A DNA stretch of 57,755 nucleotides. Origin: Chiloscyllium plagiosum (taxonomy: Eukaryota). The notes below the pieces were generated by a model, which searched no databases, had not been told where the DNA came from, and worked only from the letters and a program-made list of their open reading frames with translations. Where the stretch lies: positions 63,596,987 to 63,654,741 of the forward strand of contig NC_057718.1 of the NCBI RefSeq assembly GCF_004010195.1, read 5' to 3'. Position 1 is the first letter of the stretch; every line of letters begins with the position of its first letter. Of the stretch, positions 1 to 57,755 are shown one piece after another. The position numbers and the translations under genes were made by a program.

Positions 1-305
1 CGAAGGAATTGGGAGAATGGGTTGGCGTTTTTACAGGGGGCAGGATGGGAGGAGGTGTAGTCCAGGTAGCTGTGTGAGTCGGTTGGTTTGTAGTAGATGT
101 CCGTGTTGATTCGGTCGCCTGAGGTAGAAATAGATAGGTCGAGGAAGGGGAGGGAGGAATCTGGGACTGTCCAGGTGAATTTGAGGTCGGGGTGGAAGGT
201 GTTGGTGAAGTGGATGAACTGTTCAACCTCCTCGTGGGAGCACGAGGTTGCGCCAATGCAGTCATCAATGTAGTGGAGGAAGAGGTGGGGAGTGGTGCCC
301 ATGGT
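1..305 (-). mobile_element. Penelope-like element RT fragment (continues beyond window start)
   Basis: Minus translation GTTPHLFLHYIDDCIGATSCSHEEVEQFIHFTNTFHPDLKFTWT...LPFLDL...DIYYKPTDSHSYLDY contains the PLE RT motifs YIDD, FLD and YYKPT. Homologous to 10490-10760(+). Confidence 0.9.
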
Positions 306-681
306 TCATGGATGAACTCGGATTTCACCAGTTTCCTCATTCTCCCTCCCCCCACCTTGTCTCAGTCAAATCCATCGAACTCAGCACCGCCTTCCTAACC
401 TGCAATCTTCTTCCTGACCTCTCCGACCCCACCCCAGTCTGACCTATCATCCTCACCTTGACCTCTTTCCACCTATCGCATTTCCGACGCCCCTCCCCCA
501 AGTCCCTCCTCCCTACCTTTTATCTTAGCCTGCTGGACAAACTTTCCTCATTCCTGAAGAAGGGCTTATGCCCGAAACGTCGATTCTCCTGTTCCCTGGA
601 TGCTGCCTGACCTGCTGCGCTTTTCCAGCAACACATGTTCGGCTCTGATCTCCAGCATCTGCAGCCCTCACTTTCTCCTCC
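306..681 (+). mobile_element. PLE pseudo-LTR/3' end, inverted relative to the adjacent RT fragment
   Basis: Pyrimidine-rich 3' UTR, hammerhead motif and tail ...ccagcatctgcagccctcactttctcc. Closely similar to 55950-56320. Confidence 0.88.
549..586 (+). ncRNA. Minimal type I hammerhead ribozyme motif (PLE)
   Basis: CTGAAGA(554-560)-A-GGGC ttat GCCC-GAAAC-GTC: intact core, stem II hairpin and palindromic ACGT stem III. Stem I is weak. Confidence 0.7.
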
Positions 682-1210
682 TGTTTCAAAGCAACCCCTA
701 ATGTCTCCAATGCTCGAGGCTGCCTGGAAAATTCCAGTTGGTCTCTGATCATTGTTACAATTGGCTTCTTAATCAGCTTCTTGTCAGTATGATGCTGGCA
801 GATAGTGTCAGCAAACTCAGTTCCTGCCCTCATATCAGGGTGAAAACCTAGTCTACAGAGTAGGCTGAAATCCGATCTGCTTAAATGTTTTCTAAAATTG
901 CACTGGAATACAGCATGACCATCAATTTGTAAAGATGAACTGTTCACTTCAACTTGCGAACACTAACAAAATAGATTATTGAAGACAAGAATTTAGACTT
1001 ATTTCTACTGACAAGATTGCAGCAGTAAAAGTTGAAAACTTTGGGGGACAAATCCAACTCTACTTCAATACTGCCAATGGGAGTAGAATGCCTACTTTCC
1101 TGCTGCTATATTCTCAGTATCTAAGATCCAAATGCAATGCTTGGTTCAAACGTTATTGCAATGTCACGGTCAGTTCACCTTTTTAGAGACATTTGATACG
1201 ATATACTCAC

Positions 1211-1260
1211 ATTGTTGCATTCTCCCACAAAATATAATGAAAATCCATCAGCCATCGTAG
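1211..1260 (-). CDS. PDE10A: PDE10A 50-nt coding exon (GAF-A)
   Basis: tgttttgcAG|CTACGATGGCTGATGGATTTTCATTATATTTTGTGGGAGAATGCAACAAT|GTGAGT translates (A)TMADGFSLYFVGECNN. Recalled human sequence is ATKADGFALYFLGECNN. The phase-1 start matches the preceding exon. Confidence 0.95.
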
Positions 1261-1444
1261 CTGCAAAACAGTAATAGAGAAAGGTATAAAATAATTAGGA
1301 CACAGTTACAACACAGCATTCATAGTGTTTTTAGGGAAAGCTTAGAGTTTCTACTCCATTTGCAATATCATAAAGGAAAAATAGAAAGACAGGGAAATAA
1401 AATTAAAACCTACTCAAATAATTTTTATGATGCTTAATTAAATA

Positions 1445-2395
1445 TCAGTGTATCTGCGGCACAACTAGCTAATGGGCAGGAAACAGCAAGTGGAGTTTTT
1501 TTGTTAAAGTTGGCGACCTGTGATTAATGGGGTTCCACAGGGATCAATGTTGGGACCGTAACTGTTTACAATATATATCAATGACTTGGAACAAGGAAGC
1601 AAATAACTTGCAGCCAAGCTCACACATGATACAAAAATAGGTAAAAAGGCAGGTTGCAAAAGAGATAGAAACTATTCACAGTAAAATATTCATAGAATAA
1701 GTGTGCATAAAGTTGGCAAATGATGTGAAGTTGCTCATTTTGGAGAAAGATAACAAAACAACAGAATATTATTTAAATGAATAAAAAATACTCCAGAAAA
1801 CTGCAACACAAAGAGACTTGGGAGTAGTCGTGCACAAAACACAAAACTAGTACATAGGTACAGCAGGCAACGAGGAAGGCTAAAGGAATGTTAGTCCTTA
1901 TTTCAAGAGGGTTGGAGTTTAAACAGCCTTACTGCAGCTGGACAAGGTGCTGCTGAGATCACACCTGGAGCATTGTTAGCAGTTTTGGTCCCCTTATTTA
2001 AGGAAAAATACCATTTCATTGGAGGCAGCTTAGAGAAGGTTCACTATGATGATTGCTATTATGGAAAGATTTTCTTATGAACAAATATTAAACAGGTTGG
2101 AACTCTACTCACTGGAATTTTGAAGAACGAGAGGTGATCTCATTGAATGCTGAGGGGGTGTTTCCTCTCATGGGAGAGCATAGGACTAGTGAGCATAGTC
2201 TCAGAATAAAGGGACGTCAATTTAAGACTGAAATGACATAGATTTTCTTCTCTCAGAGGGTTGAGAACATTTGAAATTCCTCACCACCGATAACTGTGGG
2301 AGCAGAGTCATTGCGTACATTTAAGAGTGAGACAGATTGTCCAGTAGGTAAATCGAGGATTATGGGGAAAGGGCAGGAAAATGGACATAAGAGAA
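1445..2395 (+). mobile_element. CR1 LINE, 5'-truncated and degenerate (RT C-terminal half)
   Basis: WRPVINGVPQGSMLGP.LFTIYINDL, HDTKIG, RSHLEHC, RGDLIE and FFSQRVENI motifs with many stops. Confidence 0.9.
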
Positions 2396-2934
2396 AAAGC
2401 AAATGTTTTCCATCAAAACCAGGTTTCATTTTGGGATCATACTTGTCCAATAGTAATAGCAGCAGGATTACAACACAAGTTAATCCAAGGAACCTTTAGC
2501 TAAGAAATTAAAGATCGACAATGGAGATGTAATGAATTCTGGAGCATCAATTTTAGACACAAAGTGAGGCAAGTATTGAAAATGGCTACTGGCAACTAGG
2601 TGACCTGCTAGTTCTGCAGATCCATCAAATCTCCAGACCATGGGATGTGTGAGGTTGAGGATGGGCTACTGGCATAATCTATTCCCTTCCTGTAAACGTC
2701 ACTTAAGATTAATTGTCGAAGAATGACTGGGACTTTCCTGTCAACCCCCATGTCAGCTCTGTCAACAGACAATAGTGAGGCTGCCTGGCAACCATTTTCT
2801 AGCTGCAGATTGGGATGGCCAGAAATTCAGGCAAGCATAGAGACAATCTGTGCCGACATATATTCAGCTCAAGCTGCAGTGTCTTTTGGAACTCAATCCC
2901 ATTCCCCTCAAAGCGGTGGTTCAGTAGCTGGATT

Positions 2935-3248
2935 TGATTAGATTAGATTACTTACAGCATAGAAACAAGCCCTTTGGCCCAACAGGTCCACACTGACCCG
3001 CTGAAGGGCAACCCACCCAAACCCATTTCCCTACATTTACCCCTTACCTAACACTACGGGCAATTTAGCATGGCCAATTCACCTCACCTGCACATTTTTG
3101 GACTGTGGGAGGAAACCGGAGCACCCAGAGGAAACCCATGCAGACACGGGGAGAATGTGCAAACTCCACACAGACAGTCACCTGAGGTGGGAATTGAACC
3201 TGGGTCTCTGGTGCTGTGAGGCAGCAGTGCTAACCACTGTGCCACCCA
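2935..3248 (-). mobile_element. tRNA-derived V-SINE (HE1-like) with CR1-derived tail
   Basis: Reverse complement has A/B boxes (GTGGCACAGTGGTTAGC...GGTTCAATTCC), the V-domain (TGTGTGGAGTTTGCACATTCTCCCCGTGTCTGC) and a (TCTAA)n tail. Confidence 0.92.
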
Positions 3249-3316
3249 CATTTTTAATTTTAGAAATTTGAAGAATTTCATCTTCTTCTCCCTCATTTGT
3301 CGGCCATGAAATATTG

Positions 3317-3627
3317 CTGGAGACAAAAATAATGCAGATGCTGGAATCGAAAGTAGTCAAGCAGGAGGCTGGAAGAATACAGCAAGCAAGGCAGCATCAG
3401 GAGGTGGAGAAGTTAATGTTTCGGGTATAACTGTTCTTCAGGAATGGAGTTGGGGTAGGGGGAGCTACAGGTAAAGAGAGACCCCCCTCTCCCCACCCAA
3501 ACCATCCCCCTTTTTATCTGTAGCTTTCCCTCCACTCACCTCCATTCGTGAAGAAGGGTTATATCAGAAACATTGGCTTTTCCATCTCCTGATGCTGCCT
3601 GACTTGCTGTGTTCTTCCAGCCTCTTG
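3317..3627. mobile_element. Fold-back PLE mini-insertion (older) with 12-bp TSD
   Basis: Two inverted PLE termini with degenerate hammerheads, flanked by CATGAAATATTG (3305-3316) and CACGAAATATTG (3628-3639), which differ at one CpG position. Confidence 0.8.
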
Positions 3628-4189
3628 CACGAAATATTGAGAGTACTTCCAAGCTGGGAGATTTCTATTTGCCTCTTACATCAGGAATCTGCCTGCTGTT
3701 AATTAGGCAATGAGTCTCCTCTCTAGTGATTAAGTGGCCAATTCAGAAAAATCACAAGTGAATGCCATAGTCAGTGCTTCTGACCCCCATTTGGGCCCAA
3801 CAATGGGGTCCCAAAGCCCACCGGGAAAATTCTACATCTTACAATTTAATAATGATTTGCTTATATTTGGAGACATAGCCATAAAAATAGAAAGAAATTT
3901 AACAGTAAGAAAATAATTACTTGGCCTGCTGAACTTATTCCTTAATGTTAATTTCATCATACGATTTTAGTGTATTTTTAGCAAGCTCAATTTCATTGCT
4001 TCTACAATTTTAATCGGTTGTGTAGTTCTAATAATTATGATTACATTAATGTTGTTAAACAGATTTTTGATATACATTTTATATTTACTTAATGATTAAT
4101 GTTTATATATGGCCGGTCCTCTTTCCATGTTATGTTTTGAACAATCTGGGTTTATTTTATAACATTTAATGTCCTTGATAAATTATGGG

Positions 4190-4368
4190 CAGAAAACCAA
4201 GAGAGCAAATGTGGCCTCCATTTAATGTCCAATCCAAAAGATGGTTCCTCCAACAATGCAGTATTCCTAGTATAGGGTTGAAATTTTGGCTAAGACTTAT
4301 GTTTAAATCTCTGGAGTGTCATTGAACCATAACAGTTTAAATAAAAATGCCACCACAAAACCAAGACA
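4190..4368 (-). mobile_element. Ancient DeuSINE-like (SacSINE1/AmnSINE-type) fragment
   Basis: tttaatgtccaatccaaaagatggttcctccaacaatgcagtattcc...ttatgtttaaatctctggagtg...ttgaacc resembles the recalled Deu-domain and tRNA-head consensus in antisense. Confidence 0.55.
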
Positions 4369-4639
4369 CAGAGCGAATTTGACAGGCAGTGGAAAGTGCA
4401 AGCCAATGGGAAATTGGACATGATGGCTAAAATCTGCAAGGTGACAACATCAGCCAAATACAATTGCTCATCATTCTTAAAGTATCAAAGTTACTCAAAG
4501 AGAATTTTGGCTTGTTTTGCCATTTTTTTAAAAAAGAAAACAACACTTGGGACATATGATATTCATTTTTTTGTGACTTAGAAGTGTCTCATTTGTGATT
4601 TACTAAGTGTTCACTGCTACAACTTGTAGATTTTCCTGT

Positions 4640-5212
4640 CAGGCGATCCCATCATGGGGTGCCCATGCTTGTTGTACTTGTACTAATCTGACACATCCAC
4701 TGTAGCTCACCTGAAAACACTTATGTGGCATCTAATTATGTCCAAAGGTCGATCCCCCTTTCTGCTGCCCTTCGTTTTGCCTCAACAAGAGATCGCCATT
4801 GCTTTTCAGCTCCAATGAAATGGCCAAAATACTGACACTTCCTTTTCTGAATGACATTTTCTAGCTTCCACAAATTCGAGTTTCTCCACTTGTCTTGTGG
4901 TCCGCAAGTGGAACTTCTAGTATACGTCTTAGCATCTATATCCCAAAAGGCCTCTGTGTTCTTGTACAGATCTTTAATTTTTGTTCACATTTCGGAGGCA
5001 GACAGGAATGTGGACAGAGTGTGGCATCTTATGATGTTTCTTTGCTTGTTACAAGCTTGAGATTTCTTGCGTTAATGCATCTTTCATCTGCACAAAATTA
5101 CTTCTGGCTACATCGGTCTTTCTTCTAACTTCAGTGACCCATCATTTTGTTTTATCTTCATCATCTTAAATAGACAAACTTAGCTACTTGCAACTGTACA
5201 ATACCATCCACT
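4640..5212 (-). mobile_element. RTE-clade LINE, 3' part (old, degenerate)
   Basis: Minus translation across frameshifts gives VDG..QVAKFVYL, EVRRKTDVARSNFVQMK, RILEVPLADHKT and IQKRKCQYFGHF, which are RTE C-terminal motifs. Confidence 0.75.
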
Positions 5213-5214
5213 AC

Positions 5215-8200
5215 GAACCAAGGAACCAGAGTAGGCCACTTGGCCCTTCAAACTGCTTCATCATTCAATAAAATCATAGCTGATCTAATTTTAATCCCAA
5301 CTTCACATTCCTGCATATCCCGATAATCTTTCATCCCCTTGTAATCAAGAATCTATTCTCTACTGCCTTCAAAAATTTAAAGATTCGGTATCCACAGCCT
5401 TTTGAGGAAAGGAATTCCAAAATTATCAACCCTTTGAGAGAAAACAATGTCTCATTTCTGTCTTAAGTCAGCATCTCCATATTTTTAAAGTATAACCCTA
5501 GTTCTAAATTCTCAGAAAGAGGAAACATCCATTTGACATCCACCCGGTCAGGTCCCCTCAGGATCTTATATGCTTTAATTAAGTCTCCCCTGATTTTTCT
5601 AAAGTGGGCAGCACAGTGTCTGAGTGGTTAGCACTGCTGCCTCAGAACACCAGAGACCTAGGTTCGATTCCACGACGGGTGACTGTCTGTGTGGAGTTTG
5701 CACGGGTCTGCACGTGTTTCCTCCCAAAGTTTAAAGATGTGCAAGTTAGGTGCATTGGCCATACTAAAGTGCCCATAGTGTTCAGGGATGTGCAGGCAAC
5801 ATGAGTTAACCATGGCAAATGCAGGGTTACAGGGATAGAGTAAGGGGATGGGTCTGGATGGCTTGCTTTTTGGACAGTCGGTGTGGACCCGTTGGGCCGA
5901 ATGACCTGCTTCTGCACTGTAGGGATTCTACGATGTCCACAGGATTTAGGCCTAGCTTATCTAGCCTTTCTTCATAGAGCAATCTGTTCATTCTAGATAT
6001 CAATCTACCAAACTCTCTCTGAACTCTTTCCAATACATTAACATCTTTCTACAAGTACGGCAATCAATACCTTTTAACCTCACCAATGCCCTGAACACCT
6101 GAAACATCCTACTATGGAATTCAATTTCCCTTGCAATAAACCATAATATTCTATTAACTTACCTGATTACTTGCTGGACCTGCATACTAACCTTCTGCAT
6201 GTCATGCATTAGGCCACAGATATCTCCTCATTGTCTCACCATTTAGATAATATACATTTTTTTTCTGCCAAAATAGACAATGTCATACTTTCCTACATTG
6301 CACTCCATTTGCCAGATCATTGCCAACTCAACCTATCTATATCCCTTTGTTATCTCGTTGCATATTCTTCACAAATCATTTTCTTACTTAACTTTGTGTG
6401 TAATTGCTTGTGTAATCAAGCAATGTAGTTACAATATCTTCAAACCCTTCATATAAATAATTTGTATAAACCGTGCACAACTGAAGTCCCAGCACTGCCC
6501 TTGTGGTATACCATTCATTACATCTTACCAGCCTGAATAAAGACTCACTTATTCCTACTCTCTGCTTCCTGTTAGCCAGCTAATCTTCTATTCATGCCAG
6601 AATATTACTCCCGAGACCATGAGCTTTTATTTTCAACAATAATCTTTGACATGGCACCTTATCAAACACCTTCTGGAAATCTCTGCACAATACATCCATT
6701 GGTTCCCCTTTATCTACAGCACAAGTTACTTCTTCAAATAACTCCAATAAATTATTTAAACATGATATCCCTTTGACAAAACTATGTATCTAATTAGAAT
6801 AGGGAATTTGGATAAATTCAAGGTAATAATTTTAATAATAGCTTTTCCCTATGACTGATTTTAATCTAACTGGTGTATAGTTTCCTTCTTTCTAGTTCTC
6901 TCCCTTTTTGAATAAAAGAGTTACATTAACTATTTTCTAATTTAAAAATGAACTTTACACAAATTTAATCAGTTTTGGAAAATTGAAACCAATGCATCAA
7001 CTATCTCACTAGCTCTCCATCCTAGGGAAAAGACAACTACCATCAACTCTATCTATACCACTCATTGTTTTATAAACTTCTAACAGGTCGTCTCTCAACC
7101 TCCTATGCTCTCGTGAAAAAATCCTGCCTTTCTTTATAACTCAAACCTTTCAAAACCAGCAACACCCTGGTAAATCTCTCCAGCTTGATAATACCCTTCC
7201 TGTATCTGGAAGACCAGTTTTTTTCTATTCTGTCTAATCTTCTGACCTGCTACCTGTCTGCACAATTATATGTCTTTTTGTTAAGATTAATACTATCTTC
7301 AACTTTCTTAGTTAACCATGGATGGCGGGTCTATCTCTGAGAACCTTTCTTCCTTGTTGGAATATATCAATTCAGCGCTTTCTGGGATATCCCCTTAAAC
7401 TTTTGTCATGGCATCTCTATTGACCTATTACTCTAAGTTGCCAGTTCATTTTTGCTACTCTGCTTTCATGCTCTCATAACTGCCCTTGTTTAAATTCAGA
7501 CTAGTCTTGGGCCCACACTTCTCGCCCTTGAATAACATGTAAAATTCAATTATATCATTGTCGCAGAGATTTTCATTAAATTCTGAAATTAATCTTATTT
7601 CATTGGTCAAAACCAGGCCTAGCATAGCTTGCTGTCTGGTTGGTGCCATAAGAAATTCTCCGGAAAACATTTAATGAATTCTCCTCTAAACTATTTTTTC
7701 CAATCTGGCTTTTTTAGTCTTTAGATAGGTTAAAATGCAAGCATGATAATTGTTGTACCCTGTTGACAAGCTCCCATTATTTCTTCCTTGATACCATATC
7801 TGACCAAATAATTACTGTTAGGGGACCTGTACACAACTCCCACAAGTAATGACCTGTTTTATCATTCCTCATCTCCACCAGATCCTAGTTTCCTCAATTT
7901 AACTCATTCCCCCCTATTGTGTCAATATCATCTTCAATAAACAGAGCTACACCTCCACCATTTCCTTGCTTCTTGTTTTTCCTACATGTCATATACCATT
8001 CAATACCCAGGTCCTAATTTCAGTCATCCCATAGTCATGCCTCAGTTATGGTGACCAGATTGTACTTATTTATCTCAATTTATACTATTAGTTCATCATG
8101 TTTTGTTTTGAATGCTTCATGTATTCAAACCGTGCCTTAAGTTGTATCCTTTTATTATTGTTGTTACCTCTAGTCTTTTCTGCTGATTTGTTCTTAGATC

Positions 8201-9190
8201 TGCAGTCTCTGCCTCTGCCTGTCAATGTACGCTTATCATTTCCCACATGAACTCCTCCTTCTGTTGCATTTTCTCCACTGGTTTCAAATTTTGGCCCTTG
8301 GCCCCACTATTTTGTTTAAAATCCACTCTACTTCCCAATAACATGGTTCAAATGTAGATCGTCCCAGCATTAGAGAGGCCACATTCCTCAGCATTAATGC
8401 CAGAGCTTCACGAACCAGAACTTGCTTCTCCCACACATTTGTTTAGCCACATATTCATCTTCCTAACCTTGTTAACCTTATGCCAATTTGCACATGGCTC
8501 AGACAATAATCCAAAGATTATTACCTTTGAGGTTCTGCTTCTCATACTGGCTATGTAAAACATGACGTTCTACCTATGTCATTGATGCCTACATGGACTT
8601 TGATAACTGAAACCGCCCTCTCCCACTGTTAGTTTTTCTTCAGCCCAGAGCATACGTCCTGAACCTTGGCACTGACAAGATAACACAGCTATCTGGACAC
8701 TGACTCTTTGCTGCAGAGAACAGTGACAATCCCCTGACGATGCTCTCTTCTACTGCCACTAGATTCCTTTTGGCTCCCTCTCACTTGAAATGCTTCTAGT
8801 ACCACATTATCATAACCATTTAGCCCACTCATCCCAGACCTCCACTCTCAACCAAACAAACTGAGAGAACTTCAAGCCTGTTGGACAATTGCTGAGGTTG
8901 ATACTCCTGTCCTCTGGGTCCCCTTACTTACATCACTTGCAGTCACACCCCATTGTCTGTGGCCACTGACCATATCAGGACATCTTATCCTGAAGAGATG
9001 AGACTGCCTTCTGGTCCAAAGAATCCAGTTAACATTCCTCCTCCTTGATGCATCACATTGTCTGTACTTGAGTCTCCAGCTCATAAACTGAGCAGTAGCT
9101 GCTTGAAATTCAAACATCACAGATATTTGCCCAAATCAGAATAATTTCCTTGAGCTCCCACATATCACAGCTTTGACAGATCACCTGTAC
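5215..9190 (-). mobile_element. CR1 LINE, near full length and degenerate (ORF1 SGNH-esterase type plus ORF2 EN/RT)
   Basis: 3' tail at 5215 (gaaccagagtaggccac). RT and EN remnants include LGLVLTNE. ORF1 esterase remnant RSRTSKVIIFGLLSEPCANW at about 8480-8545. It splits the RTE element and carries a SINE. Confidence 0.85.
5604..5935 (+). mobile_element. HE1-like V-SINE inserted in CR1
   Basis: gtggttagcactgctgcc...ggttcgattcc, V-domain tgtgtggagtttgcac, tail ctgtagggattcta. Confidence 0.9.
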
Positions 9191-9309
9191 TACCATTCTT
9201 AATGAGCTTTAATTAGTTACGTTATTTACTTTTTAACGCCAATTTTAAATGAGTTGTCTTCACTTTATTGCCAATGTATTGACAATTTTAAAACTTGAAA
9301 TAGATAAAA

Positions 9310-10120
9310 TATTCTAGTTTCTTTTGTATTCTAAATACAATTGTTTTGGTCATTTTAGTCTTCATACTCTATCCGTATTCGAAACTTCTGGATTTTGTTT
9401 GAACTCTGATATTGTGTGGGGCCTTTTCTGATTCTGCAAGTAGCATTGTGTCATCATCGCACAAATTTTATGTGTCCATGCTACCAATTTCTATCTTTGA
9501 AAATACACCTGATTCTTTGAATACTTGTCCTGTGTACAAAGTGATTAATTTTGTTCACAGTGAAGAACCTGGCAGTATTCCTTTCTCAATTTGAAACATA
9601 TTGGATTATTTCACTTTTAGTCTGATGTTCGGTATTTGGTTCTCTCTCATATCCCCACAGCTTTACTTTGCAAGTCACATTTCAACTAACAGATTTTTAA
9701 AACTTTTGGTGATAAATATAATGGAATACTTTTTGATATTTTATGGAACAAATGTAAAAGGTTTTTTTCTACTTCTGGATATTAATCAAAGACTGTTCTT
9801 AGGTTAAATATAACTTCCTCTTGTTCCTTATCCAGGTCTAAATTCAGAAGGTGTGTTACCAATTTCTGCAAATGTGCTACCATTTTCTACAATGATTTTT
9901 CTGAACACATTAATAAGATGGTTCATAAACCTGTAGATGTAAAATTATGTTTTAGGTCTCTTAACGAACAAATATCAATGTCTCAAATCACTGAACCAAA
10001 TATATATGAAAGGATAGTTCTCAGACATTTGTTGCATTCCTTATTCTATTTCCCACAGGCATTTAGATGTTTTGCTATGATGTCATCTATGGCTTCAATT
10101 CATCAGTTTCATGACTGATC
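9310..10120 (-). mobile_element. RTE-clade LINE RT core (same element as 4640-5212)
   Basis: Minus translation LMNHLINVFRKII...EIGNTPSEFRPG.GTR...FQIEKGILPGSSL...LYTGQVF...DDTMLLAESE...TKTIVF. It continues directly into the piece at 5212. Confidence 0.75.
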
Positions 10121-10249
10121 TGAAATGCTCAGCTTTACTTTCCTGCCTTTTCCCCATAACACTCAACTCCCCTCTGAGCGGGTAAGAAGGAGTGAACTAA
10201 CTCCCCTCTTTTCTACAATCTCAGTTAGTTACTTTTATCATGGGGCTAG

Positions 10250-12130
10250 ATCGTTCTCCAATCAAGTGTTACCAAGAAAATTCTCTGATGACATACATCT
10301 TTTAGCAACCAAAAGGCTGGAGACATGGAGAAGTCTAGGTGGAGTAAAGGTTGGTGAAACGTTTTAGATACAGGATAAAAAAAATCAATTTGCGTTGGGA
10401 TCCAGACCAAAGGGGTAGCCATTGGCACCCGCATGGACCCCAGCAATGCCCACCTCTTCGTCAGGTACTTGGAACAGTTCATCTTCCACAGTTACACCAG
10501 CACCATTCCACACCTTTTCCTCCACTACATTGATGACTGTATGGTGCCACCTTGTGCTCCCACCAGGAGATTGAACAGTTCATCACCTTCACAAACACCT
10601 TCCACCCTGCCCTCAAGTTCACCTGGACCATCATCTCGGACACCTCCCTCTCCTTCCTGGACTTCTCCATCATCATTTCCAGCGACCAACTCAACACGAA
10701 CATCTACTACAAACCCAACAACTCCCACAGCTACCTGGACTACACTTTCCCCCCACCCTGCCTCCAGTAAAAATGCTATCCCTTACTTCAAATTCCTCTG
10801 CTGCATCTGGTCCCAGAAGGACCAATACCACCACAGAACATCTCAAATGGCCTCCTTCTTCAAAGACCACAATTTCCCCTCCCACCTAGTCGATGATGCC
10901 CTCAAGCGTATCTCCTCTACTTCCTGCACCTCTGCCCTTGAACACCACCCCTCTAATCACAATAAGAACAGAGCCCCTTCAGTTCTTACCTTCCACCCCA
11001 TCAACCTCCTGAAACATTGCATCATCCTCCGCAACTCCCTTGTTAGGTCCACACCCCCCACTCCCAACACCTTCCATTGCCACTGCAAGAAGTGCAAAAC
11101 CTAAGCACACACCTCCCCCCTCACCTCTGTCCAAGGCCCCCAAAGGATCCTTCCACATCCGACAGAGATTTACCTGCATTTTCACACACGTCATCTACTC
11201 TCTCTGTTGCTCTCAATGTGGTTTCCTCTACACTGGGGAGACAGGACACCAACTTGTGGAGCGTTTCAGAGAACCCCTCTGGGACACAGGCACTAATTAA
11301 CCCCACTGCCCTGTGGCCAAACAATTTATCTCCCCCTCCCACACCGTCAAGGAGGGCCTTCTCCACCGCCAAAATCTATCCACCCAAAAGAATAACGTCT
11401 CATCTTCCACCTTGGGACCCTCCAACCATGCAGGATCAATGTGGATTTCACCAGTTTCCCTATTTCCCCTCCCCCCATCTTCGCCCAGATCCAACCTTCC
11501 AACTTGGCACCACCCTCTTGAATTGTCCTACCTGTCCATCTTCCTTCCCACTTATCTGCTCCACCCTGATCAATTACCTTCTCCCCACCTTCATCTACCT
11601 ATCGCACTCTCAACTACATTCCCACAGGCCCCATTCCCCTCCAATTTATCTCTCAGCCCCCTTGGGCTGTGCCCCCATCCTTCCCCACCCACTCCTGATG
11701 AAGCGTTTATGCTCGAAACGTTGACTCTCCTGCTCCTCGAATGCTGCCTGACCAGCTGTGCTTTTCCAGCACCGCACTCACCGACTCTGAAGTGGACAGA
11801 AATTCAAATCATCCACTTGTGGAAACAATTAAACTGAAACTGAAGATACCAGAAAAGAAAATGCCACCATTTAGACTCTGAGATGTTTAAGGATGAATCA
11901 GAGAGGCCCTTTTTTTTGTTTTAAAAAATTGAATATTTCAGATTTGAAGAATTAGAACAAATTGAGTTCTTGGGAAAAAAAATTAGAAAGCAACTGGAAA
12001 AACATGAACCAAAGTATACAATTTACCACAAAGGAAATATTACCAAAACGGAAAAGACAGAGACAAGAGGTGAAGTCTGCATAAGAAAGATGAGAGTAGG
12101 AAGACAAAAATTACTAATAAATGTAATGAC
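10250..12130 (+). mobile_element. RTE-like APE endonuclease end and linker, split by the PLE (pieces about 10250-10398 and 11790-12130)
   Basis: KRLETWRSLGG...KRFR, then NSNHPLVETIKLKLK (SDH-like) and FEELE...LESNWKNM...EILPKRKRQ. Confidence 0.5.
10399..11789 (+). mobile_element. Penelope-like element, 5'-truncated (RT, GIY-YIG, pLTR)
   Basis: QTKGVAIGTRM...LFLHYIDD, then IYYKP and the GIY-YIG motif VIYSLCCSQCGFLYTGET. Hammerhead-like CTGATGA(11695)...GAAACGTT. Frameshifted. Confidence 0.92.
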
Positions 12131-12404
12131 CAGTTTCAGATTTTACATTTATTGCTCCTTTTAAACTCCTCAGTAAATAGAAGTAACCACTCTAACTATC
12201 CTATCAATCAAATTGCAAGTTTTAAAGATCAGATCCACCTTTAAACTTCAGCTCGTCTGCTCAGGATTTTCAGTAATTTCCCATCTCTTATCCATGAACT
12301 TTTCATTACTAGCAATTGTTTGTCCCTTTTCTACAGAATATATTCCCTCGGAGTCTATTAATCACCTTTTAAGCAATTTAAAATGTTGTTCTACATCTCA
12401 GACC

Positions 12405-15400
12405 TTAAGATAATCGAGCAGAATTAGGCATTCAGTCCATCAAATCTGCTCTGCCATTCAATCATGGCTTATATGTTTCTCAATCCCATTCTCCTGCCTT
12501 CTCTTTGTAACCCTTCTCCTTTATAAATCAAGAACTTACCTATCTCCGTCTTAAAGACATTTGGCTTCCACAGCCCTCTGGGGCAATAGGTTCCAAAGGG
12601 TCACTATCCTCTGAAATTCCTATTCATCTCAGTTCTAAAGGGTCATCCCTTCACTCTGAAGCTGTGTACTTAGGTCCTAGTTCTCGCCTATTCGTGGTAA
12701 CATCTTTACCACACCAACTTTATCCAGGCCTCTCAATACTCTAAGTTTCAATGAGATCTCCCTCATGCTAAATTCCATCGGATATACACCCAGAGTCCTC
12801 AACCGCTCCTCACATGACAAACCCTTCATTCTTAGGATTATTCATGCAAACCTCCTCTGGACCCACTCCAATTCCAGCACATCCCCTTTCTTAGAAATGG
12901 GTCCAAAACTGCTCCCAATATTCCAAATGCAGTCTGACCAGAGCCTTACATCACTGTTCTTGTATTTAAGATCTCTCGAAATGAATGCTAACATTGCAAT
13001 TGCCTTCAAAACTGCCAATTAGGCCTACAGGTTACCTTAAGGAAAACTGTGAAATAAGACTCCTAAGTCTCTTTATGCTTCAGATTTCCAAAGCCTTTCT
13101 CCACTTAAAAATAGCTTACTCCACTATTTGTCACATCAAAATGCATAACATCACACTTTCCCACATGGTATTGCATCTGCCACTTCTTTGACCACTCTCC
13201 TAGCCTGTCCAAGTCTTCAGCAGCCTCCCTGCTTCTTCAACAGTAAACATCGCTCCACCTACCTTTGTGCCATCTGAAAACTTAGCAACAATGCCCATAG
13301 TTCCTTCATCCAGATCGTTAATATATAACGTGAATAGTTGTGGTCCAACACTGATCTCTGTGGAATTCCATTGGTTGCAATCCTGAAAAAGACCACTTTA
13401 TTCCCACTAAACAAAAAAAACCAAAGAACTTCTGGAAATCTGAAACAAAAACAGAAATTGCTGAAGAAAGTCAGCAGATCTGGCAGCACTTGTGTAGAGA
13501 AAGCAGTCTGCTCTCCTCTGTCCAACTTTCTCGTTACCTCCTCAAAGAATTCTAACAGATTTGTCAGGCATTACTTCATTTTGAAGAGGTGCTGACTCAG
13601 CTCTATTTTACCTTTCACTTCCACATACTCCATAATCTCATCCCTATTAATGGACTCTAAAAATCTTACTGACAACCAAGGCCAGGCTAACCAGTCTATA
13701 ATTTCCTGTCTGCTGCCACCCTCCTTTCTTAAACAGGGATGTTACACCAGTCAGTTTCTAGTCCCCTAGGACTCTCCCTGACTCTAGCAATTCCTGAAAG
13801 ATCACATCCAAAATATCTGCAGCTATATCCATTAGAACCCTGGGGTGTGGTCCATCTCGTCAAGCTGAATTATCCACCTACAGACCTTTCAGCCTACCAG
13901 CTCCATCTCCTTAGTAATGGCCAATATACTCACCTTTGCCCTCTGACTCTCGAGGTTCTGGTATGCTACTGATGTCTGCCACCATTAAGACCGATCCAAT
14001 GTACCTATTCAGTACCTGCGCCATTTTTGTATCCCCATTCTACTTCTCCACCCTCACTTTTCACCAGTCCAATGTTCACTTTCATTTTTTAGATATCTTT
14101 AAAAACACTCTTACAATCTACTATAATATTACTAGGTAACTTACCCTAGGATTTCATCTTCTCCCTCTTATTGCTTTTTAGTTGTCCTCTGCTGGTTTTT
14201 AAACACTTCTCAATCTTTTGGCTTTCTACTAATCTTCACCAAATTGCATGCTTTTTCTTTTACTTTTCTGCTGTTCCTACTTCCCTTGGCAGCCCTTAGT
14301 ATGTTTGTTATTCTTTGGGATAAATTTCTGTGGTGCCTCACATTGCTGCACCAGCATCTTCCATGCTAGGTTCCCTTTCAAATCAACTCTGGCCAACTCC
14401 CCCCTCATGCCTTTGTATTTACCTTTACTCAACTGTAAAAGCATTTCATCTGATTCCAGTTTCTCCCTCTCAAACTGCAGGGTGAACTCTATCATCATAT
14501 GGTCACTGCCTGCTACAGGTTTCTTCATCTTAAGCTCACTAAACATGTCTGCCTTACACTTTACTAAGTCCAGAATTGCCTATTCCTTACTGTGCTCTAC
14601 CGCAAGTTGCTCCAAAAACATAATCGCGTAGACATTCCACAAAATTATTTTCTTGATCTGCTACCAACCTGATTTTTCCCAGCCCACCTGCATATTGAAA
14701 TCCCCCATGATTATTTCTAACATGCCTTTTCTATCTCCCGATTTATTTTCTACCCCTACATAATTCCCATTAGAGTCTTTTTACTTTTGTGGTTCCTCAA
14801 CTCTACCCATGCACACAGATTCATAATTTCCAATCTTATATCACTGTTTGCTCTCAATTTAATTTAATTTCTTACTAATAAGACAACACTGATTCCTCTG
14901 CCCGAGCTTTCAAAAGGACGTGTATCCTTGGATAATCAGTTCTTAGCCCTGATCCCCTTGTAGCCACGTCTTGGTGATGCCCACAATATCGCACTTGCCA
15001 ATTTAAATCTGCATTATAAGCACATTTATCTGGCTTTGTAAACTCTAAGTGTTTAAGTACCACACCCTCAGTCCTGCACTGACTGCTCCCTTCTCATACT
15101 TCTTCCCTTGTCTGCTGTGGCTGAAGTTGGATTCTTCACCCTTTTGATACTCTGACTTATTACTTATTCTGGAAACTTTGATAATCTCTCCTGAACTCTC
15201 ACTCTTTAACTAGTCAAAGTCCTGTAACCACCCTATTTAGCCTTTCCACTAGTCCCAGACCAGCTTAAGTGGAGCCAGTCCCAATGGTCCAATTATTTCT
15301 TGTTCCAGTACTGATGCCAGTGCCCCACAAAATGAAACCTCTCTTTCCTACACCACTCCTTTAGCCACAAGTTTACTTGCCTAATCTTATCTTTTTGCCA

Positions 15401-15700
15401 ATTTGCATGTGGCTCAGGCAATTATTCCGAGATTACAGCCTTTGAGGTCTTGTTTCTAACTTTGTTCAGAATTGCTGTTATTATTGAAACATGATCTCTC
15501 AACCTCTTGTCTTCATTTTTGGTGCCAACACAGACCACATCAACTGGATCCGCCCCCTTCCTCTCAAGTATCCTTTCATATTCTAAAATGGTGGACTGAG
15601 AGTAGTGTGGATCTTGCAGCTGCACCCGAGATTGCAGGCTTACTTAGATTACCTAGATTTCTTAGTTATTACATTTCAGGAGTATAAGATTTTTATTTTG
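12405..15700 (-). mobile_element. CR1 LINE, near full length and degenerate
   Basis: 3' tail at about 12410, GIPQRSVL (RT), AGSDHMMIEF (EN), VVCVGTKN and KTSKAVISE (ORF1 SGNH). Confidence 0.85.
13410..13507 (-). mobile_element. PLE 3' tail fragment inserted in CR1
   Basis: Similar to 41310-41436 and 56848-56988 (aaagaac...tctgaaacaaaaacagaaattgctg...tctggcagca). Confidence 0.7.
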
Positions 15701-16202
15701 ATTCATATTTAGTTTTGTTTTTAAAGTGAATGACATAAAACAGAAGCAAAATAAAGTGCTTGATTTTTTTCAAATGTACATTTTGGAGAGGCCGACACAA
15801 TTTTCTCTAAAATTATCCAAGTAGAAGGAGAGTTTTAAAACATCGCTAAAATTTTTTGAATTGTCGAGGAAGTCTTTAAATTGTGTTTAATTTTTTAAAA
15901 ATGGAGCTTTCAGAAAGGCCGACACATGGACAGCTCTGGAGTGAAGAATAAAAGCTGTCAGATGGACCACTTGAGCAGGAGCTCTTTTTAAAATTTAATT
16001 GTTCAGCTAAGTGCTCATTTTATTTAAATTTTGGAGATTTGATTTTTTTTTTGTTTGCATGCTTAGCATTAATTCTTTGGATAAGGACAGCTAGTTTATT
16101 TTATATATAGGGTGCTATTGGAAGCTACTTCTTGTTAAGATGAATGTCACTGAGGGCATATAAGAGACACAGAGTTTGATGGCTAGGAGACTTAGAGAAG
16201 GT

Positions 16203-16523
16203 GGGCGGCACGGTGGCACAGTGGTTAGCACTGCTGCCTCACAGCGCCTGAGACCCGGGTTCAATTCCCGCCTCAGGCGACTGACTGTGTGGAGTTTGCA
16301 CGTTCTCCCCGTGTCTGCGTGGGTTTCCTCCGGGTGCTCCGGTTTCCTCCCACAGTGCAAAGATGTGCAGGGTCAGGTGAATTGGCCATGCTAAATTGCC
16401 CGTAGTGTTAGGCAAGGGGTAAATGTAGGGGTATGGGTGGGTTTCGCTTCGGCGGGTCGGTGTGGACTTGTTGGGCCGAAGGGCCTGTTTCCACACTGTA
16501 ATGTAATCTAAAAAAATCTAAAA
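16203..16523 (+). mobile_element. Very young HE1-like V-SINE
   Basis: CpGs retained (gggcggcacggtggcacagtggttagc...cccgggttcaattcccgcc), (TCTAAA..) tail, possible AAGGT TSD at 16198-16202 and 16524-16528. Confidence 0.95.
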
Positions 16524-16696
16524 AAGGTATTACACAGCAGGTGACTGTCAGGAAAGGGAAGATGGTAGTTAGAAGTCTCCTGTGGCTAATTCCTCTCTCA
16601 AACAGATACTCAGTTTTGGTTATTGTTGAAAAGGACAGTCTCTCAAAAGCAAAATACAGGAGTCAGTCAGATCTTGGGCAGTAAGAATGAACCTTA

Positions 16697-19675
16697 TTGA
16701 GTCATAGAGATGAACAGCATGGAAACAGACTCTTTGGTCCAACTTGTCCATGCTGACACATATCCGAATCTGATCTAGACACATTTGCCAGCATTTGGGC
16801 CCATGTTCCTCTAAACCCTTCCTATGCATATACCCATCCAGATAACTTTTAAATGCTGCAATTGTACCAGCTTCCACCACTTCCTCTGGCAGCTCATTCC
16901 ATACATGCACCACCCTCTGTGTGAAAAGGTTGCTCCTCAGGTCCCTTTTATATCTTTCCCCTCTCACCCTAAACCTATGCCCCCTAGTGCTGGACTCCCC
17001 TACCCCAGGGAAAAGACTTTGTCGATTTATCCTATCCATGCCCTTCATGCTTTTATAAATCTCTCTAAGGTCACCCTTCAGCCTCTGACGTTCCAGAGAA
17101 AACAGCTCCAGCCTATTCTGCCTCTCCCTATAGCTCAAATACTCCAACCCTGGCAACACCCTTGTAAATCTTTTCTCAACTCTTTCATGTTTTACAACAT
17201 CCTTCCCATAAGAGGGAGACCTGATTGGAAAGCTGAGTCTGCTGGGCCTGAATATCTCCCTCTGTAACTGGATCCTAGACTTCCGGACTGGGAGATCTCT
17301 ATCAGTCCGGATTCGGAACAGCATCTCCAATACCATCACACTGAGCACAGGGACCCCGCAGGGCTGTACGCTCAGTCCACTGCTGTTCATCCTACTGATA
17401 CACGACTGTGCAGCGATGCACAGGTAGAATCACATCATCAAGTTCGCTGATGATACGACTGTAGTGGGTCTCATCAGCACGAACGACGAGTCAGCATACA
17501 GAGAGGAGGTGCAGCGGCTAACGGACTGGTGCAGAGCCAACAACCTGTCTCTGATACTGGACAAATCAAAAGAGATGGTTTGCTGACTTCAGGAGGGCAC
17601 AGAGCGATCACTCTCTGCTGGACACCGACGGCTCCCCTGTGAAGATCGTGAAGAGCACCAAATTCCTTAGTGCATACCTGGCAGAGAATCTCACCTGGAC
17701 CGTCAACACCGGCTCCATAGCCAAGAAACCCAGCAGTGTCTTTACTTTCTGCGCAGTCTGAGGAAAGCCTACTTCCCACTCTCCACCCCCACCACATTCC
17801 ACAGAGGGTTTATTGAGAGTACCCTGAGCTGCTGCATCACTGCCTGGTTCGGGAATTGCACTTTCTCGGATCGTAACACGTGATAATGGATAGTGAGGAC
17901 AGCGGAGAAGATCATCGGGATCTCTCTTCCCTCCATTACAGACAATTATACCACACGCTACATCCGAAAGGCTAAGAGCTTTGTGGAAGACCTCTCACAT
18001 CCCTCACTCAAACTCTTCTCCCTTCTGCCATCTAGCAGTAGATACAGGAGCATACAGTGTCTCACAGCCAGACTATACAACAGTTTCTTCCCCCAAGCCA
18101 TCAGGCTCCTTGACACAGTGTAATCGGACATTTTCCCAACTGAAATTCTTTCGTAATGCTGCTAGAAAAATGTCTATTATCCATCATTCTTCTGTTACAC
18201 TGTAACTTGCGTGATTTGCACTTTTTATGCACTTTATGCCATGTATGGTTGTATAGTTGTGCTGTCCATTTAGCACCCTTAGTACTGGAGGAACGCTGTC
18301 TTGTTTTTACTGTATCAGTTGCATATGGTATAAATGATAAATAAAAGCTCCTCTACTCTACTCTACCAGAATTGCACGCAATAATCCAATAGTGGCCTAA
18401 CCAACATCCTATACAGCCACAACATGACCTCCCAACTCCTGTATTTAATACTCTGAGCAATAACGAAAGCATACCAAACGCTTTCTTCACTATCCTATCT
18501 CCCTGCGTCTCTATTTTCAAGGAACGATGAACCTGCATTCCAAGGTTTCTATGTTCAGCAACACTCCCTAGGACCTTAACACTAAGTGCATAAATGCTGC
18601 TCAGATTTGCTTTCCCAAAGTGCAGCACCTCACAATTATCTAAATTAAACTCCACCTGCCACTCCTCAGCTCATTGGCCCATCTGATCAAGATCCCATTG
18701 TAATCTGAGGTAACCTTCTTCGCAATCCACTACACCTCCAATTTTGGTGTCATCTTCAAACTTACAAACTATAACTCTTATGTTCATATCCAAATCATTT
18801 ATATAAATGACCAAAAGTAGTGGACCCAGCACCAATCCTTGTGGCACTCCACTGGTCACAGGCCTCCAGTCTGAAATACAACCCTCCACCACTACCCTCT
18901 GTCGTCTATATTCGAGCCAGTTCTATATCCAAATGGCTAGTTCTCTCTGTATTCCATGAGATTTAACCTTGCTAAGCAGTCTACCATGGGGAAACTTGTT
19001 GTACGCCTTACTGAAGTCCATATAGACCATGTCCACCGCTCTGTCCTCATCAGTCCACTTCAAAAAACTCAGTCAGGTTTGTAAGATATGATTTCCCATT
19101 CACAAAGCCATGCTGACTATCCCTAATCAGTCCTTGCCTTTCCAAATACATGTGAATCCTGTCCCTCAGGATTCCCTCAAACAACTTGCCCACCACTGAC
19201 GTTAGGCTCACTGGTCTATAGTTCCCTAGTTTACCCTTACCACCTTTCTTAAATAGTGGCACCATGTTAGCCAACTTCCAGTCTTTCGGCACCTTACCTG
19301 TGACTATCGATGATACAAATATCTCAGCAAAGAGGCCCAGCAATCACTTGCCTAGCTCCCCGCAGAGCTCTAGCATACATCTGATCAGGTCCTGGGGATT
19401 TATCCACTTATGCATTTCAAGATACCCAGCACCTCCTCCTGTGTAATATGGACATTTTTCAAGATGTCACCATCTATTTCTCCACATTATATGTCTTCCA
19501 TGTCCTTCTCCATCGTAAACACTGATGCAAAATACTTGTTTAATATATACCCCATCACCTGCGGCTCCACACTTCAGCTGCCTTGCTGATCTTTGAGGGG
19601 CCCTAATCTCTCCCTAGTTACCCTTTTGTCCTTAGTGTATTTATAATAACCCTTTGGATTATCCTTAACTCTATT
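16697..19675 (-). mobile_element. CR1 LINE (5'-truncated) nested in CR1 and split by Rex1/Babar
   Basis: NYRPVSLTSVVGK, GVPQGLVLGP, KFEDDTKIGG, RVVHVWNELPEEVV and a (CTATGACT) tail at 16697. Confidence 0.92.
17222..18364 (+). mobile_element. Rex1/Babar-clade LINE, 5'-truncated
   Basis: LCNWILDF...[19 protein letters not shown]...IIKFADDTTVVGLIS...SFFPQAIRLL, then AATAAA and a (CTCTA)n tail. ACC is present at both junctions (17219-17221 and 18365-18367). Confidence 0.9.
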
Positions 19676-22600
19676 TTCAGGGTTTGACAAAATTTTAAAA
19701 GAGTAATTATTACAGGGGACTGTCCTGTCTAGAGCATAGACGGCAGATGTTGCAGCAGTGAGTGTGAATCTAGGATTGTGTGTTGCTTTCTTGGTGCCAA
19801 GCTTAAGGGTGTCTCTAACAATATACTTCAATCATTTTAAGAGGAGAGTGAGTAGACAGAAGATATTGTACACAATGGTAGGAATGACGGTGAGGAAAGA
19901 AATAAGTGTGAATATGAGAGGTTAGGTGGAAAATTCAAAATATAGAACCTCAAAAACAGTAATCTCTGGTTTACTTCTAGTGCCTAGCTGGAATGAGGGC
20001 AAGGATACAAGTATAAAGGAGATAAATCAATAGCTGCTGCTGTGGTGTAAAGTTCAGGGATTCAGGTTCTTGGATCATTGGGATCAATTTTGGGGAAGAA
20101 AACACCTATTCAAAAAAGGATGGATTTCACCTAAACTGGAAAGGGACCAATATCCTAGCAGGAAGATTTGCTACAGAGGAAATAGAAAGATAGATAAGGA
20201 TAGTTCTGAATTTGAAAGGAACAAGTTAATTAGAAAAAAAACAGAGAAGACCACTTCAGAGACTCAAGTATCTCTGAGGAATTAAACTGCATTTACTTCA
20301 ATGCAAGGGATCTTAAGGTAAGGCGGATGGACTCAGAGTGTGTTTGGAAAAATGAGATTGGGACTTTATAATTATTACAGAAACTTGTCTGAAGGATGAT
20401 CGGGACCAGCAGCTCAAAGTTCCTGGTGTCAGATGAGCGAGAGAGTGAGAGAGAGAGACAGAGTGAGAGGAGTTTTTGATTAGGGATAATGTTACGGCCG
20501 TGCTTAGGGAGGATATTCCAGGTAGTATGTCCAGTGAAGTTATTTGGGTGGAACTGAGAAATGAGAAAGGGAAGATCACCTTATTAGGACTGTAGTATAG
20601 ACCCCCCAAATGGTCAGTGGGAAATTGAGAAGCGAATTTGTGAGGAGATTTCAGTTATCTGCAAGAATACTAGGGGATTTTAACTTTCCAAACATAGACT
20701 GGCAGTGTCATAGTGTTAAGGGATTGGATGGAGAGGAATTTGTGAAATGTGTACAAGAAAATTTTCTGATTCAGTATGTGGATGTGCCTAGTAGAGAAGG
20801 AGCAAAACTTGACCTACTCTTGAGAAGCAGGGCAGGGCAAGTGACAGAGGTGTCAGTGGGGGGTCACTTTGTGGCAAGTGATCATAATTATATTAATTTT
20901 TAAATAGTTATGGAAAAGGAGAGACCTGATCTAAAAGTTGAAGTTCTAAATTGGAGGAAGGCCAATTTTGACGGTATTAGACAAGAATTTTCAAAAATTG
21001 ATTCAGGCTGATATTCGCAAGTATAGGGACAACTAAAAAGTGGCAAACCTTCAAAAATGAGATCATGAGCAAGTCCAGAGACAGTGTGTTCCTGTTAGCA
21101 TGAAGGACAAGGCTGGTAGGTGTAGGGAATGCTGAATGACTAGTGAAATTAATGTTCTAGTCAAGAAAAAGAAGGAAGCATAGGTCAGGTATGGACGAAG
21201 GGATTGAGTGAATCCAGAGAGGATTATAAGGGCAGTAGGAGTATACTTAAAGAGGGAAATCAGGAGGGCAAAAAGGTGACATGAGATAGCTTTGGTAAAT
21301 AGGGCTAAGGAGAATCCGAAGGTTTTCTACAAATACATTAAGGACAAAAGAATAACTAGGGAGAGAATAGGGCCCCTCAAAGATCAGCAATGTCGTCTAT
21401 GTGTGGAACTGCAAGAGATAGGGAAGATGCTAAATGAGTATTTTGCATCAGTGTTTACTGTGGAGAAGGATATGGAAGCTAGAGAACTTGGGGAAATAAA
21501 CAGATACCTTGAAAAGTGTCCATATCAAAGAGGAGTTGGTGCTGAACATCTAAAAATATAGAAAGATGGATAAATCCCCAGGACCAGAGCAGACGAACCC
21601 TAGAACTCTGTGCGAAGCTAGGGAAGTGATTACTACGCCTCTAGCTGAGATATTTGTATCATCAATAGTCACAGGTGAGGTGCCTGAGTGTGGAGGTTGG
21701 CTAATATGCCTTTATTGAAAAACAAATGTGGTCAGGAAAAGCCAGGGAACTACAGACCTGATAAGCCTGCCATCAGTGGTGGGCAAGTTGTTGGAGGGTT
21801 TCTGAGGGACAGGATTAGCAAAGGCAAGGACTGATAAGCGATGATCAACATGGCTTTGTGCATGGAAAATTACGTCTCACTAACTTGATTGAGTTTTTTG
21901 AAGTAGTGAAAAGGACTGAAGAAGGCAGAATGGTGGACAATGTCTATTAGATTTCAGCGAAGTATTCAACAAGGTTCTGCATGGGAGACTGGTTAACAAA
22001 GTTAGATCATATGGAATACAGGGAGAACTAGCCATTTGGATACAAAATTAGCTTGAAGGTAGGAGACACAGGCCAGTGGTGGAGGGTTGTATTTCAGACT
22101 GGAGGCCTGTGACCTGCAGTGTGCCATAAGAATCAGTGCTGGGTTCACTGCTTTTTATAATTAATATAAATGATTTGGATGTGAATATAGGAGGTATGGT
22201 TAGTAAGTTTCCAGCTGACACCAAAATTGGTGTAGTGGACAGTGGATTACCTCCGGTTACAATGGGACCTCGGACTGGATGGGCCAATGGGTTGAGGAGT
22301 GACAAATGGAGTTTAATCTCGATAAATGTGAGGTGCTACATTTTAGTAGGGCAGGACTTCTACACTTAATGGTAAGGGTGTGGGGAAGGTTGGCGAACAA
22401 AGAGACCTTGGAGGGCAGGTTCATACTTTCTTGAAAGTGCAGTTGCAGGTAGACAAGGTAGTGAGCACGGCGTTTGGTATGCTTGCCTTTATTGGTCAGT
22501 GCACTGAGTGTAGGAGTTGGGGCGTCACGTTGCTGCTGTACATGACATTGGTTAGGCCACATTTGGAATACGGAGTTAAAATCTGGCCTCCCTGCTGTAA

Positions 22601-23104
22601 GAAAGATGTTATTAAACTTGAAATGGTTCAGGAAATATTTACAAGAATGTTGCCAGGGTTGGAGGATTTGAGATACGGGGAGAGGCTGAATAGGCTAGGG
22701 CTGTTTTTTCTGGAACATTGGAGGCTGAGGGGTGACCTTATAGAAGTTTATAAAATCATGAGAGGCATGAATACAGTGAATAGTCAAGATCTTTTCCCCA
22801 GAGGAGAGGAGTCCAAAAAGGCACTAGTTTAAAGTGAGAGGGGAAAGATTTCAAAGGGACCCAAGGGGCAAATTTTTCACACAGAGGGTAGTGCGTGTAT
22901 AGAATGAACTGCCAGAGTAAGGGGTGGAAGCTGGTACAATTACAACATTTAAAAGGCATCTGATGGGCATAAGTGGAGGAAAGGTTTAGAGGGATATGGG
23001 CCAAATGCTGGCAGATAAGACTAGATTAATTTAGGATTAGATCAGCATAGATGAATTGAACCTAAGGGTCTGTGTCTGTACGGTACATATCTACGACTCT
23101 AAAG

Positions 23105-24270
23105 GAAACCAACAAGATTGATAAGGGCAGAGAGGCAGACATTTGTTTACTTAGACTTTAGTGAAGCCTTTGACAAGGTTCCACATAGTAGACTAATTAG
23201 ATCACATGGGATTCAGGTGAGCATGCCAACTGGATACAAAATTTGTTTTTAAAGGCAGGAGACAGAGTGATGGTAGAGAGTTGTTTGTCAGAATGGGTGC
23301 CTGTGACCAGTGGTATTACAGAGGGATTGGTGCTGGATCCACTTTTGTTTTGTCATTTATCTAAATGATTTAGATGAGAATATAGAAAGCATGTCAGTAA
23401 GTTTGCAGATGACACCAAAATTGGCTGTAAAGTGGATAGTAAAGGTTATCTAAGATTACAAACAGATCTTGATCAGTTGGGTGAATGGGCTGAAGAGTGG
23501 CTGATAGAGTTGAATTTGGATAAATGCAAAGGATTGCATTTTGGTAAAACAACAGAGGCAGGATTTGTACAATTAAAGGTAGGGCCTTGGGTAGCGTTGT
23601 AGAACAGAGACACCTAGGGGTTCAGGTACATATTTCTAGGAAGTTTGCGTCACATATACACAGAATGGTTAAGAAGGTGTATAGCATGCTTGCCTCCATT
23701 GCTCAGACCTTTGAGTATAGAGCTTGGGATGTTATGCTGAGGTTGTACAGGACGTTGGTAAGGCCTCATCTGGAGTACTGTGTGCAGTTCTGGTTGCCCT
23801 GTTATAGTAGTGATATTATTCAGCTGGAGAGGGTTCAGAAGAGATTTACCAGGATGCTGCCATGAGTGGATGGTTTGCATTATAAGCAGAGGCTGGAACG
23901 TTTCTTACTGGGAAGTCTATAACATCATGGGGGTACATAATTAAGGCGAATGGAAGGTAACTTTTCCCTGGGGTGGGGGATTTCAAGACTATGGCCATAT
24001 TTTGAAGGTCAGAAGAGAAAGATAAAAAAAAAAAGACAAAAGGCCAATTTCCTTTTAATTTTATACTTTTTGTTTTACACAGAGTGTGGTTCATGTCTGG
24101 AATAAGCTTCCTGGGGTACAGTCTGAAAGACATTTGGATAAGTGAACGAACAGGAAAGGTTTGGAGGGATATAGGCCAAGCACAGGCAGGTGGGACTAGT
24201 TTAGTTTGGGATCATGGTCAGCATTGACTGGTTGGACTGAAGGGACTGTTTGTGTTCCGTATGACTATGT
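23105..24270 (+). mobile_element. CR1 LINE, 5'-truncated, in tandem after the previous copy
   Basis: YLDFSEAFDKVPH, KFADDTKI, LVRPHLEYCVQFW and a 3' tail. Confidence 0.9.
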
Positions 24271-24937
24271 CCTTCACCTTGACACCAGCTGGCATCACAC
24301 TAAGTGGGTTTCTTGATCCTGCTCACAAAGATCGCTATCTGTCCTCCTAACTACCCGGCTTGATCTTTTCCAGTTTATCTTTCTTAGGTCCATTCTGATT
24401 AACTCAGAATTTATTTTTTATCCCCCCAAACTCTTCCCTAGGTCCTTGCTTTACTTATGTCTTTTTTTGGTCTGGTTCACTTCCCTTCACTAACTTCAAC
24501 AGTGATTATTCTATGGATGGGTATCTTTTGTACTCAATCCTTCTATATATTAAATCCAAGATTCTAAATGCTTTGCTAAACACTCTCCCATTGTTCTACT
24601 ACTTTCCAAGATCAATTCACACGCTTCCATCACGTTTCTCTGATCTTGCGCATAACTTCTGATTTTATTACGTAGGATCTGAATATCACAATAATTTGCC
24701 AATTGAAATGGAAAACAACAAAACTGGGCACTTCTGGGATAATTTTAGAACAGCACTGAGGCCGGCCTCTGCGCAAATCTCCCAACACATTAATGTGACT
24801 GGAGATCAAGCATGATAACTAACCCACAGGAAGGAAGGGAACATAAGAACAAAATATTGCCTTATATTTCAATAAAGGAATAAATGGAGCAACTGAGTAA
24901 TTTCTAAATGCAAAATTTCACAAATATAATGGCCTAC

Positions 24938-25058
24938 CTGTTTTTATGACGTTACACAATTCAAATATGAGTAGTTGGTTGTCACTGCCACGGTCCAACC
25001 GCTGTTCTACACTGGAGTTTAATTCATAGACCACTGCTTGCATGTTAGAGTCCAGGTA
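24938..25058 (-). CDS. PDE10A: PDE10A 121-nt coding exon (helices leading into GAF-A)
   Basis: ttgcttAG|TAC...AAAACAG|GTAGG translates [40 protein letters not shown] plus 1 nt. Recalled human PDE10A is [40 protein letters not shown]. Phase 0 in, phase 1 out. Confidence 0.96.
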
Positions 25059-25399
25059 CTAAGCAAATTAGAGGAACAGCATATTGTCTTTGAAAATTAG
25101 AAACTTTTGAGCATTAACATTCATCAAAAATATTTAAACTATTGCCAAGTAAACAATTGTTTAAACTGATAATCAGATTTTATTTAAACTTCTACAAATC
25201 AATTGCAGAGTAGCAATTGCAATGGTCAAAAATAGCAATATTATATCATTAAATTGCCAAGCGTGGTGAGCTTCTATCCAAGTCAACTATTTATGGTCAT
25301 TTTATGTTACACATACAAGATTTATATGTGTGTTTTGTTTCTGGGCCATCTCTAACTCACGGTAAGACAGATGAATGAATGGGACAACTGGATTCATGT

Positions 25400-25767
25400 T
25401 AGGCAGGTGTCACTGGCAAGGTCAGCAATTTGGTGCCCCTTTCCAATTATCCTTAAACTGAACAACTTGCTTGGCCATTTCAGACAGCAATTAAGAGTCA
25501 ACCACATTGGTAAGGTATGGAATCGCATGTAGGTTAGATGACGTTAAGGACACCAGATTTCCTTCCCTAAAGGACATGGATAAAGTAGATGGGTTTTTAA
25601 CTACATTTAATGATAATCTCACTGTCACATTACAGACACAAGTCTTATATTCTAGATTTATTAATTGAATTTAAACTCCACCATCTGCCATAGTAGGATT
25701 TGAAACCATGCTCCTGCTGGGCCTTTAGATTACCTGTTCAGTGACATTACTACTGTACCACTATCTC
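25400..25767 (-). mobile_element. tRNA-headed SINE with conserved central domain (MetaSINE-like, name unverified)
   Basis: Reverse complement has a tRNA-like head, core ...gtcctttagggaaggaaatctg...ttgactcttaattg... and a LINE-type tail. Homologous to 34445-34790. Confidence 0.7.
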
Positions 25768-25798
25768 CTTTTGGACCTTCTGAATTCTGCTGATAATG

Positions 25799-26025
25799 TG
25801 GGTGTAGGTTTGCTCGCTGAGCTGGAAGGTTCATTTTCAGATGCTTCGTCACCATAATAGATAACATCTTCAGTGAGCCTCCGGATGAAGCTTCATCCAG
25901 AGACTCACTGAAGATGTTTCCAGTATGGTGATGAGACATCTGAAAATGAACCTTCCAGCTCAGCGAGCAAACCTACATCCAGAATGTCAACCTGAGTTAT
26001 AAATCTTCTCCAAATTCGCTGTTTA
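25799..26025. mobile_element. Fold-back PLE mini-insertion (third family) with 9-bp TSD
   Basis: Arms of about 90 bp centred on GGATGAAGCTTCATCC. Each arm has a degenerate CTGAAGA-hairpin-GAAAC-like motif. CTGATAATG at 25790-25798 and 26026-26034. Confidence 0.8.
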
Positions 26026-27821
26026 CTGATAATGGTTTGAGGGTTGTAAAGATTAAAAGGAGGAGAACTAGGTTGTTCTATGTGGAGAACATGCAACATA
26101 TTTATACTCTTTAGCAATGAACACAGCAGATGTGCTGGAGGTCGACAGAATGCTACTCTCCAGTTTTGAGAGAGATGGAAGGAATTTCAGGTCTTGCAAT
26201 TGGTAATACTTTGGGTATAAGAGCCAGAAGACGGTGGGAATGTGAAGTGGACTGCATGGTGGGTTGTTGGAGACAGGAACCCTCACAATCTTTAATTACA
26301 TGGATGGGAACAACATAAAAGGCCTTTGTGATTCACATTGGCAGAGAAAGGTGACTCTGAGAGGGCAAGAGTTCATAAGAAATCACTACAGGATCAAGTT
26401 GCAAGGTTCTCTAAACATCAGTGAACTCTATAAACACTCTGTTTGCAAAAATCCAAAAGTAAGTTAAAGCATCTTGTTCACTATACGGAATGTGGATGGA
26501 AATTCATACTTAGATTGAAGTGACCAAGTTCCTGGGGGTTTAAACAAAGCTGGAAGACTTGCCAAACTATGGCTGGAGGGATTGTCATTCATTGAAATTC
26601 GTTGAAACCATGAAATCAGTTCAGTGAGGTGAAAGGAAAGGGAAAAGGCAAAAGGATCAGAGAATGTTTTTATCTTCCTACAGGAGAACAAAATATCCAT
26701 GTAAAGGTTAGAATAAGGTACAACTCTTTGGGGGCAGACAATGGTTCAGTTAGTCATTGTACAAGTTAAATGGAGATTTTTAAAATTTTGTTTAGAGCGT
26801 AGGTTGCTAATGAAATAATATATATTGTTTTTAATTCATTTGCTACATTGAAAGTCTTAAAACATGAAATTGTTTTGTAATCTTTCATTCATTCACTGAA
26901 AATTCAAATGTCTTTCTTTTAAAGATATTGCTCTCTATCGTGACAATAACTTTAAAAATACTGATATTTAGTCTTATGCTATATGAGAAAACAAACAATG
27001 CTGAGTATGTATATATGTTCTAAAGACCAGAATATATATAACATACACCAAAGTATCTGGCAGATCATATTTAAATGAATATTCATGGAATGCCAATAAG
27101 TTCAAAACATGGGGATGAAGATATTAAATATTCTGCATTTCTGCTCTTCATTAGTGCTGACATTGGTAGGTAATATACCCCAGGATTAAAACATTGATTA
27201 TTGTTGGATTGTCGATTGCATTAACACAAAAAAAGCATCCTCAAACCACAATCAATGGAAAATCATTTTAAAATTTAGATTTGCTTAGCAAATGCTTTTC
27301 CTAATTCTTTGTTTTCAAATTCAATTGTTGGAATATTCAGTCGCGCGTAACTGATGAGTGATTGCTCTAATGGTGCAGCATGGATATTGCCAACTCAATT
27401 GAGCAGTTGTTTTAAACAGTACAGCAACATTTGAGACAGCTTGTAGGCAAAATCCTGAGATTGATTTTGAGGTAAAGTTCTGATTTCATTCCAGAGAATT
27501 GGTATTTTTAAGTGAATCATGGGTTGCCATAGGAATCAATGGTAAAGGCAGAGTTAGGTTCCTTCAGACAGTTTCTTGCCAGAAAAACCAATGAACAGTT
27601 CAAAATGTTGTGCACTATATGTGTACAACACTGTGTGCTCCTAGCTTAAGTAACTGTCAAAACAAAATACATAACAAAATGTAAAAGAAAGACATTATAA
27701 TCCCTGTGTAGTATTTTAAAAAATACACTCACCTGCACTTTTAGACTGACTAGGCTCCATCGTGTGGCAGAAGTTAGTGCAGGGACCTAGAGTCCCAGCA
27801 ATTGCCTGAACTGAACAGCTA

Positions 27822-27840
27822 TTGCCACCAGATGGAGCCC
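27822..27840 (+). promoter_or_regulatory. CTCF-like motif
   Basis: TTGCCACCAGATGGAGCCC closely matches the CTCF core (CCACCAG[A/G][T/G]GGC), in a stretch without a recognised TE. Motif match only. Confidence 0.45.
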
Positions 27841-28351
27841 TTCAGAGCAAGTTCAGAACAGCAGCCTGGAGAAGGGCAACTTCAATGATGAAGGGAACGG
27901 CCTAAGGTAAGAACAAAGAGTGGGAGGCAAGGCCGGGTGGGTGGTGAAGGGTGGGTGGGGTGCAGGAGTGGGGGACAGGCAACGATGTTAAACCGGAAAT
28001 GCCAATGTAATTCAAAGAGGCCTTAAAAATAAAATTCCATTCAAACGAAATAAACGGGACAACGTAAAATGATGATCACCTCTACTACCTTACATTCAGC
28101 AATAGATCTATAATTCCAAAATTACCTTGTGAAAACTAATTGTGTCAGGGTCATGTTGGATGGAGTAATCGCACCACTGACTTAAGCAATTGATGGAGTA
28201 AAGCAAGCTTGAAAGAGTATATGTAATTTCAACTGTGGGTCACAGTAATTGAAAACAAAAATATCATTCAGTTATTGTTGTGTTTTCTCTTAATGAGACC
28301 CAGGCACAGTTGTAGGTCAAAGTGAAGGGTAAATTGGAGACGGGGAAAGAG

Positions 28352-28645
28352 AAGGGGTGGCACAATGGTTAGCACTGCTGTCTCAGAGTACTAGGGACCT
28401 GGGCTCAATTCCAACTTTGGGTGACTGTCTGTGTGGAGTTTGCATTCTTCCTGTGTCTGCGTGGGTTTCCACTGGGTGCTCCGTTTTCCACCCACAGTCC
28501 AAAGATGTGCAGGTTAGGGAGATTAGTCATGGTAAATGCAGGATTATGAGGTTAGGGTAGATTTGGGTGGGATGCTCTTCAGAGGGTTGGTGCAGACTTG
28601 ATGGGCTAAATGGCCTCTTTCTGCTCTGTAGGGATTCTACGATTC
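28352..28645 (+). mobile_element. HE1-like V-SINE
   Basis: gtggcacaatggttagc...ggctcaattcc, V-domain, tail ctgtagggattcta. Confidence 0.9.
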
Positions 28646-29366
28646 TAAGAGGTGACAGAATAGCAAGTAATGATTTCACATGTTGAAGTTTAAAAGCGCC
28701 ACATGGTGCATTATTTGATATCCTATGCATTATAGATTGTATTAAATGGATTACATCCAAAATGTTTAAATTGCATGCAGAGCCCTGTTACTGAAATAAT
28801 TTTTGTTTAAAAAAAAAGTCATTTGATATAGTTTTTTTGTATTTACCCCAACTGATTTAAGTTTTCAGCCAAATAAAAAAAGTACAAGAAAGATGCTTCA
28901 GTCAATTTAAATATGCAGCAAAATCTTGCTTATTCTTACATTTTTGTTAAATCTATCAGCAAGAGTCAACAAGAGGAATTTCACTCCAGCACTACGGACT
29001 GTTAGACACTAATTTTCAGGGTATTCTAAAGTAGTTAATCCTGGTACTTGTATATGAAAATATTCAATACTAGGAAATATATTTTTGATGCTTTTGAACC
29101 AACATTTGGGAGGTGATAATCGTGCAGTTTTAACATAATCTTGAAAAATATATTGTACATTTCTAATCAAAGAGTTTTAGGGCAAAATGCTTAGCCAGTT
29201 AAAAAAAAAATTGCAATCAGTGGATCCCTACAATTTAATGCAACACAGGAATAAAAACTTCCCTCGTGTCCTGCAGTTAGTCCCGATAATTAGAAATTTC
29301 AAGAGTTATCACCTGGGGTTCATGCTGATTTAAACACAGTACCTTCTGTTCTTTTAAAATATATTC

Positions 29367-29398
29367 TTTTACGTCAAGAGCATAAGCTTGACGTAAAA
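29367..29398. repeat. Perfect 12-8-12 inverted repeat carrying two CRE-like sites
   Basis: TTTTACGTCAAG-agcataag-CTTGACGTAAAA; each arm contains TGACGTAA. Confidence 0.85.
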
Positions 29399-29596
29399 CG
29401 TCTTCAGCATTCCACTCAGATAGATTGTAATGTTTCTACTCAGATCTCTGCAGTATTCCCAGATGGGTTAATTACAGGGCAAAATAATCCTTCTGTGCCA
29501 TTGTTGTTTAATTTTATCAAACAAGACATTGTCACATAGTCAAGCAATTACAAACCATCCCAGAGATAAACGATGAAACAATGCTGTTTTACTTAC

Positions 29597-29625
29597 CCTG
29601 TTAATATTCTGGAAATTGGCTTTAT
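29597..29625 (-). CDS. PDE10A: PDE10A 29-nt coding micro-exon (N-terminal linker before GAF-A)
   Basis: Minus strand reads ttttttttcacAG|ATAAAGCCAATTTCCAGAATATTAACAGG|GTAAGT, with a strong pyrimidine tract and a consensus donor. With a phase-1 start it gives (D)KANFQNINR and ends in phase 0, joining the 121-nt exon in frame. Position and length match human DESAPKEVSR as recalled. Confidence 0.88.
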
Positions 29626-29739
29626 CTGTGAAAAAAAAACAAAACAAATTATTAGTCATGCAAAGGCCATTTTTGTTTAAATAAAAAGTAGGATTGAAAT
29701 GTCAGTAACTATTTTGAGGAAATTAGTTGTTTTATTCTC

Positions 29740-31200
29740 AGAATCATAGACTGATGACAGAACAGGAAGACGCTTCTTGTCATATCCATGTTGAAGAGCA
29801 GTTTAACTACTTAGCTCCTTACTGGTTTTCCCTCATAACACTGCAAAATGTTCCTTTCTAGTTTTGAATGCCATTATTGAACTGGGTTCCACTGCACTCT
29901 CAGGTGGTACATTCCAAATTGTAATTGCTCCCCGGGTTAAACGATGATTTTCTTCATGAGACCATTGTTTCTTTTACCAAATTACCTTAAATCTTTTGGA
30001 CCTTGATCCATTCACCAATGCCAACAGTTTCTCTCGCCCTACCAGGTCTATACTCTAATGATTTTGAATACCTCTCTCAAATCTCCTTTCGACCTTCTCA
30101 TCTCCAAGAAGAACTGTTCCAGGTTCCTTAAGTTCCTCAACAATGAAATTGTCATGAAATTTAGCTACAGTCCTGAAACATGCACATTCTTCCCGGAGTA
30201 TTGTGCTCAGAATTAACCTCAATACTCCAGAACGAAGGCAGAATCAGGGTTATTATACAGGTTTATCACAACCTCTGTGCTTATATAGTCTATGCTCCAA
30301 TTTAAGCAGCCCACGTCTCTTACACTTGATATATCAAGTGCTCTCTTAACCTATAGTTCCACTCTCCCAGATTTGTACACACATGCTGTAGATCCCTGGG
30401 CTCCTGCATTTAAAAGATATTCTCTCTTTGTTCTTCTACCAAAATGTGTCACTTTACACTTCATCTAACACTTTCTTGTGCTCTTTTGAAATTAAAACTG
30501 ATGATCCCAATACCTCCAACTTTCATGATGGCTATCAAACTTTGAAATGGCATACCAAGTCTAGGTCATTAATACATATCAGGAAGAGCAGGAATCTCAA
30601 CATAGGCTTGTGGAGAGCTCCACTACAAAACCCCTTCCCGTCTGCAAAACAATCGTTAATCACTAACGTCTGTTTGCTGTCACTCAGTCAATTTTACATC
30701 TATTTTATTACTGTTTTATTCTACAAATTGTATCTTGGTCACAGGCTTGTTGTGTGGCATTTTATCAAGTGCCTACTGGAAGTCCAGGTACACCACATCA
30801 ATGGCACTATCATCAACCATCTGTTAACTCAAAAACAAAAAGAAACAAACAAGTAGATTACATACAATCTTCTCTCAATAAATCCATGCTCGTTTTCCTT
30901 AATTAGTCAAAATTTGCCATAAAGTACTGATTCTACAAGTTTTCTCACTTATCCTTAGTATTGTTAGACACCTCATCTGGAACTAGCTCCTTATCAATTT
31001 TAAGTAGTCAGCCTCTTTCAGTCATCATCCTCATCAATTTTAAACTAACCAGTTATCTGAACAACCTCCTCTTTTACTTGATCAGCTCTTCTTCATTGGT
31101 AAAGCCTAATGCAAAGAAGTCATTTAGCCATATGCCTACCTCCAAGCACAAATCCTTTTCTGGTGTCTAATCATCCACACTCTCTTCTGTTGCTCCTATT
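29740..31200 (-). mobile_element. Old CR1 LINE fragment
   Basis: Tail (agaatcatag) at 29740. Reverse complement shows VYLDFQ.ALDKMPH and LEY remnants. Confidence 0.7.
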
Positions 31201-32228
31201 GCATACCAAGTTTTCTTAAATCAACTCTGTCGTATATCTCACGTAAGTACTTTGCACCCAACTCAAGTAACACAGTTTCTTCCAATTAAAAAAATGAAAA
31301 CGTATGCATTATCAAAACGTACAATATAAATCAAAAAGAGAATATATTGTAACTGTATATGACACTGGTTAGATCCCAACTGAAGCTGTGTCAATGACAC
31401 ACTATGTCACTGTACTTGAGAATAGAAAGTTGGCCAACATCCATTTTCTAAATTAAGATTACAAACAAAATTAAGATTACTCCTGTTGGGAAAAGGAAGA
31501 CTTTGGCCTGACCTAATAGAAGCCTAACAGAAACAGGCCATTGAAGGAAATGACATAAATAAAAATGTGACATAGATTTCTATAGGGAAGGAATATGGAG
31601 GGATTGCTATAGAAAGGGGAATGGTAGGGATCATGGCAATGAAAATTGGTTCACTATTGTCCTTCCTCTAAAATAGCCATTGAGCCTACGGAATGATGGA
31701 AGAATAAGTAAAACATTGGTTAAAAAAATTGCAATTTTTCAATTATGTATATGAGAGAGATTGGTACAACCAGATAAAACTTAAGGAGACAGTACAATTA
31801 TTTTGTAACTCTGTCTCATTGATTATCAGCATGGACCCCCAGCAAGCAGGCTGCACCAAAACCTGTGAAAATCATGTCTTTCATCCAACACTTCTGCCTA
31901 TTACGTTCCCAATTCCAGATGTTTTAATCACTCACTGCCACCTTGTAGCACTTCCTTTCTTGTTCTTGCTGCCAGATTCCCTGCCCCTTCTTTGCTGTAA
32001 TTTTGCTGCTACTCTTTGCCACCTGGGTAAATCGATGTCAAAGCCCCCTGGTAGTGACCTGGAACTATTTCAGATTTTTTTTAAAAAAGCATAAAACCTT
32101 TAACAAAAGCACAGTGAACAATCAAAGACTTTAAGGTAGCTATTTGGGTGAAAGCCAAAATACACATGCTGTGCAGTTCTTAAGGAGAAAAGGCGGTGTC
32201 CACCTGTCAAGATACTAAACATGAAAGC

Positions 32229-32577
32229 AAGTGGCTCAGTGGTTAGCACTGTTGCCTCACAGCACCAGGGCTCGGAGTTTGATTCCAACCTTAGTCGAAT
32301 GTCTGTGTGGAGTTTGCATATACTCCCAGTGTCTGTATGGGTTTCCTCCAGGTGCTCTGATTTCCTCCCACAGTCCAAAGATGTGCAGGGTCAGGTGGAT
32401 TGGCCAGGCTAAATTGCCCATACTTTGCAGGGATGTGCTGGATAGGTGCATTATCCCATGGGGAATGCAGGGTTACAGGCATAGGGCAAGTGGTAGGTCT
32501 AGATGGGATGGTCTTTGGAGGGTCGGTGTGGACTCAGTAGGTCGAATGGCCTGCTTCCACATGGTAGGGATTCTATG
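32229..32577 (+). mobile_element. HE1-like V-SINE
   Basis: gtggctcagtggttagc, V-domain, tail gtagggattctatg. Confidence 0.9.
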
Positions 32578-33249
32578 AAACAATGTTCACATTATTTCAA
32601 AGTAAATAGAACATCAGATGATATATTCACTAACTGTGTCAGGTTCAAATTTCTACTAACCAATCCCAAGCTCCATTCATAGAGTCATAGAGGTCAAAGC
32701 TCCAAGATCATCTAATTCAACAAAGCAAACCCATTTTCCTAACTCAAAAACCACTGAAATTTCCCAGATCCTTACATTCATTCTCCACTACTTCGGTAGT
32801 CTTTCCATTTGTTACTGCCTGAAGGATGTTTGTTGTACCTAGAAAGGTATTTTCATGTGCCCCTGAAGCTCACGGTATTACCCATTGGTTGCAAATTTCA
32901 ATAGCTGTCTTGCATTGTATTCCCAACTTCCTTAATAACTGTTCAAGGAGAACCCTTCTCAGGTTTCTCCAGCTAGTAACTCTGTATACTCAATGCATTC
33001 TCTTCCACTATTCCAGTGCTCATTGAAAAGATTCCCCTCCAACACTCCATTCTGTCACAATGTCTAAACTAGCAATGCAGCAATAGATGTCTGGGCACTC
33101 TTCCTCAATATTCCTAGATCCCAGTTACCAGTGCTTCTTCCACAGCCAATCCATCTTCTTCCGATGATCTTTATCCTACTTCCATAAAATTAACAATAAC
33201 TGTCTAACACAGGACTAGCACATTGCCCCATTTTTCTATCAAACCAGGG

Positions 33250-35045
33250 GACTAATCGTGGTTTGGTAAACAGTGCAGGCGGGCATATCAAAACAGTGGA
33301 AGCAGCTTATGATAGACAGCTGGACAATCCCAAAAACTACAGATCTAATCTAAATTCTGCAGCACTGTCACATCTAGTCATAAATGGTGGTGGATAATTA
33401 AACAATGCCCTGAAGGCAGCTCCACAAGTATATCCATCTTCAATGACAGAGAAGCCCAGCACATCAGTGTAAAAGACAAGGCTGAAGTATTTATAAAATT
33501 CTTGAGCCAAAAGTCTGAGCATTTGATCATCCTTAACCTGCTCCCAAGGTCTCTAACTACACAGATGCTAATTTACAACCAACTCAATTCATTCCCTCTG
33601 GTATAAAGAAACAGTTGAAGGCACCAAATACAGCAAAGGTTATGGCCCAAACACCATTCCAGCAAAAGTACTGAAGGTACTCCAGCTGCAGCCTTAACCA
33701 AGTATAGCCACAACACTGGCAACTACACAACAATATGGGAAATTGTCCAGGTCCACAAAAAGCAGGACAAAATCCAACCCAGTGTGTATTTGGGTATTAG
33801 ACCACTTATAATCATCAGTAAAACAGTGGAAAAGGCCATAAACAGTGCTATCAAACCATAACAGTACTCGAAAGGGAATAACTGTATCTCTGGGGCTCAG
33901 TTTGGATTTGCAAGGGCCACTCAGCAACTGACATCTTTACAGGTTTTTGTTTATTGTGTGGACAAAATAGCTGCTTAAGAGGCAAAATGAGAGGATCTGT
34001 TCTTGACATCAAAGGCATATTTGATGGAGTATAGTCTCAAAGAGCCCCAGCAAAACTGAAGTCAGTGGCAATTAGGGGGGGAAATAAACTTGCTGCTAAC
34101 TGGAGGCATACCTAGCAAAAAGCAAGATGGCTGTGCTTGTAGGTTGAACAGTCCAAGAACATTGCTATAGTAATTCGTCAAGGTAGTGTCCTAGGACCAG
34201 TGAACCTCCCTTCTTCATAAAGTCAAAAATTGGGTGTTTACTGATGACTGCATATGCAGCAAGATCTCAACTCAGATCAGATTCAGACAGATTGAGTATA
34301 TTCTCACCAGACAAGTACAAGGCATCATCATCTTCAGCAAGAATTTAATCATCTACCCTTACAGTCAGTGGCATTACTATTTCTGAAGCCCATACTATCA
34401 GCATTGACCAAAAGCTGAACTGGACTAGTCCCATAAGGATGGTTAGGGGAAATGGAAATGTCATTCGTCCAGCAATCCAGAGCTTTAATATAATAAATAC
34501 CCGAATCCAGCCACAGTAGCTGGTGGGATTCAAGTTCAATTATTACAATCTGAAACTGAAAGCAAGTCTTACCAATGACTGTGAAACCACTGTCCATTGT
34601 CGTGAAAATCCATCTGGTTCACTAATGCCTTTTAGGGATGGAAATTGGCCATTCTTACTTGGTCCAGTCTACATGTGACTCCTGACCCACAGCAATATGG
34701 CTGACTCTTAACTGCTCTCCATGGTAGGGCAATTAAAGATGGGCAGCAAATGTTAGCCTTGCTAGCGACCTCCACATCCCCTGAATGAGGTCAGAGGTTA
34801 GGAACACAATAAGTAACTCTCCCTTGGCTCCCGAAGCTGTCTACTATCTACAAGGCAGAAGTCAGTATTGTGATGGAATACTCTCCACCTACTAGATGAA
34901 TGTTTCATCAACAACACTGAGAAGCTCAACCGCATCCACAAAGTAACTCACTTGTTTGGTACTCCATTGACTCACTGCACTACCAATGCTCGGTGGTGAC
35001 AGTGTCTACATTTATTGCAGCAATTCACCAAGGCTCCTTCAGCAT
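33250..35045 (+). mobile_element. CR1/L2-group LINE (second family), degenerate
   Basis: WFGKQCRRAYQ, KWWWIIKQ, KDKAEVF, LDIKGIFD, QGSVLGP, FTDDC and YKAEVSIVMEYSP. Interrupted by the SINE at 34445-34790. Confidence 0.75.
34445..34790 (+). mobile_element. tRNA-headed SINE (MetaSINE-like) ending in the LINE tail
   Basis: Core tggttcactaatgccttttagggatggaaattggcc...catgtgactcctgacccacagcaat..gactcttaactg, then tail gggcaattaaagatgggcagcaaatg...cacatccc. Confidence 0.7.
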
Positions 35046-35180
35046 TCTGGGGCTACTATTGACCAAAAGCCGAATTAGATCTTGTATAAATACGAGAGGG
35101 GGCGGTAAATCACCTGAATCCCAAAATCTATCCATCATTTAAACGGCAGATGTCAGGAGAGTGCAATGAAATAATCCACA

Positions 35181-35438
35181 CTTGCCAGGAAGAGTGCAGC
35201 TCCAACCACACTGAAAAAGCTTGACCGAGGACAGCAAGATGGCGGCGATTCTGTAGAACTGCTGTGGACAGCTCTGCCTAACAGCCAAGGCATACTGATG
35301 TTTTTTGCCTTGCCAGGAAGAGTGCAGCTCCAACCACACTGAAAAAGCTTGACCGAGGACTAAGCAAGATGGCGGCGATTCTGTAGAACTGCTGTGGACA
35401 GCTCTGCCTAACAGCCAAGGCATACTGATGTTTTTTGC
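35181..35438 (+). repeat. Near-perfect tandem duplication (128 + 130 bp) across the L1 5' junction
   Basis: Units 35181-35308 and 35309-35438 appear to differ only by a TA insertion. TTGCC microhomology at the junction. Confidence 0.92.
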
Positions 35439-35521
35439 CATCCATGGCCAACTTATGTGGTGGAATTATTAGTTTAAATCCTTACAGAACACATATTTGT
35501 TAATATTTGGGAGTGGGAAGG

Positions 35522-36402
35522 ATGCCAAAGGGAAAAGGAGCGAGCAAACAGCAGCAGGGTGGACACTCCCCTGCAGCACCTACTACACCAGAGACTGCAG
35601 CAGCAGCAGCCTCTCCTGAACCTCCCGGGGACCTGACAGACTCACAGGAATTGGCTGCGGCGATGGAGAGACTTACCTTGAAAGTTGGGGCTGTGATTGA
35701 GGAAATCCGTGGGGAGATCATGCCCAGGTCCCACCTATCACATTCATGCTGCAGAAGCATGAGCAGGAGATCTCTGGCCTCGGGGAGCAGCTGGAGGAGG
35801 TGGAGGGTCAAACTAAGGCCTCGGAAGCTGCGATGGAGTCCTCATCCAGTCGGATGCAGGTGCTGGAGCGAGAGGTGCGGGCCTTGCAAAACCATATCGA
35901 CAACCTCGAAAATCAAGGTTGGAGGATAAATCTCCGAATTGTCAGGCTCCCTGAAGGTGAGGAAGGTGAGCAGACAGTCAGCTTCTTTGAAAGCTGGCTG
36001 CCAAAGTTTTTGAGCCTTCATGTGGAGTCCAGCAGGCTGCAGATTGAAAGGGCATATCGGGTTACAGTGCACAGGTCAGGCCCAGTGCAGTGCCCCTGCT
36101 CGGTCCTAGTGCACTTCCAATCATATAAGGACAAGCAAAAAGTCATAGAAGCTTCCAGATCCCTGGGAAAAGATCCGCAGGCACTGCTGTACAAGGGGTC
36201 AAAAGTCATGTTTTTCCAGGATTTCTCTGCAGCTGTAATTCGAAAGAGGAAGTCCTTCGATGAAGTTAAAAAGAGGCTGAGGAACCTTGGCATCCAGTAC
36301 TCCATGAGGTACCCCGCAGTACTTCGTTTCAGCCACGAGGACTCAGTTTATACATTTGACTCAGCAGATAAAGCTAAAAGCTTTGTGGACACTTTAAAAT
36401 AG
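35522..36402 (+). pseudogene. L1 ORF1p (coiled coil, RRM, CTD), one frameshift near 35735
   Basis: MPKGKGASKQ..., then LENQGWRINLRIVRLPEGEE...IERAYRV...FFQDFSAAVIRKRKSF...YPAVLR (Transposase_22-type). Confidence 0.85.
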
Positions 36403-36906
36403 ACGGATTGGCCTGAAGAATACGGTTAATGTTTGTTCTTTTTTTTAATCTTTCCCCATGTTTTCCCTTCCTTTTTTTTATTCCTTTCTTTCTCCCGCAT
36501 CATTTCCTTTTTGGAAAGGGGTGAAAGACTTTGGAATAAGTTGTTCCTATTTTTTATTATTAACTGGATTTTCTGATGGGAAATTGCTCATCCTGACTTT
36601 GTCTTTTTTTCTGTTGATTAAAGGATCATCGCCTTATATTTTTTTCTGGCCTAAGGCTGAGGCAGAATCCGGGTTTGAAGGAGCCATGAAGGAGGGGATG
36701 GGTAGGGTGAGTGCCCCCTATGGGCTGGGGGAAGAGTCTTCCATTCAAGATTTTATATATGGTTTTCTTTGTAGTTTTTTGATAGTAATAGGTGTTTGTA
36801 GTTATGATAGAGTAGTTTTTGGATATATGGTTTTTTGATTCTATGAGTCGGTGCTTTGTAAGCAGGGTTCTCCCTCCGAGGGGTTCAAGGGTGTTTGAAA
36901 GGGGAT

Positions 36907-39900
36907 ATGGCTAAGTGTCTTATTAAATGGTACACCTGGAACATTAAGGGAAGTCATTCGCCTGTTAAAAGGAAAAAGGTGCTTTCTAGCCGTAAGAGGG
37001 AAAGGGTTGATATCGCTTTGTTGCAGGAAACCCATCTTGATGATGGGGAACACCTGAAATTACAACAAGGGGGTTATGACCGGGTATTCCAGAACTATAG
37101 GGCATAGGTTCCTAAGGTGCAACCTTTTCACGCAGAGGGTGGTACGTGTCTGGAATGAGCTGCCAGAGGATGTGGTGGAGGCTGGCACAATTGCAACATT
37201 TAAGAGGCGTTTGGATGGGTAAATGAATAGGAAGGGTTTGGAGGGATATAGGCCAGGTGCTGGCAGGTGGAACTAGATTGGGTTGGGATATCTGGTTGGC
37301 ATGGACAGGTTGGACCGAAGGGTCTGTTTCCATGCTGTACATCTCTATGACTCTGACTAAAAGTAGAAGAGTGGCGGTACTTATCCAGAAAATCTTTAGT
37401 TCACATTATTAGAGCAGGTGAAAGATGAGCAGGGACAGTTTGTGATACTTAAAGCCCTCATACATGGGGAGGAATATGGCATTTTAAACGTCTACTGTCC
37501 GGCGCATCCCCTCAAATTTTTGATTAGAGCTTTCTCTAAGTTGAATACTTTTGGAACATGGCACATTATTATGTGGGGGGGGGGATTTTAATTGTCTTTT
37601 GGATCCGACCGTGGACAGGATGCCTTGTGGGCCCCCAACTATTTCTTCCAGGCCAAGCATGTTATTGACTTATGTGAGGAGTTGGGGCTGGTGGATATTT
37701 GGAGATGTCTTCACCTTACCGGCAGGGACTTCACCTTTTTTTCAAACCCACATAAATGTCACACGAGGATTGATCTCTTTCTGGCTCCCTCGGCCCTTCT
37801 GGATTCGATTATGGTTTGCAAAATTGAGAATATAGCTATCTCTGATCACGCGGCAGTATATTTTGGAGGTTAACCTTAGAATAGGCCTCACTCCTTAATG
37901 CCCCCTTGACAGTTCAGGAAATACAGGAGGCAGCTAGGCAACTTCAGAGTGGGAAAGTGCCTGGCCCTGATGGTCTTCCGGGTGAGTTTTATAAGGAGTT
38001 TATAGGGATTCTGTCAGGGCCGATGTTAGAGATGTACAATCACTCCAATATGCATGAATGCTTACCACCATCTTTGAGAGAAGCTAATATTTCCTTAATT
38101 CTTAAGGGAAAGGTTTCTGAGGATTGTGCCTCATACAGGCCCATGTTTCTATTAAATTCAGATTTCAAGATTCTGTCCAAGATCCTGGAGTTGAGACTGG
38201 AAAGGGTGTTGCCCACATTATCTAAGAGGACCAGACAGGCTTTATAAGGGGCCGTAGGTCCTCTAATAATATTAGAAGGTTGCTGAATGTGGTCCAAGTT
38301 TGTCAGCAACGATCGGTTCAGGGGTTGGCGATTTCCTTCGATGCAGGTGGAATGGCCGTATCTTTTTTTATGTCTCAGAACAGTTTGGGTTGGGTGGAGT
38401 CTTTGCTAGGTGGGTGGAGGTTTTATATCGCCACCCTCTGGCTGCGGTCATCACCAACAGGGTGAAGTCTGGGAATTGTACGACTGATTGGGGTAGTTAG
38501 CAAGGCTGCCCCCTCTCACCGTTGTTGTTTACGTTGGTGATAGAGCTGCTGGCAGAGGCCATTCATCAGAACGTCCACATAACCGCTCCCAAAATGGGAT
38601 CGAGGGCACACAAGATTACACTGTATGCGGATGATGTCCTTCTGTTTTTATCAAACCTGATAACCTCCGTACCCCATTTGATACAATGTATCAATTCATT
38701 TGGGGCTATTTCAGGACATAAGATTAACTTTGCAAAATCGGAGGCTATGCCTTTGGGGAACCTTAAGGATGAGTCAGAAGTTGAAGGTGGCCCTAAGTTC
38801 CCTTTTAAGTGGTACGGGCAGGGTTTTGATACCTAGGCATTTTTATTACCCCCAAGTTTGATCTGTTATTTCAGACTAACTTTGCTCACTTGCTCGACAA
38901 TATTAGGTGAGATCTCCAGAGATGGGAGGCTCTTGCGATTTCAAGGCTGGGCCGAATATCTCTCATTAAATGAATGCTCTTCCTCGTTTGCTTTATTCCA
39001 CGGGTATGCTCCCTATAATGTTTCCCAGGTCAACGCTGTGGAAGCTTATGAGGTGGTTTGGTTCCTTTGTCTGGCATCGTGGGCAGCCCCTCATCAAACT
39101 TACTAAATTGCAGTTGCCTCAAGGAGAGGGAAGATTTGATTTCCCAGACATCAGAAGGTATTAATTGAGTTCCCTACTGTCCTTTGTCTGTGATTGGGTA
39201 GGTAACGATCCAAACTCAATATGGCTGGATATTGAGGCCTCCCAAGCAAAGTGCCCTTTTATTAACCTGTTGTTCATGGATAAGATGAGGACAGTTATGG
39301 ACACTGCTGGAACCCCATTGTCATTACTACAGTCAAGGCTTGGAGGGCGATGTGTCAGTGAGGGTTGTTTATCCAAGACTTTGCCACTTACACCTATAGT
39401 TGGCATGCCAGGGTTCTGACCAGGGATGATGGACTCAGGGTTCAAACTATGGGCAGTGAGAGGAGTTTCTAGTTTGGGAGACTTGTTTGAGGGAGAGGCT
39501 ATGATGTCTTTTGAGCAACTGAGCTGCAAATACGGGTTACCCAGCAGTGATCTTTTCCATTTTTTTCAGGTTAGGGATTTTACCCAGAAGAAGACTACGC
39601 TTCTCACGAAGCCCTATAAGCCTGATACAAGAGGTTGTTGCTACGTCCCACAAGCACACTTTCGGTTATTGCCCTCTATCGCCTGCTGGGTGGCAGGGCC
39701 TGGCCTGATATTAACCAGCTATGTGAGGTCTGGGAGCAAGAGCTAGGAGTGGAGATCTCTTCTGAAACATGGGAGAACACATGGGAGAATATTCGAAAGA
39801 TCTCAATCTGTAATAGGACACGTGCTACACAGTTAAAAGTTCTGCACAGGGGTCATCTGGCACCAGACCGTCTGGCGAAGTTTAAAAAAGGGGCATCTCC

Positions 39901-40311
39901 AGTGTGCCCTAAATGTAAAATAAGTGTAGGTACTCTTACTCATTGCTTCTGGACATGCCACAGGCTCCGTGTTTATTGGAGAGATAGGGAGGGTATTGAG
40001 GACTGGAGTCAAAGTAGACCCGATCTCTCTCCTCTTAGGTCTACCGAATTTACCATCTTTAGACAGGCATGAGAAGAAACTATTTAATATTCTTGCATAC
40101 TGTGCACGGAAGAATATTCTGATGAACTGGGTACCTGAGAACCCGCCAGGCTGGCTGGGATGGCAGAAATTAATTACGGAGCACATTCCCTTGGACTTTT
40201 TTTACAAACATGATGCACCACACAACAGACTATTTTTATAAGACATGGCAGCCCTACTTGAGTTATTTGGAAACACATTTGTCAGTTGTCTTAACTAGGG
40301 CATTTGTTTAA
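36907..40311 (+). pseudogene. L1 ORF2p, disrupted
   Basis: TWNIKG..DIALLQETHL, GDFN, SDH, KVPGPDGLPGEFYK, LYADD and CCHC motifs. Many frameshifts, a CR1 insertion, and the EN-RT linker deleted at about 37872. Confidence 0.85.
37088..37355 (+). mobile_element. CR1 3' end fragment inserted in the L1 EN domain
   Basis: FTQRVVRVWNELPEDVVEAG and tail ctctatgactct. Confidence 0.9.
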
Positions 40312-41309
40312 CCAGGATGGTTAGATTTGTCAAGCCCTGGGCCCTGGAGGGGGTCTCCTGAGTTAATACAGGTATATATACAATGCTCCCGTTCCCCTGT
40401 TTGGGAGCTTTGCGTTGAGCATAGCTGTTCTGTATTTTTTGTGTTTTTTTGGTTTTATTTGCTTTTTTTTGGTGTTGCTTTGCACAGTGTTAGGGTTTGT
40501 TTTGTATTAGAGGGTAGGTTAATAGTTAGGAGATTGTGATTGTATTGTAATTTGTGTTTTTTTCTTTTTATTATACTGATATTTGTTATTGATTGTATTT
40601 TTCAATAATTTTATATGTTTGTAAAGTTAAAAAAAAATTTGTTAACACATATATTTACAAAAAAAATGCTTGACCATCCAGGACAAAGCAGCCAACTTAC
40701 TCAGAAACATTCATTGCCTCCACCACCAACGCACAGTAGCAACAGTGTGTACCATTTACAATATGTGCTGCAGAAATTCACTAAGGTATCTTAGACAGAA
40801 TCTTTCAAACTCACAACCATTGCCATGTAGAAGGACAAAAGCAGCAGAGACATGGGAGTATCACAGCAAGCAAGTTACCCGCCAGGGCACACACCACCCT
40901 CACTTGGAACCATATAATTCCTTCACAGCTGCTGGGTGAAAAGACTGGAGGGCCCTCCCTGACAGTACCTACATGATCTGTTAGCTGTTCGAGGTGGAGG
41001 ATCACCACTGCCTTATCAAGGGTAAATAGGGATGGGCAATAAATGCTGATCTAGCTTATGAGTTCCACATCCTGTGAACAAACAAAATAAACAGGAAAGA
41101 GGGTCACTGGTGACATTTTAAATAGTACAAACAACTGACTGAAAATCCAAGAAACCCAAATGGGAAGTTTTAACTTAATTTGTAACTTGCAAAAGGCTTG
41201 TCATTAGAAACTAGAACGTTTTGTGCATGATTGAAGAAATAAAAAGCATATCTGCACCAAAATATCTATACCTATAAAGCAGATCAAATGTAAAGATTTT
41301 AATTGAAAT

Positions 41310-41436
41310 GAAACAAAGAACTGCGGATGCTGAAAACCTGAAACAAAAACAGACTCCGCTGCAGAACCTCAACAGGTCTGGCAGCATCTGTGACAGAAAC
41401 AGTTAATGTTGACACCAGTGACCCTTCTTCAGAACT
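41310..41436 (-). mobile_element. PLE terminus fragment with degenerate hammerhead
   Basis: Reverse complement gttCTGAAGAagggtcac... followed by the PLE tail. Confidence 0.7.
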
Positions 41437-41744
41437 CTTCTTCAGCAACTAAATGAATCAAAAGCCATGAAAAATTATCTATCTTCTCACTGACATCATT
41501 TGTTCAAAGAACATCTGAACCTGTGCATCGAAACAGTACTAGACTTCAGTACATGAAGGATAAAGAATCTGACTTAAATTAGAGCAACAATGACCCTAAT
41601 CTCAAATCTTTCTCTTACCTCTGACTGGTGTAGTTATTCACAAATGAACATTTTAAATTATCAACTAGAATCGAGGCCGTGATGTATGAAATCATGCAGA
41701 ATACACAGTATAGGAAAATCAGATGCCAGCTGAATTTTATAAAG

Positions 41745-42758
41745 TCAGAAAACACACACCAGGTTATAGTCCAACAGGTTTATTTGAAACCACAAGCTTT
41801 CAGAGCACTGCTCCTTCATCAGGTGCAGTGAAAAGAAGTACACAGGCACAGAATTTATAGGCAGAGAAATCAAAAGATCATAGAAATGGTTGAAGTGGAG
41901 TGTCGACAGGCTGAATAACAAGTCTCTAGATAACCAAAAGTGTCAGACAGTGTGAGTAAAGTGTCAACAGCAGAATAATTGAGGCAGAGAGATAATTACA
42001 AAAAAATACAAATAAGGTGGTGCTGGAAACAAACCAAATGGCTGAAATGACATGACAGGTTATAGCAGTATACAAGGGACTAACCAAAGTAACAAGTAAT
42101 CCAAAACTTTACAAACTAATTAAGGTAGAAACTTCATAATAAGTTATGGGTTACGTGTAGCATGACATGAACCCAAGATCATGGTCGAGGCCATCTTCAT
42201 GGATACAGAACTTGGCTATCAGACTCTGCTCGGTGATTCTGTGATGTTGTGCATCTCAAAGGCTGCCTTGGGGATGCTTACCTAAAGACCGGATGCTGAA
42301 TGTCCTTGACCGCTGAAATGTTCCCCAACTGGGAGGGAACATTCCTGTCTGGCGATTGTTGTGCAGTTTCCATTCATCTGTTGCCATAATGTCTGAATGG
42401 TCTCACCAATATACCAAGCCTCGGGGCATCCTTACCTGCAGCGTATGAGGTAGACAACAGTGGTCAAGTCACAGGAGTACCTGGTTGGTAGTGTTCCCAT
42501 GTGATGGTAGTATCCACACCAATGATCTAGTGTGTCTTGCAAAGGTTGCCATGGCATGGTTGTGTGATGTGGTCGATATTGTCCTGAAGGCTGGGTAGTT
42601 TGCTGTGCACAATGGCCTGTTTAAGGTTTGGCAGTTGTCTGAAGGCGAGAAATGGAGATATTTCCAGTTTTTCCCCAGGGCAGAGAAACTACGCCATGCT
42701 CTTTGCGGCCTTCAACATGTCTTCCAGGACAACTAACATCTTGCCAAGATCATGCCGA
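41745..42758 (-). mobile_element. Penelope-like element (GIY-YIG, pLTR) with inverted 5' segment
   Basis: Minus 42660-41745 reads LAFRQLPNLKQ...VVYLIRCR.GCPEAWYIGET...VGEHF, with hammerhead CTGATGA-AGGAGC..GCTCT-GAAAGCTT at about 41791-41825. Plus 42665-42758 reads FPRAEKLRHALCGLQHV..HLAKIMPT, the segment immediately upstream. Confidence 0.85.
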
Positions 42759-43039
42759 CACAGTTTGTTCGCACCATTTTTATTTCTCTCAATCACATCA
42801 GCACTTTGTTCATAACAGCACTGTTTGCTACCAAACAGTTCTACTGTGATTTTAGAAACTGATATCACAGCCTTTTAATCAATTTTATTTCATAAACATG
42901 CAGCAGTATCATAATAATCACAAAGCTTTCTTTCAACAACATTGCATACAGTACTATGGACTCATTTCAGTGCAGAAATAACTTTACAGCTAGTGAAGGA
43001 TTGTGACAGTGTAAAAGGTTTTGTTACAAAGGTAATTTG

Positions 43040-44716
43040 TGAGTCATAGAGATGTCCAACCCGTCCATGCCGACCAGATATCCCAACCCAATCTAGTCCC
43101 ACCTGCCAGCACCAGTCCATATCCCTCCAAACCCTCCCTATTCATATACCCATCCAAATGCCTCTTCAATGTTGCAATTGTACCAGCCTCCACCACTTCC
43201 TCTGGCAGCTCATTCCATACACGTACCACCCTCTGTGTGAAAAGATTGCCTCGTAAGTTTCTTTTATATCTTTCCCCTCTCACCCGAAACCTTTGCCCTC
43301 TAGTTCTGGACTCCCCGACTCCAGGGAAAAGACTTTGCCTATTTACCCTATCCATACCCCTCATAATTTTGTAAACCTCTATAAGGTCACCCCTCAGCCT
43401 CCGATGCTCCAGGGAAAACAGCCCCAGCCTGTTCAGCCTCTCCCTGTAGCTCAAATCCTCCAACCCTGGTAACATCCTTGTAAATCTTTTCTGAACCCTT
43501 TTAAATTTCACAACATCTTTCCGATAGGAAGGAGACCAGAATTGCACGCAATATTCCAACAGTGGCCTAACCAATGTCCTGTACATCCGCAATATGACCT
43601 CCCGACTCCTGTACTCAATACTCTGATCAATAAAGGAAAGCATACCAAACACCTTCTTCACTATCCTATCTACCTGCGACTCCACTTTCAAGGAGCTATG
43701 AGCCTGCACTCCAAGGTCTCTTCCTAGGACCTTACCATTAAGTGTATAAGTCCTGCTAAGATTTGCCTTCCCAAAATGCAGCAGCTCGCATTTATTTGAA
43801 TTAAACTCCATCTGCCACTTCTCAGCCCACTGGCCCATCTGGTCAAGATCCTGTTGTAATCTGAGGTAACTCTCTTCGCTGTCCACTACACCTCCAATTT
43901 TGGTGTCATCTGCAAACTTACTAACTGTACCTCTTATGCTTGCATCCAAATCATTTATGCAAATGACAAAAAGTAGAGGACCAGCACCGATCCTTGTGGC
44001 ACTCCACGGGTCACAGGCCTCCAATCTGAAAAACAACCCTCTACCAGCAACCTCTGTCTTCTCCCTTTGAGCCAGTTCTGTATCCAAATGGCTAGTTCTC
44101 CCTGTATTCCATGAGATCTAACCTTGCTAATCAGTCTCCCATGGGGAACCTTGTTGAACGCCTTACTGAAGTCCAGATAGATCACATCTACTGCTCTGCC
44201 CTCATCAATCGTCTTTGTTACTTCCTCAAAAAAAAACTCAATCAAGTTTGTGAGACATGATTTCCCACGCACAAAGCCTTGCCTTTCCAAATACATGTAC
44301 ATCCTGTCCTGAAGAAGGGCTTATGCCCGAAACGTCGATTCTCCTGCTCCTCGGATGCTGCCTGGCCTGTGTTTTTCCAGCATCACATTTTTCAACTCTG
44401 GTACTCCAGCATCTGCAGTCCTCACTTTCTCCTTCAGGATTCCGTCCAACAACGTGCTCACCACCGACATCAGGCTCACTGATCTATAGTTCTCTGGCTT
44501 GCCCTTCTTAAACAGTGGCACCACATTAGCCAACCTCCAGTCTTCCAGCACCTCACCTGTGACTATCAATGATACAAATATCTCAGCAAAAGGCCCAGCA
44601 ATCACTTCTCTAGCTTCCCACAGAGTTCTCGGGTACAGCTGATCAGGTCGGGGGGATTTATCCACTTTTATGCGTTTCAATACATCCAGTACTTCCTCCT
44701 CTGTAATCTGGACATT
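43040..44716 (-). mobile_element. Relatively young CR1 LINE, 5'-truncated
   Basis: 347-aa ORF 44087-43044 with INDLD..SKFADDTKIGG..LEYCVQFWSP; upstream DFSKAFNKVPH and NYRSVSL. Frameshifts present. Confidence 0.95.
44309..44432 (+). mobile_element. Solo PLE terminus starting exactly at the hammerhead core, inserted in CR1
   Basis: catcctgtc|CTGAAGAAGGGCTTATGCCCGAAACGTC...ctcactttctcc|ttcaggattcc. The uninterrupted CR1 at 19156-19175 reads atcctgtccctcaggattcc. Confidence 0.88.
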
Positions 44717-44719
44717 GTG

Positions 44720-45150
44720 TGGGAACAAAAGTGCTAAAAATCCCTTTCTTTACTGCATGATATTCTTCCTGCCACCAAACAAAAAAGTATTGGTAGCATA
44801 ATTGCTTCCATCCTGAATTATGGATTATGATGTTCACTTTGCCAGTGTCTGGTGGAGATACTGGATCTTCTGTTATATCATTCATGATCAGAATATGGAT
44901 TACTCCATGTATGAAAAGAAGTTCTCTTCATGCGTTCACGTACTCTGGAGGATTGCAAGTTTATATTCTACAATTGAGTTGTATTGATTTGTTAGTACTG
45001 TTCAAGTATGATAAAGTCATTTTTCGGGAAGGAGAGAACCACCTCAATATCAAAGTCTCTAAGTTGAATTGGTTCATTTAATCATCTAATTGCGTCAAGA
45101 CTAATGTCTATTGGTCAGGATCTGATCCTGAAATTAGACTATGTTCACCT
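44720..45150 (-). mobile_element. Very old LINE endonuclease-like fragment (possibly RTE)
   Basis: Weak motif remnants (DISLDAIR, GVIHILI, KVNIII); heavily decayed. Confidence 0.3.
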
Positions 45151-45167
45151 GCCTCATATTCTAAACA

Positions 45168-45383
45168 GGGTAAAAACAGATGCTGGAAACCAGATTCTAG
45201 ATTAGAGTGGTGCTGGAAAAGAACAGCAGTTCAGGCAGCATCCAAAGAGCAGGAAAATCGACATTTCGGGCAAAAGCCCTTCCTCTATTCCTGATGAAGG
45301 GCTTTTTCCCCAAACGTCGATTTTCCTGCTCCTCGGATGCTGCCTGAACTGCTGTGCTTTTCCAGCACCACTCTAATCTAGAA
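45168..45383. mobile_element. Fold-back PLE mini-insertion with 14-bp TSD
   Basis: Inverted arms of about 90 bp meeting at the hammerhead core. TCATATTCTAAACA at 45154-45167 and 45384-45397. Confidence 0.9.
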
Positions 45384-46929
45384 TCATATTCTAAACAATT
45401 TATTTTTGACTTCTCACATTGTCTTTTAATTCATGTAACTTTGATCAAAGTTGATGACATTGCTCTAAGTATTGCATTTAATATTTTTCAGATAATTTAT
45501 TCACTAATTCTCATATTACATTATTTTATCAACTTCTGTTTCCATCTATAGTGTTCTCAGCAATGTTTTATGAATGTTTCTCTCTTCTTAAACATCCTAT
45601 GTTCAATCCCCCTAGTTCACTCCTGCACCAAACTCAAAGCTCATTGCACAGGCTGTTATTCTGTATGAAACTGAAAAACAGAACTCCTCAACTCTCCGCT
45701 CTTTTCTTCCTCTTATATTTTAAATGCCTTGTGAACGGAATTTTGTGGCCATAATCATTATTTTTGATTAACTAAGTCTTTAATCGTTTCAATCTTAACA
45801 TCCTCCAGTGTAGGTCTTTGTTTTACAATCCTCAAAAGAAATATAAAAAAATCTTTTTTCTGTTGTATACCAATGTCAGTTTAATGGATGAGATTTCCTC
45901 CTGTTTGGGACTTAACTGTTGTATTGTGGTTTGTTTGCTTTTCTTCCCTCCAGCTGTATTTGGAAAAGTGTCAGCAGAATGTTTTAGATGTTATCTTACA
46001 CACATTCACAATGTGACAATCATTAATGCCTTTGCAGTTTTACTTACACATGCATGAATAATGATTGAATAAAATTCTGATTATTATTAGGAAAATCTTA
46101 AAAACAGAGGGAGAAAAGCTGATCACACCCACAACTTGCACATAAAAAATAAATTTGTCAGGTACTTTCCTATTGGAAAGAGGGTGAAATGTATACATCT
46201 CAGTAAAAAGTCTTTGCTGGCATTTATATTTAAACTTACTCCTTGGGTCAGTGTACTGGTTTCTGCATGTGACTAAAATGCTTGAAGTTTAAAAAACTCT
46301 AATGGACAATGGGAATAGACAGCAACTTGATAGAGGAAAGGCTCAGACAGACCCCTCATTCACAGGCAACCAGTTGTGCAGTGTCAGCAGAATTGCTCTT
46401 CATTGTGAGCAATTCCATGTTTACAGGCATCAATGTGGCTACCAAGGCACCAACTGACTAGCTAGGGATATTCCACAATTGGAAAATATTCAAATCAATA
46501 AATATTCACTTAGCATATAATTATAGCAGAGTTTTATTCCCATGAATACAGACTATCCTGGAAGCTGCTACTATGCTTCATCCTTCATTATACCTTAGTA
46601 CCATAGCCCTTCTTACAACAATTGGAAAACCGTAGATGGCTGACAGCAGAAAGAGCAGAGTTCTTTAAAGACGGCTGATGACACTGCTGCATAAACCCTC
46701 CATGGAAAGTCAAAAGGCTCAACAATCAATGCCATCTGAGTAAGCGTCAGCCACAATGATGTGGTGGTTCAGGTGCCTCGATGGGTTGGATGGTGTTCCT
46801 TCATGCTCTTTCGAAGTCTTATACATTATGTTGCCTGGCTGCATTCGTTATCATAGCCCTGGGGAGAGGTGTTGACTTTGATGAGAGGGAAGCGTTGGTT
46901 TGGCAATGCTGAGGAAAAAGGAAGAATAG

Positions 46930-48545
46930 GGATAGATAGCCAATGGTGAGAAACACCCAAATAATCCAAAGAGTGTTATTAACTACAAAGTAACCAAAGG
47001 CCACTATTGTCCTGAAGGGAAGGAAATATGTCATCTTTATTTGATCTGATTTACATGTCTCCAGACCCTCAGCAATGTTGACTTTTTATCTGCCCTCTGA
47101 AATGGTCAAACAAGCCACTCAGTTGTATCAAAACAAAGTCAAAAGCAAGGAATAAAACTGGCGTACAACTGGATATTGGCATAGGCACTGGAAATAACAA
47201 TGACAAACCCAGCCTGTCGACCTTCACCAGCATCTGGAGGTAGTACCAATATCAGGAGAGTTGTCTAAAGACTAGTCAAGCAACAACCTGACACTATTTG
47301 TATGGTATGATTCCACGAGAAAGATTATGACTCAGACACCATCATCACTATCCCTGCAGTCCCGTTGGCAAGACCAGAGGTGGTGACATAATCATAAATA
47401 GTTGTGAATGAGTTGCCTTGGAAATTCTCAACATTGATTCACCACCCCATAAGATCTTATGGCATCATGTCAGACATGGGCAAGGAAACCTGCTGCTGAT
47501 TACCAGCTATCTTGGCACATGAATCAGTTCTCCAGAATGTTGAACACTACTTGAAAGAAGCATTGAGGGCAGGGTGGGCACAGAATGTACTTAGTGTCAC
47601 CAACAATAACACAATGGCATCACTATTGACTGAGCTAGCCAAATCCTCAAGGATATTGCAGCTAGACTGGCTCTGTGGCAGGTGATGAGGGAATCAAAAG
47701 AGGGAAAAGCCAACATGACCCTATTCTCACAAATCTACCTGTTTCACATGCAGTTCTCCATGATAATATTATGGGGAGTACTGCATAATCATTTGAAAGA
47801 CAATGTCCCATCTTCACATCGAGGACTCACCTCACTGTGTTGTGTGATATTACCACCATGCTAAATGGAACAGAATTCTAAAACATCCAGAAACTCAAAG
47901 TTGGGCATCTATGAGGAGTTGTGAGCCATCAGCAGAATTATACTTAAACACAATCTGTAACCTCATTGGCCAGGCATATCACCCACTCTACCATTACCAA
48001 CAGGCAGACAGATAATCTTTTGTTCAATTAGGAATGCAGGATTGCATGCCATTAGCACACAAGGCATTCCAATAAATGAGGTATCCACCTGCTACAACAG
48101 GATTACTTGCAAACCAAACAATGAAAGTAGCATGAAACAGACAGGACAAAGTTATACCAAAACAAACAGATCCAAACTAAGATCTGCAGGTCTACCACAA
48201 AGTCACAAATGGTAGTGGATATTTAAACAATTTACAGATTGTTTACACTCTACTAATATCCTCAAATATAGGGAGGTCCAGCACATCACCGTTAAACTGA
48301 AGGCTGATACATTTGCATCTATCTTCAGCCAGAAGTGCTGACGGAATAATTCATCTTGGCCTCTCAGTTGCCAGTTAACAGATGAAAGTAAAAGCTATGG
48401 GCCATAATAACATTCTGACAAGATGACTGAACATTTGCGTTACAGAATTAGCCATTCCTTTGGCCAAGCTGCTCCAGTACAGCTACAACATTAGAATCTA
48501 TCTTGAAATGTGGAAAAATGGCCTGACGATACCCAGTCCACAACA
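46930..48545 (+). mobile_element. CR1/L2-group LINE 5' half, with the SINE core domain directly upstream of EN
   Basis: gggaaggaaatatgtcatc...ccagaccctcagcaatgttgact...tgccctctgaaatgg, then GELSKRLVKQQPD, TIITIP, GQGNLLLITSY and PLAKLLQYSYN..WKMA. Confidence 0.7.
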
Positions 48546-48574
48546 AACCCAGTAAAAGACAAACCCCAGGATGT

Positions 48575-49110
48575 AAATTGTGGGGCATTTCCATGATCAT
48601 GTTATTGAGTGTCAGGGAGTAATGAATAGATTCTCTGTTGTTCAAGATCATCATTATTTGGTACTTCGGCATTGCAAATGTTGGATGCCATTTAGCAGCT
48701 GTGGATCTTTTCCAGACCTTACTGCATATGAACACAAACAGTTTTAGTGTCTGAGGAGTTGCATCAAGTGCTGAACATTGAGTAATAATTTTTTGTGAAT
48801 GTCCCCATTTCTGACCTTATGATGAAGGGAAAGCTATGGATGAAGTAGCTGAAGAATGATTGGGCCTAGGAAACTGCCCTGAGGAACTCAGGGAGTCAAT
48901 GACCTCCAACAAACACAACCATCTTCCTTTGGGCTTGGTATAATTCTAACTAGTGGAGGATTTTCTAACTAAGGTAGGTTAGAAGAGTGTGAAGTTGAAG
49001 AGGGAGAGTGAAATGGGGAGGAGGAGGATGGTAGGACAATAAAATTCATGGTATCAATCTTTCCACCAATGGAAGAGTTTCCCTCCATCTATGCACTCTA
49101 GATTCTTCAT
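48575..49110 (-). mobile_element. Same LINE family, RT fragment in opposite orientation
   Basis: Reverse complement VVFVGG..., VPQGSFLGP and IIRSEMG. Confidence 0.6.
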
Positions 49111-50582
49111 GATTTTAAATGATCAATCTTCTCTCCTCCAAGAGAAATAGCGCAACTTTGCTCAACGTTCTAAGATTTAAATATTTTAGGCGTGATAGAG
49201 AGGGAAAGCAAAACAGCACGGGAGTTCCATTATTGATAAGAGAGACTATCATAGCTGTACTGAGGGAGGACACTTGGAAGGTCCATCCGGTGAGGCCATA
49301 TGGGTCGAGCTCAGGAACAGGAAGGGTGCAAATCACTTTGATGGGATTGTGCTACAGACTTCCCAACAGCCAACGGGTGACAGAAGAACAGATATGAAAA
49401 CATGTCAAAACAATAGGGTTGTTGTGGTTGGTGATTTTAACTTTCCCTATACTGACTGGGGCTTGCTTAGTGTTGGGGGCTTGGAAGAGGGAATTTGCCA
49501 GATATGCCCAGGATGGTTTTTTGAAACAATATGTAAATAGTCCAAGTCGTGTTGGGGAATGAACCAGGCCAGGTGATCAAAGTTTCAATGGAAGAGTATT
49601 TCAGGAACAGTGATCATACTTTTCTGTCAGCTTTAAGTTACTTAAGGATAACGAGTAAGAGTAATCCCTGGGTGAAATTACTGAACTGAGGGAAGGCTAA
49701 CTATCACAATATTAGGCAGGAACTGGGGAATGTAGATTAGGCATGGGTGTTTGAGGGTAAATCTAAATCTGGCATGTGGGAATCGTTTAGAAGTGAGCTG
49801 ATTTAGACTTCAGGACCAGCATGTTCCTGTGAAATTGAAGGACATGGATGGCAAGATTCAGGAACCTTGGATGACAAGAGAAATTGAGAGCTTAGACAAA
49901 AAGAGAAAGGAGACATTGGTACGGTTTAGGAGAAATGAAGACAGAGTGCTCGAGAATACAAAGTCAGCAAGAAAGAACTCAAACAAGGGATTAGGAAGGC
50001 TAAAATGGGCCATGAAATTTCTTTGGCAAGGTGATTAAGGAAAATCCCAAGGCATTTTACATACATATAGGAGCAAATGGGTAGCTAGGGAAAAGGGTAG
50101 GTCCACTGAAGAACAAAGGAGGGAATTTGTATGCAGTCAGAGGAAGGAATTAAAGTCCTTAAGGAATACTTTGCATCGGAATTCATAAAGGAAGAGGAAA
50201 TAGTGGATGAGGAGCCTGGAGAGGGTAAATTGATATTCTCAGGTATGTCAAAATGTTAAAAATATGGTGGGGGGAATCCAAGATGGCAGCGATCTAGGAG
50301 GATCGCATTGCAGAGCTCCACACTGCAGCACAAGCGGCACAAACTTCTAACCTGCCCAGCCCAGACCATTGCAATATCCTGGGACTCTGGAAAGGTCGTG
50401 GAGTCCAAGGAAATTGTGGAAAATCAACTTACCCCCGTTTTCGCCATTCAGGGATGCCGAAGAAGGGAGGAGTAGTGTCCAAGGCCCAGCCTGCAGGATC
50501 CTTGGACTTGATTAACTAAAAGGCTCAGGTGAAGGAGCTTGCAAAATCTCGTGATATGTTGGGTAAGCAGATAGAGGAGAAG

Positions 50583-50823
50583 GGGGGGATTCTGGATTAG
50601 AGTGTTGCTGGAAAAGCACAGCAGTTTAGGCAGCACCCGAGGAGCAGAAAAATCTACGTTTCGGGCAAAAGCCCTTCATCTACCTGGTATTCCTGATGAA
50701 GGGCTTTTGCCCGAAACGTCGATTTTCCTGCTCCTCAGATGCTGCCTGAACTGCTGTGCTTTTCCAGCACCACTCTAATCCAGAATCTGGTTTCCAGCAT
50801 CTGCAGTCATTGTTTTTACCTAC
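50583..50823. mobile_element. Fold-back PLE mini-insertion with 15-bp TSD, inside L1 ORF1
   Basis: CAGATAGAGGAGAAG at 50568-50582 and 50824-50838. Inverted arms of about 90 bp; same family as 45168-45383. Confidence 0.92.
50688..50725 (+). ncRNA. Minimal hammerhead ribozyme motif
   Basis: CTGATGA(50693-50699)-A-GGGC tttt GCCC-GAAAC-GTC, core intact. Confidence 0.7.
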
Positions 50824-52436
50824 CAGATAGAGGAGAAGTGGCCCCGATCACTATCATGCTGCAGAAGCATGAACAGCAGCACGACCTGGAGAGAAGGATG
50901 GATGAGGTTGAACAGAGTCACAGTGGTGGAAGCAGACACCAGTTCCTCCAATGATAGGATTCAAGCCCTGGAGACGCAGGTCCGTAATTTGCGTTACCAA
51001 GTGGATGACCTTGAGAACAGGGGCAGGAGAAAAAAAAAATATTTGGATCGTTGGTCTGCCAGAGGGCAAGGAAGGTGATCGACCAGCAGAATTTATTGAG
51101 TACTCGTTGCCGAAATTCCTTAACTTGGAGGCTGGATTGAGAGGATCAAGGGGGCTCACCGGATCACGGCACGGAGATCAGGTCTAGGTCAACGTCCTCC
51201 TCCTCTCTTGGTGCAGTTTCATCATTATAGAGATAAAGCAGAGAATCATGGAAGCTTCCAAAATCCAGGAGATGGACCCGAAGATCCTGGTTTACGAGGG
51301 CTCTAAGATAATGTTCTTCCAGGACTTCTCAGCGGTGGTGATCCAGAGAAGAAAATTCTATGACAATGTCAAGACTGAGGGAGCTTGGGTTCCAGTACTG
51401 GGAGATATCCAGCAGTGCTTCATATCACCTTAGATGGATCTGGACATTTCTTTGACACGTCAGAGAAGGCAACAGACTTCAAGGTCAAATTAACTTAATC
51501 TGAACAAATAGTAGTGCTGTTTGGGTATGTCTTTGTTTTTTCTTTTGAAAAAAAGAGCAAGTCCGTTGGGTTTTCTTTTACTTTTTTTATTGAAAATAAT
51601 CTGGTTTAAACAATGTTTGGTGGCGGTTGAGATGTGTAATTTTAATTTCTAAGTTAAGCTATACCAAAAGATGGGTGGGGTATTTACCCCTTTCTTTTTA
51701 TTTTTAAGATTTATTTTTCACATTGCTATTCCATGGTGTATTTTCTTTCTTTTCTGCTTGTGTTTGCAGTGTGGCTCTAGCTAGGAGGAGGGAAAATGGT
51801 TGGAATGGCTAGATGCCTACTTACAGGTAGTTTATACCCGGTTCAGGTATTTTCAGGCAGAGGGATGGGAAATTGGGTTTTGGGATGGGTAGTTGCCCCC
51901 TTTGGGTGGGGATGGTGGTCTGCTCTCCTATTCAGCACCATTGGCGCTGTATGCGTTGGCTTGTTTTTTGGTTTTTATTGTACGTAGTCTTTGATAGCTT
52001 TGTAGGTTTGTTAACTGTAGTGGTTTTAGTTTATATAGTTTTTATGTTCAATGAATCTTGTGACACAAAGGCTCAGCAATTTGTGGTTCAAGTTCCTCCT
52101 CTCTGGAATTTCAATGTTACTGCAGAAGGTTTTGGCTAATGACTTGATTAAATGGTGTATGTGGAACACCAAGGGGAGTCACTCACCAATTAAGAGGAAG
52201 AAGGTACTTTTGAGTCTTTGAAAGGAGAAGGTGGATATTGCTTTATTACAGGAGACACGCTTGGATGATAAGATAACAGAATGGCTTTGATCAGGTTTAC
52301 TTTTCATCTTTTAATACTAGATGTAGGGGAGTGGCTATATTGGTTAGGAGGACTCTCCCATTTAAGTTAACACACTCTAGTAAAGATTTAAATCACACAA
52401 CACCAGGTTATAGTCCAACAGGTTTAATTGGAAGCA

Positions 52437-52471
52437 CACTAGCTTTCGGAGCGACGCTCCTTCATCAGGTG
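52437..52471 (-). ncRNA. Minimal hammerhead ribozyme motif (minus arm, sense to PDE10A pre-mRNA)
   Basis: Exact reverse complement of 52543-52577. Confidence 0.78.
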
Positions 52472-52542
52472 ATTGTGGAGGGCTCGATTGTAACACAGAA
52501 TTTATAGCAAAAATTCTGTGTTACAATCGAGCCCTCCACAAT

Positions 52543-52577
52543 CACCTGATGAAGGAGCGTCGCTCCGAAAGCTAGTG
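52543..52577 (+). ncRNA. Minimal hammerhead ribozyme motif (plus arm)
   Basis: CAC-CTGATGA-A-GGAGC gtc GCTCC-GAAA-GCTA-GTG: stem I CAC/GTG, 5-bp stem II, palindromic AGCT stem III. Confidence 0.78.
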
Positions 52578-55500
52578 TGCTTCCAATAAACCTGTTGGAC
52601 TATAACCTGGTGTTGTGTGATTTTTAACTTTGTACACCCCAGTCCAACACCGGCATCTCCAAATCATAGTAAAGATTTGTAATCCTCAAAGCCCTGATAA
52701 ACACGGAGAATATGGTGTTTTAAATGTTTATTGCCCTCCGGCCCATCCCCTCAAATTTCTGGTAGATGCGTTCTCTAAACTGATCAGTCTCCAGTCTCGG
52801 CATATCATTATAGGGGGAGATTTTAACTGTCTCATGGATCCCACAGTAGACAGGTTGCCCAAAGGCCCCTCAATACTCTCTGTACAAACTAAACAATTAG
52901 TGGATCTATGTGTGGAGTTAGGGTTGGTGGACGTCTGGAGGCATCTCCACGCTATAGGCAGGGATTTTACATTTTTTTTCCAATCCACACAGGTGTCACA
53001 CCAGGATTGATTTTTCTCTGACCCCATGGCAACCCTTGACTTGGTGGCATCTTGTATGATTGGTAATATTATCATCTCCGATCACGCTCCAATTGGCTAA
53101 GATTAAAGAAGTTACAGTGGGTCCGAAGCACTGACAAACGGATCCCTTTATCCTCAAGGATAATAAGTTTGTGGAGTACTTCTCTAGGGAATTTTGGGCG
53201 TTCCTAGATATTAACTCAGGCTCAGTTATTAGCCCATCCCTTCTTTGGGAAACTGCCAAAGCCTATGCCTAGTTATTTCCTACTCTGCCAGTAGGAAGTG
53301 GCAGAAAGGTGAGCACTAACCTCTCCTTGAAGCACGGTTGAAGGCAGCTGAGAAGGCCTACTTCTTCAGGCCCTCGTTGGTCATGCTAGAGGATTATGGC
53401 ACTGCGGTCTGCATTGAATGCCATGTCACACAGACAGCAAAGAAGGAGCTCATCTTTACAAAGCAAAGGTTATATGAGCATGGTGACAGGCCAGGCAAAT
53501 ACCTAGCATATCTCGCCAGGAAAAGGAGTACCCCTCAAGCCATTACGGCGATTAGGGAGGGTATGGGAACCTAACATGTGACACCAATGAGATTAATGTG
53601 GCATTCCAGAGATTTTACTCTAAGTTATACCAATCTGAGGGTTGTGAGGAAGGGTGGGCCAAAATGGAATATTTTTCAAGGATATGGAGCTCCCGGGAAT
53701 GACCCCTGAACACAAGTCTTTTCTCAATGCCCCCTTATCAGAGCATGAGGTGCAGGAGGCTGTGAAGCAGCTTCAGAGTGGAAAGGCACCCAGTCCTGAT
53801 GGACTTCCCATTGAATTCTATAAGGAATTTATAAATATATTGTCAGGCTCGATGCTCAACATGTTTAATGACTCATACTGTCATGATTGTCTCCCGCTAT
53901 CTCTGAGAGAGGCCAATATTTCACTTATTCTTAAAAAAAAAGGAAAGTCCCCGAGGACTGTGCTTCATACATGCCCATTTCACTCTTAAACAAGGACTTT
54001 AAAATCCTCTCTAAGACTCTTGCGTTAAGGCTAGACACTGTTACCTTCTATTGTTAAAGAGGACCAGACAGGCTTCATAAAGGGGCCGCAGATCCTCCAA
54101 TAATGTTAGGAGGCTGCTTAATGTAAGTCAAGTGTGTCACCAACAGCCAATACAAGGATCGGTGCAGAGAAGGCACTTGACTGAGTTGAGTGGCTGTACC
54201 TTTTCTAAACTCTGGAGTGGTTTGGTTTGGGTGAAGTCATATAAGATGGGTAAAGGTTCTCTACAGTGGCCCTCTCACTGCGGTCATCACCAATGGGGTA
54301 TGATCAATTAATTTTAACATATTTAGGGGCAGCTGGCAGGGCTGTCCCCTTTTGCCCTTTTTTTTACACTGATGATTGAACCATTGGTGGAGGCCATTTG
54401 TAGGGATCCCAATATATCAGCTCCAGAAGTGGGGTCAAAATTACATAGGATTTCGTTGTATGCGGATGATGTCCTAATTTTTTGACAAATCCAACATTTT
54501 CAGTGCCTCGCCTGATACAATGCATCAGTGCGTTTGGCACCTTTTCAGGGTACAAGATTAATCTTGCATAATCAGAGGCTATGCCTATGGGTGGTCTTAC
54601 AAAGGGGCTAGGTCTTGAGGGCGACTATAGATTCCCATTTAAGTGGTCACGGGGGGGGTTTGTGTATTTGGGCATATTCATTACTCCAGTTCTGGATCGG
54701 TTGTTCAAAGTTAATTTTGTTCAATTATTTGACAAAATCAAACAAGACCTTCAAAGATGGGAGGCGCTTCTGGTCTTGTGGTTGGGTCGAATAGCGCTTA
54801 TTAAGATGAATATTCTCCCCCATGTATTATACAGATGCTCCGCCTGATTTTCGATATTGTCAAAATTTAAACCAAGGGTATCTTCAACACGTCCCAAGTG
54901 CAATTTGGTACGGGCACTCTTACCCATTGCCTCTGGCTGTGTGGTAGGCTTTAAACATATTGAAGTGCTGTGGCGGGTGCAATGGAGGGAATTTTGGGTG
55001 TAAGGGTGGAGAAGATCCCGGTCTCTCTTCTTCTTGGCCTGCCCAGTATGTTCCCTGCCGATGTGCAGAAGAAAGAAAACTTTTCAACATTCTCTCTTTC
55101 TGTGCAAGAAAGGATATCTTGCTAGGTTGGGTATCCGAAAAACCCCTGGTCTGTTGGGTTGGCGGAAGATTGTTATGGAGCATATCCCCTTGGATTTTCT
55201 CATAAGTGTGGTACACCACGAAAATTAGAATTTCTATAAGAAATGGCAACCCTTTTTTGGAATACCTGGACACAGATTTATTTGCCACACTAATAAGGAC
55301 TTTTAATTAACTGTAACAATTGTGCTTTATGAGTCTAATATCCGGGGAGGAGGAACTGCAAACATACGAGTGTCTTGTTTGGCTGAGTTAAGTTATTATT
55401 ATTTATTGTTGTTGATTATTATTTATTTAGTTAAATAGCTAGTTGGGTTTTTAAATATATATAGAAAAATATATATTAATTACATTTGTACATGAGGGCA

Positions 55501-55760
55501 GGATGGGTTTTAAAAACTGTGTGTTCTTTGTATTGTTTTGTATTTGTTGTAATATTTTAAAAATCTATTTTTCAATAAAAATAATTTTTTAAAAAATGGT
55601 GGTGTTGGGAGTTTTCAAGTCCTCAGGACCTGATGAGATCTATCCCAGAATGCTGAGGTCGGCAGGGGAGGAAATTTCTTAGGCCTCGTACAAAACCTTT
55701 GTATGCTCTTTAGTAACAGGAAAGTTCTCAGAGAACTGGAGAATACCCAGCAATGTTCTT

Positions 55761-56320
55761 TGTTGCCATGGTCTGGCGATGGAGGAGGCCAAGGACCTGC
55801 ATGTCCTTGGCGGAGTGGGAGGGGGGAGTTCCTCCCACTCCGCCAAGGACATGCAGGTCTTTGGCCTCCTCCATCGCCAGACCATGGCAACATGACACCT
55901 GGACGAAGAGCGCCTCATCTTCTGCTTAGGAACCCTCCAATCACAAGGGATGAATGCAGATTTCTCTACCTTCCTCATTTCCCCTCCCCCTACCTTTTCT
56001 CAGTCCCAACCCTCGGACCCAGAACCGCCTTCTTGATCTGCAATCTTCTTCCCGACCTCTCCGCCCCCCCCACCTCCTCTCCAGCCTATCACCCTCACCT
56101 TAACCTCCTTCCACCTATCGCATTCCCAACGCCCCTCCCCCAAGTCCCTCCTCCCTACCTTTTATCTTAGCCTGCTTGGCACACCCTCCTCATTCCTGAA
56201 GAAGGGCTTATGCCTGAAACGTCGATTCTCCTGCTCCTTTGATGCTGCCTGACCTGCTGCGCTTTTCCAGCAACACGTTTTTCAGCTCTGATCTCCAGCA
56301 TCTGCAGTCCTCACTTTCTC
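55761..56320 (+). mobile_element. PLE 3' fragment with a 62-bp 5' fold-back
   Basis: Arms 55761-55822 and 55831-55892 (one mismatch). GIY-YIG end EERLIFCLGTLQSQGMNADF. Hammerhead CTGAAGA at 56196. Confidence 0.9.
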
Positions 56321-56552
56321 ATAATTTGCTGGGTTTTCAGATAGGTTAAGTTATTCGGTATTCTGTTTTATTTTGTTTGTGTTTCATACAGTAATCTTGT
56401 AATTAAATTCTGTTTTGTTTAAAACTAAGTGGTTTGACCAGCTGCATCTCTCCTGGAATAGCCACTGTACACCTGCTTAAAACAGCTAGCAAAGTTAGGG
56501 TCTGGATTACTTTTTTGAAATGTTTTGAGGGGGTCTGGCCTGGTCCATAACA
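56321..56552 (+). mobile_element. Possible LTR 3' remnant (Gypsy-like)
   Basis: T-rich stretch, ATTAAA-type signal and an end in ...ggtccaTAACA, typical of LTR termini. No matching 5' end seen. Confidence 0.4.
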
Positions 56553-56554
56553 AC

Positions 56555-57104
56555 TTAATAATCAAACTTTGACAGCCTTCTGTGGTGAAGAGTTTCATAA
56601 ATTCAATCCTTTTTGGGAGAAGAAATTCCTCCACATTAAATGTGCAACCTCTCATTCTGAGATTATGCGCTCTGGCCTTGAACACTCTCCCAGGGAGATA
56701 CAACTTTTCCACATCTATCCTATCAAATCATTCATGACTCTTGTATGTTTCAAGAAGTTCACCTCTCACTCTTCTAAATTCAAATGGATACAGGCCCAAT
56801 CTACTCAACCTCTCCTCATAAGACACAGTCTCTCAATACCTGGTATAACAAACAAAGAATTATGGATGCTAGAAATCTGAAACAAAATCTGAAATTGCTG
56901 GAGAAACTCAGCATGTCTGGCAGCATCTGTGGAGAGAAAGCAGAGTTACTGCTTTGGGTCCAGTGACACTTCTTCAGAACTGGAGTTCATATGCTGCCAG
57001 CATAATGCATCTTCTCTAGACCACACCTCCAATGCCAGTATATCTTTCTTTAGATAAGTTCACAGTATTCCAGCTATGATCTGACTACTGCCTTACATAA
57101 TTTT
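56555..57104 (-). mobile_element. CR1 3'-region fragment carrying a PLE terminus (about 56848-56988)
   Basis: CR1 C-terminal remnants (EKLYL.G...HNLRMRG). The insert resembles 41310-41436. Confidence 0.7.
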
Positions 57105-57555
57105 AAGACCATAAGACATAGGAGTGGAAGTAAGGCCATTCGACCCATCGAGTCCACTCCGCCATTCAATCATGGCTGATGCGCATTTCAGCTCCACTTA
57201 CCAGCGTTCTCCCCGTAGCCCTTAATTCCTCTAGATAACAAGAATCTATCAATCTCGGCCTTGAAGACATTTAGCGTCCCAGCTTCCACTGCACTCCGTG
57301 GCAATGAATTCCACAGGCCCACCACTCTCTGGCTGAAGAAATATCTCCGCATTTCTGTTCTGAAATGACCCCCTCTAATTCTAAGGCTGTGTCCACGGGT
57401 CCTAGTCTCCTCATTTAACGGAAACAATTTCCTAGCATCCACCTTTTCCAAGCCATGTATTATTTTGTACGTCTCTATTAAGTCTCCCCTTAATCTTCTA
57501 AACTCCAACGAATACAATCCCAGTATCCTCAGCCGTTCCTCATATGTTAGACCTA
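57105..57555 (-). mobile_element. Young CR1 3' end
   Basis: GLTYEERLRILGLYSLEFRRLRGDLIETYKI...FFSQRVVGLWNSLP; tail taagaccataagacataggag. Confidence 0.93.
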
Positions 57556-57755
57556 ACTGCATATCTCCCCAACCCTTTCCAGCTCTTAACTTCACTTTAT
57601 GCCCCTATTGATCCGGGCATAAACTGCAAGCAACTGCACGCAATATTTCGGGGGAACCGAATGAACAAATGAAATAAACGACTGGAGAAAGCCACAGAAA
57701 CCTGTCGTTTCCAATAAAACATCTTTTGCTCAATCCTGCGCTGTGCACTTATCCT

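Follow-up and report, generated by a model that had tools for sequence, protein, structure and literature searches.

The window, i.e. the whole stretch of 57,755 nt that was analysed (Chiloscyllium plagiosum, GCF_004010195.1, NC_057718.1:63,596,987-63,654,741, forward strand), holds five fold-back hairpin insertions per 57.8 kb together with other, mostly decayed copies of Penelope-like elements (PLEs) (Table 1). The five hairpins had been predicted from the letters alone and are real: inverted repeats were found at every position, with arms of 71-93 nt at 85-99% complementarity in an inverted-repeat search and of ~93-120 nt with gapped alignment. The layout is the same in all five, two copies of a PLE 3' end lying head to head, and, as had been claimed, in each copy only one of the arms has an additional 3' tail (45, 44, 25, 36 and 43 nt in hairpins 1 to 5). 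The short tail of hairpin 3 (45168-45192) has a 9-nt deletion compared to that of hairpin 4. Three terminus types, here families A, B and C, were confirmed among the hairpins, and ages differ, since arm-to-arm identity spans ~82% (3317) to ~99% (52390), hairpin 5 being the youngest copy. Hairpin 4 is inserted in ORF1 of an L1-like element, and hairpin 5 in the endonuclease region of the same element.

Table 1. Hairpins, target site duplications (TSDs) and other PLE copies, in positions of the window.
Feature	Position	Strand	Description
Hairpin 1, family A (old subfamily)	3317..3627	-	arms ~82% alike
Hairpin 1, tailed arm	~3317-3480	minus	45-nt tail 3317-3361
Hairpin 1, tailless arm	~3481-3627	plus	inner ~28 nt are native upstream sequence absent from tailed arm
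Hairpin 1, TSD	3305-3316/3628-3639		12 bp, 1 mismatch
Hairpin 2, family C	25799..26025	+	tailless arm 25799-25890; tailed arm 25891-26025; tail ~25982-26025
Hairpin 2, TSD	25790-25798/26026-26034		9 bp
Hairpin 3, family A	45168..45383	-	tailed arm 45168 to ~45282, minus strand, beginning inside hammerhead core
Hairpin 3, tailless arm	~45282-45286 to 45385	plus	begins 5-9 nt before core
Hairpin 3, TSD	45154-45167/45384-45397		14 bp; partner's first 2 bases also fit arm end
Hairpin 4, family A	50583..50823	+	G run 50583-50587; tailless arm 50588-50680, beginning inside core
Hairpin 4, tailed arm	50688-50823		tail 50788-50823; intact minimal hammerhead core
Hairpin 4, TSD	50568-50582/50824-50838		15 bp; short G run between TSD and arm
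Hairpin 5, family B	52390..52666	+	tailless arm 52390 to at least 52507; tailed arm 52511-52666; tail ~52624-52666
Hairpin 5, TSD	52378-52389/52667-52678		12 bp
Family-A PLE remnant, decayed	10380..11790	+	RT, CX2CxxC linker, GIY-YIG region, then family-A 3' terminus
Family-B PLE remnant, decayed	41738..42700	-	CX4CxxC-like linker (one C replaced), GIY-YIG 42479-42273, 3' region, family-B terminus
Family-A copy, ~490 bp	55761..56320	+	5' end with inverted 62-70 bp copy of internal endonuclease-coding sequence
Family-A 3' end with inverted RT segment	3..677		3' end ~303-677 plus; RT-coding 299-3 minus, running past window edge
Solo family-A stub without inverted arm	44304..44431	+	begins just before CUGAAGA box

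All five hairpins are flanked by TSDs of 9-15 bp, as the original prediction had it, that of hairpin 1 with one mismatch. An identical search over 300 random 250-bp spans gave scores of at least 12, 10 and 9 in 0, 5 and 8 spans respectively, and three of the five TSDs clearly exceed chance because no random span reached a score of 12. The TSDs of the older hairpins (3317 and 25799) are modest by score, yet they lie exactly at the arm ends. In the empty-site comparison, divergence of the second L1-like copy in the window prevented its alignment over the hairpin insertion points.

Two decayed remnants tie the hairpins to coding PLEs. The terminus of the family-A remnant (10380-11790) is 86% identical to the hairpin-4 arm over 81 nt, and the remnant aligns to the RT and GIY-YIG of P0071 and P0055 (endonuclease part, E 7e-15 and 1e-14); the terminus of the family-B remnant (41738-42700) is 84% identical to hairpin 5 over 92 nt, and its 42479-42273 segment aligns to the GIY-YIG of P0071 (E 6e-7). 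P0071 itself scores above the Pfam cut-off for both RVT_1 and GIY-YIG, and Pfam gave no match for the window's own short, decayed PLE pieces. Families A and B are, by these alignments, the 3' ends of GIY-YIG (EN+) PLE remnants. The CX2-5CxxC linker motif that defines Neptune/Nematis-type PLEs (PMC8557442) precedes GIY-YIG in family A and, with one cysteine replaced, in family B; by this motif both are of Neptune/Nematis type, a label in which we leave Neptune and Nematis unseparated. Family C (25799) has neither a second copy nor a coding parent within the window, and its assignment to PLEs is putative, resting on a decayed hammerhead motif, the tail and the geometry. The family-A pattern matched 0 stretches in viral contigs, and the family-B pattern 0 stretches in prokaryote genomes.

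Altogether we counted 13 PLE-terminus copies in the window: five terminal hairpins, two with inverted internal segments and six plain. The coexistence of these three forms speaks for a continuum of insertion forms. The copy at 55761-56320 is a sixth fold-back, but its inverted part is no terminus copy, while that at 3-677 has the head-to-head architecture of the hairpins with very unequal arms. Among 81 homologues of its RT piece (3-299) at E<=1e-10, cartilaginous-fish proteins score best, and one carries RT and GIY-YIG. The copies at 55761, 310 and 44304 showed no TSD, and L004 and L010 no convincing one.

The hairpins had been described as hammerhead-bearing, which is true of three of the ten arms and not of the other seven, which are truncated or mutated. 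By pattern search and direct reading, counting as intact a conserved core with an extra base after A9, G10.1-C11.1 and a palindromic 15.2-16.2, intact minimal PLE hammerhead cores lie at 50693 plus (the CUGAUGA of hairpin 4, with a predicted cut after 50720) and in both arms of hairpin 5 (52546 plus and 52468 minus). The hammerhead is decayed in both arms of hairpin 1, and the GAAA box is mutated in both arms of hairpin 2. Like the minimal PLE hammerhead, the motif has CUGANGA, one extra base, G10.1-C11.1, GAAA and a palindromic 15.2-16.2, without helix III; helix I has 2 bp in family A and 3 bp in B and C, compared to 4-5 bp in typical minimal PLE hammerheads, a 2-bp variant having already been described in D. 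virilis. Rfam returned no hammerhead family at E<=1, only microRNA models below their gathering scores, and seven hammerhead regions folded freely in isolation had z-scores of -1.24 to 0.95, motifs this small making the z-score uninformative. In folding of the isolated arm, stem II pairs with a probability of ~1.0 (hairpin 4) or 0.53 (hairpin 5), falling to 0.000 in the whole element. Minimal hammerheads act as dimers (PMC4209133), and the two hammerheads of a hairpin lie on opposite strands, so the dimer that they need would not form. The pLTR would thus simply carry the hammerhead along, and the long hairpin stem is predicted to sequester it.

We then compared the junctions. Hairpin 2 has no loop but a 6-bp palindrome at its centre, with each arm beginning 17 nt before the CUGANGA box; in hairpin 4, seven unassigned bases (50681-50687) separate the arms. 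Across the five copies the loop lies on the tailless arm in three, on the tailed arm in one, and one is a tie. As an example, hairpins 3 and 4 (45168 and 50583) had been said to share their short-arm end and almost the same fold-back point. The common short-arm end is there, and is expected because two fixed RT start sites have been described for PLEs (PMC11167929), but the fold-back junctions differ: the unpaired loop is part of the tailless arm in hairpin 3 and of the tailed arm in hairpin 4. The tailless arms of hairpins 1, 3 and 5 bear native upstream sequence that is missing from their tailed partners. Since the tailless arm thus extends further upstream in 3/5 copies, the junctions favour two-ended priming over one cDNA folding back.

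The four arms of hairpins 3 and 4 differ at 13 columns, with a single informative site (50781) that is T/T versus C/C by locus; both states are common family variants in short-read contigs. Within-copy distances are 6 and 6 of 90, and between-copy distances 4-10 of 90. At this one informative site the arms group by locus; the within-copy distances are not below all between-copy ones. The original prediction had proposed comparing loops, breakpoints and arms, and this check, as far as it could be run, came out contrary to a self-propagating family.

Short-read contigs from three species were also searched for fold-back joints (84,745, 91,515 and 110,972 contigs mapped to family A; X4 and X20 counted in part). 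Among the 15 joints listed of 75, none exceeded 17 contigs, 13 were opposite-strand joints with coordinates all different, and the hairpin 4 junction was absent. The best of these 15, with 9, 8 and 17 contigs, was that of 50689 with 50726, which recurs in all three species, in a count that can merge junctions with up to 40 letters between them. Because de Bruijn assembly can conceal perfect palindromes, a perfect hairpin at high copy number would escape this search. Depth in X4, a sum over contigs not taken as a copy number, was ~6,800 over the hairpin 4 loop bases versus 8.8-19.3 million over the arm. One raw RNA run with the same species label covered both orientations at similar depth, with one read in the opposite-strand joints listed, and showed no pile-up of ends, which is a weak test of self-cleavage. 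An A-to-I strand bias appeared in 8 of 11 A>G/T>C variants (among 40 of 154 variants listed; p=0.11); a claim of RNA editing was dropped because the remaining types of change were equally elevated in RNA.

Taken together, the five hairpins look like heavily shortened PLE 3' ends that are rebuilt at every insertion, and not like a new self-copying ribozyme element. The inverted pLTR with tail and TSD is an already published PLE architecture, and the evidence favours an origin of the hairpin anew at each insertion rather than its copying as a unit. Of the two possibilities first put forward, support thus goes to the one in which PLEs commonly leave such abortive TPRT products, with junctions that differ between hairpins 3 and 4. 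We give a probability of about 0.7 to the reading that each hairpin is one dead-on-arrival EN+ PLE insertion, built during integration and not copied as a hairpin. In such an event the GIY-YIG endonuclease would place nicks 9-15 bp apart on the two target strands and so produce the observed TSDs; both-strand cutting is described for an anole PLE, Poseidon (PMC11167929). Both 3' ends would then prime RT on PLE RNA, the outer start probably giving the tailed arm and the inner start, 35-45 nt upstream of it, the tailless arm. Both cDNAs would stop after the ~90-170 nt observed, often near the hammerhead. Finally, one cDNA may fold back and be extended into a plus strand able to anneal to the other cDNA, or microhomology may join the ends; such joining would leave inner ends within 0-28 nt of each other and a loop on either arm. 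The same geometry is found in three families of different age, which favours this reading. Against it, inner ends are near-coincident and, in family A, clustered near the hammerhead 5' edge, which two independent random truncations would not predict. Inverted PLE insertions have precedents (PMC8557442, Fig. 2 legend; PMC3846280; PMC11167929; PMC4209133), and how PLEs make inverted repeats is presented as an open question in PMC8557442.

The clustering of inner ends could also arise if hairpins were rebuilt each time but from a dedicated short non-coding RNA (mini-PLE or retrozyme-like) reaching from the hammerhead 5' edge to the tail, so that both cDNAs run off one RNA 5' end. Counted from the core's first base, the inner ends of family A fall at -5/+2 (hairpin 4), -5 to -9/+2 to +5 (hairpin 3) and ~-1 (solo 44304), whereas the starts of hairpins 1, 2 and 5 are 17-67 nt upstream of it and the same termini occur in long copies. 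Eleven of the 13 opposite-strand joints listed have one end at 50686-50694, a cluster at 50689 that is partly an edge effect, because the reference stretch has native sequence only from ~50688. For one family in another animal, two of six informative copies start 3 and 5 nt ahead of the core, with two more contigs that break 4 nt ahead of it. An initiator-like YYANWYY motif overlaps the hammerhead 5' edge. Against this, the one RNA run has no site with many molecule starts, in a 3' single-cell polyA library that cannot test 5' ends. Non-autonomous PLE derivatives are published (PMC8557442; 10.64898/2026.07.22.740005), and still we regard such an RNA as an unlikely source of the hairpins. A single tail-primed cDNA that folds back and is copied, its second arm trimmed at the tail boundary by the endonuclease, would agree with the locus-specific base common to both arms at 50781, with the near-coincident inner ends, with the palindromic centre of hairpin 2 and the loop on the tailed arm of hairpin 4, and with the self-priming on an antisense template argued for in PMC3846280. 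It is nonetheless improbable: the native upstream bases of the tailless arms of hairpins 1, 3 and 5 cannot derive from the tailed cDNA, nor can the inverted piece at 55761, and the RT-coding inverted segment 3-299 far less so.

The MITE-like ribozyme class amplifying as a unit, the second possibility put forward at the outset, went unsupported. A master hairpin transcribed and retroposed whole would suit the high local density (5 in 57.8 kb), the common subfamily and short-arm end of hairpins 3 and 4, and the joint found in all three species; but these two hairpins differ in junction letters and have opposite loop polarity, their arms pair by locus, and the recurrent joint is small and may merge different junctions. 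Each of the three unrelated families would require a master of its own, and the ribozyme would be sequestered, its opposite-strand copies unable to form the required dimer (PMC4209133); we consider unit copying highly improbable. True MITEs moved by a DNA transposase recognising the inverted arms would likewise be short and non-coding, with inverted repeats and TSDs. Here TSD length varies from 9 to 15 bp, not the fixed length of MITEs, the tailed side does not end in the inverted repeat and the arms are retroelement 3' ends, leaving this reading with almost no credence.

The value of these copies is mechanistic and practical, the architecture being known. Many tiny, TSD-bounded fold-backs of varied age make a natural data set on how PLEs form inverted repeats, in which two-ended priming can be told apart from self-priming without an experiment, by the way the loops point, by how far the inner ends are offset and by trees of the arms; the present five lean to two-ended priming. 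Such hairpins are prone to be miscalled as MITEs or microRNA precursors, and intronic ones are possible sources of long dsRNA. In the doubtful case that a very short non-coding RNA, starting at the hammerhead 5' edge, parasitises the PLE families of sharks and is copied by the PLE enzyme from both target ends, it would be a non-autonomous retroelement, linear as RNA and hairpin as DNA, its palindrome regenerated at each insertion, with on the order of 100,000 long dsRNA-forming hairpins per genome (a figure extrapolated from window density, not counted).

In L1 twin priming, cDNA is primed from both ends of the target, which yields an inverted 5' segment, a TSD and junction microhomology, and the inverted piece is usually upstream sequence and no duplicate; unlike this, both arms of our hairpins cover one terminus. 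The literature searched held no title on miniature PLE hairpins in sharks, and Repbase and Dfam, outside this search, may hold such consensus sequences. Pairs of opposite-strand hammerhead motifs ~100-700 bp apart have already been noted in Schistosoma. The hairpins resemble non-LTR retrozymes (Cervera and De la Pena 2020, PMC7229834; Li et al. 2026, 10.64898/2026.07.22.740005) in being short, non-coding and PLE-related with a type I hammerhead. However, retrozymes are head-to-tail tandems with same-strand hammerheads, whereas our hairpins are head-to-head with hammerheads on opposite strands; none of the four tandem repeats found in the window is a head-to-tail hammerhead array.

The closest biochemical relative is Poseidon of Anolis carolinensis studied in vitro (Frangieh et al. 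2024, PMC11167929), for which cutting and extension of both target strands are described, with two RT start sites that bound the tail and hammerhead cleavage that is dispensable for insertion; the paper reports no start-site difference between strands and, in its relevant parts, offers no model of inverted insertions. Families A and B have a Neptune/Nematis-type linker, unlike Poseidon. EN+ PLE units in which an inverted copy accompanies a 5'-truncated copy with a 30-40 bp tail are published (Craig et al. 2021, PMC8557442, Fig. 2 legend; Arkhipova et al. 2013, PMC3846280). Our hairpins share with them the head-to-head inverted copy, the one-sided tail and the junction palindromes, with tails of 36-45 nt (25 in hairpin 3, through its deletion) and TSDs of 9-15 bp compared to 8-10 bp in published rotifer PLEs. 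They differ from these units in that both copies are only 90-170 nt long, so that the whole insertion is an ORF-less hairpin, and in being dense.

All five fold-back insertions lie where the original prediction had placed them, as repeat searches and gapped alignments revealed. Their arms, inverted copies of the 3' end of a Penelope-like element (PLE), are ~93-120 nt long in gapped alignments, stand head to head and are directed outward; they are the five strongest of the 16 inverted repeats that a repeat finder detected in the window. The other predicted traits were found as well: a direct repeat of 9-15 bp bounds every copy, only one arm carries a 3' tail, and at least three terminus types (families A, B and C) are involved. 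Random spans put through the identical TSD search scored at least 12 in 0/300 cases, at least 10 in 5/300 and at least 9 in 8/300. The expected differences in age are mirrored in arm identities of ~82% to 99%, and hence hairpins of three sequence families kept forming over a long period. In hairpin 4, the short run of G (50583-50587) that separates the TSD from the tailless arm looks non-templated, as do seven unassigned loop bases (50681-50687), which form a small palindrome with adjoining bases.

Features of the window and related copies; inner ends are relative to the first base of the hammerhead core (tailless/tailed arm)
Feature	Coordinates or locus	TSD	Tail (nt)	Inner ends	Remarks
Hairpin 1	3317-3627	12 bp, one mismatch	45	~-67/-39	family A
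Hairpin 2	25799-26025	9 bp	44	-17/-17	family C
Hairpin 3	45168-45383	14 bp	25	-5 to -9/+2 to +5	family A
Hairpin 4	50583-50823	15 bp	36	+2/-5	family A
Hairpin 5	52390-52666	12 bp	43	at least -39/-35	family B
Sixth fold-back	55761-55892				62-bp arms, 98% complementary; internal endonuclease-coding sequence
Inverted RT-coding PLE segment	3-299 (minus)				head-to-head with PLE 3' end 303-677 (plus)
Fourth terminus family	13413-13506, 41318-41450, 56850-56990 (all minus)				decayed hammerhead
Solo family-A stub	44304-44431				begins just 5' of hammerhead core; within CR1-like element, opposite strand
tRNA-like-headed SINE copies	3105-3247, 5601-5921, 16198-16500, 28342-28630, 32216-32566
PLE-like hammerhead copies, other animals	L004, L010, L014, L003, L015				metagenome loci

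Hairpins 4 and 5, of different families, sit ~1.6 kb apart in one L1-like element (~50300-53000), in ORF1 and the endonuclease region respectively. Hairpin 1 adjoins a copy of the tRNA-like-headed SINE, which resembles the shark HE1 SINE. A 130-bp tandem duplication (35181-35439, 98% match) lies immediately upstream of ORF1 of a second L1-like element.

A decayed element at 10380-11790, alignable to RT and GIY-YIG domains of full-length homologues and with a CX2CxxC linker, has the family-A sequence as its 3' end; the 3' end of a minus-strand remnant with a GIY-YIG region (41738-42700) is of family B. Both can be classed as Neptune/Nematis-type PLEs under the linker definition of PMC8557442. 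No parent element of family C was found within the window. Of 123 candidate homologues of the in-frame RT piece at 3-299, 81 reach E<=1e-10, and the top named hits come from carpet sharks and rays; the full-length homologue P0071 carries RVT_1 and GIY-YIG, both above Pfam cut-offs. A self-search counted 13 PLE-end copies in the window: the five terminal hairpins, two with inverted internal segments (55761-55892, and 3-299 against 303-677) and six plain ones. Three of the latter form the fourth terminus family, of putative PLE origin as judged by sequence similarity; its stub at 41318-41450, which has no inverted arm, may be flanked by a TSD of 12 bp (one mismatch). A family-A copy of 490 bp has the sixth fold-back at its 5' end, and the inverted piece extends a few bases more upstream than the sense copy; a TSD sought for this copy was not found. 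The other end of segment 3-299 is beyond the window.

The description "hammerhead-bearing" is generous: the motifs match the minimal PLE hammerhead of PMC4209133 (CUGANGA, one extra base, G10.1-C11.1 and GAAA, with a palindromic pair replacing helix III), but pattern search and direct reading find the core intact in only 3 of the 10 arms. Helix I has just 2-3 bp, and an Rfam search returned no hammerhead match. In folds of hairpins 4 and 5, stem II has a predicted probability of 0.000 in the whole element and of ~1.0 (50583) and 0.53 (52390) in the isolated arm. Since the two motifs of a hairpin lie on opposite strands, they cannot form the dimer needed by minimal hammerheads. The hammerhead is best read as a passenger. 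Minimal hammerhead pairs ~100-700 bp apart on opposite strands were already noted for Schistosoma in PMC4209133.

Could the hairpins amplify as a MITE-like unit? The pair 45168/50583, the strongest case for this in the original prediction, belongs to one subfamily and has a common tailless end, as predicted, but the near-identical fold-back point did not stand: centres and junction letters differ, and the arm starting 5 nt before the core is tailed in 50583 and tailless in 45168. Their four arms hold 13 variable columns, 12 private and one informative (50781); the arms group by locus at this one site only, and each of its two states is frequent in the family. Within-copy raw distances (6 and 6 of 90) fall inside the between-copy range (4-10). 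Differing junctions, together with this single-site grouping, argue against unit propagation.

With a query spanning loop, tailed arm and flank of hairpin 4, the three DNA contig sets, each under its own organism label, placed 84,745, 91,515 and 110,972 family-A contigs (partial counts in X4 and X20) and one RNA run placed 2,670 reads, so the family is very large. Among the 15 of 75 joint rows listed, in which junctions with <=40 letters between them may be merged, 13 are opposite-strand joints, each with a different position pair; the best joint is supported by 9, 8 and 17 contigs whose depths add up to 171, 151 and 593, ~10x the unique-flank depth (16, 13 and 69). Depth in X4 is ~6,800 at the loop bases versus 8.8-19.3 million on the arm. 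A high-copy fold-back junction in the family is disfavoured, with the limits that perfect palindromes may be hidden in short-read contigs and that native sequence in the query starts close to position 50689. Loose ends behind 50780 (446, 402 and 451 contigs), running through a few family letters into AT-rich, low-agreement sequence, suggest that the tailless end is a common one in the family. Family-A RNA (X21, 50681-50860) occurs in both orientations at similar depth; its A>G/T>C changes have a weak, non-significant strand bias (8/11 rows among 40 of 154 variant rows listed, p=0.11).

Formation anew from PLE RNA is the preferred reading. The two inner ends lie 0-28 nt apart in all five hairpins, a closeness that independent truncation would not predict. 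In 3/5 copies (3317, 45168 and 52390) native upstream sequence absent from the tailed arm is present in the tailless one, which so cannot be solely a copy of the tailed cDNA. According to PMC11167929, a PLE protein can cut both target strands and extend them, initiates reverse transcription from two positions that delimit the tail and can dispense with hammerhead cleavage; the two-strand cutting and two start positions would explain why the copies have a TSD, a tail on one side only and a common short-arm end. PMC3846280 describes PLE copies that have inverted pLTRs, a tail of 31 bp and TSDs of 9-10 bp, and argues for self-priming. We envisage that cDNA would be primed at both target ends and that either cDNA could fold back, its plus-strand copy pairing with the other cDNA, a joining step that we infer.

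That a short RNA beginning at the hammerhead edge serves as template seems to us improbable, yet the 5' ends in metagenomes (a small sample) and those of family A keep this reading alive. Sixteen metagenome loci, probably host DNA of other animals, match the hammerhead pattern. An inverted arm occurs in 2 of the 14 with upstream sequence (L004, ~590-800; L010, ~655-800), and a search for TSDs at both gave none convincing. In one family of eight loci, four continue upstream, two have their 5' ends 3 and 5 nt ahead of the core, and two contigs break 4 nt before it. YYANWYY is the initiator consensus; an initiator-like motif at 50687-50693 (counterparts: 548-554 and 56190-56196) shares bases with the 5' strand of family-A hammerhead helix I and coincides with the site of several family-A 5' ends.

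Literature searches listed no paper on miniature PLE hairpins in sharks; supplements, figures, Repbase and Dfam may already contain such families. We conclude that the five hairpins exist, are abundant and for the most part ordinary: they represent a known PLE insertion architecture in miniature. An inverted truncated copy plus tail is the typical PLE structure in PMC8557442, and the hairpins match it, in agreement with one of the two predicted alternatives, an abortive PLE product. Non-LTR retrozymes, in contrast, are head-to-tail arrays (10.64898/2026.07.22.740005); the window has no such array, and the hairpin arms meet head to head.
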